Of a stretch of 64,000 nt of DNA, positions 1-64,000 are shown one piece after another. Positions within the stretch are counted from its first letter, which is position 1, and each line of letters begins with the position of its first letter. The notes under the pieces were generated by a model that worked only from the letters and a program-made list of their open reading frames with translations, searched no databases and was not told the origin of the DNA. The position numbers and the translations under genes were made by a program. The DNA is from Alphaproteobacteria bacterium (lineage in GTDB: Bacteria; Pseudomonadota; Alphaproteobacteria; Rickettsiales; 21-14-0-20-44-7). The stretch spans positions 15,623-79,622 of the forward strand of contig JAYVPI010000016.1 in the NCBI GenBank assembly GCA_043757405.1, in the 5' to 3' direction.

Positions 1-659
1 TCGATGCGATATTGAAAGTGGTGACGCCGAAGACGCGGATTGTTTATGTCGCCAATCCGAATAACCCGACCGGGACTTATATTCCTCGGCAGGAAATGGC
101 GCGGTTGCGGACGGGATTGCGGGAGGATATTTTGCTGGTGATTGATTCGGCCTATGCGGAATGCGTGACGGCTGGCGATTATTCGGACGGTTGTGAAATT
201 GTGGAGATGGGGGAGAATACGATCATGACCCACACATTTTCCAAGATGTATGGGCTGGCGAGCTTGCGTTTAGGTTGGGGTTATGCGCACCCGAAGATTA
301 TCGATATCCTGAACCGGATTCGCCCGCCGTTTAATATTACCGGGCCGACTCTGGCGGCGGGGATTGCAGCGGTGAATGACCAGGATTTTGTCAAAAGAAG
401 CATGGAACACAACACGAAATGGCGTGACCGTATATATGCGGCGCTGGAAATTCTGGGCATGGAAACTGTGAAGAGCCAGGCGAATTTTGTTATGGCGAAT
501 GTCGGTGACGGCAAAAAGTTTTTTGAATTCATGGCCGGGCACGGGATGATTATCCGCGAGATTAGTAATTATCACCTGCCGGAATTCGCGCGTATTTCTA
601 TTGGCACGCATGACGAGATGATCAAATTGCTGGAAGTGCTGAAAGAATATAAGAAGTAA
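1..659 (+). CDS. hisC: Histidinol-phosphate aminotransferase, C-terminal part (5' end outside window)
   Basis: Frame is open from the window edge. Class-II aminotransferase signatures VYVANPNNPTG and THTFSKMYGLASLRLGWGY (PLP-lysine SK motif). Confidence 0.85.
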   Translation, partial: DAILKVVTPKTRIVYVANPNNPTGTYIPRQEMARLRTGLREDILLVIDSAYAECVTAGDYSDGCEIVEMGENTIMTHTFSKMYGLASLRLGWGYAHPKIIDILNRIRPPFNITGPTLAAGIAAVNDQDFVKRSMEHNTKWRDRIYAALEILGMETVKSQANFVMANVGDGKKFFEFMAGHGMIIREISNYHLPEFARISIGTHDEMIKLLEVLKEYKK

Positions 660-661
660 TT

Positions 662-730
662 GTCATCCTCGGCAAAGCCGGGGATCCAGAGCGTGTGAGC
701 CTTGATTCCCACCCCTCGGGTGAGAATGAC
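662..730. repeat. Family A nested-palindrome element
   Basis: GTCATCCTCGG...GGGGATCCAG ... CTCGGGTGAGAATGAC. Lies between the hisC stop and the convergent stop at 737. Confidence 0.8.
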
Positions 731-736
731 GAGGGC

Positions 737-1171
737 CTATTTGGCGGGAGCCGGAGAAACTGCTGGAGTTGTGGTGTTCGTACCAGCAGCGGGAGCGGTG
801 TTGTTCAGGCGTTTTTGGCGCATTTCGAGGAATTTGCTGCGGCGTTTTTCAAACTGGGCGAGTTTTTGGTCTTCGCTCATGCTTTTCCACTTGGCTTCGC
901 GTTTGGCGTGGCGGTCTTCGAGCAGTTTGATTTTTTCGGCTTTGCTTAGAGTTTCCCAGTTTTTCATCTGGTCTTTGGATTCATGCATTTTTGCGGCAGG
1001 AGCTGCAGGTTTTTCATCACCGGCTTGCGGTACTAATGAATTTAGTTTTTCTGCGGATGTGGCTGCGGCAGCAGGAGTTGCGCTAGTTGCGGAGGCTGGC
1101 GGGGTTACGTTAACTGCGGATGCGTTAGCGGCGAATGATGTGATGGCGAGCGCTAGAAATAATTTTTTCAT
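737..1171 (-). CDS. Secreted hypothetical protein (Ala/Pro/Thr-rich ends, charged helical core)
   Basis: Signal peptide MKKLFLALAITSFAANASA. No family recognised. Confidence 0.6.
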   Translation of the reverse strand: MKKLFLALAITSFAANASAVNVTPPASATSATPAAAATSAEKLNSLVPQAGDEKPAAPAAKMHESKDQMKNWETLSKAEKIKLLEDRHAKREAKWKSMSEDQKLAQFEKRRSKFLEMRQKRLNNTAPAAGTNTTTPAVSPAPAK

Positions 1172-1212
1172 GATGATGATCCCCTATTTGTGGTTGCAAT
1201 AGTAACATTAAT

Positions 1213-2025
1213 TTATTTAAAGACAACAGTCTTGTTGTTGTTCAAAAGTACACGGCGCTCGATATGATATTGCACAGCCCTGGCGAGTGTCAGGTTCTCG
1301 ATATCACTACCGGCCTGCATCAACTGTTCGGGTGTGTATGTATGGTCAACGCGGATGACTTCCTGGTCGATGATCGGGCCTTCGTCGAGTTTGTCAGTGA
1401 TATAATGGGCAGTCGCACCGATGATTTTTACGCCGCGCTGGTAGGCTTGTTTATATGGATTGGCGCCTTTGAAGCTGGGGAGGAAGGAGTGGTGAATGTT
1501 GATGGCGCGGCCTTGGAACGCTTGGCATAAACTGGGGGAGAGGACTTGCATATAACGGGCGAGGACAACCAAATCGATATTTAATTCTTCGATGGTTTTT
1601 AGCAGAGCTTTGTCATCTTTTGGATCGATGACGCGATAAGGGATTTTATGCCATTCCGCCATTTCTTTTAGGTCCGGATGGTTGGAAAGCACTGCGGGGA
1701 TTTCAATGTTGAGTGTGCCGATGCGGCGGCGGTGGAGAATGTGATTCAAGCAATGGCTGGATTTGGAGACCATGACCAATACGCGGGCTTTTTTATCACT
1801 TGGGGTGATTTCCCAGTCCATGTTGAATTTTTCGGCGATGGAGTTGAATTTGTCGGTGAGATTGCTTCCGGCGAAAACTACGCGCATGAAGAATTTGTCG
1901 GTGGATTCATCATTGTACTGCGCGGATTCCTGGATGTTACATTTGTTGGCGGCAAGAAAGCCGGAAACTTCGGCGACGATGCCGATTTTGTCGGGGCAGG
2001 ACAGGGTTAGAATAAATTTGTTCAT
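1213..2025 (-). CDS. purU: Formyltetrahydrofolate deformylase
   Basis: N-terminal ACT domain (LTLSCPDKIGIVAEVSGFLA) plus formyltransferase core (NIHHSFLPSFKGANPY). Start trimmed to MNKF at 2025; the upstream ORF extension is repeat-encoded. Confidence 0.9.
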   Translation of the reverse strand: MNKFILTLSCPDKIGIVAEVSGFLAANKCNIQESAQYNDESTDKFFMRVVFAGSNLTDKFNSIAEKFNMDWEITPSDKKARVLVMVSKSSHCLNHILHRRRIGTLNIEIPAVLSNHPDLKEMAEWHKIPYRVIDPKDDKALLKTIEELNIDLVVLARYMQVLSPSLCQAFQGRAINIHHSFLPSFKGANPYKQAYQRGVKIIGATAHYITDKLDEGPIIDQEVIRVDHTYTPEQLMQAGSDIENLTLARAVQYHIERRVLLNNNKTVVFK

Positions 2026-2090
2026 CGTTGATCGTTTATCGTTTATCGTTGTTTGAATTAATAGTAGCGATAAACGATGAGCGATCAACG
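2026..2090. repeat. Family B hairpin built from CGTTTAT heptamers
   Basis: Left arm CGTTGATCGTTTATCGTTTATCG, right arm CGATAAACGATGAGCGATCAACG. It abuts the purU ATG and contains the glycosyltransferase ATG. Confidence 0.8.
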
Positions 2091-3138
2091 ATTAACGGTT
2101 TTGCAAGTGCTTCCATCCCTGGAACAGGGCGGGGTTGAGCGTGGGGTGGTGGAAATTGATAATGCGTTGGTGGCTCAAGGGTGGAATTCGATTGTTGTTT
2201 CGCGCGGCGGGAGGATGGTGAAGGAGCTTAAAGGCAAGCATTTGAAGCTGCCGGTGGATAGTAAGAATCCGCTGAAAATTTTGTTGAATGCACATTTTTT
2301 GAAGTTTGTTATTAAGGAAAATAAAGTTGATATCGTCCATGCGCGGAGCCGGGCACCGGCTTGGAGCGCTTGGCTGGCGGTTAAAGGGACGCGGGCGAAG
2401 TTTGTGACGACGTTTCATGGGACATATGGAATTAGTAATGAGCTGAAGCGGAAATATAATTCCGTGATGGTTAAAGGTGAGCGGGTAATTGCGGTTTCGG
2501 AGTTTATCAAAAAGCATATCCTCGATAATTATAATGTAGAGCAGGAGCGGATTATCACCATCCCGCGCGGAGCGGATTTGAATGAATTCCGGCCTGATGT
2601 TGAACCGGCTGGGTTGGCTTTGCCGAAGGGGAAAGTGGTAATGTTGCCGGGAAGGATTACGCGGTGGAAGGGGCAGCATGTTTTTGTTGAGGCGATGCGC
2701 GGGCTCGATGCGGTGGGGGTGATTGTGGGAGATGTGGAGAACCAGAATTATATCCGCGAATTGGAGGCGACTTTGCCGGATAATATTATCATTTTGCCAG
2801 GCACGCCGGATCTGGCGCCGGTGCTCAGTAATGCGGATGTGGTGGTTTCGGCATCGATTAAGCCGGAGGCGTTCGGGCGCGTGGCGGTGGAGGCGCAAGC
2901 CTTGGGCAAACCGGTGGTGGCTACCAATTTCGGTGGGGCGCTGGAGACGGTGATTGATGGGAAAACCGGGTTGCATATTCCGCCGAATGATGCACTGGCG
3001 ATGCGGGCGGCGATTATGAAATTGTTGGATTCGGATGGTTCTATGCGCGGGGCTTGTATTGCGAATGCAGCGAATTTTACCACGGAAAAAATGTGTGCGC
3101 GGACTTTGGATTTGTATAAGTCGATAGTAAAACAATAA
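2077..3138 (+). CDS. Glycosyltransferase, GT-B fold (family 1/GT4-like)
   Basis: C-terminal E-x7-E region EAFGRVAVEAQALGKPVVATNFGGALE. 353 aa. Confidence 0.8.
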   Translation: MSDQRLTVLQVLPSLEQGGVERGVVEIDNALVAQGWNSIVVSRGGRMVKELKGKHLKLPVDSKNPLKILLNAHFLKFVIKENKVDIVHARSRAPAWSAWLAVKGTRAKFVTTFHGTYGISNELKRKYNSVMVKGERVIAVSEFIKKHILDNYNVEQERIITIPRGADLNEFRPDVEPAGLALPKGKVVMLPGRITRWKGQHVFVEAMRGLDAVGVIVGDVENQNYIRELEATLPDNIIILPGTPDLAPVLSNADVVVSASIKPEAFGRVAVEAQALGKPVVATNFGGALETVIDGKTGLHIPPNDALAMRAAIMKLLDSDGSMRGACIANAANFTTEKMCARTLDLYKSIVKQ

Positions 3139-3204
3139 CGTCATTCTGCGGCTTGACCGCAGAATCTTTTCGAAGAGTTCCTGCGGTCAAGCCGCAGGAT
3201 GACG
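3139..3204. repeat. Family A nested-palindrome element
   Basis: CGTCATTCTGCGGCTTGACCGCAGAATC ... CCTGCGGTCAAGCCGCAGGATGACG. Starts 1 nt after a stop codon. Confidence 0.85.
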
Positions 3205-3208
3205 TATT

Positions 3209-4057
3209 TTAGGTGACGCGGTTGATTTCTATTTTGTTGAGGAAAAACTCCACTGCTTGATATAAGGCATGGCGGGTAATATTGGCTTGTGCTTCCTCAG
3301 TAGCGTCGGCGATGTGCGGAGTGATTAGTCCTTGTTGGTTGCTGTCTATGTTTATGAAAGGTTGCACCAGGTCTTCATCGCCGTCGATGGCAAAGGCGGA
3401 GATTTTGCCGGACTTTAGGGCATTTGCGAAGGCTTTTACGTCAACTAATTGCGGGCGGGCGGTGTTGATTAGGATTGTGCCGGGTTTCATTTGGGCGAAT
3501 TCTTTTTCGCTGATTAGGTTTTCGGTTTCTGCGGTTAATGGAATGTGGAGGGAGATTATGTCGCAACTGGCGGATAGTAATTCGCTTAAGGAAATTCCGG
3601 AGCTGCGGGAGTGAATGATTACTTCCATGCCAAAGCTTTCCGCGATTTTGGCGACTCGCTTGCCGATGTTGCCATTGCCGATGATTCCGAGTTTTTTGCC
3701 TTTTAATTCGCGGTTGGGCTTATAGAGTTTTAGCATTGATAATATAGTAAATTCGGCAGTGGCGTCGCTGTTTAGGCCTGGGGTGTTTTCAACAATTATG
3801 CCGCGTTTCTTGCATTCGTCCAGAGCGATGGAGTTGACACCGGCGCCGCCGCGGATGATTAGTTTCAAGTGGATGGCATGGGCGATTGCTGTGGCGCTGA
3901 CGGGTTTGGGGCGGACGATTAACCCATCATATGGTTTGATTTCATGTTCGAGTTGTTGTGGGGTGATTTCTGGTTTGTAGACGAACTTCACGCCTTTATT
4001 GGAAAATTCGGCGAGGACTTTTTCGTCCAAGGATTCAGCGATTAGTACTTGTTTCAT
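3209..4057 (-). CDS. D-isomer-specific 2-hydroxyacid dehydrogenase family protein (short, phosphoglycerate-dehydrogenase-like)
   Basis: NAD-binding GIIGNGNIGKRVA. Catalytic-region motifs INTARPQLVD and ITPHIADAT. Confidence 0.75.
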   Translation of the reverse strand: MKQVLIAESLDEKVLAEFSNKGVKFVYKPEITPQQLEHEIKPYDGLIVRPKPVSATAIAHAIHLKLIIRGGAGVNSIALDECKKRGIIVENTPGLNSDATAEFTILSMLKLYKPNRELKGKKLGIIGNGNIGKRVAKIAESFGMEVIIHSRSSGISLSELLSASCDIISLHIPLTAETENLISEKEFAQMKPGTILINTARPQLVDVKAFANALKSGKISAFAIDGDEDLVQPFINIDSNQQGLITPHIADATEEAQANITRHALYQAVEFFLNKIEINRVT

Positions 4058-4533
4058 TCTCTGGTTTTGCCTTTGTCAGGGCGCTCATCCTTCAAATCCA
4101 GCGCACGGCGGGCGGATTGGGAAAGGACGATTTGATAGCGGATGACGACTTCGCGGATTTCCTTCAAACGTTTTTGGCCGCGCACCATTTTTTGCATAGC
4201 GGGGTTTTTGATGTGCTCAATTTCATGGGCGATGATGGCGGTGGCCTGGCCGATATCAATATAATGCTGGTCGCAGAGGACTTTTACCAAGCGTACAGGG
4301 TCTTCGGTTTTGACATGGATTAAGCCATTGGCGTCGACATTTGCGTAAAAGTCATTTTTCTGGACGATATCGAGAATTTTTTTTGTGGAGGTGGTTTTGC
4401 GCAGGCGGATTTCCTGGCGGGCGGTTTCGTGGCTTTTTAAGGATTCGATATGTTCGGAAAATTCGGCGTCGATAAGGTAGAGGCGGTTTTCCTCATCTTC
4501 TTCAACAAATACGCCGTCAAAAATCTGCTTCAT
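4054..4533 (-). CDS. Hypothetical protein (159 aa)
   Basis: Long ORF with a 4-nt stop/start overlap with the downstream dehydrogenase gene. No family recognised. Confidence 0.55.
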   Translation of the reverse strand: MKQIFDGVFVEEDEENRLYLIDAEFSEHIESLKSHETARQEIRLRKTTSTKKILDIVQKNDFYANVDANGLIHVKTEDPVRLVKVLCDQHYIDIGQATAIIAHEIEHIKNPAMQKMVRGQKRLKEIREVVIRYQIVLSQSARRALDLKDERPDKGKTRE

Positions 4534-4563
4534 AATTCATCATAAATAGTTTTTGGATGAAGT

Positions 4564-5265
4564 TCAAGCGGCAGTGAGCTTGGGTTTGAATAATTTATCC
4601 CAAATGGAAACCGGGATTTTTATTGGCCGCCCGCCAATGCCGAAAATGCGTTTTTCGGCTTCGATAATTATTATACCGCTGAAATGCCGCAGGAAAACGC
4701 TGCCGATAAATTCGCCAATTTGGTTCAGGGTTTTGTAGCGGGTGGGGATGAAGAAAAGGGCGCAGCGGGTGCGTTTGATGAAGAATTTATTGAAATAGAG
4801 ATATTCGTTTAGTTTGTGGCGGGAATAAGCTTTTGTCTTGTGGAAGGGGGAATTGCTGCGTAGCCACACGCCGCTTTCGTTGGGCGCGATGAGGAGGAGT
4901 TTGCCGTCGGGTTTCAGGACGCGCCAGATTTCTTCGATCAGGTTTTCGGGGATTTTTACATGTTCAATGCCGTGGATGATTATGGCGCGGTCAAAGAATT
5001 CGTTGTTCAATGGGAGTTTGGTCGGGTCGGTGATGACGGCAGCGCAGGCATCCTCGATTTTTACGGGCCCCAGGTTTTGCGGCATCAGGGCGATGATGTT
5101 ATTGCCGTAGGAGAATAATGGGAGATATGGCTGCGCGAAGCCAAAGCCGAGGATTTTTTCGCTGGCCATTTCGGGCCAGAAAGAGGTGATTTTGGCGCGG
5201 AGTTTGCGGCAGGTGAATTTGCCTAGAGGGGTTTCGTAGAAGGATTTGAGTTCACTGGCGTTCAT
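4564..5265 (-). CDS. Class I SAM-dependent methyltransferase
   Basis: Methyltransferase type-11-like post-I/III region AIIIHGIEH...VLKPDGKLLLIAPN. Confidence 0.7.
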   Translation of the reverse strand: MNASELKSFYETPLGKFTCRKLRAKITSFWPEMASEKILGFGFAQPYLPLFSYGNNIIALMPQNLGPVKIEDACAAVITDPTKLPLNNEFFDRAIIIHGIEHVKIPENLIEEIWRVLKPDGKLLLIAPNESGVWLRSNSPFHKTKAYSRHKLNEYLYFNKFFIKRTRCALFFIPTRYKTLNQIGEFIGSVFLRHFSGIIIIEAEKRIFGIGGRPIKIPVSIWDKLFKPKLTAA

Positions 5266-5278
5266 CTCACAAACTTAC

Positions 5279-5394
5279 TCCCCCCTTGAGGGGGAGTCAA
5301 AACACAAAGTGTTTTTGTGGGGGGCAAAGAGGCGGGTAGCTCATCCCCCCACCAAATTGCGTTGCAATTTGGCTCCCCCTCAAAAGGGGGGGAG
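5279..5394. repeat. Composite of five consecutive small hairpins
   Basis: CTCCCCCCttgaGGGGGAG, CAAAACACaaaGTGTTTTTG, GTGGGGGG..CCCCCCAC, CCAAATTGCgtGCAATTTGG, CTCCCCCtcaaaaGGGGGGGAG. The outermost two are inverted copies of each other. Confidence 0.75.
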
Positions 5395-6288
5395 CTAAGA
5401 GGTGTATTTCTGAATCAATTTCTTGACGCCATCGCCTAAGTCATCGCGCTCTAATGCAAAGGCGATTGTGGCTTCAATAAAACCTAGTTTGTTGCCGCAG
5501 TCGAAGCGTTTGCCATCGAATTTCATGGCGTAATAATCGGAGTCCTTGGCCATTTTTGCCATTGCGTCGGTGAGCTGGATTTCGCCGCCGGCGCCCTTTT
5601 CGGCGTTTTCGAGATATTTGAAAATGGAGCTGTCGAGGATATAGCGGCCGATCATCGCCATATTTGATGGTGTGTCGGCAGGCTTTGGTTTTTCAACCAT
5701 GCCAGTTAATTTGACGCGGTTGTTTTTCATCTCGCCGTTGGGGATGATCATGCCGTAGCTGCTGGAATCTTTTTTATCTATTTCCGCAACGGCGACAATG
5801 CTGGAACCGGTTTCTTCATAGGCTTCGCGCATTTGTTTGAGGCAGGGTTTTTGGCTCATCATTAATTCGTCGGGCAGTAAAACCGCGAAGGCTTCATCGC
5901 CGATGAAGTTGCGGGCGCACCATACGGCATGTCCGAGGCCCAGTGGTTCTTGCTGGCGGATGAAGGCGATGGAGCCGGGTTTTGGCATCCATTCAATGGT
6001 TTGGTGGAGCTCTTCCTGTTTTGCTTTGTCAGTGAGGATTTTTTGCAATTCGTAATTATGGTCGAAGTGGTTGTTGATGATGTTTTTGTTGCGGCCGGTG
6101 ATGAAGATGAATTCCTCGAAGCCGGAATTGATGGCTTCCTCAAAAACATATTGGATGATGGGTTTATCGACCAAGGTCAGCATTTCCTTGGGCATGGCTT
6201 TGGTGGCGGGCAAGAAACGCGTGCCGAGGCCGCCGACTGGGAAAACTGCTTTAGTGAGTTTTTTGGTTGCGTGGTTGCGTTGTTGCAT
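5395..6288 (-). CDS. galU: UTP--glucose-1-phosphate uridylyltransferase
   Basis: AVFPVGGLGTRFLPATKAMPKEML signature. Start trimmed to MQQRNHATKK at 6288; the first codons lie inside a hairpin repeat. Confidence 0.9.
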   Translation of the reverse strand: MQQRNHATKKLTKAVFPVGGLGTRFLPATKAMPKEMLTLVDKPIIQYVFEEAINSGFEEFIFITGRNKNIINNHFDHNYELQKILTDKAKQEELHQTIEWMPKPGSIAFIRQQEPLGLGHAVWCARNFIGDEAFAVLLPDELMMSQKPCLKQMREAYEETGSSIVAVAEIDKKDSSSYGMIIPNGEMKNNRVKLTGMVEKPKPADTPSNMAMIGRYILDSSIFKYLENAEKGAGGEIQLTDAMAKMAKDSDYYAMKFDGKRFDCGNKLGFIEATIAFALERDDLGDGVKKLIQKYTS

Positions 6289-6343
6289 GGTTACATGGTT
6301 ATAATGAAAACCATGCAACCATGCAACCAGCAACCACGCAACC
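6265..6343. repeat. Family B hairpin built from GGTTGCRT octamers, loop ATAATGAAA
   Basis: The arms 6265-6300 and 6310-6343 are near-complementary. The galU ATG lies in the left arm and the SDR-gene ATG in the loop. Confidence 0.85.
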
Positions 6344-7164
6344 TTTTCTGCTTCGGCCAGGGCTATTGTGCTGATAATTTTGCACAGGTGCTTCAGTGGG
6401 ACAGCGTCTATGGCACGCATCGCGGGGATTTGCCGCTGGGGGATGTGGCGCGGATGAAGTTGCGGGAGGCGACGCATATATTATTGTCGATTCCGCCGGA
6501 TGAGGATGGGGATCTGGTTTTGCGGGCTGGGTATGAAATGAGCCCGCAATGGGTTGGATATTTGAGTACTACCGGGGTTTATGGAAATACGGATGGGGAA
6601 TGGGTGGATGAAAATAGTATGACCAACCCGAATAATGCGCGTTCGGAATGGCGTGTGAAGGCGGAGTGGCAGTGGCGGGAGAGCGGGTTGCCGGTGCATA
6701 TCTTCCGGCTGTCGGGGATTTATGGGTCCCAATCCCCCAACTGGGGTGCAAAAAAAAATCGGAGTGTGATTGATGAATTGCGTGCGGGGACGGCGCGGCG
6801 GATTGGGAAGGAGGGGCAGTTTTTTTCGCGGATTCATGTGGAGGATATTGCGCAGGTTTTGGCAGCTTCAGTTGTGAAGCCGATGCCGGGGGAGATATTT
6901 AATTGCGCGGATGATTATCCGTGCTCGGCGGCGGAAGTTGTAGAATATGCGGCGCGGCTGGTTGGGTTAGAGCTGCCGCCGATTGTACCTTATGAAGAGG
7001 CCGAGTTATCGCCGATGGCACGCAGTTTTTATGCCAGTTCGCGGCGGGTGAGGAATGATAAAATCAAAGAAGTTCTTGAAGTCAGTTTGAAGTATCCAAC
7101 TTATAAAGAAGGGCTGCAGGCAATAGCTATGATGCCTTCTTCTGTTGTTGATCACACACAGTAG
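6304..7164 (+). CDS. SDR / NAD-dependent epimerase-dehydratase family protein
   Basis: Only the C-terminal 286 aa of the 411-aa ORF is non-antisense. It has a Rossmann-like N-terminus LFCFGQGYCA and STTGVYG. The start ATG at 6304 sits in a hairpin loop. Confidence 0.6.
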   Translation: MKTMQPCNQQPRNLFCFGQGYCADNFAQVLQWDSVYGTHRGDLPLGDVARMKLREATHILLSIPPDEDGDLVLRAGYEMSPQWVGYLSTTGVYGNTDGEWVDENSMTNPNNARSEWRVKAEWQWRESGLPVHIFRLSGIYGSQSPNWGAKKNRSVIDELRAGTARRIGKEGQFFSRIHVEDIAQVLAASVVKPMPGEIFNCADDYPCSAAEVVEYAARLVGLELPPIVPYEEAELSPMARSFYASSRRVRNDKIKEVLEVSLKYPTYKEGLQAIAMMPSSVVDHTQ

Positions 7165-7588
7165 CAGCGCGTTTTTTGAGTTCTGCTTCAGGAACTATTT
7201 CAACTTGAGTGCCGAACCACCAGTTTATGCCGAAATTATCTTTTACGGCTGAGGCTCGGTCGCCCCAAAATTGGTTGGATGGTTCCATAGTAGATGTCGC
7301 GCCGGCAGAGACGGCTTTTTTATAGGCGGTATCGCTATCTTCGACATAGATAAATAGTGTGGATTCCACTGACGGCATTTGTTCATTGCTTTCGCCGAGC
7401 ATGATTATCGAGTTGCCGATTTTGATTGCGGCATGCATCAATTTGTTTGGGTTTTTTGGATCATCGAGTTTATGGACGATTGTGGCGCCGAAAGCTTTTT
7501 GGGCGAAATCGAGGAATTTATGGCCATTGGGAACCATTAACATTGGCGTAACTGTATGAAATCCTTCAGGAATTGGCGATACTGGCAT
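7127..7588 (-). CDS. VOC (glyoxalase/bleomycin-resistance, PhnB-like) family protein
   Basis: PhnB/YjdN-like ending FWGDRASAVKDNFGINWWF. The 3' end overlaps the convergent SDR gene by 38 nt. Confidence 0.7.
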   Translation of the reverse strand: MPVSPIPEGFHTVTPMLMVPNGHKFLDFAQKAFGATIVHKLDDPKNPNKLMHAAIKIGNSIIMLGESNEQMPSVESTLFIYVEDSDTAYKKAVSAGATSTMEPSNQFWGDRASAVKDNFGINWWFGTQVEIVPEAELKKRAATVCDQQQKKAS

Positions 7589-7658
7589 AATATTTGCTCC
7601 TTTTTTACGGTTTATAAAGAATATAAGTTTATAAAGAAATAAGCATCAAAAAACTATT

Positions 7659-7952
7659 ATGAAAAACCTACTTACAATTACTTCCGTCCTATTGTTAGCC
7701 GCTTGTGCGGACATGCATAATCCGATGCCGAAAACTTCGGAAAGCTTTGTTAGTGAGACTAAGGATAATACTCGCCCGTGGCGCGCGAAAGTTGCGGATG
7801 TGATTTTCCCGGAAGTGAAGCATGAATATTTGGTTGATACCGCGCCGGTAGTTGTTGTGCACCCATTCTGCTACAAAACATGGGATAAGCCGGTTTGCTA
7901 TGACCGCCCGGAACTGGGGCAGGAAGCGCGGTTGGTTGGTTCGACTAACTAA
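7659..7952 (+). CDS. Small lipoprotein, hypothetical
   Basis: Lipobox LLLAAC after a basic/hydrophobic leader. Confidence 0.6.
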   Translation: MKNLLTITSVLLLAACADMHNPMPKTSESFVSETKDNTRPWRAKVADVIFPEVKHEYLVDTAPVVVVHPFCYKTWDKPVCYDRPELGQEARLVGSTN

Positions 7953-8020
7953 TTATCGTCATCGTTGGCTTGTCCCGGCTTTGTTGCAAGGTTAAAGATT
8001 CCATAACATAAATAAAGACT

Positions 8021-8112
8021 GTCATCCTCGAACCGAAGGTTCGGGGATCCAGGGCTACATCCACCAACTGAATGTTTGACCCTGGATCCCCGCCCAAGCG
8101 GGCGAGGATGAC
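8021..8112. repeat. Family A nested-palindrome element
   Basis: GTCATCCTCGAACCGAAGGTTCGGGGATCCAGGG ... CCCTGGATCCCCGCCCAAGCGGGCGAGGATGAC. Confidence 0.85.
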
Positions 8113-8163
8113 GGCGTTTGTTTTTGGTAATTCAAGTATCAATAACTTGCCGAACCATGCGTT

Positions 8164-8240
8164 GTCATTCTCACCCGGTAGGGTGGGAAGCCAGGATAAC
8201 GCACTCCACAAACCCTGGATCCCCGCTACGCGAGGATGAC
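8164..8240. repeat. Family A nested-palindrome element
   Basis: GTCATTCTCACCCGGTAGGGTGGGAAGCCAGG ... CCCTGGATCCCCGCTACGCGAGGATGAC. Confidence 0.8.
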
Positions 8241-8265
8241 AATTACTATTAAGCCGACATGACGT

Positions 8266-8520
8266 TTAAGAGGCTAACAGCTTATCCAACTCACCTTTAT
8301 CATTTAACGCATACATATCGTCACAGCCGCCGATGGGTTTTCCGTTGATGATGATTTGCGGGACGGTTTGGCGGCCGGTTTTGGCTTTTACTTCTTCCTG
8401 AAGTTTAGGATCATTGGTGATATCGATTTCCTGGTATTTCTGCTTTTTAATATCGAGCAGAGTTTTCGCTTTTTTGCAATATGGACAGTAATCCTTGGTA
8501 TAAATGATGATCTCGGCCAT
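8266..8520 (-). CDS. grxC: Glutaredoxin 3
   Basis: CPYC active site. 84 aa. TVPQIIINGKPIGGCDD. Confidence 0.9.
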   Translation of the reverse strand: MAEIIIYTKDYCPYCKKAKTLLDIKKQKYQEIDITNDPKLQEEVKAKTGRQTVPQIIINGKPIGGCDDMYALNDKGELDKLLAS

Positions 8521-8567
8521 AATATCTCCAGTTGAATAATGGTATATATTATAATATTAGACCTCAC

Positions 8568-10096
<1,529 letters not shown>

Positions 10097-10100
<4 letters not shown>

Positions 10101-10489
10101 AGACTTATCGTTTTTTGCTTCGTAGCAGCTGAAAGTGCCTTCTCAAGATTAGCCGCATCAACCCTTACTGTATTATTTCCTGGATTAAAGCTAATTGCGC
10201 TTCTTGATACGCCGAGTCTAACAAGGCTTGCGCTAATTTCTCCCATTATTCCATCTCCAACTACAGCATTTATAATTAATGAGCCGTTATCTAGAGATAT
10301 TGAATTCTCAGGCTCATTTGTTCTTAATGAGCGTAAGATATTGTCACCTACATTAGGTTGATCACTCTGCTTAGCTCTAAGAGCTTCCAGGAATTTTTTT
10401 GGAAGCTCAGCATGTTTATCGCCATTAGCTGTCATAGTATCGTTACGGCGTTCTGTTTGAGATACGTGAATTACAAAAGATTTTACCAT
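10097..10489 (-). CDS. Hypothetical protein (130 aa), AT-rich orphan
   Basis: Long ORF only. Visibly more AT-rich than its neighbours. No family recognised and the start is uncertain. Confidence 0.4.
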
Positions 10490-10596
10490 TTAAATGCCTA
10501 CATAATAAGTTTTAAATATATTAATTTATATTAGCAAAAAGTCAAGCCTTATCGTATTGCTACGATTATATTTAAGCCATTGACATAATTGCTTTT

Positions 10597-10893
10597 TTAG
10601 GCCGCTTCTCTTTCTTCATTTGCAGATGGGATCATGCCTAAAGCGGCTTTATAGAGATCCAGCAAAGCATCCTGTTCGTCGCGCTCGGATTCTTCCATTT
10701 TACGCAAGCTTATGATTTTGCGCATGATTTTGCTATCGAAGCCGTTGCCTTTGGCTTCGGCGAAAACTTCTTTGATGTCTTCAGAGATGGTTTTTTTCTC
10801 TTCCTCTAAACGCTCGATGCGTTCGATATATTGACGGAGTGCGTCACCGGCGATGCCGCCGACTGTGGTGGTTTGTGGTTTGCTTTTAGACAT
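10597..10893 (-). CDS. gapR: DUF2312 / GapR-like nucleoid-associated protein
   Basis: [42 protein letters not shown] is typical of the alphaproteobacterial UPF0335 family. GAGGA Shine-Dalgarno lies before the ATG at 10893. Confidence 0.8.
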
Positions 10894-10913
10894 GGTTTTT
10901 CCTCGTTTAAATC

Positions 10914-11002
10914 CGTCATTGCGAGCGAAGCGCGGCAATCCACTGTTCCGGGCTCCAACACTGGATTGCTTCGCCAAATATAGAATTTGTCTCGCAATGA
11001 CG
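10914..11002. repeat. Family A nested-palindrome element
   Basis: CGTCATTGCGAGCGAAGCGCGGCAATCCA ... TGGATTGCTTCGCC ... CTCGCAATGACG. Confidence 0.85.
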
Positions 11003-11006
11003 TTGG

Positions 11007-11867
11007 TTATTTTTCCAGCTTCTTCTCAAAACTGGCGTATAGCTTCAACTTATCAGAAAATTCTGGCGCATCAATAGAGGACTTGTCGCCGAGGAGATAT
11101 TTTTTGATGAACTGCAACATGGCGCTGGCGGTAAGTTCCATGATTTTTACGTCATCAGCGGAGAATTTATTCTGGCGGCGCTGGGCGGCGAAAACCATAT
11201 GATCGGCTTTCTCGAAAATTATCAGATATTGGTCGCTGGAGTTCATGTTATCATATGGAACGCGGCGCTCTGCGGGGTCGAGGAGGCCGAAGGGGGAATC
11301 GTCCTTTTTGCCGGTGATGTGCAGGATGGGGATTTCGATCAGGTCATAGGCTTCTTCAGGGTTTTTGCGTGTGGCGAGAGGGGAAATTACGATGGCGCAT
11401 TTGACGCGGTCGTCCTGGAAATCAATTTCAGTGCCGTCGCGGGAGACGCTTTGTCCGGCGATCGCCATGGTTATATATGATCCAAAACTATGGCCGGCGA
11501 GGGCGACTTTGTTCAGGTTATATGGCATTGCCTTGAACTCCATATAATCGAGCATGAACTGGATGTCTTCGGGGAGAATGTGCAAATATTCAGGATTATT
11601 GGCGGCTTCTTTTAGTTTTTGGAATGGCCGCTCGCCACCCATTAACGAAGCATCTATGCCCATATGCGTGGGGTGGATGGAAACAATCCCGTGGCGGGCG
11701 AGGAATTCGCCGATATATTCATAACTATCACGATCACCGCCAATGCCATGCGAGAAAATCATCACCGGCGCATTTTTCGGCACATCGGGGAGATAAATTT
11801 TTACCGGGATTTTCCGGTCACGGCCTTTGTCTAGCCAGGTTTCGGTGATAGTTTTGGGGTGTTCCAT
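11007..11867 (-). CDS. Alpha/beta hydrolase (dienelactone hydrolase / PAF-acetylhydrolase-like)
   Basis: Nucleophile elbow GHSFGSY. HGIGG oxyanion region. Confidence 0.7.
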
Positions 11868-12128
11868 TCTGCCTTTCTAACAACTTAAATCGTCGCTGCC
11901 AAAGAAATATTTGGGCTATTTGAAAAAACTTCTTGATTTTCTGGTTTTGAATGTCTATAAGATTGGTATGGTATTAGATAGAACATATTCAAAAGCCCTG
12001 AAAACCGCCGTATTTATGCGTGCGGGTGCTATTGTTCGTACCAATTCATACTGTTGTAAATAGTCATTTCTTTAAAGCGGCTTGTAAGTGCAGGCTGTCA
12101 TTTTAATGATTAATTTTTCAGTATTCCA

Positions 12129-12458
12129 ATGTCTAGATTTCCGATTTATTTCCCTGAGAGGGGACAAAGTATATTTTTAGTTTCTTCATTTCTTTTGCTT
12201 ACGGCGTGCGGCTCGATTGGCGGGCCATTAGTATCGAGTGATTTCCCGCCACCGGGCCCGGCGAATTTTGAGAAAGGTATGCTGGACGGTTGCAAAAGCG
12301 CGGCTAGCGCGATTGGCGGGGGCACAGTTTTGGGCGCAGTTTATGATAAAGTTTATCTGGATGTTGAACAAAGCATCAACGACAAAATTTATGCCCGCGC
12401 TTGGGATGATGGTTTTCATTATTGCAAATACTCACTCGATGCGACGCTGCTGACTTAA
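12129..12458 (+). CDS. Small lipoprotein, GWxDGC family (solitary sixth paralog of the 54880-56653 array)
   Basis: Lipobox LLLTAC, then FPPPGPANFEKGMLDGCKSA ... YARAWDDGFHYC. Closest to the 54880 copy. Confidence 0.7.
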   Translation: MSRFPIYFPERGQSIFLVSSFLLLTACGSIGGPLVSSDFPPPGPANFEKGMLDGCKSAASAIGGGTVLGAVYDKVYLDVEQSINDKIYARAWDDGFHYCKYSLDATLLT

Positions 12459-12531
12459 TTCATGCTTGCCCCGGTTTTTAGACGATGAACCGGGGCGGCG
12501 CAAACAACAAATTTTAATAAGGGTTTTTTTT

Positions 12532-13152
12532 ATGACATTACCAACACAATATATCTCTCCTCGTGCAGAAGAGGGCAAACAAGAAGCAATTGGCTTTTTG
12601 CGCCTTCAGCCTGATTTCGTATATGAACTGATTCAGGCAATTAATGTTGCCGAGGAGGGTTTTAGCCCAATACCTGTACCACGCGAAGTTGCTCACTTTT
12701 TAAGAACCATACTTCATGCGGCGGGAGACGAACATGAGTTTGCATTACAGATAATCGGTTTGAGCTATCTCGATAGTTCTATCGTAGAACGTGATGCAGT
12801 CGCTCCTAAATATGAAAAACTTGGTGATGGTCTTGAATTATTAAGACCGTATGTAGAAGAGAGTTTGGATTCCAGATTTTTAATCAAGCAATACGACTTT
12901 TTTATTCAGGAGGCACAACAATTGGTTGGTTCGGAGAATTTCCAAATATTTTCCGGGGAATCATTTGATGAAATCCGTGCACGCAATTTGAATGCAAAAC
13001 TGGGGGCGCTTGATTATGAACTAGACCTCGCTGCAGGATATTCAAGTTGGTCAACTAGGGGCGGGGATAGACATGGTCTTGGCAACTGGGGAGCTAGGCA
13101 CAGGTATGAGCTCGCAGAAAGGAGCCTTGCTGGAAGAGGGGCTTTTGGCTGA
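12532..13152 (+). CDS. Hypothetical protein (206 aa)
   Basis: Long ORF, start trimmed to MTLPTQY. No family recognised. Confidence 0.5.
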   Translation: MTLPTQYISPRAEEGKQEAIGFLRLQPDFVYELIQAINVAEEGFSPIPVPREVAHFLRTILHAAGDEHEFALQIIGLSYLDSSIVERDAVAPKYEKLGDGLELLRPYVEESLDSRFLIKQYDFFIQEAQQLVGSENFQIFSGESFDEIRARNLNAKLGALDYELDLAAGYSSWSTRGGDRHGLGNWGARHRYELAERSLAGRGAFG

Positions 13153-14658
13153 TTACTTTTCCAGCTTGTTCAACGCGTTAATGTAGGCCTTGGCGCTGGC
13201 GACCATTGTATCTACATCGGCAGAGTTGCCGGTGTAGGTGCGGCCTTTTTTGGTTTCCAGGCGGACGGTTACTTCTGCTTGCGCATCAGTTCCGGCAGTG
13301 ACGGCGTGGACTTGGTATAATTTCAAACTAGCTTGCTCGCCGCAGATTTTTTTGATGGCTTTGAATACGGCATCGACCGGGCCGTTGCCTTTTGTGCTGG
13401 CTTTTTTGGTTTTGCCTTCGATGATTAATTCCAAATCGGCGCTTTGGCCCGCGGAACCGGCTATTACGCGCAAGGATTTGAACTTGATGCGTTGCTCTTT
13501 GGCTTCGGATTCGCCGTCGATTATGGCAAGGATATCTTCATCAAAGATTTCTTTTTTCTTATCAGCCAAATCCTTGAAGCGCGCGAAGGCGTCATTTAAG
13601 GAATTATCACCGAGTTCAAAACCGAGTGATTTTAATTTGCTTTTGAAAGCGTGACGGCCGGATAATTTGCCGAGTGGGAGTTTGTTGGTTTCTAAGCCAA
13701 TTGATTTCGGCGTCATGATTTCATAAGTTTCCGGGTTTTCTAGAACGCCGTGCTGGTGGATGCCGCTCTCATGCGCGAAAGCATTGGCGCCGACGATGGC
13801 TTTGTTGTTTTGGATGATAAAGCCGGTGAAGTTGCTGACCTGGCGCGAGATGCGGGCGATGTGCTCGGTGACGACATTCACTTTATAGGGCAGGAAATCA
13901 TTGCGGGTTTTGATGGCCATGACGACTTCTTCCAATGCGGTATTGCCTGCGCGTTCGCCGATGCCGTTGATGGTGCATTCAATTTGGCGCGCTCCGGCTT
14001 TGATGGCGGCGAGCGAATTGGCGGTGGCCATGCCGAGATCATTCTGGCAGTGGACGGAGATTATTGCTTTGTCGATATTGCTGACATTGTTTTTGATTTT
14101 GGCAATCAGCGCTGCATATTCTTCAGGAATTGTGAAGCCGACCGTATCGGGAATATTCACGGTTGTCGCGCCATATTTGATGGCGGTTTCAAGGGCTTTG
14201 AACAGGAAATCGTGGTCTGAGCGGGTGGCGTCCATCGCGCTCCACTCGATATTGTCGGTATATTTTCTGGCCTGGGTGACGATTTTTTTGATTGATTCCA
14301 GCACTTCCGCCTTCGTCATCTTGAATTGGTATTTCAAATGAATATCGGAGGTGGAAATGAAAGTGTGGATGCGGCCATTCTTCGCCGGTTTTACAGCTTC
14401 CCCCGCCAAATCAATATCGCCTTCGCGGTGGCGTGCGAGTGAGCAGACTTGGGCGAATTTGGTGCGTTTGGCGATCTGGTTGACCGCTTCCCAATCACCT
14501 TTTGAGGCGGCGGCGAATCCCGCTTCGATGACATCGACTTTCATCCGGTCGAGGCTTTCCGCCACGGCGAGCTTTTGCTCAACCGTCATCGCCGCGCCGG
14601 CGGATTGTTCGCCATCGCGCAAAGTGGTGTCAAAAATGATGATTTGGTCTTGTTTCAT
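13153..14658 (-). CDS. leuA: 2-isopropylmalate synthase
   Basis: TTLRDGEQS, VHCQNDLGMATANS and a C-terminal LeuA dimerisation/regulatory domain. Confidence 0.95.
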   Translation of the reverse strand: MKQDQIIIFDTTLRDGEQSAGAAMTVEQKLAVAESLDRMKVDVIEAGFAAASKGDWEAVNQIAKRTKFAQVCSLARHREGDIDLAGEAVKPAKNGRIHTFISTSDIHLKYQFKMTKAEVLESIKKIVTQARKYTDNIEWSAMDATRSDHDFLFKALETAIKYGATTVNIPDTVGFTIPEEYAALIAKIKNNVSNIDKAIISVHCQNDLGMATANSLAAIKAGARQIECTINGIGERAGNTALEEVVMAIKTRNDFLPYKVNVVTEHIARISRQVSNFTGFIIQNNKAIVGANAFAHESGIHQHGVLENPETYEIMTPKSIGLETNKLPLGKLSGRHAFKSKLKSLGFELGDNSLNDAFARFKDLADKKKEIFDEDILAIIDGESEAKEQRIKFKSLRVIAGSAGQSADLELIIEGKTKKASTKGNGPVDAVFKAIKKICGEQASLKLYQVHAVTAGTDAQAEVTVRLETKKGRTYTGNSADVDTMVASAKAYINALNKLEK

Positions 14659-14781
14659 AGGGCACCTTGATAGCAATAATTCGCAAAACAGGCAATAAAT
14701 TAAGATTTTAGATAAGTTTCATGAAACTGTCATATTAGAGGAGTATTATAGTGTTGTAATGATTACATATAGGAATCTCCT

Positions 14782-14955
14782 ATGGCAGAGCCGGTGAATG
14801 TTGGCGAAATTAACAAGTTAAATAATGGCCTTGTCGCGGCGGCACATTTAGCAGCGGCTCTTAGAATTAATCTCGATTTCAAACCCGCGCAAATGGCTGA
14901 AAAACCGGAAGTGGTTGATAAGGTCCGTAGTAACAAAAAACACCAGGTCTCGTAA
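14782..14955 (+). CDS. Small hypothetical protein (57 aa), first gene of a four-gene orphan operon
   Basis: ATG-initiated ORF below the ORF-track cutoff. Its stop is 1 nt before the next ATG. Confidence 0.35.
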   Translation: MAEPVNVGEINKLNNGLVAAAHLAAALRINLDFKPAQMAEKPEVVDKVRSNKKHQVS

Positions 14956-14956
14956 T

Positions 14957-15202
14957 ATGAACCAGGATTTCATCAGGAATGTTCGAGCATTGGTGATGGA
15001 TAATGAGGGAATGGCCTGGCAGTTCCGCAAAGGGCAAGATCAGGAAGCGGTGGAAGGAGATGTTACCAATCAAATTTTGAAAAAATATCGCGGCAATCCT
15101 GTTGCTGATACAAGATATAAGGGCAATGGCGCATATGGGGATTTGGAGCCGCAACAGAAAGCGGCGATTGATATATATTTAATGGATATGATTAAGTTGT
15201 GA
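14957..15202 (+). CDS. Hypothetical protein (81 aa)
   Basis: ORF MNQDFIRNV..., packed 1 nt from both neighbours. Confidence 0.45.
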   Translation: MNQDFIRNVRALVMDNEGMAWQFRKGQDQEAVEGDVTNQILKKYRGNPVADTRYKGNGAYGDLEPQQKAAIDIYLMDMIKL

Positions 15203-15203
15203 A

Positions 15204-15458
15204 ATGACTAAGGATATACAACCAGCAAAAATAAACGCGGCGCGTGATGATATCGCGGGCAATAGCAAATTGCTGGCAAAGATTACTGAGCAGATAAACG
15301 CGAGGATTGAGAAACAAGTTTGTCAGGCATATCTGAAACCGCAATTAAACGGAATGGATTTTGACAAACTTTCAATGCATGAAAATCCTAAAGCCGAAAT
15401 TGGCAGGATGTTTTCTCCTCTCCCGGGTGGCAAAGGTGGGCCGCATGTGCTCGGTTAA
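15204..15458 (+). CDS. Hypothetical protein (84 aa)
   Basis: ORF starts 1 nt after the preceding stop. No family recognised. Confidence 0.45.
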   Translation: MTKDIQPAKINAARDDIAGNSKLLAKITEQINARIEKQVCQAYLKPQLNGMDFDKLSMHENPKAEIGRMFSPLPGGKGGPHVLG

Positions 15459-15532
15459 TTAATTTATAATTTCATTGCTAAATTCGCCGTAATAAATAAA
15501 ATCACTTATCAGATTTTAATTGCGAGGTAGCG

Positions 15533-15937
15533 ATGGCTGAAGATATTTCCAAAACTAATAAACGGCTTTATGAATATGTCTTGCCTATGGTTAGGGCAAT
15601 TAATGAAGAAGGGCATAATGCCTTAAATAAAAAGCTGGATGAGAATAACATAATAATCGTCGCTAAATCCGTGACTTATAGTCTCGATAAATTTAGCGAT
15701 CCGAAACATCAGGAATACAAAAATTTAGTAGCCGGGGCATCACAAGAAGCGTTTGATAAAGTGGTGGGGACAAGGGAAGTTTTGGATATGATAGATACGC
15801 TGGCGCATTATAATATTGATGAAAGAATCAGGGATAAGAACCCAACGAAAAGAACTTCACCAATATCTACAGCCAGTGTAGCGCCGTTAATGTTGGGGTC
15901 GGTGTTGGTAGCTAGTAGGGAAAATGAGTTAACTTAA
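15533..15937 (+). CDS. Hypothetical protein (134 aa) with C-terminal hydrophobic tail
   Basis: GAGG Shine-Dalgarno before the ATG. The C-terminal segment [18 protein letters not shown] suggests a tail anchor. Confidence 0.5.
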
Positions 15938-16585
15938 TAAACTATTGATATAATCCGGTAGTTTTTCCCCGGCTTTGCCGTGGATTCTTTTGTCGAAATA
16001 GGGGCTGGATGTTGGCTCTAAGTTGATTTCCACTGTTTCCGCGCCTGCGCTTTTTGCTTCCATTGCGAAACCGGCGGCGGGGTAGACATTGCCGGAGGTG
16101 CCGATCGAAATGAATAAGTCGCATTCGCGCAAGGCATCGTAAATTCGTTCCATCTCAAACGGCATTTCGCCGAACCAAACTATGTGTGGGCGGAACTCGA
16201 TGCCGGATAAATCTTCATGGCAATCAGATACTTTGCCGCTGGTTGTGCAGCGTTTCTTCAGGATTTCGCCGTGCATGTGGATGAGGTTTTTACTGCCAGC
16301 GCGTTCGTGGAGATCGTCGATATTTTGGGTGACGAGGAGGAAGTTATGCGGCCATTTTGCCTCCAGTTCCGCCAGGGCAAAATGAGCGGCGTTTGGTTTT
16401 ACGGTCTTTATCTGTTCGCGGCGGGTGTTATAGAACCTTTGCACCAATGCATGGTCACGCTCAAAAGCTTCCGGCGTAGCCACATCTTCAACACGGTGAT
16501 CTTCCCACAAACCATCGGCGGCGCGAAAGGTTTTAATGCCGCTCTCGGCGGAAATTCCGGCGCCGGTGAGAATGACGATGTTCAT
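15929..16585 (-). CDS. cobB: NAD-dependent protein deacylase (sirtuin)
   Basis: [22 protein letters not shown] and HG motifs. Start trimmed to MNIVILTG; the upstream extension is heptamer-repeat-encoded. Confidence 0.85.
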
Positions 16586-16588
16586 ATT

Positions 16589-16670
16589 TTTCGGTTTTGG
16601 GTTGTGGGTTTTGGGTGTTGGGGAAGGAAGAAAAACCCTAAAACCCAAAACCTACAACCCAACACCGAAA
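16589..16670. repeat. Family B hairpin built from GGTTTTG-type heptamers
   Basis: The ~35-nt arms TTTCGGTTTTGGGTTGTGGGTTTTGGGTGTTGGGG and CCCTAAAACCCAAAACCTACAACCCAACACCGAAA fill the phoB-stop to cobB-start gap. Confidence 0.85.
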
Positions 16671-16671
16671 C

Positions 16672-17376
16672 TTACTTCGTATCATCCAACGCATAACCAG
16701 CTGATCTAACTGTGCGGATCAGATCTTCCATTCCCGGCACTACTTCCAGCGCTTTGCGGAGGCGGCGGATGTGGACGTCTACGGTGCGGAGTTCGACGTA
16801 AATATCATTGCCCCAAATGCCATCAAGCAATTGCTCGCGGGTGAAGACGCGTTTTGGGTGTTCCATGAAGTGGCGCAGGAGTTTGAATTCCGTGGGGCCG
16901 AGATGGACTTCGTTGGTGTTGCGGGTAACTTTGTGGGTGGAAAGATCCATGATAATATCGGCGAATTTCAAACTCTCTTTTGAGAATGCCGGGCGGATGC
17001 GGCGCAGGACTGCGCGTATACGGGCGATTAATTCCGCTGGGGAGAAAGGTTTGATGATGTAGTCATCAGCCCCGTAATCCAGGCCCATTAATTTGTCAGC
17101 TTCTTCGCCGCGGGCGGTGACCATGATGATTGGGATGTTGCGGGTTTTATCGGAATGGCGGAGGCGGCGGCAGATTTCGATGCCGGAAACATTAGGAAGC
17201 ATCCAATCGAGAAGTATGATGTCCGGGCGTTCTGACTCAACCATGTGGACAGCTTCGGCGCCATCATCAATATGCACGGCATTAAAGCCTTCGGCCTTCA
17301 AATTATATTTCAGCATCGCGGCGATGGCTTCGTCGTCCTCGACTACCAAAACTTTTGCGTTCATGTCTACTGCCAT
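16672..17376 (-). CDS. phoB: Phosphate regulon response regulator (OmpR family)
   Basis: Receiver domain (VLVVEDDEAI ... ILLDWMLP) plus winged helix (VDVHIRRLRKAL). It lies next to pstB. GGAG Shine-Dalgarno before the ATG. Confidence 0.85.
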   Translation of the reverse strand: MAVDMNAKVLVVEDDEAIAAMLKYNLKAEGFNAVHIDDGAEAVHMVESERPDIILLDWMLPNVSGIEICRRLRHSDKTRNIPIIMVTARGEEADKLMGLDYGADDYIIKPFSPAELIARIRAVLRRIRPAFSKESLKFADIIMDLSTHKVTRNTNEVHLGPTEFKLLRHFMEHPKRVFTREQLLDGIWGNDIYVELRTVDVHIRRLRKALEVVPGMEDLIRTVRSAGYALDDTK

Positions 17377-17387
17377 TCTATTCTCCA

Positions 17388-17460
17388 GTCATTAGTCATT
17401 AGTTATTAGTCATTAGATATATTATTTTTCCTAATGACTTGCAACTAATGACTAATGACT
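17388..17460. repeat. Family B hairpin built from AGTCATT heptamers
   Basis: The 30-nt arms are complementary except for 4 nt. It fills the pstB-stop to phoB-start gap. Confidence 0.85.
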
Positions 17461-17462
17461 CA

Positions 17463-18236
17463 TCAACCATAGCGTCCGGTTATATAATCCTGTGTCTGTT
17501 TAAATTGCGGGTTGGTAAAGATAATATCCGTATCATTATATTCCACAATCTTTCCGAGGTGGAAAAAGGCGGTTTTTTGGGAAACTCTTGCGGCCTGTTG
17601 CATGGAATGGGTGACGATGACGATGGTGAAGTTCTTTTTCAGCTCGTCGATTAGGGTTTCAATTTTGGCGGTGGCGATGGGGTCGAGGGCGCTACATGGT
17701 TCATCCATAAGGATAATTTCGGGCTGGACGGCGATGGTGCGGGCGATGCACAGGCGCTGCTGCTGGCCGCCGGAGAGGCTGGTTCCGGATTCGGCGAGGC
17801 GGTCTTTGACCTCTTCCCACAAGCCGGCGCGGATGAGGCTTTTTTCAACCAGCTCATTCAAATCGGTTTTGCCTTTGACCAAACCGTGGATGCGCGGGCC
17901 ATAGGCGACGTTGTCAAAGATGGATTTGGGGAACGGATTCGGTTTTTGGAAAACCATGCCGATTTTGGCGCGAAGTTCGACGACATCGACATCAGGATTG
18001 TAGATATTGCGGCCGTCGAAAGTGACATCGCCGATAATCTTGCAGCCTTCGATCGTATCATTCATGCGGTTGATGCAGCGGAGGAATGTAGATTTGCCGC
18101 AGCCGGACGGGCCGATCAGCGCGGTGACGGTGTGTTCGGGGATATCGAGATTAACATCATACAACGCCTGTTTTTCCCCGTAGAAGAGGTTGAGGTTGCG
18201 GATTTGTATCTTATTTTTATTACCAGCGGCGTTCAT
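17463..18236 (-). CDS. pstB: Phosphate ABC transporter ATP-binding protein
   Basis: [18 protein letters not shown], and the PstB-typical C-terminus YITGRYG. Confidence 0.95.
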
Positions 18237-19392
18237 ATTTCCTGCGAATCCAGACGGCGATTATATTCAAGACAATTAGAATGACCAGCAAAACCATGAT
18301 GGCGGCGGCGGTTTTTTCGACGAAGCCGGGCTGGTTGTTTTTGCTCCAGAGGTAGATTTGCACAGGCATGGCGGTGGCGGGGTCGGTGAATTTGTGGGGG
18401 ATATCGGCGATGAAGGCGACCATGCCGATCATGAGCAGCGGTGCAGTTTCGCCCATGGCGCGGGCGATGCCGATGATGGTGCCGGTCATAATGCCGGGCA
18501 TGGACAGGGGCAATGTGTGGTGCATCACCACCTGCAAAGGTGAAGCTCCGAGGGCGGTGGCGGCTTGGCGGATGCTGGGGGGGACGGCTTTGATGCTGGC
18601 GCGGGTGGCGATGATGATGATGGGGATGACCATGAGGGCGAGCGTCATGCCGCCGACTAATGGGGCGGAGCGGGGGAGGCCGAAGAAATTGAGGTAAACC
18701 GCGAGGCCGAGGAGGCCGAAGACGATTGAGGGGACGGCGGCGAGGTTGTTGATATTGATTTCAAGAAAATCGGTGAAGTAGTTTTTTGGTGCAAATTCTT
18801 CCAAATAAATGGCGGTCATGATGCCGACCGGTAACGCGATTATCATGCACGAAAGGAGCAGGAAGATTGTGCCGATGAAGGCACCGGCGATACCGGCGCT
18901 TTCCGGTTCCTGGCTATCACTATTGGTAAAAAAGCCCCAGTTGAATTTGCTGGTGATCAGTCCTTTTTCGCGCAACTCGGAAATGTATTTTTGTTGTTTC
19001 TCGCTCAAATCGCGTTCGCCGCTGCGGTAGTAAATATCGATTTTCTGATCGGCAGGTAGCCAAACGGCTTTGCTTTGACCGGCGAGATTTGAATATTTTT
19101 CTAATACAAATTTGGCGTCGGCGGCGATTAGGTGATAAAGCTCGGCTTTGTCATCATGTCCGGTGACGGTTGGGAATTCACGGTCGAGGGAATCGCGGAT
19201 TATTTTGGCGTAATTGCCGCTATCATCAAAAGTGAGGTTTAATTTGATGCGCGTTTGCATGAAGCCGCCGGAGCCGGTGGAAATGATTGTGTAAAGTAGA
19301 AAAAGCAGGAATAGGAAAGATAGATAAATCGCGCCGAGGCCGAAATATTTGAAGTTCTTATCCTTGCGGTGGCGCTTTTTTAAATTAGTCAT
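18220..19392 (-). CDS. pstA: Phosphate ABC transporter permease PstA (long form)
   Basis: Multi-TM permease with an EAA-like loop [11 protein letters not shown]. Overlaps pstB and pstC. Confidence 0.9.
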
Positions 19393-20389
19393 ATTTCTCG
19401 CGGTATTTTTTGACGATTAACAATGCGACGACGTTTAAGGCCAGGGTTACGAAGAATAAGGTGAGGCCGAGGGCGAAGGCGGCGAGGGTTTTGGCGCTGT
19501 CAAATTCCTGGTCGCCGGTTAGTAGGGTCACGATTTGGACAGTGACGGTGGTGACGGATTGCAAGGGGTTAATGGTCATATTAGCGGAAAGGCCGGCGGC
19601 CATTACGACGATCATGGTTTCACCAATGGCGCGGGAAATGGCGAGTAATAATGCGCCCATAATGCCTGGTAATGCCGCGGGGATAACTACCTGGCGGATG
19701 GTTTCGGATTTGGTGGCGCCGAGGCCGTAGGATGCATCGCGCAAACTTTGCGGTACGGCGTTGATGACGTCGTCGGAGAGGGAAAGGACATAAGGGATTA
19801 TCATGATTCCCATTACTAAACCGGCGGCGAGTGCGGATTCGGAGGCGATGGGAATACCGATATTATCGCCCAGGTTGCGTAATGCGGGAGCTACGGTAAT
19901 AGCGGCGAAATAGCCATAGACTACCGTGGGGATACCGGCGAGGATTTCGAGGGCGGGTTTTACATATGAGCGAAATCTTTTGGTGCCATATTCGGCTAAA
20001 TAAATGGCGGAGAAAATTCCCAATGGTCCGGCGACGAAGATGGCGATTGCCGTGATGAGGAGAGTGCCGACGAATAACGGCAGGGCGCCGAATGCGCCGG
20101 AGGAGCCGCCCTGGTCAGAGCGCATGGCGATTTGCGGGCTCCATTTTGTGCCGAAGAGGAAATCGAAAACGGGGACTTGTTTGAGAAAACGGACGGATTC
20201 AAAAATTACGGAGAGGAGAATTGAGAAGGTGATGTAGATGGTGAAGATCGTTGCGACTACCAGCAATAATTTGATGATTCTTTCATTGATGCTGATGGTT
20301 TGGAAATGGGGTGTGGTGCGATAGAGTGTGAACAGGCTCGCGGCTGTGAAAAGAAGGATTACGGCGGTGATTATTTGCGTCGATACCAT
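19385..20389 (-). CDS. pstC: Phosphate ABC transporter permease PstC
   Basis: Multi-TM permease, SRAIGETM loop, operon position. Confidence 0.9.
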   Translation of the reverse strand: MVSTQIITAVILLFTAASLFTLYRTTPHFQTISINERIIKLLLVVATIFTIYITFSILLSVIFESVRFLKQVPVFDFLFGTKWSPQIAMRSDQGGSSGAFGALPLFVGTLLITAIAIFVAGPLGIFSAIYLAEYGTKRFRSYVKPALEILAGIPTVVYGYFAAITVAPALRNLGDNIGIPIASESALAAGLVMGIMIIPYVLSLSDDVINAVPQSLRDASYGLGATKSETIRQVVIPAALPGIMGALLLAISRAIGETMIVVMAAGLSANMTINPLQSVTTVTVQIVTLLTGDQEFDSAKTLAAFALGLTLFFVTLALNVVALLIVKKYREKYD

Positions 20390-20449
20390 CGCCGGTACTT
20401 ATAGTGGGGTGATGGCGGAGAGGCAATAGGTAAAATAGTAATATAAATC

Positions 20450-20520
20450 GTTATTGCAGGCTAGACCCGCAATCTATTTCCGACGCCTGAGTTGAGATTG
20501 CGGGTCTAGCCTGCAATGAC
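20450..20520. repeat. Family A nested-palindrome element
   Basis: GTTATTGCAGGCTAGACCCGCAATCT ... AGATTGCGGGTCTAGCCTGCAATGAC. Confidence 0.8.
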
Positions 20521-20529
20521 AATGAGGTT

Positions 20530-22119
20530 TTAAGAGCTAGTAGTTTTTTCCAGGACTATGTCAACGCGGTCAGGGACGCCGCTGCCGGCTTTGTTACCCA
20601 ATGGTTTGATGTCCATGCGATCGGCGTTGATATTGTGGTCAAGGAGGTAGCTGCGAACGGCCAGGGCGCGGGCGAGCGCTGTGCGTTTGGCTTGGCTTGC
20701 CTGGTCTGGGGTGCCGCTGGCATAGGCGATAACCGCGATATGCATGTTTTTATCGGCAGCGAGTTGAGAGATTATGCCATCGAGTTTTGGTTTTTCAGTG
20801 AGTGGCAATTCAACTTCAGCTTCGCCATAAACCATGGAAAGCGCGGCGCCGGAAGTGGCGGCAGGTACTTCGCTGGTTTGCAAAGTGTTTTGTGATTGGA
20901 CAATTACACTTTCTTTGGTTGGCATGCTGGCCGTATCGGTGAGTGGTGTTTTTGCCGGAACAGCGCCGCTGGTGGTTTCTTTTTTATCGAACAAATCAGA
21001 AAGCGGGGGCAGTTCTTTTACTGTCGGTTTTTCTAATGGGTTGTCAGTGCTGCTTGCGGCGATTGGCGGCAGGGCAGGTTTGGAAGCTAGAGTCGCCACT
21101 GGTGCGGCGATTATATCATGCGGCTGAATGATCAGTGGTGTCTTGGCGCTGGCAGTGCTTACTGGCTTTGGTGGAATATCCAATGATTTTTCCGCGATTG
21201 GTGTGGCTGCTTTTGCCGGAGCTGGTTTTTTAGCCTCCGGTTTTGCTTTTGGCGCTGGCGGCGGAGTTGGGGTTTGGGCATCTTCATTTGCTAAATCTAT
21301 GTCTTGGACAAGAGTGCCGATATTATCGGCGGTTTTAGTAGGTTTTTTTGCTTCTGGAGCTGATTTTTCTTCAATCAGTTTTGGTAAGGCCTGGGATGAT
21401 TGTGGCGCGGGAGGTGGCGATAATTCAGGCATAGAAGTCGCGCTGGCGGCGCTGGCTGGCAAAGTTACGATTTTATCGGCCTTGCGCAAGGCGATTATAT
21501 CTTTTGCCGGTAAATTCGGAGTGGTTTTTGTTGCTTCCGGTATTATGGCCGGGGCTGGCATATCGCTGAGTGCCGGTTGTTTATTATCGGCGGCGGCTAC
21601 AATTATAGGAGTTGGAGCCGGTTTGTTTTTGATATCCGATGCGGCCATTTCAGGTAAATTTATGGATGGCTTCGCTGGAGCTGCAGCTATCGCTGGTTGC
21701 GATTGCGGTAATGATGGCGCAGGTTTGTTCTTGGCTATCGGTTTAAATGCTTCTGTTAGCGGTGGTAAAGTTGGCGTTGGCGCGGTTTCAACTTCGGCGG
21801 TTTCTTCCTGAGCTGGTTTTGGAGTTGGTTTAATTTTGGCGAGTTGCTTTGTTTTATGCGCTGGTTTTGCAGCTTTCGCTGGTTGTGGATCAATCACTGG
21901 TTGTGCAGTGACCATGTTTGTTCCGGGGGCGCCGATATAACCGCTAACTGGGCGGCCATTATATGTCGGAGCGGCTGGTTCCAAATTGCCCAGGGCGCCT
22001 AGATTGACGCTGATTGACGGTTCGGAATTGTGAAGTTTATAGAAGCTTTCGCGGGCTTGGGCGCCTGATGTCAGGCCAATTGAAAGGATTGTTGCGCTTA
22101 AGAGGTTAATAATTTTCAT
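20530..22119 (-). CDS. OmpA-family peptidoglycan-binding protein with long Pro/Ala/Lys-rich linker
   Basis: Signal peptide, about 350 aa of PAPK-type low complexity, and a C-terminal OmpA_C-like domain (TALARALAVRSYLLDHNINADRMDIKPLG). Confidence 0.75.
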   Translation of the reverse strand: MKIINLLSATILSIGLTSGAQARESFYKLHNSEPSISVNLGALGNLEPAAPTYNGRPVSGYIGAPGTNMVTAQPVIDPQPAKAAKPAHKTKQLAKIKPTPKPAQEETAEVETAPTPTLPPLTEAFKPIAKNKPAPSLPQSQPAIAAAPAKPSINLPEMAASDIKNKPAPTPIIVAAADNKQPALSDMPAPAIIPEATKTTPNLPAKDIIALRKADKIVTLPASAASATSMPELSPPPAPQSSQALPKLIEEKSAPEAKKPTKTADNIGTLVQDIDLANEDAQTPTPPPAPKAKPEAKKPAPAKAATPIAEKSLDIPPKPVSTASAKTPLIIQPHDIIAAPVATLASKPALPPIAASSTDNPLEKPTVKELPPLSDLFDKKETTSGAVPAKTPLTDTASMPTKESVIVQSQNTLQTSEVPAATSGAALSMVYGEAEVELPLTEKPKLDGIISQLAADKNMHIAVIAYASGTPDQASQAKRTALARALAVRSYLLDHNINADRMDIKPLGNKAGSGVPDRVDIVLEKTTSS

Positions 22120-22148
22120 GTGAATATGCCCGTTGTTTAACTATTTAT

Positions 22149-22943
22149 TTAAACGGATAATAGACTGATAAGATTTTCGTGTAAATGATAATTAGAGGCT
22201 ACAACGTCGCCTTCTTCATAGAATTTTTCGCCTCCGGATACATCCGAAATTTTGCCGCCGGCTTCTTTTAAAATGATGATTCCGGCTGCCATATCCCACT
22301 TTTTCAAGGATAAATCCACCAACGCATCGAACTTGCCGCTGGCGAGATAGGCGAGGTCTAGCGCGGCGGAGTTGACGCAGCGGATAGTGCCGATTTTGGG
22401 GGTGAGTTTGTTGATGGCCTGGAGGATGTTTATTGGGGCTTTGGTCGGGCGGCGGTAGGAGCTGGGGGAGCCGCAGGCGATGAATGATTCGTTCAAACTG
22501 CGGCGTGAGGAAACGCGGACGCGTTTATTGTTGAGGAAAGTGCCGCCGTTTTTTTCGGCATAGAAAATTTCGTTATGGACTGGTGACATGATGACGCCGG
22601 CGACGGGTACGCCGTTTTTTTCCAGGCCGATGGAAATGCACCAATATGGGAAGCCGTGGAGGAAGTTGGTGGTGCCATCGAGCGGGTCGATGACGAAGCG
22701 GTAATCGGGGTGGGAGCGTTTATGTTCGCCGGATTCTTCGGCGAGGATGCTCCAATCGGGGCGGGCGGTAGTTAGTTCCTTGATGATGGTTTCTTCGGCT
22801 TTTTTATCGGCATTGCTGACGAAATCACCCGGGCCTTTGGCGGAGACTTGGAGGTTTTCGACTTCGCCGAAATCACGCAAGAGGCGGCCGCTGGCTTTTT
22901 TGGCGGCGTTGATCATTACGGTGAGGTGGGGGGAAGTGGTCAT
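22149..22943 (-). CDS. suhB: Inositol monophosphatase family protein
   Basis: DPLDGTTNFLHG and WDMAAG motifs. Confidence 0.9.
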   Translation of the reverse strand: MTTSPHLTVMINAAKKASGRLLRDFGEVENLQVSAKGPGDFVSNADKKAEETIIKELTTARPDWSILAEESGEHKRSHPDYRFVIDPLDGTTNFLHGFPYWCISIGLEKNGVPVAGVIMSPVHNEIFYAEKNGGTFLNNKRVRVSSRRSLNESFIACGSPSSYRRPTKAPINILQAINKLTPKIGTIRCVNSAALDLAYLASGKFDALVDLSLKKWDMAAGIIILKEAGGKISDVSGGEKFYEEGDVVASNYHLHENLISLLSV

Positions 22944-22961
22944 AGGGCATAGGGCATAGGG
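22941..22961. repeat. (CATAGGG)x3 heptamer array that includes the suhB start codon
   Basis: Read directly. The minus strand reads CCCTATG CCCTATG CCCTATG-ACC. Confidence 0.9.
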
Positions 22962-23000
22962 TATGAGCGGCAGAAAGTAAACGATTTTTTAGGCAAAAGC

Positions 23001-23048
23001 GTAAACACAGAAATACAGAAACACAGAAATCTGTATTTCTGTGTTTAC
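23001..23048. repeat. Family B hairpin built from ACACAGAA octamers
   Basis: Perfect 18-bp arms GTAAACACAGAAATACAG / CTGTATTTCTGTGTTTAC with a 12-nt loop. Confidence 0.85.
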
Positions 23049-23127
23049 GGCTGTAAAAAATACGGCGCGTAATTTGACTTATGCAGGTTTGAGGCGCATA
23101 ATTTAATTATAGGGTGGGATCGTATAA

Positions 23128-23664
23128 TTATCTTGCCGTAGAGGCGGCAGGTGCGCGGGTTTGCTGGTCAAGTCTTGCTAAAGCCGCTTCTCTGTCGTCA
23201 TGTGGGATATCAAATTTTATGGTTTCATTTCCATCGCCATCTCTAATCTTAAATTCCAGCCATTCGCCGGGTTTTATTTTACCCACTAAATCCCTGATAA
23301 TATCGACAGGTTTTGGATCACCAGTTACTTCCGTAGTTTTTCTGTCTAGTATTCTATCCACTGCGGATACGGTTTTACTTCTGGATGCTATTGCATCATA
23401 AGACTGAAGAATTAAAGGGCGCGGTCTTGAAAAAGCGCTTTTTGCAGAGTCTTTATCCATAAGAGTAACTTCAATAGTTTCTCCGTCTTTCAGAGCGCCT
23501 CTGGCCAAAGCGTTTGATATGGAACTAGCTTGTTCCCTCAATTCTGGGCGACCGTCAAACACGCGAGCATCAGCTTTATTTCTAAAATAATTGGGACCAG
23601 CGATTGCTCCAGCTACTGCTAATACTGCCGTAGCTACTGCATAATCAATTCCACCAGGTTTCAT
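23128..23664 (-). CDS. Hypothetical membrane-anchored protein (178 aa)
   Basis: N-terminal TM AVATAVLAVAGAIAG. AT-rich. No family recognised. Confidence 0.5.
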   Translation of the reverse strand: MKPGGIDYAVATAVLAVAGAIAGPNYFRNKADARVFDGRPELREQASSISNALARGALKDGETIEVTLMDKDSAKSAFSRPRPLILQSYDAIASRSKTVSAVDRILDRKTTEVTGDPKPVDIIRDLVGKIKPGEWLEFKIRDGDGNETIKFDIPHDDREAALARLDQQTRAPAASTAR

Positions 23665-23755
23665 ACACTATCCTATTATTAATATTAGCTAATCTTAGAA
23701 TAGAATAATTTCATAAATATGACAGATGTATGAAGGTTTTATTACAAAGAATAGC

Positions 23756-24322
23756 TTATTTATTATCCCGTCCCACATATGAAAAATCGGCGGTGTTGAC
23801 GATGATTTTATCGGTGGAGTTGATGAATGGCGGGACCATTACGCGGGCGCCGTTTTCGCAGATGGCGGGTTTGTATGAGCCGCTGGCGGTTTGGCCTTTG
23901 ACTACTGGTTCGGTTTCGCGGATTTGTAGGGAGACTTGTTCGGGTAATGCGATGGTCAAAGGTTGGTTGTCGTAGATTTCGACATCGACTTGCATACCGT
24001 CCTGGAGGAAGATGATCGCATCGCCTACCATGGTTTTTTTGATGTGGATTTGTTCGTAGTTTTCGTTGTCCATTAATACTAAATCATCGCCTTCAGCATA
24101 AAGATATTGGTATTTTTTGCGCTCGATGCGCACCGTCTCGATCATGTCAGATTGGCCGAGGCGGGTGTTGGTTTTGGTGCCGGTTTTGATGTCGCGCATC
24201 TCCACCTGGTTGAAGGAGGAGAGGTTGCCGGGGGTGCGGATTTCGTGTTTTACTACCACCCACAGCTTTTTTTCATATTCCACCACCATGCCCATGCGCA
24301 CCTGCGTTCCACCGATTTTCAT
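23756..24322 (-). CDS. efp: Elongation factor P
   Basis: 188 aa with three EF-P domains, VVKGQTASGSYKPA...VMVPPFI. Confidence 0.95.
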   Translation of the reverse strand: MKIGGTQVRMGMVVEYEKKLWVVVKHEIRTPGNLSSFNQVEMRDIKTGTKTNTRLGQSDMIETVRIERKKYQYLYAEGDDLVLMDNENYEQIHIKKTMVGDAIIFLQDGMQVDVEIYDNQPLTIALPEQVSLQIRETEPVVKGQTASGSYKPAICENGARVMVPPFINSTDKIIVNTADFSYVGRDNK

Positions 24323-24394
24323 AATTATCCTTTAAAGTTTAGTAGTTTGCGCGGTTAATAACTTAAAATCTGGTAATTTGCAATAGGATATATA

Positions 24395-24423
24395 TTGACA
24401 TCAAATCGCAATGATGGTAAAAT
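24395..24423 (+). promoter_or_regulatory. Near-consensus sigma70-type promoter upstream of vapBC-1
   Basis: TTGACA (24395-24400), 17-nt spacer, TAAAAT (24418-24423). About 140 nt of leader follows before the ATG at 24565. Confidence 0.5.
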
Positions 24424-24564
24424 GCCATCATAAAGTCTACTATGCCTTGCGACAAATGTGATTTTTCTGCGCTCCGCTGCTCACGTACTGAGTGTACGCT
24501 CCGCTACGGTGCTCGAAACTCCATTTTCGCTGGCGGCCTAGCGACTTTGTAAACAGGTGGAATT

Positions 24565-24861
24565 ATGATAAAAACACAAGTGCAAATCCCTGAAGATGTC
24601 TATCGGGAAGTTAAGAATATAATCAAGCGCAAGGAAATGTCCTTTGCCGAAGCGGTGCGGCGGGGATTAGAGCAGTTCCTGCTGATTTACCGGCATGTTC
24701 CAGAAGCTGAAACGGAATGGAAACTGCCCCTATTAAAGGCCGGCATATTCAATCCAAATTTTAAAGAAGAGGATTATAAAAAAATAATTGATGATGAAGA
24801 GACTGAACATTTTAAAAAAATAATTGGTCTAAATGACCGCGCCAGCGATGAAATCAGTTGA
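24565..24861 (+). CDS. vapB: Ribbon-helix-helix-type antitoxin (VapB-like)
   Basis: Small protein directly upstream of and overlapping a PIN gene. N-terminal beta-strand/helix pattern KTQVQIPEDVYREVK. Confidence 0.65.
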   Translation: MIKTQVQIPEDVYREVKNIIKRKEMSFAEAVRRGLEQFLLIYRHVPEAETEWKLPLLKAGIFNPNFKEEDYKKIIDDEETEHFKKIIGLNDRASDEIS

Positions 24862-25276
24862 TACAAATATTTTCGTTAAGGCAATTGTTCCTAATTTGCC
24901 CCAGCATAAAGAGGCGAGGGGATTTTTAGAAAACATTGATAGTGAGGAGATTATAATATGCGAGTTGATGCTTGCTGAATTATATGTTGTGCTCAGAAAT
25001 CCAAACGCTGTAAATGCTAAATATTCTGCGCAAGAGGTTATAGATATTATCCTTGCTTTACGTAGGAATTCTAAATGGATATTAGTAGAAAATGCGCCAG
25101 TTATGGAAAAAGTATGGGAGTTTACTGCTAAGCCATATTTCGCCATTCGCCGGATTTATGATGTAAGGCTGGCGCTAACCCTCCAGCATTATGGCGTCAC
25201 CGAATTTGCCACAGCTAATGTCAAGGATTTCGAGGGGTTGGGATTCAAGAAAGTGTGGAACCCGCTTATTTCTTGA
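24848..25276 (+). CDS. vapC: PIN-domain toxin (VapC)
   Basis: N-terminal VDTNIFV acidic motif, about 140 aa, overlaps the antitoxin gene. Confidence 0.8.
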   Translation: MKSVDTNIFVKAIVPNLPQHKEARGFLENIDSEEIIICELMLAELYVVLRNPNAVNAKYSAQEVIDIILALRRNSKWILVENAPVMEKVWEFTAKPYFAIRRIYDVRLALTLQHYGVTEFATANVKDFEGLGFKKVWNPLIS

Positions 25277-26237
25277 GAGCTTCCCGCAGCTTTTTAATAT
25301 TCTCTACATGCTCTTTATACGTCGCCGCGAAGTTGTGGCCGCCGGTGCCGCTGGCTACGAAGAAGAGGTATTCGCTGGCCGCGGGGTGAAGGACGGCTTC
25401 GATGGCTTTGGGGCCGGGGTTGCAGATGGGGCCTGGGGGCAGGGCGGGGATTATATATGTGTTGTAGGGGTTGTTGGCGTCAACGTCTTGGGCGGTGGGC
25501 TTGTGGCCGAGAGCTGTGCCTTTGGTGATGCCGTAGACTGCGGTGGGGTCGGATTCGAGTTTCATGCCTTTGTTGAGGCGGTTGATGAAGACGCTGGCGA
25601 CCATTGGGCGTTCATCGGCGGCGGCGGTTTCTTTTTCGACTATTGAGGCGAGGATTATAGCTTCTTCTTTGGTTTTAAATGGCAGGTTGGGAGCGCGTTT
25701 GGCCCATAAGTCATCGACGATCGGCGGCAGGTTTTTTTGCATTTGGGAAAGGATGTCGAGATCGGTATCGCCGTAATGGTAATAATATGTTTGCGGGAGG
25801 AGCGTGCCTTCTGCGGGGAGTTCGGAAGGGACGGCGAGAAGTTTCAGGCGTTCGGCTTTTTGTAATATGTCATAAATTTCGAGGACGCTTTTGCCTTCGG
25901 GGATGACGATTTTGCGGATGATGGTCTGGCCCTGTTGCATACGGTCGAGAATTGCTTCAGGGGTTATGCCCGGCTCAAAAGCATATTCACCGAATTTGGG
26001 GTTGGTTTTTTTGTAATATTTGGCGAGCGCGGCGAAAACTTTAGGATATTCGATTATGCCCTGCTCGCCCATCTCAGTTGCTACCTGGCTGATGCCGTGG
26101 CCTTTTTCGACGATGAAGATTTTGGTGCCGGTGAGTTGGGTGGGGGTGTGGTAATAGTTGTCGAGCCAGTAATATGCGGCGGCGGCGAGCAATGCTGCAA
26201 GCAAAAGCATTGTAATAAATATCTTCAGAATTTTCAT
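25266..26237 (-). CDS. mltG: Endolytic murein transglycosylase (YceG family)
   Basis: N-terminal TM. LASIVEKETAAADERPMVASVFINRL. C-terminal HNFAATYKEH. Confidence 0.9.
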   Translation of the reverse strand: MKILKIFITMLLLAALLAAAAYYWLDNYYHTPTQLTGTKIFIVEKGHGISQVATEMGEQGIIEYPKVFAALAKYYKKTNPKFGEYAFEPGITPEAILDRMQQGQTIIRKIVIPEGKSVLEIYDILQKAERLKLLAVPSELPAEGTLLPQTYYYHYGDTDLDILSQMQKNLPPIVDDLWAKRAPNLPFKTKEEAIILASIVEKETAAADERPMVASVFINRLNKGMKLESDPTAVYGITKGTALGHKPTAQDVDANNPYNTYIIPALPPGPICNPGPKAIEAVLHPAASEYLFFVASGTGGHNFAATYKEHVENIKKLREALKK

Positions 26238-26284
26238 GCCTGGAGTTTAGAGAAGTTTCTACCTGCAGCAAGAGAATTAGTCTT

Positions 26285-27196
26285 TTACAGCCTAATTGAC
26301 TTTTGTGATATGTGGCAGAAAGTTTGAACTTCTGGCAGAAAAGGAATCACGAGGTCGTAATCGGCACGGAAAGTTGCAAATGCCAATTTACCCTCATCAT
26401 CATTGGGAAGTTTTACTGACATACCATTTGGGCAATCTACGGGATCCAATTCGGGTAAAGGAGTTCCATCCATAGATCTCACTGCGTCTGGTGGCAGGTC
26501 TTTATAGTCTTCTAAAATTTCGTCGCACTCGCATCTTGGCGAGATCAGTGCAAAATAATCAACAATGCGTTTAAAATTATCTCTTACGTTCTCAGCATTA
26601 TTTAAGGCCAGTTCTCCCACCATTCCAAAACGTGGCTCAAGTGTTAAATGTAATGAAGGTGGTAAGCCGGGCCTGCTTCTTTCAAATTTTATAAAAGGGT
26701 CGGCATTTTCTGTTAGAGTTTGTAAAACAATTAGGTCTGTTTGCCTTAGCTCTCCGACAATTTCAGATAATGTAATTAATTCGGCAGTGTTTTCGTCAAC
26801 CGAAAATAACGGCCTTTTTGCTATTTTAGCATGTTTTGCCATGACTTCAAAAAAGATTTGTGCTCCGTCAAGAAGTATTCTTACTGCCAATTTTCCCTTA
26901 TAGGGGACTACATCTTCTATATAGCGTGAGCCCCTTTTATGAAATAAGTGGCTCTGTAAGATTTCCGATTTGGTTTGAGGGTCATCTATGATGAGGTAAA
27001 TTTCATGACCAAATCCCCATCTGTTCTTTAATGAGTCAACTGCGCCGCTTTGAATTAGTTCGAGGCGATTAGTTTCATCAAACAAGCTTAATGTAAATGC
27101 TCCAGGTTTTCTGGATGCCATGAAGGCGATTGCTTCATATTGCGAACGTAAAAGCTCATGATATTCTTTAACTTCTTCCTTTTTACCCATAATCAA
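26285..27196 (-). CDS. Hypothetical protein (303 aa), AT-rich orphan between mltG and fabF
   Basis: Long ORF. No signal peptide or recognisable domain. Confidence 0.5.
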   Translation of the reverse strand: MIMGKKEEVKEYHELLRSQYEAIAFMASRKPGAFTLSLFDETNRLELIQSGAVDSLKNRWGFGHEIYLIIDDPQTKSEILQSHLFHKRGSRYIEDVVPYKGKLAVRILLDGAQIFFEVMAKHAKIAKRPLFSVDENTAELITLSEIVGELRQTDLIVLQTLTENADPFIKFERSRPGLPPSLHLTLEPRFGMVGELALNNAENVRDNFKRIVDYFALISPRCECDEILEDYKDLPPDAVRSMDGTPLPELDPVDCPNGMSVKLPNDDEGKLAFATFRADYDLVIPFLPEVQTFCHISQKSIRL

Positions 27197-27232
27197 TAGG
27201 ATTAGAGTAATGATTAATAAATGTCAACCATA

Positions 27233-28498
27233 TTAAGCGGCATATTTGCTGAACACCAGCGTCGCATTCGTCCCGCCGAAGCCGAAGGAGTTGGAGAGGA
27301 CGCGCTCGATTTTGCGTTCTTTGGCTTTTAGTGGGACTAGATCCATGTCGCAGGAATCGGAGGGGTTCTCGAGGTTCAAAGTCGGCGGGCAGATTTGGTC
27401 GCGCATGGCGAGGATGGAGAAGATGGCTTCCACGGCTCCGGCTGCGCCGAGGAGGTGGCCGATGCTGGATTTGGTGGAGGACATTGAGACTTTTCCTGCG
27501 GCATTTCCGAATAAGCGTTTTACGGCGCCGTGTTCGATTTCATCGCCTTTTGGCGTGCTGGTGCCGTGGGCGTTTATGTAGTCGATATCGGATGGAGTGA
27601 GTTGCGCGTCTTTTAATGCGGCTTGCATGGCGCGGTAGCCGCCGTCGCCGTTTTCGGTAGGGCTGGTGATGTGGAATGCGTCGCCGGACATTCCATAGCC
27701 GACTAATTCACCATAAATTTTGGCGCCGCGTTTTTTGGCGTGTTCGAGTTCTTCCATCACAAGGACGCCTGCGCCTTCGCCCATGACAAAGCCATCCCGG
27801 CCTTTATCCCACGGGCGGGAGGCTTTTTCGGGGGTTTCGTTATATGAAGTTGAGAGCGCGCGGGCGGCGGCGAAACCGGCGATGCCGAGGCGGCAAATTG
27901 CGCTTTCGGCGCCGCCGGCGATCATGACATCGGCGTCACCATATTTGATGATACGTGCCGCGTCGCCAATTGCGTGGGTGCCGGTGGCGCAGGCGGTGAC
28001 AACGGCATGGTTAGGGCCTTTGAAGCCGTATTTGATTGAGATATTTCCGGAGGCGAGGTTAATCAAGCATGATGGGATGAAGAAAGGGCTGAGGCGGCGC
28101 GGGCCTTTTTCTTTGAGCAATAACGCAGCTTCTTCGATGCCAGGAAGGCCGCCGATGCCGGAGCCGATGATGATGCCAGTGCGTTCTTTGTCTTCATCAG
28201 TTTGCGGGAGCCAGCCGGAATCATTGATGGCTTCGTCCGCCGCGCCATAAGCGAAGTGGATGAAACGGTCGACTTTGCGCTGGTCTTTGGGGTCGAGGGA
28301 AGTGTCGGGATTGAAGAGGCCTTCTGTAGTTCCGTAAGGAACCTGGCCGGCGACTTTGCACGGCAGATCGCTGGTGTCGATGCGGTCTATTGCCTTGATG
28401 CCAGATTGCCCTTTGAGAAGTTTTTCCCAAGTGGTTTTAACGCCAGCGGCAAGGGGAGTGACTGCTCCGATTCCGGTAACTACTACACGTCTTGTCAT
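27233..28498 (-). CDS. fabF: 3-oxoacyl-ACP synthase II
   Basis: Active-site AVVTACATG, HGTSTPKGD, NSFGFGGTNA. Confidence 0.95.
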   Translation of the reverse strand: MTRRVVVTGIGAVTPLAAGVKTTWEKLLKGQSGIKAIDRIDTSDLPCKVAGQVPYGTTEGLFNPDTSLDPKDQRKVDRFIHFAYGAADEAINDSGWLPQTDEDKERTGIIIGSGIGGLPGIEEAALLLKEKGPRRLSPFFIPSCLINLASGNISIKYGFKGPNHAVVTACATGTHAIGDAARIIKYGDADVMIAGGAESAICRLGIAGFAAARALSTSYNETPEKASRPWDKGRDGFVMGEGAGVLVMEELEHAKKRGAKIYGELVGYGMSGDAFHITSPTENGDGGYRAMQAALKDAQLTPSDIDYINAHGTSTPKGDEIEHGAVKRLFGNAAGKVSMSSTKSSIGHLLGAAGAVEAIFSILAMRDQICPPTLNLENPSDSCDMDLVPLKAKERKIERVLSNSFGFGGTNATLVFSKYAA

Positions 28499-28502
28499 AT
28501 AT

Positions 28503-28594
28503 GAGAACTTAGAATGTTAGAACTTGGAACGTTAGAACTTTTAATTAAGAAATACAACATTTCTAAGTTCTAAACCTCTATGTTCTAAAGTTCT
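28503..28594. repeat. Family B imperfect hairpin built from GTTAGAAC-type units
   Basis: GAGAACTTAGAATGTTAGAACTTGGAACGTTAGAAC ... TTCTAAGTTCTAAACCTCTATGTTCTAAAGTTCT. It fills the acpP-stop to fabF-start gap. Confidence 0.7.
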
Positions 28595-28826
28595 ACTTGT
28601 GTGAATCAACGTAATTGATGGCGTCTTGAACGGTGGTGATTTTTTCCGCAGCGTCATCAGGGATTTCGATTGAGAATGCTTCTTCAAATGCCATAACGAG
28701 TTCAACTTGATCCAGGGAATCAGCGCCCAGATCATCAACGAAGCTAGATGTTTCAGTAATTTTGCCTTCGTCAACGCCGAGATGCTCAGCTACGATTTTT
28801 TTGATTTTTTCAGAAGTATCAGACAT
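28593..28826 (-). CDS. acpP: Acyl carrier protein
   Basis: [18 protein letters not shown] phosphopantetheine site. 77 aa. Confidence 0.95.
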
Positions 28827-28894
28827 TCGAGTTCTCCATGATTAATAAGAATAGTTGTTAATAGCGAATTGTTTTGCAGTGTCAAGTTTGATTT

Positions 28895-28917
28895 GGGTTG
28901 TAGTTGCATGGTTGCAT
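28895..28917. repeat. Solo arm of the GGTTGCAT octamer repeat
   Basis: GGGTTGTAGTTGCATGGTTGCAT upstream of acpP. No complementary arm seen. Confidence 0.5.
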
Positions 28918-28947
28918 TAATCAATAAAAATCGGCACAACTAAACTA

Positions 28948-29550
28948 TCAATATTCTCTTGCAATAGTCAGGGGAGTTCTCCTACCATGAGTTGTCCGTG
29001 ATAAAAAAGTTGGCTCCCGATTTAGTTTGCCGCTTGCTATGAGATAACCTGCCTGCTGATATGCGGCATCTTGCGGAACTATCGCTCTATCAGGCGCAAA
29101 TTCCTTTCCTGCCGAATACATATCAAATCCCCTTTGTATACGCTTGGCGGCATTATCAGCACCATATTTTGTTTCTGCATTCACCATTCTTTGGATATCT
29201 GCACGCATAATTGTATCGCCCCAAATCATAGCAACGCATTCAACTTGTCCAGATTGGGCAGCACCGTAGGCTGCATAGTAAGCTTCACTAGATTCATAAT
29301 AACCGCCTTTTCCGAAGGTGTTTACAGCATGCATTACATTTCCGTTTCTTATCATAGCCTTTAGGCAATTTACACGGCCATCATTCGCGGCTTTTCTAAA
29401 TATTTGTACCAACATGTAAGATTCTTGGTCTTTGGCGGGGGTAACTCTCAATATATGTAAAAGTTGTGTAGCATCGTCTCGCTCTAATGCTAAACGAGTA
29501 TTAGCTTGAAATTCTGTTGGTTCACCGCAGCCACATCCCTGATCTGTCAT
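28948..29550 (-). CDS. Hypothetical protein (200 aa), AT-rich orphan between acpP and fabG
   Basis: Long ORF only. No family recognised. Confidence 0.45.
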   Translation of the reverse strand: MTDQGCGCGEPTEFQANTRLALERDDATQLLHILRVTPAKDQESYMLVQIFRKAANDGRVNCLKAMIRNGNVMHAVNTFGKGGYYESSEAYYAAYGAAQSGQVECVAMIWGDTIMRADIQRMVNAETKYGADNAAKRIQRGFDMYSAGKEFAPDRAIVPQDAAYQQAGYLIASGKLNREPTFLSRTTHGRRTPLTIAREY

Positions 29551-29589
29551 TATTAAAAAAGGTTAATGGTAACTAAAGCAAACGTCAAG

Positions 29590-30318
29590 TTAAACCATCA
29601 GCATCCCGCCATTCACGTGGATCGTCTGCCCAGTGACATAAGTGGATTCGTCGCTGGCCAGATAAACTGCGGCGGCGGCGATGTCTTCGGTGCGGCCCAT
29701 TTTTCCGGCGGGGATGTTTTTGTTGATGGCTTCTTTTTGTTGGTCGGTGAGTTTATCGGTCATTGGTGTGCTGATGAAGCCGGGGGCGATGCAGTTGGCG
29801 GTGATGTTGCGGGATGCGAGTTCCTGGGCGATGGATTTGGTCATCGCGGTGAGGCCACCTTTTGAGGCGCAATAATTGGCCTGGCCGGGGTTGCCGTTTG
29901 AGCCGACTACGGAGGTGATGTTGATGATGCGGCCGTGCTTCTTTTTCATCATGCCGCGGATTAATGCGCGGGTGAGGATGAAGGTGGAGGTGAGGTTGAC
30001 GTCGATTACGCTTTCGAATTCCTCGTCTTTCATGCGAATGAATAAATTGTCTTTGGTGATTCCGGCATTGTTGACGAGGATATCAACTGCGCCGCCGAGT
30101 TTTTCTTCGGCTTCTTTTGCCAGGCGTTCAACATCTGCCTTGTCAGAAAGATTTGCGGCGATGATGATGAAATCGCTGCCGAGAGCTTGCAATTTTTCAA
30201 CATTAGTGCCGCTGATGGCGACTTTTGCGCCTTGGGCTTTTAAAGCTTTGGCGATGGCGCAGCCGATGCCGCCGCTGGCGCCGGTTACGAGTGCGGTTTT
30301 TCCTGTGAGATTGAACAT
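29590..30318 (-). CDS. fabG: 3-oxoacyl-ACP reductase
   Basis: TGASGGIG, NNAG and YCASKGG (YxxxK). Start trimmed to MFNLTGK. Confidence 0.95.
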   Translation of the reverse strand: MFNLTGKTALVTGASGGIGCAIAKALKAQGAKVAISGTNVEKLQALGSDFIIIAANLSDKADVERLAKEAEEKLGGAVDILVNNAGITKDNLFIRMKDEEFESVIDVNLTSTFILTRALIRGMMKKKHGRIINITSVVGSNGNPGQANYCASKGGLTAMTKSIAQELASRNITANCIAPGFISTPMTDKLTDQQKEAINKNIPAGKMGRTEDIAAAAVYLASDESTYVTGQTIHVNGGMLMV

Positions 30319-30319
30319 A

Positions 30320-30520
30320 TTATTCCTCTTCTGTTGTTTCGTCTGATTCGTCAATGTTGAAACTGATGTCTGAACTATCGACAAGAACGTTACCGCTGGC
30401 GGTTTCTAGATCGGTGGGGAGTTTATCTCTATAGACTTGCGCCACCGGGGCCGGGGAGATTGTTTCCGGGTTGTGAGCGCAGGCGGAAAGTAGGATCAAT
30501 ATAGGTAGGAATTTATACAT
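30320..30520 (-). CDS. Small acidic lipoprotein (66 aa) embedded between fabD and fabG
   Basis: Lipobox ILLSAC. It overlaps the fabD stop by 8 nt and ends 1 nt before the fabG ATG. Confidence 0.5.
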   Translation of the reverse strand: MYKFLPILILLSACAHNPETISPAPVAQVYRDKLPTDLETASGNVLVDSSDISFNIDESDETTEEE

Positions 30521-31460
30521 TGTTTAAATCGCCGATGGTTTGGATGCAGTTGCCGTTCAGGCTTTCCTCAATGCGTTTGGTGAGGCCGGTGAGGACTTTG
30601 CCATAACCGATTTCGATTAGATTTTCGATGTTTTGGGTTTTCAAATATTGGACCGATTCGCGCCAGCGGACGCGGCCGGTTACTTGTTGAACAAGGAGTT
30701 TTTTGATTTCGGTTGGGTCGGTGGTTATGCTGGCGGTGACGTTGGCGACTAATGGGACTTTTGGTTTGTTGACTGTGACTGCGGCGAGGGCTTCCTGCAT
30801 TTTTTCGGCGGCGGGTTGCATCAGGCGGGAGTGGAAAGGGGCGGAAACTTGTAGCTCGATGGCGCGTTTGGCGCCTTTGGCTTTGGCGAGTTCCATAGCT
30901 TTTAATACGGTATCTTTGAGCCCGCTGATTACTACCTGGCCTTTGTCGTTATCATTGGCGGCTTCGCATCCGGCTTCTTTGGCGAGTGCGTCAACAGTTG
31001 CGAAATCTAAACCGAGGATTGCGGCCATTGAGCCGACTCCGACGGGGACGGCGGCTTGCATGGCTTGGCCGCGGATTTTCAGGAGTTTGGCGGTGTCGGT
31101 GAGGGATAATGCTCCGGCGGCGCAGAGGGCGGAATATTCACCTAAACTGTGACCTGCGACGAAAGATGCGACTTCCGTTATATCTTTTTTTAGCGAGCGG
31201 AAAATGGCGATGGAGGTGGCCATGATCGCGGCCTGGGTGTTTTCGGTGAGGTTTAATTCTTCCTGCGGGCCTTCAAAAATGATTTTGGAAAGCGGTTTGC
31301 CGATTGCGTCATCGACTTCCTGGAAAACGGCGCGGGCTTCGGGATAATTCTCCGCGAAATCCTTGCCCATGCCGACTTTTTGGGAGCCCTGGCCGGGGAA
31401 AATGAGGGCGGTTTTGGGTTTTGGGTTTTGGGTTTTGGGGTTTTGTGCGGGATTTGTCAT
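30513..31460 (-). CDS. fabD: Malonyl-CoA:ACP transacylase
   Basis: FPGQGSQ and GHSLGEY. The N-terminus carries the heptamer-repeat-encoded NPKTQNPKPKT. Confidence 0.95.
   Translation of the reverse strand: MTNPAQNPKTQNPKPKTALIFPGQGSQKVGMGKDFAENYPEARAVFQEVDDAIGKPLSKIIFEGPQEELNLTENTQAAIMATSIAIFRSLKKDITEVASFVAGHSLGEYSALCAAGALSLTDTAKLLKIRGQAMQAAVPVGVGSMAAILGLDFATVDALAKEAGCEAANDNDKGQVVISGLKDTVLKAMELAKAKGAKRAIELQVSAPFHSRLMQPAAEKMQEALAAVTVNKPKVPLVANVTASITTDPTEIKKLLVQQVTGRVRWRESVQYLKTQNIENLIEIGYGKVLTGLTKRIEESLNGNCIQTIGDLNNV
31410..31446. repeat. (TTTTGGG)n heptamer array inside the fabD 5' coding region
   Basis: The plus strand carries G-tracts GG, GGG, GGG, GGG, GGGG separated by TTTT. It encodes NPKTQNPKPKT on the minus strand. 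Confidence 0.9.
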
Positions 31461-31531
31461 AGCGGCGTGTTTTATACGGGAATTGATATAGTTGTCAAAC
31501 TGGCGGGGTTGTTAAGTTAAATTATATATCG

Positions 31532-31561
31532 TTGACAAGATGGTTAATGATTGGATAGTAT
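31532..31561 (+). promoter_or_regulatory. Candidate sigma70-type promoter for the 31586 gene
   Basis: TTGACA (31532-31537), 18-nt spacer, TAGTAT (31556-31561). Confidence 0.3.
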
Positions 31562-31585
31562 TGGCTTCAATTTTAGGATTTGAAA

Positions 31586-32128
31586 ATGGCATTGGATATA
31601 ACAAAAGTAAGTGAATACGCGATCTTATTATCGCAGCATTTTAATAACGGCGCGGACATCGTGAAACGTAGTTCAGGCAGTATTGAATTGAGGTTTAGTA
31701 AAACAGATTTCACTCCTGGAGAAAGAGAGCAAATATTTTATGCAGTATTAGCTTTTGCTGGAGTTTTGAACGATGGTATTGCGGCTCCACAAACGGTATT
31801 GGATGGTAACCATACAGTATTGGATGATTATTTTATAGCTCCGCAGAGAGCTGCTATTGTAGAACAGACAGTTAATACTATGGCAGCAAATTTAAGCAAC
31901 TTTCAGAGAGAAACGGCGGCAGAAGCGGCAAGAGCAAGTGCTGCTGCTAGTGGGGTTAGACCTGTTCCTGTGGCAAGGCCGAATATAGCTCCACGACCGG
32001 CAGTACATCCAAATGCTCCGAAGGCGCCGCCTATTAATCCTGGGCCGCGGCCAGCTGGTGCCCCAAGAGCGGCTATGCCAACGGCACGTCCAATAGTTCC
32101 GCCTAGTGGCGGGCCAAGGCGCGGCTAA
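31586..32128 (+). CDS. Hypothetical protein with Pro/Ala/Arg-rich C-terminal tail
   Basis: ATG at 31586 (the ORF track begins at a TTG two codons earlier). The last ~60 aa are RPxPxARP-type low complexity. Confidence 0.5.
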   Translation: MALDITKVSEYAILLSQHFNNGADIVKRSSGSIELRFSKTDFTPGEREQIFYAVLAFAGVLNDGIAAPQTVLDGNHTVLDDYFIAPQRAAIVEQTVNTMAANLSNFQRETAAEAARASAAASGVRPVPVARPNIAPRPAVHPNAPKAPPINPGPRPAGAPRAAMPTARPIVPPSGGPRRG

Positions 32129-32718
32129 TTCGTTGCCAAATATTTCCTGAATTTTTCAAAAGCACGGGCGCGGTGGTTTTCTTGGTTTTTTTGTAGCTGG
32201 CTCATTTCGCCATAGGTTTTCGTGCAGCCTTCGGGTACGAAGATCGGGTCGTAGCCGAAGCCGTTTCGGCCGCGCGGGGGGTAGGTTAGCGTGCCGTCCA
32301 TGCGGCCTTCGAATTCGATTGAGGTGCCGTCGGGTTGGGCGAGGGATAGGACGCAGATAAAATAGGCTCGGGCGCCTTTGATGTTTTTGCCGCGCTGTTC
32401 GAGCTCTGTTTTGACGCGCTCAGTGGCGCCGGCGAAATCTTTGTTTGGGCCACCCCACCGCGCGGAATATATTCCCGGCTGGCCATCAAGACCGGCGACG
32501 CACATGCCGGAATCATCTGCTAGTGCCGGGAGGTTGGCGGCTTTGGCTGCTGCAACTGCTTTTAATTTCGCGTTTTCGATGAAAGTGGCTCCGGTTTCTT
32601 CCGGCTCAGGCAACCCCAAATCCCCCGCGGAAACAATCTCAATCCCGAGTGGTGCGAACATCTCGCGGAATTCACCGACTTTGCCGGGGTTGTGGGTGGC
32701 GAGGACTAGTTTTTTCAT
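32125..32718 (-). CDS. rdgB: dITP/XTP pyrophosphatase (RdgB/HAM1)
   Basis: ATHNPGKVGEF and FGYDPIF. GAAGG Shine-Dalgarno before the ATG at 32718. Confidence 0.9.
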   Translation of the reverse strand: MKKLVLATHNPGKVGEFREMFAPLGIEIVSAGDLGLPEPEETGATFIENAKLKAVAAAKAANLPALADDSGMCVAGLDGQPGIYSARWGGPNKDFAGATERVKTELEQRGKNIKGARAYFICVLSLAQPDGTSIEFEGRMDGTLTYPPRGRNGFGYDPIFVPEGCTKTYGEMSQLQKNQENHRARAFEKFRKYLATN

Positions 32719-32732
32719 ATTACCTTCTATTA

Positions 32733-32813
32733 TCATCGGGAGCAACGCGAAGGATCTTTCGCATACTCAAGCGTTAGAGCAAGAGAAAGATCCTTCGCGT
32801 TGCTCAGGATGAC
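32733..32813. repeat. Family A nested-palindrome element
   Basis: ATCATCGGGAGCAACGCGAAGGATCTTTC ... GAAAGATCCTTCGCGTTGCTCAGGATGAC. Confidence 0.8.
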
Positions 32814-32815
32814 AA

Positions 32816-33508
32816 TTATATAATTTGTTTCTGCAGTTCTTTCAGTTCCGTGCAGCCCTTCTTTGCCAGCGCCAGCATTGCGGAAAGTTCTTCGTCGCTG
32901 AAGGTTCCGTTTTCGCCGCAGGCTTGGACTTCGACTAGTTTGCCGCTGCCGGTGAGGACGAAGTTGCCGTCTACTTCGGCTTTGCTGTCTTCGATGTATT
33001 CGAGGTCGAGGATTGGGGTGCCGGAGAGGATTCCGCAACTGATGGCGGCGACGCTGTCGGTTAGGGCGTTGGTTTTATTTATGCTGGCAAGGGCGAGAGC
33101 GAGGGCGACGTAGCCGCCGGTGATGCTGGCGGTGCGGGTGCCGCCATCGGCTTGGATTACGTCGCAATCGATGATGATTTGGCGCTCGCCGAGAATTTTC
33201 ATATCGACGCAGGCGCGAAGGGAGCGGCCGATTAGGCGCTGGATTTCCTGCGTGCGGCCGCTTTGGCCCTTTTTGGTTTCGCGCTGCATACGTTCATGCG
33301 TGGAGCGGGGGAGCATACCATATTCGGCAGTGACCCAGCCTTGGCCTTTGCCGCGAAGCCATGGTGGAATAAATTGATCGATGCTGGCGGTGCAGAGAAC
33401 GTGGGTTTGTCCGAATTTGACCAGGCATGAGCCTTCCGCGTGGGTGGAAAAGTTGGGGATAAGTTCCACTTTCCGCATTTCGTCGTTTTTTCTGCCAGAT
33501 ATTCGCAT
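32816..33508 (-). CDS. rph: Ribonuclease PH
   Basis: [50 protein letters not shown]. Confidence 0.95.
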
Positions 33509-33579
33509 TTCCGATGTTCCTTGACTTTTCCGACAAATTGTGATATGTTGGATATATTAATATTGTTGGAGATTAAAAA

Positions 33580-33852
33580 ATGGAATCTATCACTATGAGT
33601 TCGAAAGGGCAAATAACTATTCCGGCCAATTATCGCAAAAATGGAAATTTGGTTGAAGGTGATGAATTTTTGATAGAAAAGCTAAAAAATGGGGATTTTC
33701 TTCTGAAAAAGAAAAGGGATATTTTTGAATTGTTCAAGGATTTTCCGCGGCCGAAAATAAAGAAGGCGGTGCCGGTGGAGGAGATGGACGAGGCAATAGG
33801 TAAAGCCATTGCCAAAGATTATGCCGCTAAATTTGGCAAGCCCAGGAAATGA
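33580..33852 (+). CDS. vapB: AbrB/SpoVT-type antitoxin
   Basis: SSKGQITIPANYRK looped-hinge-helix motif. 4-nt overlap with the downstream PIN gene. Confidence 0.75.
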   Translation: MESITMSSKGQITIPANYRKNGNLVEGDEFLIEKLKNGDFLLKKKRDIFELFKDFPRPKIKKAVPVEEMDEAIGKAIAKDYAAKFGKPRK

Positions 33853-34238
33853 TTGGGCTGGATACAAATATTATTGCCCGCATTATTACCCGCGATGATC
33901 CGGCGCAGCTAAAAATTATCCAAACGATGTTTGCTAAAAACAAAGGACGGCAGTTTTTTGTTTCCATATCAGTTATTCAGGAAATATTCTGGCTTTTAAA
34001 GGCAAAATATAAATATGAGAAAAGTGAGATAATAACAGCGTTGCGCTCGCTCTTGAAAGCTACCCCTATCGTGGTGGAAAAAGATGATATAATCGCTGAA
34101 GCGCTTGATATTTATGAGGTCAGCGCCGCCGGGTTTATAGATGTTTTAATCGGGCTGACGAACAAATATTATGGCTGCAAAAAATCGGTCACGTTTGATG
34201 GAAAGGCGGCGAATTTGGATGAGTTTGAGTTGTTGTAA
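33849..34238 (+). CDS. vapC: PIN-domain toxin (VapC)
   Basis: MIGLDTNIIARIIT N-terminal motif. 129 aa. Confidence 0.8.
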   Translation: MIGLDTNIIARIITRDDPAQLKIIQTMFAKNKGRQFFVSISVIQEIFWLLKAKYKYEKSEIITALRSLLKATPIVVEKDDIIAEALDIYEVSAAGFIDVLIGLTNKYYGCKKSVTFDGKAANLDEFELL

Positions 34239-34309
34239 GAATTTATCGCCGCTGATTTTTACGATTTAAACCTTGTTTTCAATGTGCAGAGTTTATAGTT
34301 TATAATTAC

Positions 34310-34666
34310 ATGCAACACAATCATTCTAACCATCCATTCCGCGTTCTCAGAATTTTACTTATAATAGCAATTGTTATATTTGCGGCGAGATATGCTTTCA
34401 TTGAATGGATGGATTATAAAGTTGAAAACGATAATCAACTGATAAATAAATATAGTCAATGTGTGCAAGATGAAGAATGTATTGTGTTTAAAACTCATTA
34501 TGAGGACTTCCCCCCATGCCAACTTACATTTAACATTAAATATCAAGTGGAGGCTCGGGAATTTCATCAGAATCGTATATCGTTACTAAGGCCGATAAAA
34601 TGTCCAATATACGAAAATCCTGTGCCTACATGTGTCAACAATCATTGCCAAATAAAAACTAAATAA
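34310..34666 (+). CDS. Membrane-anchored Cys-rich hypothetical protein (118 aa)
   Basis: TM RILLIIAIVIFAA plus 6 Cys in the soluble part. The stop overlaps the uvrD ATG (TAATG). Confidence 0.5.
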   Translation: MQHNHSNHPFRVLRILLIIAIVIFAARYAFIEWMDYKVENDNQLINKYSQCVQDEECIVFKTHYEDFPPCQLTFNIKYQVEAREFHQNRISLLRPIKCPIYENPVPTCVNNHCQIKTK

Positions 34667-36882
34667 TGCAATCCCAACCCGCAAATAATTTGTCCATTCC
34701 ACTATATTTGGCCGCATTAAATCCCGAACAGCGTGAAGCTGTGGAGGCAACGGATGGGCCGTTGCTGGTTCTGGCGGGCGCGGGCACGGGGAAGACGCGG
34801 GTTTTGATAACGCGGATTGCGCATATTTTGTTTTCGCGGCGGGCGTTTCCTAATCAGATATTGGCGGTGACGTTTACTAATAAGGCGGCGCGGGAGATGC
34901 GGGAGAGGGTGGCGAAGTTACTGGGCGGGGATGTTGGGAATATGTGGATTGGGACGTTTCACTCCATCTGCGCCAAGATGATGCGGCGGCATGCGAAGAT
35001 TTTGGGGTTTGAATCGAACTTCACGATCTTGGATGATGATGACCAGGTGCGGTTATTGAAAAAGATTTTTAAGGATTTTAATATTGATGAGAAAAAATGG
35101 ACGCCGAAAACTACGCTGGGGATTATCCAGAGTTTTAAGGATAAGGGTTTGAACCCTGACAAAGTTGATATCCATGCAGCGGGGAGTTTTGCGGAAGGGC
35201 GGATTGTTGAGATTTATGCGGAGTATCAACGGCGATTGAAGTTGTTGAACGCGATGGATTTTGGGGATTTGATTTTGCATTGTTTGACATTGTTCCGCGA
35301 CCAGCCGGATATTTTGGCGGAGTATCACCGCTATTTTCGTTATGTGCTGGTGGATGAATATCAGGATACTAACGTCGCGCAGTATTTATGGCTGCGACTG
35401 CTGGCGCAGGGGTCGAATAATATTTGCTGCGTGGGGGATGATGACCAATCGATTTATTCATGGCGCGGGGCGGAAGTCGGGAATATTTTGCGCTTTGAGA
35501 AAGATTATCCGAGTGCCAAAACTGTGCGGCTGGAGAGGAATTACCGCTCGACGCAACATATTTTGGCGGGGGCAAGCGGGTTGATTGCCAATAACTCCAA
35601 GCGGCTGGGGAAGACTTTGTGGACGGAATCAAATGGCGGGGAGCTGATTAAGATTAAGCATTTGTGGGATGACCAGGAAGAGGCGAAGTTTGTGGCCAAT
35701 GAGATTGAGGCGGGGCGGGCGGTGATTACGCGGGAGAAACATGCGTTTAGCGAATATGCGATTTTGGTGCGGGCTGGATTTCAGACGCGGAGTTTTGAGG
35801 AAAGATTTATTACCTTGAATATTCCGTATAAAGTTATCGGCGGTTTGCGTTTTTATGAACGCGCGGAGATCCGGGATGCGATTGCTTATATCCGGATCAT
35901 GGTTGATGGCAGCAATGATTTGGCGTTTGAGCGAATTATTAACGTACCCAAGCGCGGTATCGGGAAATCGACGCTGGAAGCGCTTTATCGCGAATCTCGC
36001 GCATTGGGGATTTCACTCTATTCGGCGACCAGGAAATTATTCGAGGAAGGAAAGCTGGCGACTAAGGCTGCTGGTGAGTTGGGGCGGTTGATAAATAATT
36101 TTGAGAAGTGGAAGAATTTGCTGCAATCTGAGAAGCATGAGGAAGTGGTGAAGATTATGTTGGAGGAATCCGGCTATGTGCAGATGTGGAAGAATGAAAG
36201 TTTGAAGGAAAAATCACCGGAGGCGGAAGGGCGGCTGGAGAATTTGGGAGAGTTAATTCGCGCAATTGGGGAGTTTGAAAGTTTGGAGGCGTTTATGGAG
36301 CATATTTCGCTGGTGATGGATACGGATAATAAGAATAATGACGACCAGGTGAATATTATGACGCTGCACGCGGCGAAGGGGCTGGAGTTTGATACGGTGT
36401 TCCTTACCGGTTGGGAGGAAGGATTGTTCCCGCATCAGCGTTCGCTTGATGAGCGCGGGGGCGGGCTGGAGGAGGAACGCAGACTGGCTTATGTAGGGAT
36501 TACACGGGCGCGGCGTAATTTGTTTATTACGCATGCGGCGAACCGGCGGATTTATAACCAGTGGCAGGTTTCGATACCTTCACGGTTTTTGAGGGAGTTG
36601 CCGGCGGCGAATGTGGAGGAGTTGCCCAGCGATCTTAATTTCTCAACGCCTTCGTTTATGCGCAATATGACCGGCAGTTCATTATTTGCTCAGCAGGCGC
36701 CGAGCGATATTGATTTAAAAGGCGTGCAGAAATCCGGCTGGAATACAGGTGAGCGGATTTTTCATAAGAAATTTGGTTACGGGCACATTGTGAAAGCAGT
36801 GGCGGATAATCTCGAAATCAATTTCGAGCATACGGGGATAAAGACGTTGAAAAGTAATTTTGTGGAAAAGGCGGAAAAATAG
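34666..36882 (+). CDS. uvrD: ATP-dependent DNA helicase, UvrD/PcrA/Rep family
   Basis: LAGAGTGKTRVL, DEYQDTN, TLHAAKGLEF, VGITRAR. Confidence 0.9.
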   Translation: MQSQPANNLSIPLYLAALNPEQREAVEATDGPLLVLAGAGTGKTRVLITRIAHILFSRRAFPNQILAVTFTNKAAREMRERVAKLLGGDVGNMWIGTFHSICAKMMRRHAKILGFESNFTILDDDDQVRLLKKIFKDFNIDEKKWTPKTTLGIIQSFKDKGLNPDKVDIHAAGSFAEGRIVEIYAEYQRRLKLLNAMDFGDLILHCLTLFRDQPDILAEYHRYFRYVLVDEYQDTNVAQYLWLRLLAQGSNNICCVGDDDQSIYSWRGAEVGNILRFEKDYPSAKTVRLERNYRSTQHILAGASGLIANNSKRLGKTLWTESNGGELIKIKHLWDDQEEAKFVANEIEAGRAVITREKHAFSEYAILVRAGFQTRSFEERFITLNIPYKVIGGLRFYERAEIRDAIAYIRIMVDGSNDLAFERIINVPKRGIGKSTLEALYRESRALGISLYSATRKLFEEGKLATKAAGELGRLINNFEKWKNLLQSEKHEEVVKIMLEESGYVQMWKNESLKEKSPEAEGRLENLGELIRAIGEFESLEAFMEHISLVMDTDNKNNDDQVNIMTLHAAKGLEFDTVFLTGWEEGLFPHQRSLDERGGGLEEERRLAYVGITRARRNLFITHAANRRIYNQWQVSIPSRFLRELPAANVEELPSDLNFSTPSFMRNMTGSSLFAQQAPSDIDLKGVQKSGWNTGERIFHKKFGYGHIVKAVADNLEINFEHTGIKTLKSNFVEKAEK

Positions 36883-37074
36883 TTAATTCACCCGTGGGTC
36901 GTTTGGTGAGTGGGTTTCCGGGGATTCGCGCTCGACTACTTCATGGTCGCGGCCGGGGTTTTTGTCCTGGCTTTTCTCGGTGCGTTTTTGTTCGGCGGAT
37001 GGCTCATCAGATGAGCTTTGCTGCTTTTTAATGTCTTTGCTGTTGCCGGGATTGTGTTGGACTTTAGCTGTCAT
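36883..37074 (-). CDS. Small hydrophilic hypothetical protein (63 aa) downstream of rpoH
   Basis: GGAG Shine-Dalgarno 8 nt before the ATG. It starts 16 nt after the rpoH stop. Confidence 0.4.
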   Translation of the reverse strand: MTAKVQHNPGNSKDIKKQQSSSDEPSAEQKRTEKSQDKNPGRDHEVVERESPETHSPNDPRVN

Positions 37075-37089
37075 AATCTCACTCCAATT

Positions 37090-37962
37090 TTATTGCGTAG
37101 TGGCGCTAGTATGAACGTTTTGAGTTAATTTCTCAAGCGCCCTGGCTTCGATCTGGCGGATGCGTTCGCGGGAGACGCCGTATTGCTGGCTTAAATCTTC
37201 CAGCGTGGCCGGATTTTCATCAAGCATTCTGCGGCGGATGATTTCCTGCTCGCGGGTGCTTAGAGTTTCGAGAGCGTTATAGAATAAGGTTTTGCGCTCG
37301 TCATATTCTTGTGTTTCGCCCAGGTTGACTTCCTGGTTGGTGCGTTCGTCGGCCAAAGTATCGATCCATTCCGCGCCGCCTTCTTCGCCGTTGCCCATAA
37401 TGGCGTTTAAACTCTTATCGGCGCCGGTCATGCGTTGGTTCATTTCAATTACTTCATGTTCCTCGACCTGGAGTTCGTTGGCGATTTCTTTGATATCTTT
37501 GTTGGTAAGTTCGCGGTGGTCGGCTTTCAAGATGCGGTTTTTCATTTTACGCAAATTGAAGAAAAGTTTTTTCTGCGCGGCGGTGGTGCCGAGTTTGACC
37601 AATGACCATGAGCGCAGGATATATTCGTGAATCGAGGCTTTAATCCACCACATTGCATAGGTGGAAAGGCGGAAGCCTTTATCGGGGTCAAATTTTTTGA
37701 CGGCTTGCATCAGGCCTATATTGCCTTCGGCGATTAATTCGGGAACTGGGAGGCCGTAGTTTTTGTAACCATAGGCGATTTTTACCACCAGCCTTAGGTG
37801 GGAGGTTACGAGTTTATGCGCGGCTTCTTTGTCCTGATGTGTCTGCAGGCGTTTGGCGAGCATGAATTCCTCATCCTGCGTGAGCATCGGGAAGTTGCGG
37901 ATTTCGGTGATATAATTGGAGAGGCCGTTATCTAGAGTGGTAAGAGAATTACTGCGTTTCAT
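37090..37962 (-). CDS. rpoH: RNA polymerase sigma-32 factor
   Basis: RpoH box QKKLFFNLRKMK. Sigma regions 2 and 4 present. Confidence 0.95.
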   Translation of the reverse strand: MKRSNSLTTLDNGLSNYITEIRNFPMLTQDEEFMLAKRLQTHQDKEAAHKLVTSHLRLVVKIAYGYKNYGLPVPELIAEGNIGLMQAVKKFDPDKGFRLSTYAMWWIKASIHEYILRSWSLVKLGTTAAQKKLFFNLRKMKNRILKADHRELTNKDIKEIANELQVEEHEVIEMNQRMTGADKSLNAIMGNGEEGGAEWIDTLADERTNQEVNLGETQEYDERKTLFYNALETLSTREQEIIRRRMLDENPATLEDLSQQYGVSRERIRQIEARALEKLTQNVHTSATTQ

Positions 37963-38132
37963 TTTCTGTATTTTCCTTCTGAAATATTTATACCATGGAA
38001 GTGGTAAAATATCAATTTATATGTAAAAATAACACTAAATTCTACTGTACTTTGAACCTGTTGATTTATAAGTAGAATATGAAGTTAATTATTCAATCCA
38101 TATAAAAATCTCATACTGAAATCCTAAAAATT

Positions 38133-38163
38133 GTCACCCCGTGCTCGTCACGGGGTCTGGCGG
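38133..38163. repeat. Family A half-element (left-arm type); possible terminator of the ankyrin gene
   Basis: GTCACCCCGTGCTCGTCACGGGGTCTGGCGG has an 8-bp stem, and on the minus strand it is followed by a T-rich tract. Confidence 0.5.
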
Positions 38164-38188
38164 TTTCGCATACCTAATTCGTGATCGG

Positions 38189-38743
38189 CTATCGTCGCAA
38201 GCCAAGTGAGGCATTTGCTTGCACTGCAGAACATCGCTTTACCGGCTTTGAGTGTGGTTGCAATTTCTCTGCGGAGCGTAAGATATGCGCCTGTTCGCTT
38301 CGATCCATCTCCTCAGCGTATTCACGCGGAGTGTAGCCAGCCTCGTTCTGTGCGCTAAGTTGTGCGCCACTAAGCATCAAGAGTCTACACAGTTCCAAAG
38401 AACCCCCGTATATCGCGGCCCAGTGCAACGGTGTGTCACCTGATGTCGTCACTGCGTTTACGTTTGCGTTGCACGAAAGCAAGGTTGCGGCTGCGGCTTT
38501 TTCGCCCAGTAGAATTGCGCTATGCAACGCTGTCTCACCGTTTGTCCCGCTGGATGTGGCGTTTACGTCGGCACCAAGTTCCACGAGTAATTTAATGGCT
38601 TCTAATTTGCCGCTAGCCACTGCGTGAAATAATGCGGTAGCGTCTCGGATACCCCGCACATCCGCGTGCCAGTTGGGCTCACTCAATATATGTCGTATCT
38701 GGATCAAGTCGCCCTTGGAGGCGGCTTCGTGAAGACGTGTCAT
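38189..38743 (-). CDS. Ankyrin-repeat protein
   Basis: At least four ANK units (TALFHAV..GADVNA, ETALHSAI..NANVNA, DTPLHWAA..GAQLSA, YTPREYA). Confidence 0.85.
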   Translation of the reverse strand: MTRLHEAASKGDLIQIRHILSEPNWHADVRGIRDATALFHAVASGKLEAIKLLVELGADVNATSSGTNGETALHSAILLGEKAAAATLLSCNANVNAVTTSGDTPLHWAAIYGGSLELCRLLMLSGAQLSAQNEAGYTPREYAEEMDRSEQAHILRSAEKLQPHSKPVKRCSAVQANASLGLRR

Positions 38744-38884
38744 TACTCTCTCCTGTTTGTCAGTTTGATTATGCTACCATAATGATGTGAACTTTTTGTT
38801 ACAAAACTAGCACAATAGTGAATTTCGACTCCTCGATAGTGAATCGGGCGGGCTCTCAGATATGCGATGGAGTATGTGAAACCG

Positions 38885-38913
38885 CTGGATCCCGTCATGC
38901 GACGGGATGACAA
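38885..38913. repeat. Family A half-element (right-arm type)
   Basis: CTGGATCCCGTCATGCGACGGGATGACAA parallels CCTGGATCCCCGCTACGCGAGGATGACAA at 8215-8242. Confidence 0.55.
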
Positions 38914-38919
38914 GGGGGG

Positions 38920-39516
38920 TTACCCTTTTATCAACTTCAAGAACTCGGAGCGGGTTTTTTCGTTTTTCTTGAAGGCTCCTAACATGGTGGAAGTTTGCAT
39001 GGTGACGTCGCGTTTGTGGACACCGCGAGTGGTCATGCATTGGTGGCTGGCTTCGACGATAACGCCGACGCCTTTTGGTTGCAGGACTTTGTTGATGGCC
39101 TGCGCGATTTCGGAGGTCATTTTTTCTTGGATTTGGAGGCGTTTGGCATAAACATCCACCACGCGAGCTAATTTTGAAATTCCGACAACTCGGTTATTAG
39201 GGATATAGCCGATATGGACGTGGCCGATAACTGGGAGCATATGATGCTCGCATTGTGACTCGAAAGGGATGGCTTTGAGCGTTATCATTTCGTCATAGCC
39301 GGCGGTTTCCTCAAAGGTGCGGGCGAGGATTTCTTCCGGGTCCTGGCCGTAGCCGCTGTAGAATTCCTCGAAGGATTTGACTACGCGTTCGGGAGTTTGC
39401 AGCAAGCCTTCGCGGTTTGGATCATCTCCCGCCCATTGGATAAGCGTGCGCACGGCGGCTTCGGCGGCTTCGCGGGTGATTTTTGATTTCTTGATGATGG
39501 GGGTTATTTTTTCCAT
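38920..39516 (-). CDS. folE: GTP cyclohydrolase I
   Basis: [20 protein letters not shown] and HQCMTTRG motifs. Confidence 0.95.
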
Positions 39517-39525
39517 AAGAGCTGA

Positions 39526-39584
39526 CAGGAATCAGGTATCAGGAATCAGAATTATCTGATACCTGATTTCTGACAACTGATACC
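39526..39584. repeat. Family B imperfect hairpin built from AATCAGG/TATCAGG heptamers
   Basis: CAGGAATCAGGTATCAGGAATCAGA ... TCTGATACCTGATTTCTGA. It fills the dps-stop to folE-start gap. Confidence 0.7.
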
Positions 39585-40033
39585 TATTTTGCCTGTGAGC
39601 GGAGCATCCATGCGTTTTTCTGGTGAACTTGAATGCGGCGGACGCCGAGATCTTCGGAGCCTTTATCCTCGTTGTCACCGGCGATGTCGATTAAGTCCTG
39701 CGCTGATTTTATCATTTCTTCCTGCGCGGCGATAAGTCCTTCAACAGTTGCCTTATGCTTGATTTTGGATTCCTTGTTGAAAACTTCCAGCGAAGTTTCC
39801 ACTTTCTCGCCCAAAGCGCGGATGCGTTCGGCAATTTCGTCGATGGCGGTGAACTGTTCGTTGTAGAACATTTCGGAAAGTTTGTGCAGGCCGTAGAAAT
39901 TTTCGCCTTCGACATTCCAGTGGAAGTTTTGGGTGAGAACTAATGTCGCGTATGAATCGGAGAGGAATTGGTGCAATTGGCGGGCGACGACGGGGACGTT
40001 TTTGATGACTTTGGCGGATTGGGATTGTGGCAT
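39584..40033 (-). CDS. dps: Dps-family DNA-protection/ferritin-like protein
   Basis: NFHWNVEGENFYGLH ferroxidase region. GGAGAG Shine-Dalgarno before the ATG at 40033. Confidence 0.85.
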   Translation of the reverse strand: MPQSQSAKVIKNVPVVARQLHQFLSDSYATLVLTQNFHWNVEGENFYGLHKLSEMFYNEQFTAIDEIAERIRALGEKVETSLEVFNKESKIKHKATVEGLIAAQEEMIKSAQDLIDIAGDNEDKGSEDLGVRRIQVHQKNAWMLRSQAK

Positions 40034-40114
40034 TTTTCTCTCCATATGAATTTCGGGCAATATAACAGGGTGTGTTTATAAATTCAATGCAAGCTTATAT
40101 ATATTGGTTTGTGC

Positions 40115-40142
40115 AAATGTGGAAATGTGGATTTCCACATTT
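40115..40142. repeat. Palindrome built from AAATGTGG octamers upstream of dps
   Basis: AAATGTGGAAATGTGGATTTCCACATTT, whose core GAAATGTGGA-T-TCCACATTTC is a perfect inverted repeat. Confidence 0.8.
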
Positions 40143-40193
40143 CATGAAATACTCATCGTTGAATTATATGAAGTTTTAGCGCAGCAGGGGGGA

Positions 40194-41534
40194 TTATTCA
40201 GGCTTTTTCTTCTCGAAAGGGTTGGCTTTTTTTGGCATGTTTATGCGCACCGGCACTCCCGGCAGGTTAAAGTTGCGGCGGAGGTCGTTGATTAGGTATT
40301 TTAGCCAGGAATCAGGCATGTTGTCGGGCTGGCTGCAGGAGAGCATGAAGGTCGGCGGGCGGGTTTTGGTTTGGGTGAGGTAACGAATCTTGATGCGGCG
40401 GCCTTTGGAGATTGGCGGCGGATGATGGGAGAGGACGTATTTGATCCATTCGTTGAGTTTGTTGGTGGGGATGCGCGTGTTCCAGATGTCATAGGTGGTG
40501 AGGGCCTGGTCGAGTAATGGGTTTACGTTCTTGTCGTTAAGTGCGGAGATTTTGACGATTGGGACGCCGGTGATGTCGCCTAATTGTTTGCGGACTAGAT
40601 AATCCAGTTCTTCGGCGAAGGCTTTTTTGTCCTTCACCAAATCCCATTTATTGACGACGATAATTATGGCGCGGCCTTCGTCGATAACATGTCCGGCGAG
40701 GCGCAAGTCTTGGCGCTCTAAAGCTTCAGTTGCGTCCATTACCAGCATTACGATTTGGGCGTATTTAATAGCGTTGAGGGAATCTTTGACGGAGACGGTT
40801 TCCAGTTTTTCGGTGATATGGGATTTTTTGCGCATTCCGGCGGTGTCGACTAAGCGAAGTGCGTGGCCATTATATTCCCAGTCGATGTGAATTGAATCGC
40901 GGGTTGTCCCTGCAACTTCGTTGGTAATGACGCGGTCTTGGCCAATCATTTTATTGATGATGGTGGATTTTCCGGCATTGGGGCGGCCGATGATGGCAAT
41001 TTGGATGGGGGGAAGGGCTGATTGCCGATTGCCGATTGCCGATTGTTGGTTGGTGCTGAATTCATCAATTTTCATGTAGAGGTCGACCATGCCCAGGTTG
41101 TGCTCGGCGGAAATGGCGATTGGTTCGCCGAAGCCGAGTTTGAAAAGGTCGGCGACGGTTGCGGATTTTTTTTCGCATTTATTGGCGGTGAGGATTGTGG
41201 GTTTGTTTTGCTTGCGCAGCCAGCGGATGAAATATTGGTCATTGGGGGTGATGCCGGAATCGGCGTCGACTACGAATAATAATATATCGGCCTGTTCGGC
41301 GGCGGCTTCGGTGGATTTTAGCATTGAGGCCTGGAGTTTGCGGCCTTCGGCTTTTTCCAATCCGGCGGTGTCGATGATGCGGTATTGTTCTTCCATAATG
41401 GTCGTGACTTCATCGCGCCAGTCACGGGTGGTTCCGGCGGCGTCATCGGTGATGGCTTTCTTTTTGCCGATTAGCCGGTTGAACAGCGTCGACTTGCCGA
41501 CATTCGGACGGCCGATGATGGCGATGGTTTTCAT
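40194..41534 (-). CDS. der: Ribosome-biogenesis GTPase Der (EngA)
   Basis: Two G domains (GRPNVGKST, GRPNAGKST) plus a KH-like C-terminus. Start trimmed to MKTIAIIG. Confidence 0.95.
   Translation of the reverse strand: MKTIAIIGRPNVGKSTLFNRLIGKKKAITDDAAGTTRDWRDEVTTIMEEQYRIIDTAGLEKAEGRKLQASMLKSTEAAAEQADILLFVVDADSGITPNDQYFIRWLRKQNKPTILTANKCEKKSATVADLFKLGFGEPIAISAEHNLGMVDLYMKIDEFSTNQQSAIGNRQSALPPIQIAIIGRPNAGKSTIINKMIGQDRVITNEVAGTTRDSIHIDWEYNGHALRLVDTAGMRKKSHITEKLETVSVKDSLNAIKYAQIVMLVMDATEALERQDLRLAGHVIDEGRAIIIVVNKWDLVKDKKAFAEELDYLVRKQLGDITGVPIVKISALNDKNVNPLLDQALTTYDIWNTRIPTNKLNEWIKYVLSHHPPPISKGRRIKIRYLTQTKTRPPTFMLSCSQPDNMPDSWLKYLINDLRRNFNLPGVPVRINMPKKANPFEKKKPE
41018..41045 (-). repeat. (CAATCGG)x~4 heptamer array, in-frame inside der
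   Basis: The plus strand reads CTGATTG CCGATTG CCGATTG CCGATTG. It encodes QQSAIGNRQSA in the linker between the two G domains. Confidence 0.95.
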
Positions 41535-41537
41535 GAA

Positions 41538-41617
41538 AGTTGCATAGTTGCGTAGTTGCGTGGTTGCATGGTTATAATGAAAACTACGCAACTACGCAAC
41601 TATGCAACCACTCAACC
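41538..41617. repeat. Family B hairpin built from AGTTGCRT octamers, loop ATAATGAAA (same family as 6265-6343)
   Basis: Arms 41538-41573 and 41583-41617. It starts 4 nt from the der ATG. Confidence 0.85.
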
Positions 41618-41622
41618 AAAAA

Positions 41623-42921
41623 TTACTTAACCTGCACCAGCTCGGCTTCGCGGGTGAGCATGTAGAGTTTGCCGTTGGCGATGGCTGGGGCGCTGTAAAT
41701 TTCTTTGGGAATTTTTAGGTTTTGCATGTTGCGGCCATCTGCTGGATCATATTGCAAAAGTTTGCCCTGGGCGCTGATGAGAAGCAATTTGCCGCCAGCC
41801 ATGACTGGGCCGGAATAGAAATTGTGTTTCCCCTTCTTCTTGGATTGCGGAAGGCCGCTGACCCATTTTACACGACCGTCGAAACGGTTGAGGGCCATTA
41901 GCTGATTACCTTGGGAAATGGCGAAGATATATTTTCCGGCCACCCATGGTGTTGAGGTGACGCTGCCGATTTTCTGGCGCCAAATTATAGTGCCGTTGGT
42001 GGCGTTGAAGGCGGTGAGATCGCCACTATTGCTACTGATATATACTAACCCATCGGCAATTACCGGCGAGGCGCTGACATCATTCAAGGCAGAGGAGGCG
42101 TTTTGCAGATCGGTACTGGTGGAAACTAATTCGGTCCATAATTCGTTGCCGCGCGGGGCGTTGATACCGAAAACTTCGCCGGATGAATAGGCGGCGATTA
42201 CGATGTCGCCTTTGACGGCAAGGCTTGTACTGCCATAAAAGCTGGTGGTTTCGCGGACGCCGGAATGACGCCACAATGTTGCGCCATCAATGACCGAGAG
42301 GGCGAAAAGCTGGTTGTCGATTGTGGCGGCGAATACTTTATCATTGGCGACGATTGGGGCGCGGCGTAACGGGGCTCCGAGGTTCTTTTTCCAGATTAAT
42401 GCACCATCGGTTTCGGAAACGGCGACAACTTCGCCATAGCCGGTGGCGGCGTACAGCACGCCATATGCAGAAGTGATTCCGCCGCCAGGAAGGTCACGGT
42501 CTTTTTTGGAAGCGGTGGATTTTTTTTGCCATTTTTGTTTCAAAGTTTCGGCGTCATAGGCGGAAATATTGCTGTGGCCGTCGATGACGAAAACTGTGTT
42601 GCCGTCAACGGATGGGGCGAAGGCCAGGAAGAATTCATTCTCCGGTTCATCACCGGCGCTGACTGATTGTACCGCGTTCAAATCTCCCGAAAGAGTGACG
42701 TTGCCGGTATTCGCGTTGGTTGGCGTGGCAGTTGTGGCTTGTGGGATATCGACAGTTTCGGCCTGCATTCCCGGTTCTGCAGCAATTTTCGGTGCATCTT
42801 CCATCACGGCATAGCGATCGCCGGGTAGTTTTGGTTTTTCACCGGAGCCGAGCCAGCTGGGGAGGCTGCTGCATGAGCTGAGCAACAGCAATGCGCAGAT
42901 TAAAAAATTATTCTTCTTCAT
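41623..42921 (-). CDS. bamB: Outer-membrane protein assembly factor BamB
   Basis: Lipobox LLLSSC, PQQ-like beta-propeller repeats, conserved position between the yfgM-like gene and der. Confidence 0.85.
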   Translation of the reverse strand: MKKNNFLICALLLLSSCSSLPSWLGSGEKPKLPGDRYAVMEDAPKIAAEPGMQAETVDIPQATTATPTNANTGNVTLSGDLNAVQSVSAGDEPENEFFLAFAPSVDGNTVFVIDGHSNISAYDAETLKQKWQKKSTASKKDRDLPGGGITSAYGVLYAATGYGEVVAVSETDGALIWKKNLGAPLRRAPIVANDKVFAATIDNQLFALSVIDGATLWRHSGVRETTSFYGSTSLAVKGDIVIAAYSSGEVFGINAPRGNELWTELVSTSTDLQNASSALNDVSASPVIADGLVYISSNSGDLTAFNATNGTIIWRQKIGSVTSTPWVAGKYIFAISQGNQLMALNRFDGRVKWVSGLPQSKKKGKHNFYSGPVMAGGKLLLISAQGKLLQYDPADGRNMQNLKIPKEIYSAPAIANGKLYMLTREAELVQVK

Positions 42922-43594
42922 TTTCCGGTGTTTTTTCGTTGCCTGTTGCGGCTTCTGCAGATAATTCTATTGATAATTCCCTGGCACGTTTTGAGATGCT
43001 TACCGGCACGGATGGATCTTTGCTGAGCTGGGCTAGAATTTCTGCGGCTTTTGGTTTGTTGTTATTGGCGAGGTAAAATGCGGCCAATAATTCCCGCGCG
43101 CTGTATTTAAAGCTGTTGTCATCACCGGTTAGTGCGGTCAGGCGTTTTTCTAAACCATCTGCATGTGGGTTGGTGTTCAAGAAGATGTTCGCGGCATTTA
43201 TTGATGCCAGGTCGCGCAGGGCTTTGTCACTGCCGTTTTTGGCGACGGCGTCATAACTGGTAATGGCGGCAGTGAAATCGTTTTTATTCACTTGCAGTTG
43301 TGCTTTGTTGAGCAGGGAAATTTCGTAATATCCTGAACTTTGAGCAGTGGCATCAAGTTTTTTGAGAGAGAATTCATCTTGTTTGTTGGCATTGGTCATC
43401 ACGGCGTAAATTGCGCTACCGGCTTTGCTGGCTTCCTGGCGGTGATGCTGCTGCCAAAATTGGAAAACGGCGATGGCGATGAATAGGGTAATACCGGCTG
43501 CTACCAATAGCTTGCCGTATTTATTGACGAATCGCACCATGTTTTCACGGCTGATTTCGTCCTGGATTTCGAGGAGTAGCGGATCGTTTTTCAT
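42908..43594 (-). CDS. YfgM-like TPR membrane protein
   Basis: Single N-terminal TM (LLVAAGITLFIAIAVF) and a TPR-like periplasmic part. Overlaps bamB. Confidence 0.7.
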   Translation of the reverse strand: MKNDPLLLEIQDEISRENMVRFVNKYGKLLVAAGITLFIAIAVFQFWQQHHRQEASKAGSAIYAVMTNANKQDEFSLKKLDATAQSSGYYEISLLNKAQLQVNKNDFTAAITSYDAVAKNGSDKALRDLASINAANIFLNTNPHADGLEKRLTALTGDDNSFKYSARELLAAFYLANNNKPKAAEILAQLSKDPSVPVSISKRARELSIELSAEAATGNEKTPENEEE

Positions 43595-43629
43595 GGAGGT
43601 AATTTAGAGAGATAATTTAAGCCGTCAAT

Positions 43630-43718
43630 GTCATTCTCGGGCTTGACCCGAGAATCCAGTTTTGTGAAACAGTATCGTCTGCGAAATCCTGAATCCTCGG
43701 GTCAAGCCTGAGGATGAC
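43630..43718. repeat. Family A nested-palindrome element
   Basis: GTCATTCTCGGGCTTGACCCGAGAATCC ... GAATCCTCGGGTCAAGCCTGAGGATGAC. Confidence 0.85.
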
Positions 43719-43728
43719 GTGGTGGGTT

Positions 43729-45294
43729 TTATTCCCACTCAATCGTTCCCGGCGGTTTGCTGGTGATATCATAAACCATGCGGTTGATGCCGCGGACTTC
43801 GTTGATTATGCGGTTGCCGGTGCGGCCCAAAAATTCGTGGTCGAACTGGTAGAAGTCGGCGGTCATGCCATCTGTCGAAGTTACGGCGCGGAGGGCGCAG
43901 ACATATTCATAGGTGCGGGCGTCGCCCATTACGCCGACGCTTTTTACGGGGAGCAGAACTGCGAAAGCTTGCCAGATTTTGTCGTAGAGGCCGGCTTTTT
44001 TGATTTCACTTATATATATGTCGTCAGCTTCCTGGAGGATTTTGACTTTTTCTTTGGTGATTTCACCAGGAATACGAATGGCGAGGCCTGGGCCTGGGAA
44101 GGGGTGGCGTTTTAGGAGTTCGTCAGACATGCCGAGGGCTTTGCCCAAGCTCCGGACTTCGTCTTTGAAAAGTTCACGGACGGGTTCGACCAGTTTCAAT
44201 TTCATCGTTGCAGGGAGGCCGCCGACATTATGGTGGGATTTTATTGTGGAGGTTTCGGCGCCGCTGAATGAGATTGATTCGATGACGTCGGGATATAAGG
44301 TTCCTTGCGCGAGATAGTCGAATTTTCCAATTTTGTTTGATTCTTCGACGAAGACGTCGATGAAAGCTTTTCCGATGATTTTGCGTTTGGTTTCCGGGTC
44401 GCTGACGCCTTTTAACAGCCCCAAGAATTTTTCTGATGCATCAATGGCTAATAATGGGATGTTATAGTTGCGCTTGAACATTTCCTCGACGAGTTTGCAT
44501 TCGTTTTTGCGGAGCAAACCGGTATCGACGAAAATGCATTGAAGTTGTTCGCCGATTGCCTCAAAGAGGAGTTTGGCGACTACGGAGGAATCGACGCCAC
44601 CGGAAACGGCGCAGAGAACTTTTTTGTCGCCGACTTGGGCGCGGATTTTTTCGATTGCGGATTCGCGGAAGGCTTTCATGTTCCAATCGGATTTTATTCC
44701 GGCGATTTTGTTTACGAAGTTGGCAAGAAGGCGTCCGCCGTCAGGAGTATGTGTAACTTCCGGGTGGAATTGGACGCCGTAAATGCGTTTTTCTTCATTG
44801 GCGATGGCGGCAAACGGGGCGGAGGGCGTGCTGGCAATTACTTTAAAACCGTTTGGAAGTTTCGTAACGTGGTCGCCATGGCTCATCCAGACTTCATTTT
44901 TGCTGGTTTTTTTCCATAATCCGTCAAAAAGTAGTGAGTTTTCAATGACTTCGACGAAAGCGCGGCCAAATTCACGCTCAGGGGCTTTTTCCACTTTGCC
45001 GCCGAGGAGGCTGCAGGTTAATTGCTGGCCATAACAAATACCCAAAATTGGCAGGCCGAGGTCAAAAATAGACTTATCTATGGTAGGTGATTGGGCGATT
45101 GTGAGCGAGGCGGGGCCGCCTGACAATATAATCGCTTTGGGGGCAAAGTTTTTGATTTCGGCAAGCGGCATATAATATGGGTGAATCTCAGCGAAAACCC
45201 CGGATTCCCTGACTCTGCGGGCGATTAATTGCGTGACCTGACTGCCAAAATCGAGGATGAGAACTTTGTTTTGTGAATTATTTTCCATGTGCAT
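43729..45294 (-). CDS. guaA: GMP synthase (glutamine-hydrolysing)
   Basis: GATase domain (ILGICYGQQ), PP-loop SGGVDSSV, C-terminal PPGTIEWE. Start is either M1 or M3. Confidence 0.95.
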
Positions 45295-45527
45295 GAGCTA
45301 TTACATTAATTACACATGCGATTCAATAGTTGCCTGAAATAAAATTTTAATGCAATTTTGTTTGACTTGGCCTTAAATATCATTTAGCAGGAGCAGGCTA
45401 GGTGTTAAAAAGCCTCGGTTTAAGGTGTTTGTTTAAGAAAATAAATTAATTACTTTAAATTGTAATAAAGTTGTGTTAATAATTTTCGACGACAACGTTA
45501 TTAAGCCAAACTGAAAATGGGAATTCT

Positions 45528-46631
45528 ATGAAGTTGATAATAATTGTAATCGCCCTGGTAATCGCTCTGATGGTTGCCTTTGGTGTGAGCTCATTTGTTA
45601 ATGGCAAAAAAACTGAGCCACAAGTACAAGTATTGTCTTCAGCTCCGACTGTGTCTGCCAACGCGCCGAAACCACAGCGCACAGAAGTTTATGTTGCCGC
45701 GCGTGATTTGCCGATCGGCACTGTGCTCGCGCCAAACGATTTCACTTCACTGTCACTCAATTCACAATTGCTGCCACCGGGCGCGATTGTATATGGTGGT
45801 AAAGATACTCCGACGATTGAAGGTATGATTACCCGTACTTCGATCCAAAAAGATAAACCGCTGCTTTCCAGCCAATTAAGAAACCCGAATGACCCAACAT
45901 ATATTGCTGGTCAGCTTGGCGAGGGAATGCGCGCGATTACGGTTCCTGTTAATCTGACTTCATCTGTTGCGGGTTTTATCGCACCTGGTGACAAAGTGGA
46001 TGTTTTATTCACATTTGAATTAATCAAAAGTGCGGTTCAGGGTGGTGATGTGACCGGAACTAAGAGTAATAGTCCTGATCGTAACCTTGCTTTTACTGAA
46101 ATACTTTTGCCTAATGTGCGCGTTCTGGCGGTTGATACCCGTGTTTCGGCAGAGCCGACTCCGCAACAAGCAAAAGATAACCAGCCGCCGCCGATTCCTA
46201 CCAGCGTGACGGTTGAAGTTAACCAGCGCGATGCGCAAAAATTGAAACTGGCGCAAAAAACCGGTGAGCTTTCAATGGTGTTGCGCTCGGTAAAAGATAG
46301 GGATAGTTATGAATTAGTGCGTCCAACAGCAGAGCAAGATTTGACAAGAATCCTGCCGCCGGCATATTTCCCGGTATTATATGATAGTGACGCGACTTAT
46401 GATTTTGGCGTAGTTGATCTTTATGGTTCAACTTTGAACGAAGCAAGCCGCAGAAATGCAGGCGTGATTACGATCGACGCTAAAACCGGCAAAATGAGCA
46501 AGAAAGGCGGCGAAACTGCGATGCCGGATACTGGAAAAAAAGTGGATGATGGCGCGGCTAAAAACCCCCAGATGTCAGTTAATGTATATCGCGGCATACA
46601 GTTAGAGAAAGTGGAGGTTAACAAGCCATGA
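45528..46631 (+). CDS. cpaB: Flp/Tad pilus assembly protein CpaB (with long C-terminal extension)
   Basis: N-terminal TM, a SAF-like region (VYVAARDLPIGTVL), and first position in the cpa operon. Confidence 0.8.
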   Translation: MKLIIIVIALVIALMVAFGVSSFVNGKKTEPQVQVLSSAPTVSANAPKPQRTEVYVAARDLPIGTVLAPNDFTSLSLNSQLLPPGAIVYGGKDTPTIEGMITRTSIQKDKPLLSSQLRNPNDPTYIAGQLGEGMRAITVPVNLTSSVAGFIAPGDKVDVLFTFELIKSAVQGGDVTGTKSNSPDRNLAFTEILLPNVRVLAVDTRVSAEPTPQQAKDNQPPPIPTSVTVEVNQRDAQKLKLAQKTGELSMVLRSVKDRDSYELVRPTAEQDLTRILPPAYFPVLYDSDATYDFGVVDLYGSTLNEASRRNAGVITIDAKTGKMSKKGGETAMPDTGKKVDDGAAKNPQMSVNVYRGIQLEKVEVNKP

Positions 46632-48076
46632 GTGGGTTGAAAAGTAAGTTTTTATTGGTTTTATTGCCAGTATTGTTGTTCGGGATTTATACCGACGCGC
46701 AAGCAGCACGAGTGGTCCTCGATGTGGGATTGAACCGCGCCGAGCTTGTCAATTTGAACAAGCCTATGGCGGAAGTCATGATTGCCAATCCGGAAATCGC
46801 GGATGTGGTAGTGCATGGCAGCCAGAAAATTTCCGTAATCGGCAAGAAAATCGGCAGCACTAACCTGCGTTTCTTTGATGATAAAGCTAATTTGATCAAT
46901 GAGATAGATATCGTGGTGGGTTATGATCTTCCCGCCATCCGGCGCTCGCTCAAACGCTTCTTCCCGACGCAAAATGTCGGCCTGGAAACTATTAATAACA
47001 GCTTGGCAGTTTCAGGCGTTGTCCCTGACGCACAAACCGCAAACCGCATTATGCAAGTGGTTTATGAATTCGTGAAAGAAAGCCGCAAAGATGACGCTGC
47101 AAGCAGCTCACAAAGCTACGTTACCCAGGATAACCGCTTCCCAGGCATCGTAAACCTCCTGACGCTCAACAGCGGCCAGCAGGTGATGCTGAAGGTGCGT
47201 ATTGGTGAAGTTAAAAGAACGGCATTGAAAAGCCTTGGCATTAACTTAGAGAATGTTAACGGCACAGCTAACTCGCTATTCCAATTTGGAACTGGTGCCG
47301 GTACGGCGTTGCTGGATGCATCCGGAGCTGTCGGTACGGGACTTTTCGGTGGTTTTAAGGGGCCCCAAACCAATCCATTTATTCAAGGTATCGGCCTTGT
47401 GAAAAGGGGTGATTTCGGTGTTGCTGGTATGATTGAAGCGCTGCAAAAGGACGGGTTGTTTAAAGTAATTGCGGAGCCGAATCTGACAACGGTTTCCGGT
47501 GAAACCGCAAACTTCTTGGCGGGTGGCGAATTCCCGATTGTTACAACTACTGCAAATACTACCACTACGCAGTTCAAGCAATTCGGTGTTTCGCTCGCAT
47601 TCACTCCCTATGTTCTTTCAAACAATCGTATCCGTTTGACTGTGGCTCCTGAATTATCGGAAATTGATATTTCACGGGTGGCTACTACAAATGGCACGCC
47701 ATCGGTAACTACGCGCCGCGCTAAAACTACAGTGGAATTAGCACCAGGCGAGGCATTTATGGTTGCAGGATTGATCCGCGACCGTATAAACTCACAAATC
47801 TCATCTGTGCCGGGGCTGGCTGAAATTCCGATCATTAGTGCTCTGATGCGCAGTACTGCATATGAGCGTGAGGAATCTGAGCTAGTTATTGCGGTTACTC
47901 CTTATATCGTTGACCCAGTCGTCAATAGCGATGTCAGGATGCCGACTGATGAATTCCGCACGCCATCGGTTATGGAAATGTTCTTCTACGGAGCTCTTGG
48001 TTCAATGTCAGGCAACGCCGACAAAATTGGCCAGACTCCAGTCTTGGAAGGACCAATTGGGTTTATGACGGATTAG
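46628..48076 (+). CDS. cpaC: Tad pilus secretin CpaC/RcpA
   Basis: Signal peptide. Secretin core GGEFPIV ... VPGLAEIPIISALMRS. Confidence 0.9.
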   Translation: MSGLKSKFLLVLLPVLLFGIYTDAQAARVVLDVGLNRAELVNLNKPMAEVMIANPEIADVVVHGSQKISVIGKKIGSTNLRFFDDKANLINEIDIVVGYDLPAIRRSLKRFFPTQNVGLETINNSLAVSGVVPDAQTANRIMQVVYEFVKESRKDDAASSSQSYVTQDNRFPGIVNLLTLNSGQQVMLKVRIGEVKRTALKSLGINLENVNGTANSLFQFGTGAGTALLDASGAVGTGLFGGFKGPQTNPFIQGIGLVKRGDFGVAGMIEALQKDGLFKVIAEPNLTTVSGETANFLAGGEFPIVTTTANTTTTQFKQFGVSLAFTPYVLSNNRIRLTVAPELSEIDISRVATTNGTPSVTTRRAKTTVELAPGEAFMVAGLIRDRINSQISSVPGLAEIPIISALMRSTAYEREESELVIAVTPYIVDPVVNSDVRMPTDEFRTPSVMEMFFYGALGSMSGNADKIGQTPVLEGPIGFMTD

Positions 48077-48080
48077 GTAT

Positions 48081-48650
48081 ATGATGAAAAAAATATTATT
48101 GACGGCCTTAACTATTTCAAGCCTTGCTGCCTGCAGCCAGATTCCGAAACAGGCTTATTATAACCGTGGTCAGCCGGAATCACTGCTCAGTGTGACTTCG
48201 GAAGAAACGACTATCGACCTGCGCCAGCGCAATGGTTTGCAACAATTGACCCAAGCGGTTAATAAACACGCGCCGAGCAATGCTGAACTCAGCTGCTCGA
48301 ACCAAATGCTTTGCACACGCGCGGTGGAAATCCTTAACCAATACAAAGTGCCATATCATCAAACAACTGGCGCTTATAACACCGTTACCCTTAACTATAA
48401 AACGGTTGAAGCCAAGGATTGCGAAAATCGCTACATCGACAACCATATTAATCCCTATAACCTGAACCACCCAACTTTTGGCTGCTCTATCGCCATTAAC
48501 CAAGTGCAAATGGTAAGCGATAAACGCCAGTTTGTTGACCCTGTATTATTAGGAAGTTACGATGGCGAGAAAGCCACACAAAACTACGATACTTACCTGT
48601 CCAGGCAAACTATTCCTCTTGAAAAGGTTAGTGCAAGCGGCGGACAATAG
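48081..48650 (+). CDS. Pilus-locus lipoprotein, CpaD-like by position
   Basis: Lipobox SSLAAC. It occupies the cpaD slot between the secretin and cpaE. Several Cys. Confidence 0.5.
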   Translation: MMKKILLTALTISSLAACSQIPKQAYYNRGQPESLLSVTSEETTIDLRQRNGLQQLTQAVNKHAPSNAELSCSNQMLCTRAVEILNQYKVPYHQTTGAYNTVTLNYKTVEAKDCENRYIDNHINPYNLNHPTFGCSIAINQVQMVSDKRQFVDPVLLGSYDGEKATQNYDTYLSRQTIPLEKVSASGGQ

Positions 48651-48727
48651 TTCGTAATAGTTTCTTAATCAGTTTTTGTTATAAACTGAAAGCTACCATA
48701 AGGTAAGCTAAACCTATAGTTGTGACT

Positions 48728-49879
48728 ATGAAATTTTTAGGCGTAATAGAAACCGAAGATACAAGAGGCTTTGTCAAAAAAGTGGCAGAGCAGCTTGGTT
48801 TTGCCGATCCGGCAATTATCGTCGGGTCGCCCAAGGATGCTGCCGCCTATATAGAAAAAACCGGAATCTCACCACATTATATTTTGATCGAATTAGCCGC
48901 CAAAGCATTGGAAATATTGCCGGAGCTGGATACATTGGCCGAACATTGCGACGCCAACACAAAAGTTATTACAATTGGCGAGGTCAACGACTTGAGCTTC
49001 TATCGCCAATTGTTAGCACGCGGCGTGATCGAATATTTCGTCAAACCGGTAAATGTCGGCGATATTAAAGATGCATATTTCAAAGGCCCGAAAGAACATA
49101 ATTCCAAGAAGAATGATGTTCAAGGCCGGGTGATTTCCGTAATGTCCGCAGCTTCGGGCGACGGCGCGACGACAATTGCGTTGAATACCGGCTATTTATT
49201 AGCTTCGGAATTGAAGCAGAAAACGGTGATCGTGGATATGGATTACCAATTCGGCATGTTGGCGCGTAACCTGGATTTGACCGCAAGCTATGGTTTGAAA
49301 GAGCTTTATGAACATCCGGAAGGCTCGATCGATTTGACCTTGCTGGAAAAAACATTAGTGCCGTTCAAAGACAATTTGCATATTATCGCTGCTCCGAAGG
49401 CGTTGAAATTCATGCCGGAAATCAGCACGAATATGATAGCCAACCTGATATTCATCCTCCGCCAGCGCTTCAATTATGTATTGCTGGATCTGCCGCATAC
49501 ATGGAGCGAATGGATGGCATCAGTTGTGAAAGAGGCTGATCATAATTTGATGGTGGCGCAGTTGTGGCTGAAATCAGCAACCCACTCGGCGCGTTTGTTA
49601 GATGCATTACAGGGAATGGGTGTTTCCCATAATAAATCATCGATTGTAATCAACCGCAGCGGCTCCAAATTCAAGGAAGCAATTACGCCGGCGGATTTTG
49701 CAATGGCTTGCAAGAAGAAGGTTAATTATTACATCTCCAACGACTCTAAAACTATTACATCTGCTGAGAACCAGGGCAGGGCGGCGATCGAGGCCGGAAG
49801 CTCTATATTAAACCGCCAGTTCATGGAAATCGCCAAGGGGCTGATGTCGCTAAACTCTAACAAATCGGATGACGAATAA
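48728..49879 (+). CDS. cpaE: CpaE/TadZ pilus-localisation protein (receiver-like N-domain + MinD/ParA-like domain)
   Basis: Domain order and operon position fit. The P-loop reads SAASGDGATT where the usual form is KGGxGxS/T. A GTG at 48722 is an alternative start. Confidence 0.75.
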   Translation: MKFLGVIETEDTRGFVKKVAEQLGFADPAIIVGSPKDAAAYIEKTGISPHYILIELAAKALEILPELDTLAEHCDANTKVITIGEVNDLSFYRQLLARGVIEYFVKPVNVGDIKDAYFKGPKEHNSKKNDVQGRVISVMSAASGDGATTIALNTGYLLASELKQKTVIVDMDYQFGMLARNLDLTASYGLKELYEHPEGSIDLTLLEKTLVPFKDNLHIIAAPKALKFMPEISTNMIANLIFILRQRFNYVLLDLPHTWSEWMASVVKEADHNLMVAQLWLKSATHSARLLDALQGMGVSHNKSSIVINRSGSKFKEAITPADFAMACKKKVNYYISNDSKTITSAENQGRAAIEAGSSILNRQFMEIAKGLMSLNSNKSDDE

Positions 49880-51432
49880 TGTTTGGGAAGAAAAGCAACG
49901 GCACGGGAAATACAGTTTCAGGCAGGCCAGAAGCCCCAGCGCCCGATCAAATGCCAATTAAGCCGATGATGCCACCAGTTGCGGGTATGAATGGTGTTAA
50001 TGGCGTGAATGGTACTAACAGCGCGGCGCTGCATAATGGCTTGAACGGCAAAAACGGGCATAAAGTTGAACCAATAGCCGAAATGAAATTGCCGGCAATG
50101 TTCCAGACCAACCAGGAATCCGTGCGTGAAAAATTGATTTATACGGATCAGAAACTGGAAACAGAAGCATATCGCCGCGCTAAACAGCAGGTGTTTGATT
50201 CATTAGTGGAGAAGTTCAATTTCAACGCTTTGAACCAATTGCCGCGTGAGCAGCAGATTGAAAGGATTAACCAGGCGACACAGAAGCTGATTAATGAAAT
50301 GTCTTTGCCACTCAACTCCTCGCAGATTGATTTGCTGCGGGCGCAGATTATTGACGATACGCGTGGTTTCGGCCCACTGGAGAAAGTTCTTCATGATCCG
50401 GATATCGCCGATATCATGATCAACACCGCCAAACAGGTTTATGTGGAGAAGAAGGGTAAGATCTATATGACGGATCTGACATTTGCCAGTGAATCGCAGC
50501 TTTTGAACATTATCCAAAAAATCGTCAGCACGGTCGGACGCCGGGTTGATGAATCCAGCCCGATGGTGGATGCGCGTATGCCGGACGGTTCGCGTTTCAA
50601 CGCGATTATCCCGCCTTTGGCGATTGACGGGGCTTTGGTTTCGATTCGTAAATTCAAGAAAAGCAAAATGGCTTTGGAAGATTATATCGGCCACGGCTCC
50701 ATGTCGGAGAATATGTGCCGGTTCTTGCGTGTTTGCGCGGCGTCAAGGGCCAGTATCATTGTTTCCGGCGGTACCGGTTCCGGTAAGACTACTTTGCTTA
50801 ACGCTCTTTCCGCCTTCATCGATACGGGTGAGCGGGTGATTACGATTGAGGATGCGGCAGAGTTGCAATTGAAGCAGCCACACGTATTGCGTTTAGAGAC
50901 CCGTCCGGCCAATATTGAGGGTATCGGTTCCATTGACCAACGCGCATTGCTTAAAAACGCCCTGCGTATGCGTCCAGACCGGATCATCCTCGGTGAGATC
51001 AGGGGTGATGAGGTTATTGACGTATTACAGGCGATGAATACCGGCCACGAAGGTTCGATGGCTACTATCCACGCCAACACGCCACGCGACAGTTTAGCGC
51101 GTATTGAGAATTTGTGCAGTATGTCAGGGGTTGCTATTGGCGCCCAGGCGCTCCGCCAGCAGATTACCAGCGCGATTAACCTGGTCGTCCAGATTGCCAG
51201 GATGCGCGATGGTGTGCGCCGGATTACCAGTATTACTGAGGTGGTTAAGGTTGAGACCGATACTATCCTGATGCAGGAGCTGTATTCGTTTGAACCTGGC
51301 CCTATGGGCCCGGACGGGAAGCTTACCGGACGCTACAGATGCCATAAAATCAGGCCTACTTTCAGCCAACAGGTTGATTATTTCGGTTTATTGAAGGAAT
51401 TGGAGCGTTCTTTGGAGTTTACGACGCAATAA
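49879..51432 (+). CDS. cpaF: Tad pilus secretion ATPase CpaF/TadA
   Basis: Walker A GGTGSGKTTLLNAL, Asp/His boxes, a low-complexity N-terminal extension. TAATG overlap with cpaE. Confidence 0.95.
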   Translation: MFGKKSNGTGNTVSGRPEAPAPDQMPIKPMMPPVAGMNGVNGVNGTNSAALHNGLNGKNGHKVEPIAEMKLPAMFQTNQESVREKLIYTDQKLETEAYRRAKQQVFDSLVEKFNFNALNQLPREQQIERINQATQKLINEMSLPLNSSQIDLLRAQIIDDTRGFGPLEKVLHDPDIADIMINTAKQVYVEKKGKIYMTDLTFASESQLLNIIQKIVSTVGRRVDESSPMVDARMPDGSRFNAIIPPLAIDGALVSIRKFKKSKMALEDYIGHGSMSENMCRFLRVCAASRASIIVSGGTGSGKTTLLNALSAFIDTGERVITIEDAAELQLKQPHVLRLETRPANIEGIGSIDQRALLKNALRMRPDRIILGEIRGDEVIDVLQAMNTGHEGSMATIHANTPRDSLARIENLCSMSGVAIGAQALRQQITSAINLVVQIARMRDGVRRITSITEVVKVETDTILMQELYSFEPGPMGPDGKLTGRYRCHKIRPTFSQQVDYFGLLKELERSLEFTTQ

Positions 51433-51489
51433 TTGCTTGAATTTTGGGGCCTTGGACATTAAGCTTTGAAAAGAATTTAAAGAGAGATT

Positions 51490-52449
51490 ATGGACAGCCC
51501 TTTAGTAATTGTAGTTATCGCTTTTGTCGTTTTCGTCGTGGTACTTGTAGTTTTGAACAAGATATTTGCCGACCGCCGGGCGAAATATAAAAAGAGAACC
51601 CTTGAAAGCATCGTTCGCGATGTTGATTACCAGAGCACGGAAGCATCAACTTTTGTCGATGATTATTTAGATAAATTTGGTGAATCGATGGCGGGTACGC
51701 CGGTTCTTGGAAATATTTATCGCAAATTGGTACGCAGCGGCTCTAATTTCAGCCTGGGGACGTATCTTGGGCTGTTATTGTTGATAGGCGTGGCTGTCAC
51801 ATATGCGGTGTTTGTAATGTTCCACGGGCTTATTGTTGCCATTCCGGCCGGGATTATCGCGGTGCTGTTTTTCAACAATGTCTATATCGGTATGAAGTTG
51901 GACAAGCGTAACCTGCAATTTCTCAACGATTTTCCGGATGCGATCGATATGATCGTGCGCAGTATCAGATCCGGCCACCCGCTTTTGGCTTCGTTAAAAC
52001 TTATCGCGGTTAATTCACGCCCGCCACTTTCCGTTGAATTCCAGCGCGTTATCGATGAAGTTTCATATGGCCGCCCAATGCCGGAAGCTTTGCGCAAAAT
52101 GGCTGACCGTATCGGTATTCTGGATGTTAATTTCTTCGTCGTTATTCTTTCGGTGCAGCAGGAAACCGGCGGCAGTATGGCTGAGGTTCTAACTAATCTT
52201 TCCACTATTATCCGTAAACGCAAGCAGCTTAACTTGAAAATCCGTGCGCTTACTTCTGAGGGCAGGATCACCACCAAAATATTTTCCGCTATTCCGTTTT
52301 TCCAAATGGGCGCAGTTTATATATTTAGCCGGGATTATCTTGATCCGCTGTTCAATACTTCGACCGGCAATATGTGGCTGGCAATCGCGTGCAGCATGAT
52401 CGCATTGGCGATTTATATCGCGCGGCAATTATGTAAAATGGATATTTAA
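51490..52449 (+). CDS. tadB: Tad pilus inner-membrane platform protein TadB
   Basis: T2SS-F-like domain (FPDAIDMIVRSIRSGHPL) and operon position. Confidence 0.85.
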   Translation: MDSPLVIVVIAFVVFVVVLVVLNKIFADRRAKYKKRTLESIVRDVDYQSTEASTFVDDYLDKFGESMAGTPVLGNIYRKLVRSGSNFSLGTYLGLLLLIGVAVTYAVFVMFHGLIVAIPAGIIAVLFFNNVYIGMKLDKRNLQFLNDFPDAIDMIVRSIRSGHPLLASLKLIAVNSRPPLSVEFQRVIDEVSYGRPMPEALRKMADRIGILDVNFFVVILSVQQETGGSMAEVLTNLSTIIRKRKQLNLKIRALTSEGRITTKIFSAIPFFQMGAVYIFSRDYLDPLFNTSTGNMWLAIACSMIALAIYIARQLCKMDI

Positions 52450-52458
52450 GGTTAAGTT

Positions 52459-53403
52459 ATGGGCAGTTTAGTATTTATCGGCGTCTTTTTGGTAGTTTTC
52501 TTCATCACCATTCGTATGGGATTGAGCTTTTCAACGGAAAGCAAGTTCAACAAAAAGCGGGTTGCGGGATTGGCGGATACGGAAGATTCGTTTGCAGAAT
52601 TGCACCAGGGTTTTGGGAAAGAAAAAAGCGGGATGGCGGCGGCGATGGAAAATATCGTCGGCGGGTTCCGCAAGACCGATCCGGAAGATAACGAGCTTTC
52701 GTTGAAGCTTTACCGCGCCGGTATCGCTTCGCCAAATGCACCGGCATATTATTTGTTTTTCTCTAGCTTCGGCTGGCTTATCGGCCTTGGTGTTATGTTC
52801 CTCTTTTATAAGGTCGGCATGCAGAATCCTACATTCAAGCTCCCATTCATCCTGGTGGGTTTGATTATTGCTATTCTAGCTACATTCGGTGCGCCGCTTT
52901 ATGTCAAAAACTCTACTGATAAACGTCAAAAAATTCTTCTGCGCTCATTCCCCGATACTCTTGATTTGATGCTGGTTTGCGTTGAGTCTGGTTTGGCACT
53001 TGATGCCGCACTGGCACGAGTTTGTAAGGAATTGAAATTCGCGCATCCGGAAATGACTGAAGAATTGAACCGTACGCGGATCGAATTGACGATGTTGAAT
53101 GACCGTGAGAAGGCTTTGAGCAATTTTGCCAAGAGGACGGATTTGATCGCGGTTAAATCTTTGGTGGCGGCGTTGCTGCAATCTGAGAAATTTGGTACCA
53201 GCTTGGTGGAAACCTTGCGCGTTCTCTCTGATGATTACCGCCAAACGCGGATGATGCTTGCGGAAGAGAAAGCAGGTAAATTGCCGACAAAAATCACTGT
53301 AGCGACGATCCCGTTCATGATCGCGGCGTTGTTGATATTGATTGCTACACCAGCAATTATCCGCGCTGGCGATGTTATGCATAAGAGCAGTTTAAATAAA
53401 TAA
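52459..53403 (+). CDS. tadC: Tad pilus inner-membrane platform protein TadC
   Basis: T2SS-F-like domain (FPDTLDLMLVCVESGLAL) and operon position. Confidence 0.85.
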   Translation: MGSLVFIGVFLVVFFITIRMGLSFSTESKFNKKRVAGLADTEDSFAELHQGFGKEKSGMAAAMENIVGGFRKTDPEDNELSLKLYRAGIASPNAPAYYLFFSSFGWLIGLGVMFLFYKVGMQNPTFKLPFILVGLIIAILATFGAPLYVKNSTDKRQKILLRSFPDTLDLMLVCVESGLALDAALARVCKELKFAHPEMTEELNRTRIELTMLNDREKALSNFAKRTDLIAVKSLVAALLQSEKFGTSLVETLRVLSDDYRQTRMMLAEEKAGKLPTKITVATIPFMIAALLILIATPAIIRAGDVMHKSSLNK

Positions 53404-53411
53404 GCTGTGAT

Positions 53412-54755
53412 GTGACAGCTATTTCGGGTCTTGAATTCCACAATAAATTTTCCGGGCTTGGTGAAGCGTTTTTGACGCGGCTGGAGCCGACAGGCTTTTC
53501 CAATCCATTTTTAGTTAATTTTAACCCTGACGCTGCAAAACTGGTTGGGTTGGATAAGTTTGAAATCGAGTATTTCTGCGGTAATAAACTGATTCCGGGC
53601 GGGGATTATTTGGCGAGCGTTTATTCCGGCCACCAATTTGGCCATTATGTGCCGCAACTAGGCGATGGACGCGCCATTATGATCGGGGAAGTCAATGGCT
53701 GGGAAATGCAGCTTAAAGGCTCTGGGAAGACTCCTTATTCGCGTTTTGGCGATGGCCGGGCGGTGTTGCGGTCATCGATCCGTGAATATCTGTGCTCGGA
53801 GGCGATGCATAATTTGGGTATCCCGACTACGCGGGCTTTGTGCATTATCGGTTCGGATGAAGATGTGCAGCGTGAAACGGTGGAAAAGGCGGCAATGTTG
53901 ACGCGGCTTTCACCCAGCCATATACGCTTTGGGCATTTTGAGTATTTTTATTATACCGGCCAGCATCCGCAATTGCGGGAATTGGCGGATTTCACGATAA
54001 ATAATTATTATTCCGGCTGCGATTATGAGGGGTTTTTTGAGCAAGTGGTTTTGCGAACTGCGGCGCTGATCGCCAAATGGCAGGCGGCGGGATTTGCACA
54101 CGGGGTGATGAATACGGATAATATGTCGATATTGGGCCTGACGATTGATTATGGGCCGTTTGGGTTTATGGAGGCGTATGAGCCGGGGTATATTTGTAAC
54201 CACTCTGACCATAGTGGGCGCTATGCGTTTGATCAGCAGCCTTATATCGGCCTGTGGAATTTGCATGCATTGGCTCAGGCTTTATCGCCGTTAGTTAAGA
54301 TGGATAGGGCGGGGGAGATTTTGCAGAAATACCAGCCGGAATTTATCCGAGAATATGAGAGGCTTATGTTTGATAAGCTGGGAGTGGAGAATGGTGACAA
54401 ACAACTGATTGCTGAGTTGCTTGGATTATTGGAAAAGAATCGTCTCGATTATACAAATTTCTTCCGCCAATTGGCTTTGGGCGGAGATGGAGGGAAGGGT
54501 TTTGAGGATTGGTATGGTAAGTATAATAAACTGCAACCTAACCGGAAATTGATGCTTGAGAACAATCCGAAATATATATTGCGGAATTATATGGCGGAAA
54601 ATGCGATTAAAGAGGCGAATAATGGCAATTATGGTGAAATAACCAGGCTATTGGAGTTGTTGAGGCGGCCATATGACGAACAGCCGGAAAATGAGGATTA
54701 TGCCCAAAACTCGCCGGAATGGTCTAAGGATTTAGAGGTAAGCTGTTCATCCTAA
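53412..54755 (+). CDS. selO: Protein adenylyltransferase SelO (YdiU/UPF0061)
   Basis: YSGHQFGHYVPQLGDGRA, GDGRAVLRSSIREYL, HGVMNTDNMSILGLTIDYGPFGF and the C-terminal LEVSCSS. GTG start 8 nt after the tadC stop. Confidence 0.9.
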   Translation: MTAISGLEFHNKFSGLGEAFLTRLEPTGFSNPFLVNFNPDAAKLVGLDKFEIEYFCGNKLIPGGDYLASVYSGHQFGHYVPQLGDGRAIMIGEVNGWEMQLKGSGKTPYSRFGDGRAVLRSSIREYLCSEAMHNLGIPTTRALCIIGSDEDVQRETVEKAAMLTRLSPSHIRFGHFEYFYYTGQHPQLRELADFTINNYYSGCDYEGFFEQVVLRTAALIAKWQAAGFAHGVMNTDNMSILGLTIDYGPFGFMEAYEPGYICNHSDHSGRYAFDQQPYIGLWNLHALAQALSPLVKMDRAGEILQKYQPEFIREYERLMFDKLGVENGDKQLIAELLGLLEKNRLDYTNFFRQLALGGDGGKGFEDWYGKYNKLQPNRKLMLENNPKYILRNYMAENAIKEANNGNYGEITRLLELLRRPYDEQPENEDYAQNSPEWSKDLEVSCSS

Positions 54756-54764
54756 AGCTTTAAA

Positions 54765-54830
54765 CGTCATTCTGCGACTAGATTGCAGGATCTATTCGAG
54801 GAGATCCTATGGTCAAGCCATAGGATGACG
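54765..54830. repeat. Family A nested-palindrome element
   Basis: CGTCATTCTGCGACTAGATTGCAGGATC ... GATCCTATGGTCAAGCCATAGGATGACG. Confidence 0.8.
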
Positions 54831-54879
54831 TATATGATGAAGGTCACAAATTTGAAATAATAATGCGGTATAATAAGGC

Positions 54880-55191
54880 ATGAATAAATGCAGGCGATAT
54901 CTGGGCTTAACGGGGTTGTTGGCTATTTCCGGTTGTACTGCGCCTAATGCTATGCTTCCCGGCCCATTATTCTCCAGTAACTTCCCGCCGCCAGGGCCGC
55001 CGAATTATCAGCAGGGTATGCTGGACGGCTGCCGGACTGCGATTGGTGCATCGGCGAGCGGCTTTTATGCCCTGCTTTATAACAAAGTTTATTACGACGT
55101 CGATAAGGCGATTAACGATACGGTTTACTATAAAGCTTGGAAAGACTCTTATTTTTATTGCAAATATGAACATGATAAAGGCCCAGAATAG
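54880..55191 (+). CDS. Small lipoprotein, GWxDGC family, array member 1
   Basis: Lipobox LAISGC. FPPPGPPNYQQGMLDGCRTA ... YYKAWKDSYFYC. Confidence 0.75.
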   Translation: MNKCRRYLGLTGLLAISGCTAPNAMLPGPLFSSNFPPPGPPNYQQGMLDGCRTAIGASASGFYALLYNKVYYDVDKAINDTVYYKAWKDSYFYCKYEHDKGPE

Positions 55192-55507
55192 TTATATTTT
55201 TCGTGGCTGGTTGGTTTCGCTGGTATTGTTGCTTGCCGGTTGTTTCAATCCGTTGACGGATCCGCATCCGCTTTTGCTGGAAACGGAGGTAAATACCGGG
55301 CCGCCAGAATATCGGCAAGGTTATCATGATGGCTGCCGCTCGGCGATGGCGGCTTATGGTACTTCATATATGAAAACGGTTTATAAGATTAACAAACAGG
55401 CGCAATATGCGACTAGCCGCATGTATAACCAGGCGTGGAAAGATTCCTGGAATTATTGCTACATGTCGATATTCATGATTCGCCAGGATGATGACTCACT
55501 ATTATGA
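55166..55507 (+). CDS. Small lipoprotein, GWxDGC family, array member 2
   Basis: Lipobox LLLAGC. TGPPEYRQGYHDGCRSA ... YNQAWKDSWNYC. The start (55166 or 55172) overlaps the end of member 1. Confidence 0.7.
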   Translation: MNMIKAQNSYIFRGWLVSLVLLLAGCFNPLTDPHPLLLETEVNTGPPEYRQGYHDGCRSAMAAYGTSYMKTVYKINKQAQYATSRMYNQAWKDSWNYCYMSIFMIRQDDDSLL

Positions 55508-56037
55508 TGAAATTTAAAAGTTTGATTTTCGTTATCTTACTAACCGCCTGTAATCTTGGCGGCGCTGAAATTCGACCTCTGAACCCTCCGTTTATGCCGC
55601 CCCCTCCTGAGGGCGGGCCGCAGGAATTCCAGCAGGGCTGGCGCGATGGTTGCGATACTGGTATGGCGCAACATGGTACGGATATTTATCGTTCGGCATA
55701 TGGTTTTAAACAGGACCCTACACAGGTAATGAACCCGATTTATTATAAGGCCTGGAAAGACGGGGAGAATTATTGCCGTTCTTATATTTATGAATATACG
55801 ATGCGCAGCACTCAGATTTATTGCTCAGTTGACGGCTTGGTCAATGATTGCGCCGATACGCAAAATATTCCCGGGCCGTTCATGGGCGGTAAAACCGGTG
55901 ATCAAATCGGCGGTGGATTATTTGGCGGCGGTGGCGGTGCAGGCTCAGGCGTAGGGGCGCTGATGGGCGGGGGCGGGGATAGTGCCCCGGGATTTGGCGG
56001 CGGTGTTGATGAAGGGTCTATTTTTGGTAACTGGTGA
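55504..56037 (+). CDS. Small lipoprotein, GWxDGC family, array member 3 (with Gly-rich C-terminal tail)
   Basis: Lipobox ILLTAC. GGPQEFQQGWRDGCDTG ... YYKAWKDGENYC. ATGA overlap with member 2. About 60 aa of GGGG-rich tail. Confidence 0.75.
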   Translation: MMKFKSLIFVILLTACNLGGAEIRPLNPPFMPPPPEGGPQEFQQGWRDGCDTGMAQHGTDIYRSAYGFKQDPTQVMNPIYYKAWKDGENYCRSYIYEYTMRSTQIYCSVDGLVNDCADTQNIPGPFMGGKTGDQIGGGLFGGGGGAGSGVGALMGGGGDSAPGFGGGVDEGSIFGNW

Positions 56038-56327
56038 TGCGTAAATTATTTTTGATACCTGTATTGGCTTTGTCCTCATGCGCTTTCGGGGGCTCATCCC
56101 CACTATTCATGAATGTCGATCAACCAGGGCCGCCGGAATATAAGGCGGGGTGGAAAGATGGCTGCCAGAGCGGATTGGCGACTTATGGTTCAGTGTTTTA
56201 TAAGGCGCAATATAGTTTTTACCAAAATTACTCAATGATGAATAACCCGGCTTATGTCGCGGCGTGGCACGAATCATTCGATTATTGCCGCCATTATAAC
56301 CTCAAATGGTTCACCCAGGATAATTGA
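56037..56327 (+). CDS. Small lipoprotein, GWxDGC family, array member 4
   Basis: Lipobox LALSSC. PGPPEYKAGWKDGCQSG ... YVAAWHESFDYC. TGATG overlap with member 3. Confidence 0.75.
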   Translation: MRKLFLIPVLALSSCAFGGSSPLFMNVDQPGPPEYKAGWKDGCQSGLATYGSVFYKAQYSFYQNYSMMNNPAYVAAWHESFDYCRHYNLKWFTQDN

Positions 56328-56653
56328 TGAGAATATTATTATTTTTGCCGTTATTTGTTTTGGCTTCATGCTCTATGGATGCGGATTCATTCTTTGCACC
56401 ACGTCCAATTTTCGCTAAAATCAATGGTGATCAGCTGACAAAAGATTTTCCGCCGGATAGTAAACAGGGCTGGAAAGATGGCTGTGAGAGCGGTTATGCG
56501 GTTTATGGTACGAATGTGTATAAGTCTTTTTATGGTTTCAAACGTGATACGACCAAAGTTGGCAATTACGGTTATGAAACTGAGTGGTACAACGGCTATA
56601 ACTGGTGCCGCCAAAATGCCAATACTACGGTCAACCAAAATATATTTTGGTAA
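56327..56653 (+). CDS. Small lipoprotein, GWxDGC family, array member 5
   Basis: Lipobox FVLASC. FPPDSKQGWKDGCESG ... YETEWYNGYNWC. TGATG overlap with member 4. Confidence 0.75.
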   Translation: MRILLFLPLFVLASCSMDADSFFAPRPIFAKINGDQLTKDFPPDSKQGWKDGCESGYAVYGTNVYKSFYGFKRDTTKVGNYGYETEWYNGYNWCRQNANTTVNQNIFW

Positions 56654-56746
56654 TTGCCGCAAGAGGTATAGGGCAGTAAACTGGTGAGGTGGGGAGAAGG
56701 GCCCTCAGATGTAACGGTTTAAGATAAGATGCGAACATCCTCACAT

Positions 56747-56848
56747 CGTCATTGCGAGTCCCAGCCTTCGCTGGGATAAACTCCGCGCGGCAATCCAGGG
56801 TCGCAGTCTGTGACCCTGGATTGCCGCGCCTAAAGGCTCGCAATGACG
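56747..56848. repeat. Family A nested-palindrome element
   Basis: CGTCATTGCGAGTCCCAGCCTTCGCTGGG ... GGCAATCCAGGGTC..GACCCTGGATTGCC ... CTCGCAATGACG. Confidence 0.85.
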
Positions 56849-56993
56849 GGGCTAGTTAGATGCACATATATTATTATAAATCGCTATAGATAGCAAAGTA
56901 GCAGGGAATATTTTGGGACTTAACGGTGAATAAATAACGGAATAAGGATTTTTACTTATATCAATATAATTAGACCCAGATAATATTGGCTGC

Positions 56994-58361
56994 ATGAAAG
57001 CAGCGCTGAAAAAAATACTGTTTGCGATTTTGATCATAATTATAGTGATTTTGTTGTTCTATGACAAATTACCGATAAATATCACAGCAGAAAACCAGAT
57101 AGTAAAAGCCTTAAAATCATATGGGCTTAAAGTAAATTCATTGCATGTTGAAAAACTGGGGAATTCAGGAGTTGTTTTAAAAAACATCAATATTGGCGAA
57201 ACTAACCTGCTTGAAATAGGCGAAGCAAAAGTTCAATACGGCATCCGGAAGATTATAAACAAACAGGCGAAGGATATCTCCGCCCGCGATATAAATTTAA
57301 ATATTTATGAGAAAGACGGCCGATTATTAATCGGCGGTTTTGAGCCCCTGATGGAAAAATCAACGCCCGCCACCAATGGCGATAATATTTTTTATGACGG
57401 CGTAAGCCTTAAAAAATTCCTCTCCGGCAAAATTGATATTTCCAACCTGCATATTTCCGTAATAACCGGCGCAATGAATTTATCTGCAATAACTAATTTG
57501 TCCCTGGATATGGAGCCACAGCCAATATTGGAAGCATCAGGCAAGGACTTGCAGCTACATAATAAGCCCTACCAAGTGTCCATCGGCAGTTATATTTTAA
57601 ATGCGAAACTGGATGAAAAAAATAAACAGTGGAAAGGTAAAACCATTTTGGAAAATATCCTAATAACCGGAACTCCCAGCCCTATTCCGCCACTAAAAAT
57701 TACCAGTGATTTCATTTCCTCGGCGAAAGATTTTAATGCGAATATTGATATCGGCGATGCAAAAAAAACCACCGCCGCGCATTTGCATGTGAATAATGTG
57801 AATTTGAAAATTGATTATGCCAAAGTCCCTTGGGGCGGCGGCGTTATTTCAACTAATAATGTTACACTTCCTATAAGCGGAAATAAACCTGTAGCCTTTG
57901 ATATTAAGATAGATAGAGTAGATCTTTCATTGCTTCTTGGTACTCTGAGCGAAGGTAAAATCACTGGTAAAGGCAGTTTAAGTGGCAATTTGCCCATTAT
58001 TTATTACCCGGATGGTACAATTATAATTAATGATGGCGGGGCCGCCGCGATTCAAAACGGGGTTATTAATGTATCCGCCAGCCTCCTGCCTGGCGATAGC
58101 AAACAATTACAGCTGACGCGGGAATTGTTGCAAAACTTTCACTATACTAAGCTCAAAATTACGGTATCATCCAGAGAGGTTGATAAGAAAATTAAAACGG
58201 CTATTAGTCTTGTGCTTGAAGGGAACAACCCCGATGCTCTTGAAGGAAAGAAGGTGAATTTCAGCATTGGTATCACCGGAGATGTTTTGCCCCTGTTGCA
58301 GCAAAGCATTTTACCATTTAATGACATTAAGCAACTGATGAAGTTTAAGGACAAAAAATGA
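56994..58361 (+). CDS. ydbH: YdbH-like (AsmA-superfamily) envelope protein, short form
   Basis: N-terminal TM, a beta-rich repetitive body, and ynbE and ydbL homologues immediately downstream as in the enterobacterial ydbH-ynbE-ydbL operon. Confidence 0.6.
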   Translation: MKAALKKILFAILIIIIVILLFYDKLPINITAENQIVKALKSYGLKVNSLHVEKLGNSGVVLKNINIGETNLLEIGEAKVQYGIRKIINKQAKDISARDINLNIYEKDGRLLIGGFEPLMEKSTPATNGDNIFYDGVSLKKFLSGKIDISNLHISVITGAMNLSAITNLSLDMEPQPILEASGKDLQLHNKPYQVSIGSYILNAKLDEKNKQWKGKTILENILITGTPSPIPPLKITSDFISSAKDFNANIDIGDAKKTTAAHLHVNNVNLKIDYAKVPWGGGVISTNNVTLPISGNKPVAFDIKIDRVDLSLLLGTLSEGKITGKGSLSGNLPIIYYPDGTIIINDGGAAAIQNGVINVSASLLPGDSKQLQLTRELLQNFHYTKLKITVSSREVDKKIKTAISLVLEGNNPDALEGKKVNFSIGITGDVLPLLQQSILPFNDIKQLMKFKDKK

Positions 58362-58549
58362 AAAACGGATTTTTAATAATCGCTCTCAGTTTTGCAGCCG
58401 CACTTGCCGCATGCACGCCAACGGTACAGGTGCAGGCACCTGATAAGCCGATTGAGATAAACCTCAATGTTAATATTGAACATCATATCAAGGTGGAAAT
58501 CGAAAAAGACGTAAAAACCGCCATGGCAAAAAACCCAAATATTTTCTAA
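58358..58549 (+). CDS. ynbE: YnbE-family lipoprotein
   Basis: 63 aa. Lipobox ALAAC followed by TPTVQVQAPDKPIEINLNVNIEHHIKVEIEKDV, the YnbE-family pattern as I recall it. ATGA overlap with ydbH. Confidence 0.75.
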   Translation: MKNGFLIIALSFAAALAACTPTVQVQAPDKPIEINLNVNIEHHIKVEIEKDVKTAMAKNPNIF

Positions 58550-58570
58550 CTTTAAGCACAAGGAAAAATC

Positions 58571-58858
58571 ATGAAAAAACTATTTTTAGTATCAGCTATA
58601 GCAATCTCCTTAAGCTTTTCAGCAGCTTACGCACTCAGCTTGCAGGAGGCGCGCGAACAAGGCCTTTTGAGAGAAAATCCCGATGGATATGTTAGTGTTG
58701 TAAAATCCAGTGGCGATGCCAGTGCATTGGCCGCGCAAGTTAATGCCCAGCGCAAAACGGAATACCGCCGCATTTCCAAAGAAAACGGCCAACCGGTAGA
58801 TGTTGTTGCCAAAATAGCTGCCGGAGAAATAGCTAATAAACTTTCGAGCGGGAAATAA
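58571..58858 (+). CDS. ydbL: YdbL-family (DUF1318) periplasmic protein
   Basis: Signal peptide. LSLQEAREQGLLRENPDGYV ... VNAQRKTEYRRISKENG. Third gene of the ydbH operon. Confidence 0.7.
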   Translation: MKKLFLVSAIAISLSFSAAYALSLQEAREQGLLRENPDGYVSVVKSSGDASALAAQVNAQRKTEYRRISKENGQPVDVVAKIAAGEIANKLSSGK

Positions 58859-59068
58859 AACAAAACCTGCTCCATTCAATTACTACGAACCGTTTGAATA
58901 AGTCTGCGTACTATAAGTTTCTCATTATATGTGGCGCATATCGCATAAATTTATCATAAAATATAGCTTATATTGCAAATATTTAATGCTTGTATCATGG
59001 CATGATAATATCTGAGAGTGTATAAATTATCCGAGGGTTTGAGACTTTTAATCAACATTGGAGTTTAT

Positions 59069-59575
59069 ATGAAATCTACTTTTTTATCTGCCTTGGCAGT
59101 TGCGACTATACTTTCAACTGGCGCTGCTCAAGCATTAGATGTTAGCACTAATACCGGTGTTAAAACCGGCGTCTCTACAGACCAGAATAGCGGTGTATCA
59201 TTGGGAACCAGTACTCGTGTCAATGGCGGCATTAGAACTGGATCTAACACATCTTCTACAGATGTTAATACTGGTGTGAGCAGCGATACCAGCTCAACTT
59301 CCGGCAGTTCAATGGGTGGTAACGCTTCAACATCTACTGGTGTCAAAACCGGCGTCTCAACTAACCAAGATAGCGGTGTATCCCTTCGCAGCGGCACTCG
59401 TGTAAATGGCGGAATCAGAACCGGTTCTAACACTTCCACTACCGGTGTCAGCACAGATGTTGATTCTAGAACTTCTGCTGCAGTGGCTACTGACCATAAA
59501 CATAACAATGACAGCCATGGTAAAAAGAAAGGTCATCACAGACAATCACACTACAAAAACAGCAATGTTCAGTAA
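59069..59575 (+). CDS. Secreted Ser/Thr/Gly-rich repeat protein with basic His-rich tail
   Basis: GGAG Shine-Dalgarno and signal peptide MKSTFLSALAVATILSTGAAQA. Two ~61-aa diverged repeats (TGVKTGVST.Q.SGVSL...TRVNGGIRTGSNTS). Tail DHKHNNDSHGKKKGHHRQSHYK. Confidence 0.65.
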   Translation: MKSTFLSALAVATILSTGAAQALDVSTNTGVKTGVSTDQNSGVSLGTSTRVNGGIRTGSNTSSTDVNTGVSSDTSSTSGSSMGGNASTSTGVKTGVSTNQDSGVSLRSGTRVNGGIRTGSNTSTTGVSTDVDSRTSAAVATDHKHNNDSHGKKKGHHRQSHYKNSNVQ

Positions 59576-59593
59576 TTTTTGATTAGACTAAAC

Positions 59594-59627
59594 AAAATAG
59601 GCACCTCAAAAGGGTGCCTATTTTTAT
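59594..59627. terminator. Bidirectional intrinsic terminator between convergent genes
   Basis: 9-bp stem ATAGGCACC / GGTGCCTAT with loop TCAAAAG, flanked by an A-run upstream and a T-run downstream. Confidence 0.7.
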
Positions 59628-59643
59628 ACATATTATTTTAATC

Positions 59644-60147
59644 TTAGTGTCCGATTGCCGATAGCAAAGTTATGGCATCAATAACTTTATGTGAAGCTTC
59701 CGAAATCAACAATACGTCATTATCAACCTGCACATATTCGTAACCCTGCGGCACGGGCTGAAGTCTTACTAAAAGAGGCTGCGGCACCGGCTCCCATACA
59801 ACTACTTCAGGTAAAGGTTGGCCGATATGATATTTCTTCGCCTGGCCCGGAGGTAAGCAACCATTATGTTTTTTCGCTAACCCAGGAGGGCAATGTGAAT
59901 GATGTTCTTCAACAATATATTCTCTGATCACGACCCGGTCATAATTATTTATGATGACACGCCCATGATGGGCATCATTATCATAGGAATAGTCGTCATC
60001 GTCATCGTCATGCTTGTCTTTGCCATGATGCTTATTGCCATGGCCGTTCCCGTTCCCACCTTTATCCGCCCAGCTTTTGGGTGCATAGCTAAGTGTTAAA
60101 ATAAGCATAAAAATGCACAAAATATGTAAAATTCTTTGGATAGCCAT
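59644..60147 (-). CDS. CigR/RcnB-like periplasmic protein with His/Asp-rich region
   Basis: Signal peptide. GNGNGHGNKHHGKDKHDDDDDD. Duplicated PPGLAKK / PPGQAKK motif and a C-terminal YEYVQVDNDVLLI, as I recall for the CigR/RcnB family. Confidence 0.45.
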   Translation of the reverse strand: MAIQRILHILCIFMLILTLSYAPKSWADKGGNGNGHGNKHHGKDKHDDDDDDYSYDNDAHHGRVIINNYDRVVIREYIVEEHHSHCPPGLAKKHNGCLPPGQAKKYHIGQPLPEVVVWEPVPQPLLVRLQPVPQGYEYVQVDNDVLLISEASHKVIDAITLLSAIGH

Positions 60148-60357
60148 ATTATTCCCTGGGTTAATTAATATAATAAATACTGCTTATCAATTAGGAGTGC
60201 AATTATAAAAAGCCTTCATACTTAAGTAGAAACCAGAAGTTGCCTGCTCGCTTTGGTTACAACAATTTTGTATAACCACAAACCTTATTAAAAATAAAAG
60301 CCGCAGGTAATCGGCAAGAATAATTTGCCAGCAATGCACTGTATAATATAAGAAAAT

Positions 60358-60434
60358 TGGTAGGGAGTGAGGGACTTGAACCCCCGACAAAGACGTTATG
60401 AGCGTCCTGCTCTAACCAACTGAGCTAACTCCCC
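60358..60434 (-). tRNA. tRNA with CAT anticodon (elongator Met or lysidine-dependent Ile2), CCA encoded
   Basis: Hand-folded cloverleaf: acceptor GGGGAGT/ACTCCCT (G1-U72 wobble), D-arm GCTCAGTTGGTTAGAGC, anticodon arm GGACG-CTCATAA-CGTCT (G27-U43 wobble as in Ile2-type), T-arm GGGGG-TTCAAGT-CCCTC. Confidence 0.85.
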
Positions 60435-60867
60435 GCGCTGATAAAAAGAAGCGGATATATAGCAATTATTATTAATTCTATCCACCACTTTTTTTGCGCA
60501 AAATTTTTAGAAGTCATGCGCTTAATAACTTTCTTGAATGCAATCCAAGCCTTTGGTAACGGGTCTATAACTAGTTTTGGAGTGGTGCGTTGTTAAGCGT
60601 GATGGCTTGATATATGGTTTGGCTTCGCTTAAAGCTCATTTAAAGGCGCTTTTCTGCGCCCCACGCGAGCTTTCTTTATAACCACGATTATATTCAATTT
60701 AACCGCTTTAAACGGCGACTAGCATATATTTACCATAAATACGGCAATTTTTAGCTTGCAAATCCGTTGATTATAAATAGTATCCGTTTTCCTGATTTTC
60801 CGGCACTTGCATATCGCCTGCATTTCCGAGTTCAGGCTTCCGGATTCTGTTCTTTAGCCTCCGGGAT

Positions 60868-60942
60868 GACCCCTTCGTCTAGCGGTTAGGACACCTCCCT
60901 TTCACGGAGGTAACACGGGTTCGATTCCCGTAGGGGTCACCA
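60868..60942 (+). tRNA. tRNA-Glu (TTC), CCA encoded
   Basis: Acceptor GACCCCT/AGGGGTC, D-arm GTCTAGCGGTTAGGAC, anticodon arm CCTCC-CTTTCAC-GGAGG, T-arm ACGGG-TTCGATT-CCCGT. Confidence 0.9.
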
Positions 60943-61087
60943 TATAATACAATGGGTTAGCTGGCTTAACGCTCAGGAAATTAACCAATTTCCCAATATT
61001 TTCCCAAAAAGAATAGTCAAATACACCCACGAATGGGTAAAAACATTCACGTACAAACGCTCTCAAAATTGGTATATGAAATAACCT

Positions 61088-61387
61088 ATGCCGTATTTGT
61101 ATTGTGCTGAAGATGGGGAGGCTTACTTACGATCTCATGAAGGTCGAAGTGAGGAAAGTTATGAAGGTGAAGGCATAACAGTTACAAAAGGATCACTAAT
61201 AGTTGAAGGATGTCGTTGCGATAAATGCAATATTCCAATGAGTGAAGGCGAGATAGGTTATTTGATAATGCACTGGCTGCCAGATATGTCAGAAGAGTTT
61301 GTTATGTACGACTTTGGTTATGAGCGCGACTATATGGATTTTGAACTAGAAGACATAACTGTATTAGGCTGGGAATGGCCTGAATAA
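61088..61387 (+). CDS. Hypothetical acidic protein (99 aa)
   Basis: ORF only. Contains CxC..CDKC. No family recognised. Confidence 0.4.
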   Translation: MPYLYCAEDGEAYLRSHEGRSEESYEGEGITVTKGSLIVEGCRCDKCNIPMSEGEIGYLIMHWLPDMSEEFVMYDFGYERDYMDFELEDITVLGWEWPE

Positions 61388-61388
61388 T

Positions 61389-61589
61389 TCAAATTAGTTT
61401 AATCACTCCAGATTCTAGATTTAGGCCATCAATAAGCATATTGAAGATTTTATCCTCGATAATTTTAAAACCTTCATTATCCAAACCTTGAACCTCAAGA
61501 GCAGAAGTTCCCTGAACAAGTTCAGCCAATTGTTTGGCTTTAACACGGGCACGTTTGATTGTGACTTCATTTTTTTTATTGTTGCTCAT
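61389..61589 (-). CDS. Small hypothetical protein (66 aa), downstream member of an overlapping pair
   Basis: ATG at 61589. It overlaps the upstream 46-codon ORF by 14 nt across an A8 run. Confidence 0.3.
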   Translation of the reverse strand: MSNNKKNEVTIKRARVKAKQLAELVQGTSALEVQGLDNEGFKIIEDKIFNMLIDGLNLESGVIKLI

Positions 61590-61716
61590 TTTGTGAAACT
61601 TTAATTTTATGAAGCTTGCTGCCATTAGTTTTGCCTTGAGCAAACTCTATTGCTTCCTCTAGCCCTGCTTTGATTTGATCAAATGCGGAACGTTTGCTTT
61701 TACTTTTTCTTTTCAT
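61576..61716 (-). CDS. Small basic hypothetical protein (46 aa), upstream member of an overlapping pair
   Basis: MKRKSKSKRSAFDQIKAGLEEAIEFAQGK resembles N-termini of some HTH-type antitoxins/regulators, but no HTH follows. Confidence 0.3.
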   Translation of the reverse strand: MKRKSKSKRSAFDQIKAGLEEAIEFAQGKTNGSKLHKIKVSQNEQQ

Positions 61717-61745
61717 AACTTCTTGTCATAATATAGTCGCTATTG

Positions 61746-62105
61746 TTACGAGCAATTACCGCAAACGCCGAAAACATTTACCTCATGTTCTGCTTTTTTG
61801 AATCCTTTAGGTAGCTTCACCTCAATACTACCGCAGGGAATATCATAAACATTGTTACAGCTATTGCATTTGAAGTGATGGTGATGGTGTTTATCTTTCA
61901 GACAGAATCGCAAAACGTCGCCATGGACTCTAACTTCTTCTAGCTTGTCCTCGTCCCGTAAGCGTTTTAATTCGCGGTGGATGGTAGCGATGCCAATATT
62001 GGAAACCGATTCCTGGCAAAGCTCTAGAAGCTGCTCAGGAGAAAGTGCCTGGTCGGTTTCTTCCAGTGCTTTATATATTGTTTCTCGTTGTTTTGTGTTC
62101 TTCAT
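61746..62105 (-). CDS. Fur-family metalloregulator (short, 119 aa)
   Basis: Winged-helix N-domain (TKQRETIYKAL...IATIHRELKRL), His cluster HHHHHFKCNSC and C-terminal CGNC zinc-site pairs. Confidence 0.8.
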   Translation of the reverse strand: MKNTKQRETIYKALEETDQALSPEQLLELCQESVSNIGIATIHRELKRLRDEDKLEEVRVHGDVLRFCLKDKHHHHHFKCNSCNNVYDIPCGSIEVKLPKGFKKAEHEVNVFGVCGNCS

Positions 62106-62116
62106 AAAATTCTACT

Positions 62117-62162
62117 TGATAATTGAATTATCATTTGCTAATTGATAAGCTCATTATCAATT
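62117..62162. promoter_or_regulatory. Two Fur-box-like palindromes in the divergent promoter region
   Basis: TGATAAT-tga-ATTATCA (62117-62133) and AATTGATAA-gctca-TTATCAATT (62140-62162), between the Fur-family gene and the 62174 gene. Confidence 0.45.
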
Positions 62163-62173
62163 GCATTATAAAC

Positions 62174-63613
62174 ATGAAACCCTCTCTAAATCAAGAATTG
62201 TGGCAAAATGAGGAAGAAAGTGGCTCTTCGCGCCAACAATGGCGGGTTTTGGAAGAGGGAATTCAGAAAGATGAAAAGCTTAGCCAAATCAATAATCAGA
62301 TAGGTGATGAGCTTCTAATAAGTAATTCCGCTAAGATATTAGAGTTTTCTACAAACAATATTCACGCAGCTAACTTGCTTGACCCATTGCCACAAGGTTT
62401 AAGTGTGGGAGATATTGAAGGTAATAATGAGCTTTCAGTTGCCACTATCCTGTCGCTTGTTGAAAGAGGCACTGACGAAGAAGAATTGGAACAAATGCTG
62501 GAGCAAGCGATTACCAGTATTCAGCGAAAAATAGTAAAGGATAAAGCGGCGGCCAAGAAACACTTATCTCAACTGCTTACGTTGATGGCAGTGTTAGAGC
62601 GGACGTTGCGGCAAAGTCATAAGCAGCCGGAGTTACAGAACGCATTGCGTCATATGCAGCAAAAAGTTAGCAATCTTGCCAAAGACGGTAACATTGAGAA
62701 TGTCCAGCAATTCCTTAAAAGCGCAGAATTAAAGAAAGCTTTAAAATCAAGTATTGATACTGCCCTAAAGCAGCCGGAAAACTTTCGTAACATGGCCGAT
62801 AATGTCAGTACGAGAATTAGGGAAACACAAAAAAATGCGACTTTGCAAAACCAAAATCAAATTAAACAACCAATAGAACAAAAGCCGAATCCTCTTAGCC
62901 AACTTATGAATAGAATGTTGGATAAAGGACGTGAGCCGAATCCTCTTAGCCAACTTATGAATAGAATGTTGGATAAAGGACGTGAGATGCTTACTACCGC
63001 TAAGCAACCAAATATCGCTGACCATGCGAAACTTCAGGTTCAGCAGCCAGCGGCCCAAACAAATATTGTTCAAAGACAAACTGCTCAAGTACAGCAGCAA
63101 ACTCATGTTACTCAAACTGCGGCGACCACCATCCAGAACACACGCTCGTCAATAGTGGCCAATACTAATATTCAAATTAACCAAAGCCAAAATCTAATGT
63201 CGAATGTTAGGCCGACATTAGAGACGAAACCGCGTGAAAATGTAGTTACAACCCCACAAAATACTGTTTCGATCAAGAGTCAGCAAATTCAGCAAACGCA
63301 GACTCAAGGGGTAAAGCCCGAAGTTAAATCTCCTACAGCGCAAGATAAACCGCCAACTTCAGGCCATGTTCATTCGGGCAATTGCTGTGGGGTGAATAAG
63401 CAGAATGTAATAGCTGCAAATGAAGCGGCACAAAAATTTACCCAGAATATTGATAGTGTAAAACAGGCAGTTCAATCAAAAGTCGAAACTTCGCAACTTC
63501 AGAAACTTGACCAGTCGCTAAGAAATAGCGCGCAGGATCAAAAACGGGCGCAGGATAGTTATAACAATCTTTCCGGCGGCACTAAAAATGTCTTGGGCAG
63601 TTTGGGCATTTAA
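62174..63613 (+). CDS. Gln/Asn-rich hypothetical protein (479 aa) with a perfect 17-aa tandem duplication
   Basis: Long ORF, ATG at 62174. No signal peptide. EPNPLSQLMNRMLDKGR occurs twice. Confidence 0.55.
   Translation: MKPSLNQELWQNEEESGSSRQQWRVLEEGIQKDEKLSQINNQIGDELLISNSAKILEFSTNNIHAANLLDPLPQGLSVGDIEGNNELSVATILSLVERGTDEEELEQMLEQAITSIQRKIVKDKAAAKKHLSQLLTLMAVLERTLRQSHKQPELQNALRHMQQKVSNLAKDGNIENVQQFLKSAELKKALKSSIDTALKQPENFRNMADNVSTRIRETQKNATLQNQNQIKQPIEQKPNPLSQLMNRMLDKGREPNPLSQLMNRMLDKGREMLTTAKQPNIADHAKLQVQQPAAQTNIVQRQTAQVQQQTHVTQTAATTIQNTRSSIVANTNIQINQSQNLMSNVRPTLETKPRENVVTTPQNTVSIKSQQIQQTQTQGVKPEVKSPTAQDKPPTSGHVHSGNCCGVNKQNVIAANEAAQKFTQNIDSVKQAVQSKVETSQLQKLDQSLRNSAQDQKRAQDSYNNLSGGTKNVLGSLGI
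62884..62985 (+). repeat. Perfect 51-bp tandem duplication inside the 62174 gene
   Basis: The unit GCCGAATCCTCTTAGCCAACTTATGAATAGAATGTTGGATAAAGGACGTGA occurs twice with no mismatch. Confidence 0.95.
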
Positions 63614-63630
63614 CAAAAACAGGTAGGATA

Positions 63631-64000
63631 ATGGCACAATTAACTGAAAGTACTAAAGACGAACTAAACGCGTTAGCGAATATCAAAGCTATTATGGCGA
63701 TGGAAGGCACGCCAAATGTGAATAAAGTAATTCACAGCCTTTTGCAGCTACGTGCGGTAGAAGAAAAACATGGGCAGTTATCATTACCTGCTAGTACAGT
63801 ACTCAAAAGTAAGGTGCTGCTTCCGGCTTATGATGCAATAACAAAAAGCTCTAACTCAGACTTGGCTAAAATTAATAGTGCTGCATTTCAAACCTCAATT
63901 CAGCCTGAACTAGAGGCTAGTATTGGAAAAGTGAATGGTTTGTTCCGCCAGCTTGTGCTTAACAAACAGGCTGCGGCAGAACTGTTCGGTTCTGAAGATA
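63631..64000 (+). CDS. Hypothetical protein, N-terminal part (3' end outside window)
   Basis: AGGTAGGA Shine-Dalgarno then ATG at 63631. The frame stays open to the window edge (checked codon by codon). Confidence 0.45.
   Translation, partial: MAQLTESTKDELNALANIKAIMAMEGTPNVNKVIHSLLQLRAVEEKHGQLSLPASTVLKSKVLLPAYDAITKSSNSDLAKINSAAFQTSIQPELEASIGKVNGLFRQLVLNKQAAAELFGSED

Follow-up and report, generated by a model that had tools for sequence, protein, structure and literature searches.

Intergenic hairpins of tandem 7- and 8-base units as probable gene-less relatives of PF05635 foldback cassettes

Heptamer repeats are, to our knowledge, over-represented in many bacteria, and we know of no origin or role for them. 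In cyanobacteria, where they are called STRR (short tandemly repeated repetitive) sequences, they have been known for decades, reportedly since Mazel et al. 1990. The protein family PF05635 is an Avd-like four-helix bundle known as the "23S rRNA intervening-sequence protein"; it is very large and its structures have been solved, but we know of no function for it. Its Pfam name, 23S_rRNA_IVP, comes from the ORF-bearing intervening sequences of 23S rRNA in Coxiella and Leptospira, in which a long inverted-repeat stem surrounds the PF05635 gene and is inserted in a transcribed unit without destroying it.

Inverted pairs of the heptamer GGGAATC have been described in Xanthomonas campestris and X. 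axonopodis (Rehm et al. 2015, PMC4692102). The same paper mentions few inverted heptamer pairs for Nostoc, and the work it cites on Calothrix PCC 7601 is given there as the first report of tandem heptanucleotides in filamentous cyanobacteria. Direct repeats of TAACTGA have been found in marine Beggiatoaceae, cyanobacteria and Bacteroidetes (MacGregor 2015, PMC4679880).

Hairpins and solitary arrays of the window

The window, by which we mean the whole stretch of 64,000 nt analysed, comes from an uncultured alphaproteobacterium and contains nine hairpins for which a common build had been claimed: three to five degenerate copies of a 7- or 8-mer, an A+T-rich loop, and the reverse-complement array. 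Reading the letters bore this out at all nine sites. Folded as RNA, they have minimum free energies of -13 to -61 kcal/mol, with z-scores of -3.7 to -13.7 relative to shuffled sequences. The gene names assigned in the initial annotation (pstB/phoB, phoB/cobB, acpP/fabF and dps/folE) were confirmed, and so was the pair bamB/der.

Two hairpins lie between divergent genes. The one at 2020-2096 is built of CGTTNAT units, with arms at 2020-2048 and 2068-2096 and its loop at 2049-2067; the ATG of purU (minus strand, 2023-2025) falls within the first unit, and that of a GT4 glycosyltransferase gene (plus strand, 2077) within the right arm. The one at 6265-6343 belongs to the GGTTGCRT 8-mer family (arms 6265-6300 and 6309-6343) and lies between galU (minus strand), whose ATG at 6286-6288 is in the arm, and an unnamed ORF on the plus strand (6304-7164). 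Its loop, GGTTATAATGAAAAC, recurs in the GGTTGCRT hairpin at 41538-41617, the only pair with the same loop.

The hairpins had also been said to span typically the whole gap from one stop codon to the next start. This is so at four sites, where 74-92 nt of a stop-to-start gap of 86-94 nt are hairpin. Between phoB (stop at 16672-16674) and cobB (ATG at 16583-16585), both on the minus strand, the gap is filled by the GGGTTTT hairpin at 16589-16670 (arms 16589-16623 and 16636-16670), and the AGTCATT hairpin at 17387-17460 does the same between the stop of pstB (17463-17465) and the Shine-Dalgarno sequence GGAG and ATG (17374-17376) of phoB. The hairpin of the TAGAACNT family at 28503-28595 lies between acpP, whose stop (28593-28595) is within the right arm, and the fabF ATG (28496-28498), and between bamB (stop at 41623-41625) and der (ATG at 41532-41534) the gap is occupied by the hairpin at 41538-41617. 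At a fifth site, the ATCAGGN hairpin at 39520-39579 takes up 60 of the 67 nt that separate the stop of dps (39584-39586) from the ATG of folE (39514-39516). The generalization does not extend to two short hairpins, which leave their gaps unfilled. One, at 23000-23049, is an atypical member made of ACACAGAA units, a rare family; it has 20 bp, its third unit forms the loop, and it lies 56 nt upstream of a suhB-like start. The other, at 40110-40144 in the der-dps spacer, belongs to the small AAATGTGG family and has two units per arm.

Single arms had been reported at three positions, and all three are present, those at 22941-22961 and 31410-31445 by TRF and that at 28895-28917 by reading only. 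The first is (CATAGGG)x3, which reads CCCTATG x3 on the gene strand, and the final ATG of the run serves as start codon of the suhB-like gene. The array at 28895-28917, of about 2.7 GGTTGCRT units, lies between an orphan ORF (28948-29550) and acpP. The array at 31410-31445, (GGTTTTG)x5 on the minus strand, is in frame within the stretch of fabD that codes for the N-terminus and belongs to the family of the phoB/cobB hairpin. Two more in-frame arrays, (CAATCGG)x4.7 in purH (9629-9661, plus strand) and (GATTGCC)x3.7 in der (41020-41045, minus strand), are of the ATTGCCG family and have the same orientation on the coding strand. This family has no stop codon in any of the six frames.

Unit families, gene junctions and turnover between relatives

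A scan for period-7/8 arrays confirmed that they exceed chance, with 319 in the genome against 20-29 in each of three third-order Markov genomes; the mean array has about 4.2 copies. Adjacent inverted array pairs number 53 in the genome and none in the Markov genomes. A reverse-complement partner lies within 600 nt of 163 arrays (none in the reversed-sequence null), 134 arrays are solitary, and there are at least 94 hairpins whose arms are an array and its partner. The hairpin units had been described as unique to each site. Genome-wide this is wrong, because the units belong to about 14 families that turn up repeatedly at unrelated sites. Each family has one constant polarity, shared by 89 of the 89 assignable hairpins. 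Of the 94 hairpins, 79 have a G+T-rich 5' arm. The two arms are 0.876 identical in register and 0.824 after a shift by one unit, and units within an arm are 0.84 identical to each other; the arms are arrays of the same family and not mirror copies. Loops compared across hairpins show no conservation apart from the pair noted above, so that copy-and-paste of whole hairpins is not directly demonstrated by them.

The hairpins sit close to genes, with a median distance of 2 nt from stop to arm and of 10 nt from arm to start. Among 83 junctions, 62 are codirectional, 19 divergent and 2 convergent, when 12.4 convergent ones are expected (p=3e-4). Conserved operons (pst-phoB and acpP-fabF, and those of ribosomal protein genes) contain many of the hairpins, and some arrays lie in frame within genes. 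The arms provide start and stop codons and lengthen real proteins, and because of these codons and extra residues, gene starts beside the elements are easily miscalled.

Comparison with relatives indicates insertion and turnover. The sister species G001 has 28 of the hairpin junctions in synteny; most are empty or tight there, a different family occupies 4-5, and in 2-3 the family is identical or related. The dps/folE junction measures about 6-20 nt and has no hairpin in G001 and G002. The bamB/der spacer is 3 nt in G002 and about 20 nt in G003, and its hairpin is therefore an insertion. The spectra of families differ as well between the genome and the sister species (AAACGAT, 47 vs 0; AATCGGC, 45 vs 0; TAGAAC(N)T, 6 vs 21), in which the TAGAACNT family ranks first. 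These data show that the elements are lineage-specific insertions and that the families expanded in separate bursts in the sister species. At orthologous sites, the suggested comparison of unit numbers did reveal differences in unit count and variants. Gene-bearing cassettes, described below, persist at such sites with their units drifting together: orthologous PF05635 cassettes of G000 and G001 have kept their unit family at 84-87% amino-acid identity, and in the cassette upstream of topA the units drift in concert across three genera.

PF05635 cassettes and the origin of the hairpins

All 11 PF05635 genes of the genome (one a 50-aa remnant, one with a stop codon) lie between inverted arrays, each cassette being placed between two genes, and the unit families of these arrays are those found in the empty hairpins too. 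The units of the acpP/fabF hairpin, TAGAACNT, bracket the cassette at C34:22703-23142, and those of the dps/folE hairpin, ATCAGGN, the one at C1:49330-49761. A gene-bearing cassette matching in both family and polarity exists for GGTTGCRT, AGTCATT, GGGTTTT, TAGAACNT, ATCAGGN and ATTGCCG; none was found in the assembly, which is 91% complete, for CGTTNAT, ACACAGAA and AAATGTGG. CGTTNAT is the largest family (19 hairpins), and its PF05635 cassette occurs only in the relative G021. In 11 relatives nearly all PF05635 genes are also flanked by inverted arrays, and across 14 genomes the PF05635 copy number is correlated with array density (Spearman 0.68, p=0.007, kinship ignored). The upstream array is G+T-rich in 19 of the 22 cassettes in which it is clear (one is A+C-rich and two are at exactly 0.5), including 14 of the 16 from relatives.

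The loops of the nine window hairpins, of 8-38 nt, contain no gene, and thus these hairpins would count only as gene-less relatives of the PF05635 foldback cassette. We consider it on balance probable that the hairpins belong, as members without a gene, to a class of foldback elements, similar to intervening sequences, whose full-length members carry the PF05635 gene in the loop. Both arms of such an element are tandem arrays of the same 7- or 8-base unit, set head to head in a polarity that does not vary. New copies would come from the spread of elements or cassettes; later loss of the PF05635 gene would reduce them to short hairpins or solo arms, and slippage and homogenization would then keep the arms repetitive, with which the observed arm variation fits. 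Among the mid-sized loops screened, just one holds a detectable PF05635 remnant, so the decay from cassette to hairpin is something that we infer; the order may also be the reverse, with the gene entering hairpins already present. In the transcript, a stem of 25-35 bp would join the bases just past the upstream stop to those just before the downstream start, such that a terminating ribosome could open the start region and translational coupling would be preserved. The stem would also be a plausible RNase III substrate, by analogy with the rRNA intervening sequences. Read in this way, the hairpins would be mostly tolerated selfish DNA and not host regulators.

Their positions may also bring to mind regulatory RNA selected by the host, in the form of stems between cistrons that could control translational coupling, the processing of mRNA or its stability, and would be retained for that function. 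The stems are very stable, their bases lie close to stop and start (medians of 2 and 10 nt), they are tied to start codons and rarer at convergent junctions, and the TAACTGA arrays of Beggiatoaceae likewise end 1 nt before start codons (PMC4679880). However, the same junctions in the sister species mostly lack a hairpin or have one of another family, which argues against conserved regulation; the 19 divergent hairpins have no upstream ORF to couple, and some arrays are in frame inside genes. The sense strand has no wobble bias (42 G:U vs 39 A:C), and thus no sign of selection on an RNA stem. We regard such a role as unlikely, though deserving some weight. That the stem-loops are intrinsic terminators or attenuators between genes is scarcely credible, even if they are stable and intergenic and a T-rich stretch follows the hairpin at 23000-23049. 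The stems have no U-tract after them, a consensus scan gave no excess of terminator-like sites over shuffled sequences and called none of the hairpins except that one, many lie inside conserved operons, and their avoidance of convergent junctions (2 of 83) indicates that they are not terminators. Transposase-moved elements of the REP/REPIN or MITE type would agree with dispersed intergenic palindromes that form families and expand in lineage-specific bursts, but we hold this to be very improbable: the genome has no match to the Y1/RAYT transposase (PF01797), core and loop are not conserved, no target duplication was seen at the junctions compared with G001, and the arms are tandem arrays, not a fixed inverted repeat. 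With unrelated loops (save one pair), no duplication and no transposase-like partner found in the genome (neither reverse transcriptase nor Y1/RAYT), we rejected membership among MITEs. A diversity-generating retroelement (Avd plus reverse transcriptase) was also rejected, as PF00078 has no match in the genome.

The initial annotation had favoured a generative process over the spread of one mobile sequence. One part of this stands, in view of the many families, the unconserved loops, the non-mirror arms and the change in unit number at orthologous sites. An independent origin in situ does not, given recurrent families, constant polarity and the bracketing of PF05635 genes by the same families. 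In its strict form, such an origin would have a motif expanded by replication slippage and the array copied inverted by template switching, with no mobility. The barely mirrored variants of the degenerate arms, the unrelated loops, the variable unit numbers and the solitary arrays would agree with it, and heptamer slippage has already been proposed (PMC4692102, discussion). Yet the same 7- and 8-mers occur at dozens of unrelated sites and flank one specific gene family, and if template switching acted on arrays in either orientation, both polarities would be expected. A purely generative process also fails on the annotation's own terms, the sister species sharing families at non-homologous sites and differing at homologous ones, a finding that tells in part against the in-place origin too. 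We find that origin distinctly unlikely; pure in-situ generation is not supported, although slippage does shape the arms. A long shot is that arrays are added and not copied, through a unit-specific, template-directed activity tied to PF05635 cassettes and resembling telomere-like break healing. Both 3' ends of a DNA break would be extended by the same G+T-rich repeat and then rejoined. A mechanism of this sort would account for the fixed head-to-head polarity, for a 5' arm rich in G+T whichever strand is read, for arms made of independent arrays of one unit and not of mirror copies, and for the unrelated A+T-rich junction "loops" and the solo arms.

Comparison with known repeat systems

The foldback elements that we favour share features with several described systems. 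Like the TAACTGA repeats, which occur in arrays of 2-6 copies that are nearly all intergenic, the biggest class of which ends 1 nt upstream of start codons and whose counterparts in relatives are shorter, repeat-free spacers (PMC4679880), they lie beside genes; TAACTGA, by contrast, is a single unit in direct arrays, with one inverted case among 170 sets, and has no reported link to a cassette gene (PMC4679880). The cyanobacterial STRRs also comprise several tandem, intergenic heptamer families per genome, but they have been described chiefly as direct arrays and belong to another phylum. The REP/BIME and REPIN-RAYT elements of Proteobacteria are likewise short, dispersed intergenic palindromes in families, some with a linked "master" gene (PMC3116915); here, however, there is no RAYT, the conserved part is the 7/8-mer unit and not a fixed palindrome, and the linked gene encodes a small four-helix bundle for which no catalytic activity is known.

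In the 23S rRNA intervening sequences, as in our cassettes, an inverted-repeat stem encloses a PF05635 gene in a transcribed unit. The difference is the location, since our elements lie between protein-coding genes and not in rRNA. We rejected an intervening sequence proper, as the 23S gene (C34:37033-39671) has no arrays and the hairpins are between or inside protein-coding genes.

The Xanthomonas GGGAATC repeats are also tandem heptamers, mostly intergenic and near the adjoining ORF; each genome has 70-75 pairs, all of them in a single "convergent" orientation, and at conserved sites the species differ in repeat length and sequence (PMC4692102). Tandem runs of at least three copies far above chance and a single relative orientation are found in our genome as well. 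In Xanthomonas there is one G-rich unit, studied as a G-quadruplex former, and 16% of the repeats are between convergent ORFs (PMC4692102), whereas our hairpins abut start codons, shun convergent junctions and comprise about 14 families, most of them unable to form G-quadruplexes. G-tracts are confined to the GGGTTTT family and absent from CGTTNAT, AGTCATT, ATTGCCG and others. It is worth noting that one such GGGAATC pair brackets a PF05635 gene, XCC0516, between accB and accC. The XCC0516 orthologue (PDB 2GSC) of Xanthomonas and Dokdonella lies there within inverted GGGAATC-type arrays, and the accC ATG directly abuts the last unit; the main text of PMC4692102 mentions neither XCC0516, accB nor a four-helix-bundle gene. 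The tie between heptamer repeats and PF05635 that our genome displays, with its own unit family for each gene copy, fixed polarity and numerous gene-less copies, thus also holds for the published Xanthomonas repeat. It offers a testable lead on both the long-unexplained 7-base repeats of bacteria and PF05635, with array binding, RNase III cutting and translational coupling as the questions to ask.

Hairpins of the window and their unit families

Direct reading confirmed the architecture at all the sites named in the initial annotation, where three to five degenerate 7- or 8-mers are followed by an A+T-rich loop and the reverse-complement array, and TRF reported the arrays. We refer to the nine hairpins of the window as S1 to S9. 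All nine fold, as sense-strand RNA, into long stems, with MFE values of -13 to -61 kcal/mol and z-scores of -3.7 to -13.7 against shuffled sequences. An Rfam scan of the window returned two tRNAs only, and the hairpins match no Rfam family.

A comparison of the window genes with NCBIfam confirmed the gene names assigned earlier to the hairpin junctions. S3 (16589-16670) runs from the phoB stop to the cobB start, S4 (17387-17460) lies between pstB and phoB, S6 (28503-28595) between acpP, whose stop falls within an arm, and fabF, S7 (39520-39579) between dps and folE, and S9 (41538-41617) between bamB and der. The proposal that the hairpins fill their gaps fails for S5 (23000-23049) and S8 (40110-40144), which are short, belong to rare unit families and leave their gaps unfilled. 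S1 (2020-2096) and S2 (6265-6343) stand between the divergent pairs purU/GT4 glycosyltransferase and galU/unnamed ORF, respectively, whose start codons lie within the arms, just 16-51 nt apart (about 19 nt for purU/GT4 in the sister species). This leaves no intergenic promoter space, so the promoters of both pairs must be within the adjoining coding regions. At the start of a suhB-like gene (22941-22961), (CCCTATG)x3 on the gene strand provides three ATGs 7 nt apart, of which the last alone is in frame.

The hairpins were initially thought to be unique; instead, their units form about 14 recurrent families. The largest are CGTTNAT (canonical form AAACGAT, 47 arrays), ATTGCCG (canonical form AATCGGC, 45), GGTTGCRT (26), AGTCATT (24), GAGTTTC (18) and GGGTTTT (15), followed by several smaller ones. 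Shared loops, a sign of copy-and-paste, were not found genome-wide: loops within a family are unrelated, the sole exception being the pair S2 and S9, which have the loop GGTTATAATGAAAAC in common (6297-6311 and 41570-41584). A perfect TATAAT lies within this loop. The arms are no mirror copies, since their in-register identity is 0.876, and 0.824 after a one-unit shift; adjoining units inside one arm are 0.84 identical.

Abundance, polarity and placement across the genome

The assembly, from an uncultured alphaproteobacterium, comprises 1.86 Mb in 35 contigs with 46.9% G+C (the window is C16:15623-79622), and the FabF it encodes shares 63-74% identity with proteins from alphaproteobacterial MAGs and isolates. 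The expected excess of arrays was borne out: TRF found 319 arrays of period 7 or 8 with at least 2.5 copies, whereas genomes simulated with a 3rd-order Markov model (n = 3) had 20-29. Inverted pairs of adjacent arrays number 53 versus 0 in the simulated genomes, and direct pairs 0. A gapped search gave 163 arrays with a reverse-complement partner at most 600 nt away (0 in the reversed-sequence null and 8 in direct orientation), amounting to 94 hairpins in total. Hairpin counts come from this gapped array-partner scan, because mixed 7- and 8-mers break the stems and an ungapped scan therefore undercounts them (near zero in relatives). Loops measure up to 60 nt in 78 hairpins, 60-250 nt in 8 and more than 250 nt in 8. 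In the short hairpins, median lengths are 27 nt for the arm, 14 nt for the loop (70% A+T) and 68.5 nt for the full span; together these hairpins account for about 2.3% of the intergenic sequence.

The form found in the 5' arm is constant within every family (19:0, 16:0, 12:0, 11:0, 8:0 and so on; 89/89 in total). Most hairpins (79/94) have a G+T-rich 5' arm, the means of the two arms being 0.65 and 0.36. If pre-existing arrays had undergone random inverted duplication, both polarities should be expected. Selection for an A+C-rich leader was rejected as the cause of the polarity, given that solitary arrays (one arm alone) upstream of starts are unbiased (12 vs 16).

With genes called by a crude ORF model, so that start-codon distances are approximate, 62 hairpin junctions are codirectional, 19 divergent and 2 convergent, the last being depleted relative to the 12.4 expected (p=3e-4). 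The median distance from the upstream stop to the 5' arm is 2 nt (at most 10 nt in 47/66), and from the 3' arm to the next in-frame start, 10 nt. ATG is carried by the arm units GCATGGTT, AATGACT and GATGAAC, so arms can supply codons, and several arm units contain stops in all frames. The ATTGCCG unit is stop-free in 6/6 frames, and its family is mostly intragenic, with 36 of its 45 arrays in coding sequence. Of the solitary arrays, 80/134 are coding, and here the sense strand carries the A+C-rich form in 60 versus 19; most of these coding arrays belong to the ATTGCCG family. Even essential genes contain in-frame heptamer arrays, namely purH (9629-9661), der (41020-41045) and fabD (31410-31445). 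At C11:41204-41424, two in-frame inverted ATTGCCG arrays flank 159 nt of coding sequence in a gene (40910-41824) that, by eye, appears TruB-like, while the gene at C5:116328-117869 has a GGTGAAC array pair of opposite polarity flanking 312 nt. In two relatives, the der orthologue (G011:C84:6086-7471 and G014:C2:360579-362042) matches as two separate segments; some 110-140 nt of additional in-frame sequence separate its two GTPase domains and may be another in-frame repeat insertion.

Hairpins and PF05635 cassettes in related genomes

The synteny of bamB-der-dps-folE extends across the family. G002 has 3 nt between bamB and der, and G003 about 20 nt; between dps and folE, G002 and the sister species (G001) have about 6-20 nt. 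Given these tight junctions, S9 and S7 are insertions. In 715 kb of the sister species, 28 hairpin junctions of our genome have both flanking genes adjacent, and most are tight or unstructured there; a hairpin of another family occupies 4-5 of them, and one of the same or a related 8-mer family 2-3. The junctions compared showed no target duplication. The four top families of our genome have 0, 0, 0 and 1 arrays in the sister species, while its own top family, TAGAAC(N)T, has 21 arrays there versus 6 here. Units of the same families do occur at non-homologous sites in the sister species, which speaks against a purely generative origin. At its bamB/der junction (L122:826-1321), the site of S9 here, there is an extra small ORF, roughly 150 codons long, whose start resembles a signal peptide. 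Separately from the arrays, about 130 non-periodic palindromes fill gene junctions genome-wide (e.g. C1:9463-9528 and C1:61212-61291), of the types GTCATCC...GGATGAC, GTCATTCCCGCG...CGGGAATGAC and CCCCTCCCTnAGGGAGGGG; in the relatives G004 and G002 they stand beside heptamer arrays and seem to be nested within the loops of hairpins.

Our genome has 11 matches to PF05635, the "23S rRNA intervening-sequence protein" (a four-helix bundle), of which 10 exceed the Pfam cut-off. All 11 lie between two genes and are flanked by inverted 7/8-mer arrays, forming cassettes, among them the GGTTGCRT cassette (C22:11809-12204). The unit family differs for each copy, and these families are those of the empty hairpins, including the units of S6 and S7; the largest family, CGTTNAT, has no PF05635 cassette in this assembly. 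The gene occupies 7 of the 8 hairpins with loops above 250 nt, and one of the 8 mid-sized loops (147 nt) holds a 50-aa PF05635 remnant (E 7e-9). The upstream array is G+T-rich in 19 of the 22 cassettes having a clear one, including 14/16 from relatives; of the remainder, one is A+C-rich and two are at exactly 0.5. The gene is present in 12 of 31 related genomes, nearly every copy being likewise bracketed by arrays, and its copy number correlates with array density (Spearman 0.68, p=0.007, 14 genomes, kinship ignored).

Cassettes that carry the gene are older. In G000 and the sister species, two of them are orthologous, with 84-87% amino-acid identity and an unchanged unit family. Three genera share a cassette upstream of topA, at 60-67% identity, and its units drift together (TAGTCTG, TAGTCAG, CTAGCTN). 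A cassette also stands upstream of cysD in three relatives, where our genome has just a solo 3'-form array adjoining the ATG.

Origin of the hairpins and comparison with known systems

Several readings were considered. Transcription terminators were rejected, as the hairpins lack a U-tract, a consensus scan gave no excess and convergent junctions are depleted. No Y1/RAYT transposase and no reverse transcriptase were found in the genome, which argues against REPIN/RAYT and retro-mobility, and its 23S gene is without arrays, which argues against an rRNA intervening sequence here. Selection for an RNA stem found no support in the sense-strand mismatches of 51 codirectional hairpins, with 42 G:U and 39 A:C against 1230 Watson-Crick pairs; given this lack of asymmetry, arm complementarity looks like a DNA-level property, unlike a stem selected on one transcript. 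From geometry and stem length, a stem base next to the stop could expose the downstream start, and RNase III might process the stems as in rRNA intervening sequences.

The initial annotation had suggested a generative process, such as slippage plus template switching or a palindrome-amplifying mechanism. It was right that there is no single conserved mobile sequence, the unit families being multiple and the loops unrelated, and right that the arms are shaped by slippage of units. Independent origin in place is not supported by our results, which favour a dispersed class of elements related to the PF05635 cassettes, because unit families recur with fixed polarity, the sister species shares families at non-homologous sites and differs at the same junction, and arrays universally bracket one gene family.

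In our literature search, "intervening sequence protein" and "heptamer" were never found together, and PF05635 was mentioned in a DGR review only. The PF05635 protein matches PDB 2GSC, XCC0516 of Xanthomonas campestris (E 9e-29). GGGAATC is a published Xanthomonas repeat, reported to form 70-75 inverted pairs in each genome (PMC4692102); neither XCC0516 nor a four-helix-bundle gene is mentioned in the main text of this 2015 report. The XCC0516 orthologues of X. campestris, X. sacchari and Dokdonella fugitiva (L257:1121-1575, L260:583-1035 and L262:585-1026) are all located between accB and accC. As with the cassettes described here, they are flanked by inverted arrays, of the GGGAATC type, and in all three the accC ATG stands directly at the last unit.

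Follow-up and report, generated by a model that had tools for sequence, protein, structure and literature searches.

Positions 54880-56653 of the window (the whole stretch of 64,000 nucleotides analysed here) were shown to contain one operon of five closely packed genes that are real and under purifying selection, and its products are paralogous members of a lipoprotein family with a conserved signature of two cysteines and aromatic residues. The same five-gene cassette was found to be a self-contained conserved unit, with position-specific orthologues, in uncultured Rickettsiales-like Alphaproteobacteria. The interpretation preferred here, held with belief and doubt in about equal measure, is that of an autonomous operon whose five non-redundant paralogous lipoproteins would form a hetero-oligomeric envelope complex.

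Organization of the array

The array consists of five tandem plus-strand open reading frames that overlap at their junctions, and a sixth copy of the gene is found at 12129, both as described in the first-pass annotation of this DNA. The features concerned are as follows.

54880..55191, plus strand: gene 1 (class 1), 103 aa; lipobox LAISGC; domain motif GMLDGC...YYKAWKDSYFYC
55166..55507, plus strand: gene 2 (class 2), 113 aa from MNMIKAQ; lipobox LLLAGC
55504..56037, plus strand: gene 3 (class 3), 177 aa; lipobox ILLTAC; core domain with a second Cys pair (YCSVDGLVNDC)
56034..56327, plus strand: gene 4 (class 4), 97 aa from GTG or 96 aa from the ATG at 56037; lipobox LALSSC
56324..56653, plus strand: gene 5 (class 5), 109 aa from TTG or 108 aa from the ATG at 56327; lipobox FVLASC
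12129..12458, plus strand: solo sixth paralogue, 109 aa; lipobox LLLTAC; family HMM E = 4e-28
56747..56848, no strand assigned: nested palindromic repeat element, 94 nt beyond the stop codon of gene 5

The lipoboxes and the two motif blocks quoted in that annotation are all present verbatim, the junctions read as it had stated them (a 26 nt overlap followed by ATGA, TGATG and TGATG), and the third member does possess two additional cysteines and a Gly-rich tail. While the list of open reading frames starts gene 2 at the ATG at 54947, its orthologues and its signal peptide point to a start at 55166, and the resulting 26 nt overlap with gene 1 recurs in the closely related locus L006. The stop codon of gene 3 is overlapped by the start of gene 4 (GTGATG), and that of gene 4 by the start of gene 5 (TTGATG), the product of which ends in NIFW-COOH. 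In other arrays, the gaps between members are of 25 nt or less, or the genes overlap. The conserved five-gene unit fits the earlier idea of a tightly packed single operon yielding stoichiometric products.

The palindromic element downstream of gene 5 has an RNA fold of -77.5 kcal/mol (z = -9.4) and is possibly an operon terminator or insulator; another copy of this element family is located at 10913-11002. The solo sixth paralogue is a class-1-like offshoot, and its nearest array member is, as had been proposed, member 1, the two being reciprocal best hits with 45% identity. It has its own orthologue, P0025 (70% identity), which is recorded on a 61.6 kb contig, as are the array proteins of L006.

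A domain family outside the curated libraries

When the 64 kb were scanned in six frames, the family HMM retrieved exactly these six open reading frames, with E-values from about 4e-28 to 3e-55 (2e-36 for gene 1), and the paralogues score 57-92 bits against each other. A profile search of a library clustered at 50% identity recovered 466 cluster representatives, every one of which either lacks a name or is annotated as hypothetical. The signature G-x-x-x-G-C ... Y-x-x-x-W-x(6)-C is present in all six window copies and, among 299 members, Gly43 and Cys44 are conserved in 100%, Cys85, Tyr74 and Trp78 in 99%, Gly39 in 97% and Asp42 in 89%. The HMM and the 299-member alignment thus bear out the proposal of a paralogous lipoprotein family with a conserved two-cysteine aromatic signature, the cysteine and aromatic positions (Cys44, Tyr74, Trp78 and Cys85) being retained in the relatives.

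One-to-one orthologues of gene 1 were found in L006, L014 and L009, with identities of 61-82%. Comparison with the L006 orthologues gave dN/dS ratios of 0.07-0.22 for genes 1, 2, 3 and 5, gene 4 being excluded from the ratio because of saturated dS, and the amino-acid identity of the array proteins to those of L006 (64-83%) brackets that of SelO (72%). Judged by such comparisons, the five genes are confirmed as real and not as chance similarity.

Searches of Pfam-A 2025 and NCBIfam r20 with the six window proteins, seven divergent members and 97 aligned members produced nothing near any gathering cut-off. Matches to Peptidase_M26_C (E = 0.04), BTRD1 (E = 0.067) and Yae1_N (E = 0.33), each in at most two of the 97 members, and to the lysozyme inhibitor T4_Spackle (E = 0.073) in one of the 97, are far below the cut-off and were taken as chance. 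The best match of the family profile to PDB sequences with hmmsearch had E = 1, Foldseek comparison with the PDB reached no better than E = 2.3 with the model of gene 3 and E = 8 with that of gene 4, no TM-score exceeding 0.25, and the best value in BFVD was E = 1.8. PADLOC returned no matches at E ≤ 0.1 and no relatives were found in IMG/VR viral contigs; the array appears to be neither mobile nor defence-related. In the literature, a search for the signature motif gave no match, and one for paralogous or hetero-oligomeric lipoprotein arrays found only papers on S. aureus lpl, Borrelia and Mycoplasma. The view that the motif belongs to no named family is upheld by the Pfam, NCBIfam, PADLOC, PDB-sequence and Foldseek searches, and the domain family was shown, as far as can be judged from profile matches, to be absent from any curated library.

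Domain architecture and predicted fold

Every gene of the array encodes, in this order, a signal peptide, a lipobox cysteine, a short Pro-rich arm and a domain of about 65 residues. AF2 models were made for the products of gene 4 and gene 3. The former (pLDDT 84, pTM 0.75) comprises three helices, and in the latter the pLDDT exceeds 90 over residues 30-100 and drops under 50 across most of the chain from about residue 111 on. The domain is predicted with confidence to consist of three helices, with the two conserved cysteines on helices 1 and 3. Small-residue ridges are formed by G-x3-G-x3-G (Gly39/Gly43/Gly47) on helix 1 and by [AG]-x3-[AGS]-x3-C (Ala77/Ser81/Cys85) on helix 3. These models are compatible with the disulfide between the conserved cysteines that the earlier reading had suggested, and such a disulfide would also fit the ridges.

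At the C-terminus of the gene 3 product there is a tail of about 60 residues, rich in Gly and aromatic residues and predicted to be disordered; its sequence is poorly conserved, with G-[DN]-W conserved at the very end. Glycine-zipper lipoproteins, such as SlyB/Pcp and the Rickettsia 17-kDa antigen, are small proteins that contain Gly-rich segments and form oligomers in the envelope; the Gly-rich tail of class 3 and the GxxxGxxxG of helix 1 recall them. The Gly-rich part of the array protein is, however, a low-pLDDT C-terminal tail and not a two-helix membrane hairpin. No match to the glycine-zipper models (PF05433, PF13488 and PF13441) was obtained, and gene 3 gives no Pfam families at E ≤ 1.

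The Helicobacter cysteine-rich proteins (Hcp) and Sel1-like repeats are also reminiscent of the array domain, being exported helical units with a disulfide-stapled helix pair, and a multi-repeat form likewise exists in the present family (P0167, a 10-repeat protein). In contrast to them, the array proteins are single-domain and predicted to be lipid-anchored, carry the signature GxxxGC...YxxxWx6C and have no Foldseek match; neither the window proteins nor P0167 matched Sel1 (PF08238) at E ≤ 1, and no member did so at E ≤ 0.1.

Predicted lipid anchoring and location

All six window proteins begin with a signal peptide that ends in a lipobox, [LVI][ASTVI][GAS]C, and are predicted lipoproteins (Lgt/LspA substrates); a crude regular expression picked out a lipobox in 229 of the 297 full-length family members. 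An aspartate at position +2 is present in just four of the 229 and in none of the five array members. An envelope location of the array products is likely because of the lipoboxes, and not because of the neighbouring genes. Since none of the five has Asp at +2, targeting to the outer membrane would be more likely, on the basis of an E. coli rule that may not apply here.

The five-gene cassette in other genomes

In all, 16 independent complete loci were identified, that of the window among them, each with exactly five same-strand tandem members, and one additional locus with four members that is cut by a contig end. Every carrier is either a MAG with the label Rickettsiales, Rickettsiaceae or Alphaproteobacteria or an unlabelled metagenome or read-assembly contig. 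In a genome scan run with class-4 orthologues, the nearest named relative of the array was that of Alphaproteobacteria bacterium CG11_big_fil_rev_8_21_14_0_20_44_7. One MAG appears to hold two entire arrays (L018 and L024).

The members cluster by array position and not by genome. Within an array type all five best hits are to the same position, with a mean score of 150 bits for the same position versus 56 bits for different positions; over all array pairs, 49% of the best hits are same-position versus 20% expected by chance. Positional orthology is partial between the most divergent array types, and the order is rearranged in L016. No consistent pattern of charge complementarity between the classes was observed. 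A natural fusion of class 4 and class 5 exists (P0099), with loss of the lipobox in its second domain, and P0121 and P0104 are also two-domain proteins. Single-copy members occur in other phyla (Paraburkholderia, Vitreimonas and Nitrosophilus), so that four partners are not needed for the domain to work; the gene contexts of single-copy homologues (Nitrosophilus alvini L030, and L031) gave no functional clue.

The occurrence of single-copy members in unrelated bacteria would suit an alternative in which the five proteins are independent periplasmic binders or inhibitors, each with its own target (host or competitor lysozymes, muramidases or T6SS effectors), that are co-expressed from the operon as a protective set. 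Small lipoproteins with disulfides are common among the known periplasmic inhibitors and immunity proteins. MliC/PliC and T4 Spackle resemble the array proteins in being small, exported, disulfide-containing (as predicted here) and in some cases lipoproteins, and the match to T4 Spackle in one of 97 members, weak and within chance, points the same way. However, arrays of this kind tend to evolve rapidly and to differ in the number of copies, whereas five fixed classes with one-to-one orthology are found here, with the low dN/dS ratios and the SelO-like identity to L006 given above. The gene organization of MliC/PliC and T4 Spackle is not that of a conserved five-class operon, no significant sequence or fold match to MliC, PliC or Spackle was detected, PADLOC was negative and no effector genes are linked to the array. 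A set of separate inhibitors is considered unlikely.

A surface-exposed host-interaction or antigen family grown by tandem duplication, comparable with S. aureus Lpl or the paralogous lipoproteins of Borrelia, would also account for tandem paralogous lipoproteins, in particular in carriers assigned by their labels to the Rickettsiales, many of which live in association with hosts. Yet the copy number fixed at five, the ancient classes and the strong purifying selection are the opposite of a lineage-specific expansion, and the window encodes purH, guaA, leuA and fabF and therefore does not look like part of a reduced endosymbiont genome. The S. aureus Lpl/Csa proteins (DUF576, nuSa-alpha island), the subject of papers such as bioRxiv 10.1101/353227 and PMC6048232, are paralogous lipoproteins encoded head-to-tail in one orientation. 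The array shares this arrangement of several genes, but Pfam shows neither DUF576 nor another surface-antigen domain in it, and no sequence relationship was seen, none of the 97 members searched having a Pfam match near a cut-off. Lpl proteins are much larger, come from a Gram-positive bacterium and are encoded on a genomic island with strain-variable copy number and no fixed classes. An antigen family is considered very improbable.

Genomic neighbourhood

The array of the window and those of L006 and L009 lie 3′ of tad genes (cpaE/cpaF-tadB-tadC) and selO on the same strand, the tad stretch of the window also including rcpC and the cpaC secretin. In L007/L014 a different secretin gene, itself preceded by a prepilin peptidase gene, is situated about 2.6 kb upstream of the array. 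Both arrangements favour a pilotin- or dock-like accessory module that assembles or anchors an outer-membrane secretin or the Tad pilus machine, and pilotins are small outer-membrane lipoproteins. Adjacency to tad/SelO was, however, seen only in the window and its close relatives L001, L006 and L009; the three tad-linked loci are closely related, and shared ancestry therefore explains their synteny. In none of the remaining array loci does a homologue of the tad or secretin genes lie closer than about 8 kb, and known pilotins are single genes and not five paralogues, which makes a secretin accessory very improbable.

The gene downstream of the array in L009 encodes a DinB-like polymerase (Pfam IMS) and is not ydbH. 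A functional link to tad/SelO or ydbH was rejected on the basis of tblastn searches of the window neighbours against the other loci and of all-against-all clustering of flanking open reading frames, in which no flanking gene family was common to more than three of the 21 loci. The first-pass annotation had derived a role from the placement of the array between tad-selO and ydbH-ynbE; this part of it is not supported, since the tad/SelO linkage is restricted to close relatives and that to ydbH is not conserved. By this comparison of loci, the array was shown to be seemingly autonomous, without conserved neighbours.

Proposed role and significance

In the hetero-oligomeric complex that we favour, each paralogue would be exported, lipidated and oxidatively folded, with one inter-helix disulfide per domain, and the five, made in roughly equal amounts, would associate with one another. 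The fixed five-gene unit, the positional orthology, the tight packing, the natural fusions and the absence of shared neighbours speak for this reading, the class 4 and class 5 fusion P0099 being indirect evidence for a physical hetero-oligomer; the incomplete positional orthology between distant array types, the altered order in L016 and the single-copy members speak against it. Their lipid anchors would tether the complex to the periplasmic face of a membrane, with the outer membrane as the likelier one. In most arrays at least one subunit (class 3 in the window) would contribute a disordered Gly/aromatic-rich tail, often with an aromatic last residue, and this tail probably reaches out to a partner, for instance peptidoglycan, the membrane or some other protein of the envelope. 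A housekeeping role in the envelope, structural or organizing, would be the most likely one, and not that of an accessory to the Tad pilus or YdbH. BamB-E, LptE and the secretin pilotins, outer-membrane-anchored lipoproteins that are stoichiometric parts of complexes, provide a working analogy, with the difference that they are mutually unrelated and each has a curated family, while the five array proteins are mutual paralogues without one. In the window, bamB is encoded apart from the array, at 41626-42921. A more specific version is put forward tentatively and with more doubt than conviction: an obligate one-of-each hetero-pentamer, built from a new disulfide-stapled three-helix domain and bearing one FG-like tail, that would be a core envelope machine of environmental Rickettsiales-like Alphaproteobacteria.

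At a minimum, a new family entry is justified and the idea of Tad or YdbH membership is corrected. If the proposed explanation is true, the array would represent an uncatalogued domain family with 466 cluster representatives and a lipoprotein module of five subunits that is conserved in an uncultured and little-known branch of the Alphaproteobacteria, the envelope biology of which is essentially unexplored. The fixed order of five ancient paralogues would be the signature of a hetero-oligomeric machine and would therefore offer a concrete, testable entry point into that biology.

The array in the window

The family domain is carried in the window by five consecutive genes on the plus strand and by a solitary sixth paralogue:

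54880–55191, + strand, gene 1, 103 aa
55166–55507, + strand, gene 2, 113 aa (start set by orthologues; the mechanical ORF list places it farther upstream)
55504–56037, + strand, gene 3, 177 aa
56034–56327, + strand, gene 4, 96–97 aa
56324–56653, + strand, gene 5, 108–109 aa
12129–12458, solo copy, 109 aa

These ORF coordinates confirm the five consecutive genes and the solo copy described in the first-pass annotation; every lipobox and motif string that it quoted was found in the window ORFs, and the junctions are those claimed (a 26-nt overlap, ATGA, TGATG and TGATG). The five co-oriented, overlapping genes encode lipobox proteins with one common domain, and the alignment of all six proteins is invariant at C (lipobox), P, P, G, D-G-C, Y, Y, W and C. 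Exactly six matches, the array five and the solo copy, were obtained with a family HMM among the six-frame ORFs of the window (E of 4e-28 to 3e-55). Amino-acid identity to the orthologous array at locus L006 is 64–83% (72% for SelO), with dN/dS values (Nei–Gojobori) of 0.07–0.22 for genes 1, 2, 3 and 5; dS is saturated for gene 4, as it is for the flanking SelO gene. By these sequence measures the array ORFs are real genes under purifying selection. A variable surface-antigen family, for which the opposite evolutionary pattern is predicted, is very unlikely.

The 26-nt overlap of genes 1 and 2 (55166–55191) recurs in the L006 lineage (L006 5874–5899); the shared stretch encodes the conserved class-1 C-terminus (KYEHDKGPE) and, in the other frame, the class-2 N-terminus (MNMIKA). 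A perfect TATAAT precedes the gene 1 ATG by 9 nt, and the 124 nt that separate selO from gene 1 contain a palindrome, ACGTCAT...ATGACGT, at 54764–54831 (RNA fold z = −3.7). This palindrome differs from a nested palindromic repeat element, MITE/REP-like in appearance, which is present in two copies, at 56747–56848, just downstream of the array, and at 10913–11002. The copies have common termini, CGTCATTGCGAG...CTCGCAATGACG, and an inner part, GCGGCAATCCA...TGGATTGCC, with RNA folds of −77.5 kcal/mol (z = −9.4) and −42.6 kcal/mol (z = −5.0), respectively; the copy at 56747–56848 may be a terminator of the array operon.

Family size and database status

The first-pass annotation had proposed a profile search of the family. 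Carried out against 1.84 billion sequences, with one representative per 50%-identity cluster, it returned 466 representatives at E ≤ 1e-3, of which 171 reach E ≤ 1e-10; almost all have lengths of 90–230 aa. Where relatives are named in their sources, the name is 'hypothetical protein' or 'uncharacterized protein'. Curated families were negative: the six window proteins gave only noise in Pfam-A and NCBIfam at E ≤ 1, and 97 aligned members submitted singly to Pfam matched nothing other than a generic lipoprotein attachment-site model (two members) and scattered chance models. Divergent members, including a single-copy Paraburkholderia protein, a ten-repeat protein and natural fusions, were likewise without a curated-family match. 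The family profile found no relative among PDB sequences (best E = 1), PADLOC gave no match, IMG/VR viral contigs yielded no relative and a full-text literature search for the motif strings found no paper. The family belongs to no known named family.

Single-copy members outside the Rickettsiales-like group occur in Paraburkholderia rhizosphaerae (L029 7671–8168), a Vitreimonas sp. MAG (L028) and Nitrosophilus alvini (L030 5001–5288); some carriers are cultured, all three proteins are called hypothetical, and their gene surroundings are uninformative.

Conserved residues and predicted structure

Over 299 members (gene 4 numbering), G43 and C44 are conserved in 100%, C85, Y74 and W78 in 99%, G39 in 97% and D42 in 89%; 99% have Gly or Ala at position 47, and the residues at A77 and S81 are small. 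This pattern therefore defines two i/i+4/i+8 small-residue ridges, G39-G43-G47 and A77-S81-C85, each with one Cys, which probably reflect tight antiparallel helix packing. A recognizable lipobox is present in ~77% of full-length members, Asp at +2 being rare (4/229), and the C-terminal residue is W, F or Y in 31% (W in 38/297).

The AlphaFold2 model of gene 4 (97 homologues; mean pLDDT 84, pTM 0.75) comprises helices at 34–51, 54–59 and 72–94, with C44 on the first and C85 on the third; these residues may form a disulfide. Gene 3 has the same core (pLDDT > 90 over residues 30–100), followed from about residue 111 by a Gly-rich tail with pLDDT < 50 over most of its length; this tail includes a literal GLFG and has Trp as its last residue. 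A second Cys pair is common to type-3 orthologues, as is a G-[DN]-W conserved at the C-terminus. Foldseek searches with both models gave no match in the PDB (best E = 8 for gene 4 and 2.3 for gene 3, TM-scores ≤ 0.25) or in BFVD.

Behind a His-rich N-terminus, the 787-aa protein P0167 carries the motif ~10 times in tandem, in short (~45 aa) versions of the form Y-x-x-G-Y-x-D-G-C ... Y-R-R-G-W-x-x-G-x-x-x-C, so that the domain occurs in repeat form too. The family domain itself has the appearance of a Y-x-x-G-[WY]-x-[DE]-G helix duplicated internally.

Conservation of the cassette

Independent array loci were gathered via the encoding sites of homologues and a class-4 pattern scan of one genome per GTDB species; their sources are MAGs that carry the label Rickettsiales, Rickettsiaceae or Alphaproteobacteria, as well as metagenome and read-assembly contigs without a label. 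Exactly five tandem members, all on one strand (family HMM, six-frame ORFs), were found in the window and at L006, L009, L010, L012, L015, L017–L024, L026, L007/L014 and L003/L016, while L025 shows four, its array being cut by the contig end. Array genes elsewhere overlap or sit ≤25 nt apart.

Array members cluster by position rather than genome: the window, L006, L014 and L009 give same-position reciprocal best hits in 20/20 comparisons, at 42–82% identity, the paralogues inside the window array being only 32–35% identical. A neighbour-joining tree contains position-specific clades, with classes 1 and 2 extending across array types, and same-position best hits make up 49% across all array pairs, against a chance expectation of 20% (5/5 within an array type). 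Gene order varies: it is rearranged in L016, and the tail-bearing subunit occupies position 3 in the window's array type and position 5 in the type seen most often. The solo copy branches off class 1 and has an orthologue of its own (P0025, 70% identity), recorded, like the L006 array proteins, on a 61.6-kb contig. In the natural fusion P0099 a class-4 domain precedes a class-5 one, in whose former signal peptide the Cys has been lost; P0121 and P0104 are likewise two-domain proteins. The five classes are ancient, non-redundant and always all kept. That their products act as five independent inhibitors or binders is unlikely, in view of the fixed classes and slow evolution.

One MAG (CAZOKN01) has two separate five-gene arrays of different types, in a 4.9 kb (L018) and an 8.0 kb (L024) region, representing either whole-cassette duplication or a chimeric bin.

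Genomic neighbours

The first-pass annotation was correct about the flanking genes: RcpC/CpaB, secretin, CpaD, CpaE-like, CpaF, TadB/TadC (two T2SSF proteins) and SelO lie upstream of the array, and YdbH-like and YnbE-like genes downstream. By tblastn across all fetched loci, these neighbours are present only in L001 (100% identical to the window in all compared proteins), L002, L006 and L009, and all-against-all clustering of flanking ORFs gave no family common to more than three loci besides the array itself. The array adjoins Rrf2 and gamma-glutamyltransferase in L003, a phosphoesterase and ArgJ in L010, glycosyltransferases and an RseP-like protease in L012, and a different secretin with a prepilin peptidase in L007. 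With neighbours so varied and unshared, the cassette is an autonomous unit, and the tad/ydbH setting is uninformative for the family at large. A role as a secretin or Tad accessory is very unlikely, the linkage not being conserved. The earlier interpretation is supported in part: a family without a name and an operon are confirmed, but the inference drawn from the position between tad–selO and ydbH–ynbE–ydbL is not borne out, since the neighbours are not conserved across arrays.

In three lineages selO follows immediately after tadB/tadC and in the same orientation (window 53412–54755, L006 4143–5534, L009 4216–5616), as if a member of the tad operon. The YdbH-like protein (56994–58361, 455 aa) matches only positions 689–876 of the 893-position Pfam model and its gene is followed by that of the YnbE-like lipoprotein (58358–58549). 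ORFs 12466–13152 (228 aa, immediately downstream of the solo copy) and 59018–59575 (185 aa) had no Pfam match, and ORFs 20533–22119 (529 aa) and 62123–63613 (496 aa) no NCBIfam match at E ≤ 1e-10.

Comparison with known systems and proposed role

Tandem paralogous lipoprotein clusters such as S. aureus lpl are nearest in kind, but vary in copy number and have no sequence relation to the array family. Hcp/Sel1 disulfide-stapled helical repeat proteins share a design principle and glycine-zipper lipoproteins a Gly-rich theme, although the array family matches the models of neither; lipoprotein subunits of envelope machines offer a functional analogy. Because it shows the defining features of no known family, the array is not filed under any.

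The five products would be exported, lipidated and disulfide-stapled, and would come together at near-equimolar levels as a hetero-oligomer at the periplasmic face of a membrane, most likely the outer one, where the disordered Gly/aromatic tail may contact a partner. We give this hetero-oligomeric reading roughly even chances; a complex of the five lipoproteins is what we infer, with good motivation. The conserved unit is the five-gene cassette, and both this architecture and the family are new additions to what curated resources contain.
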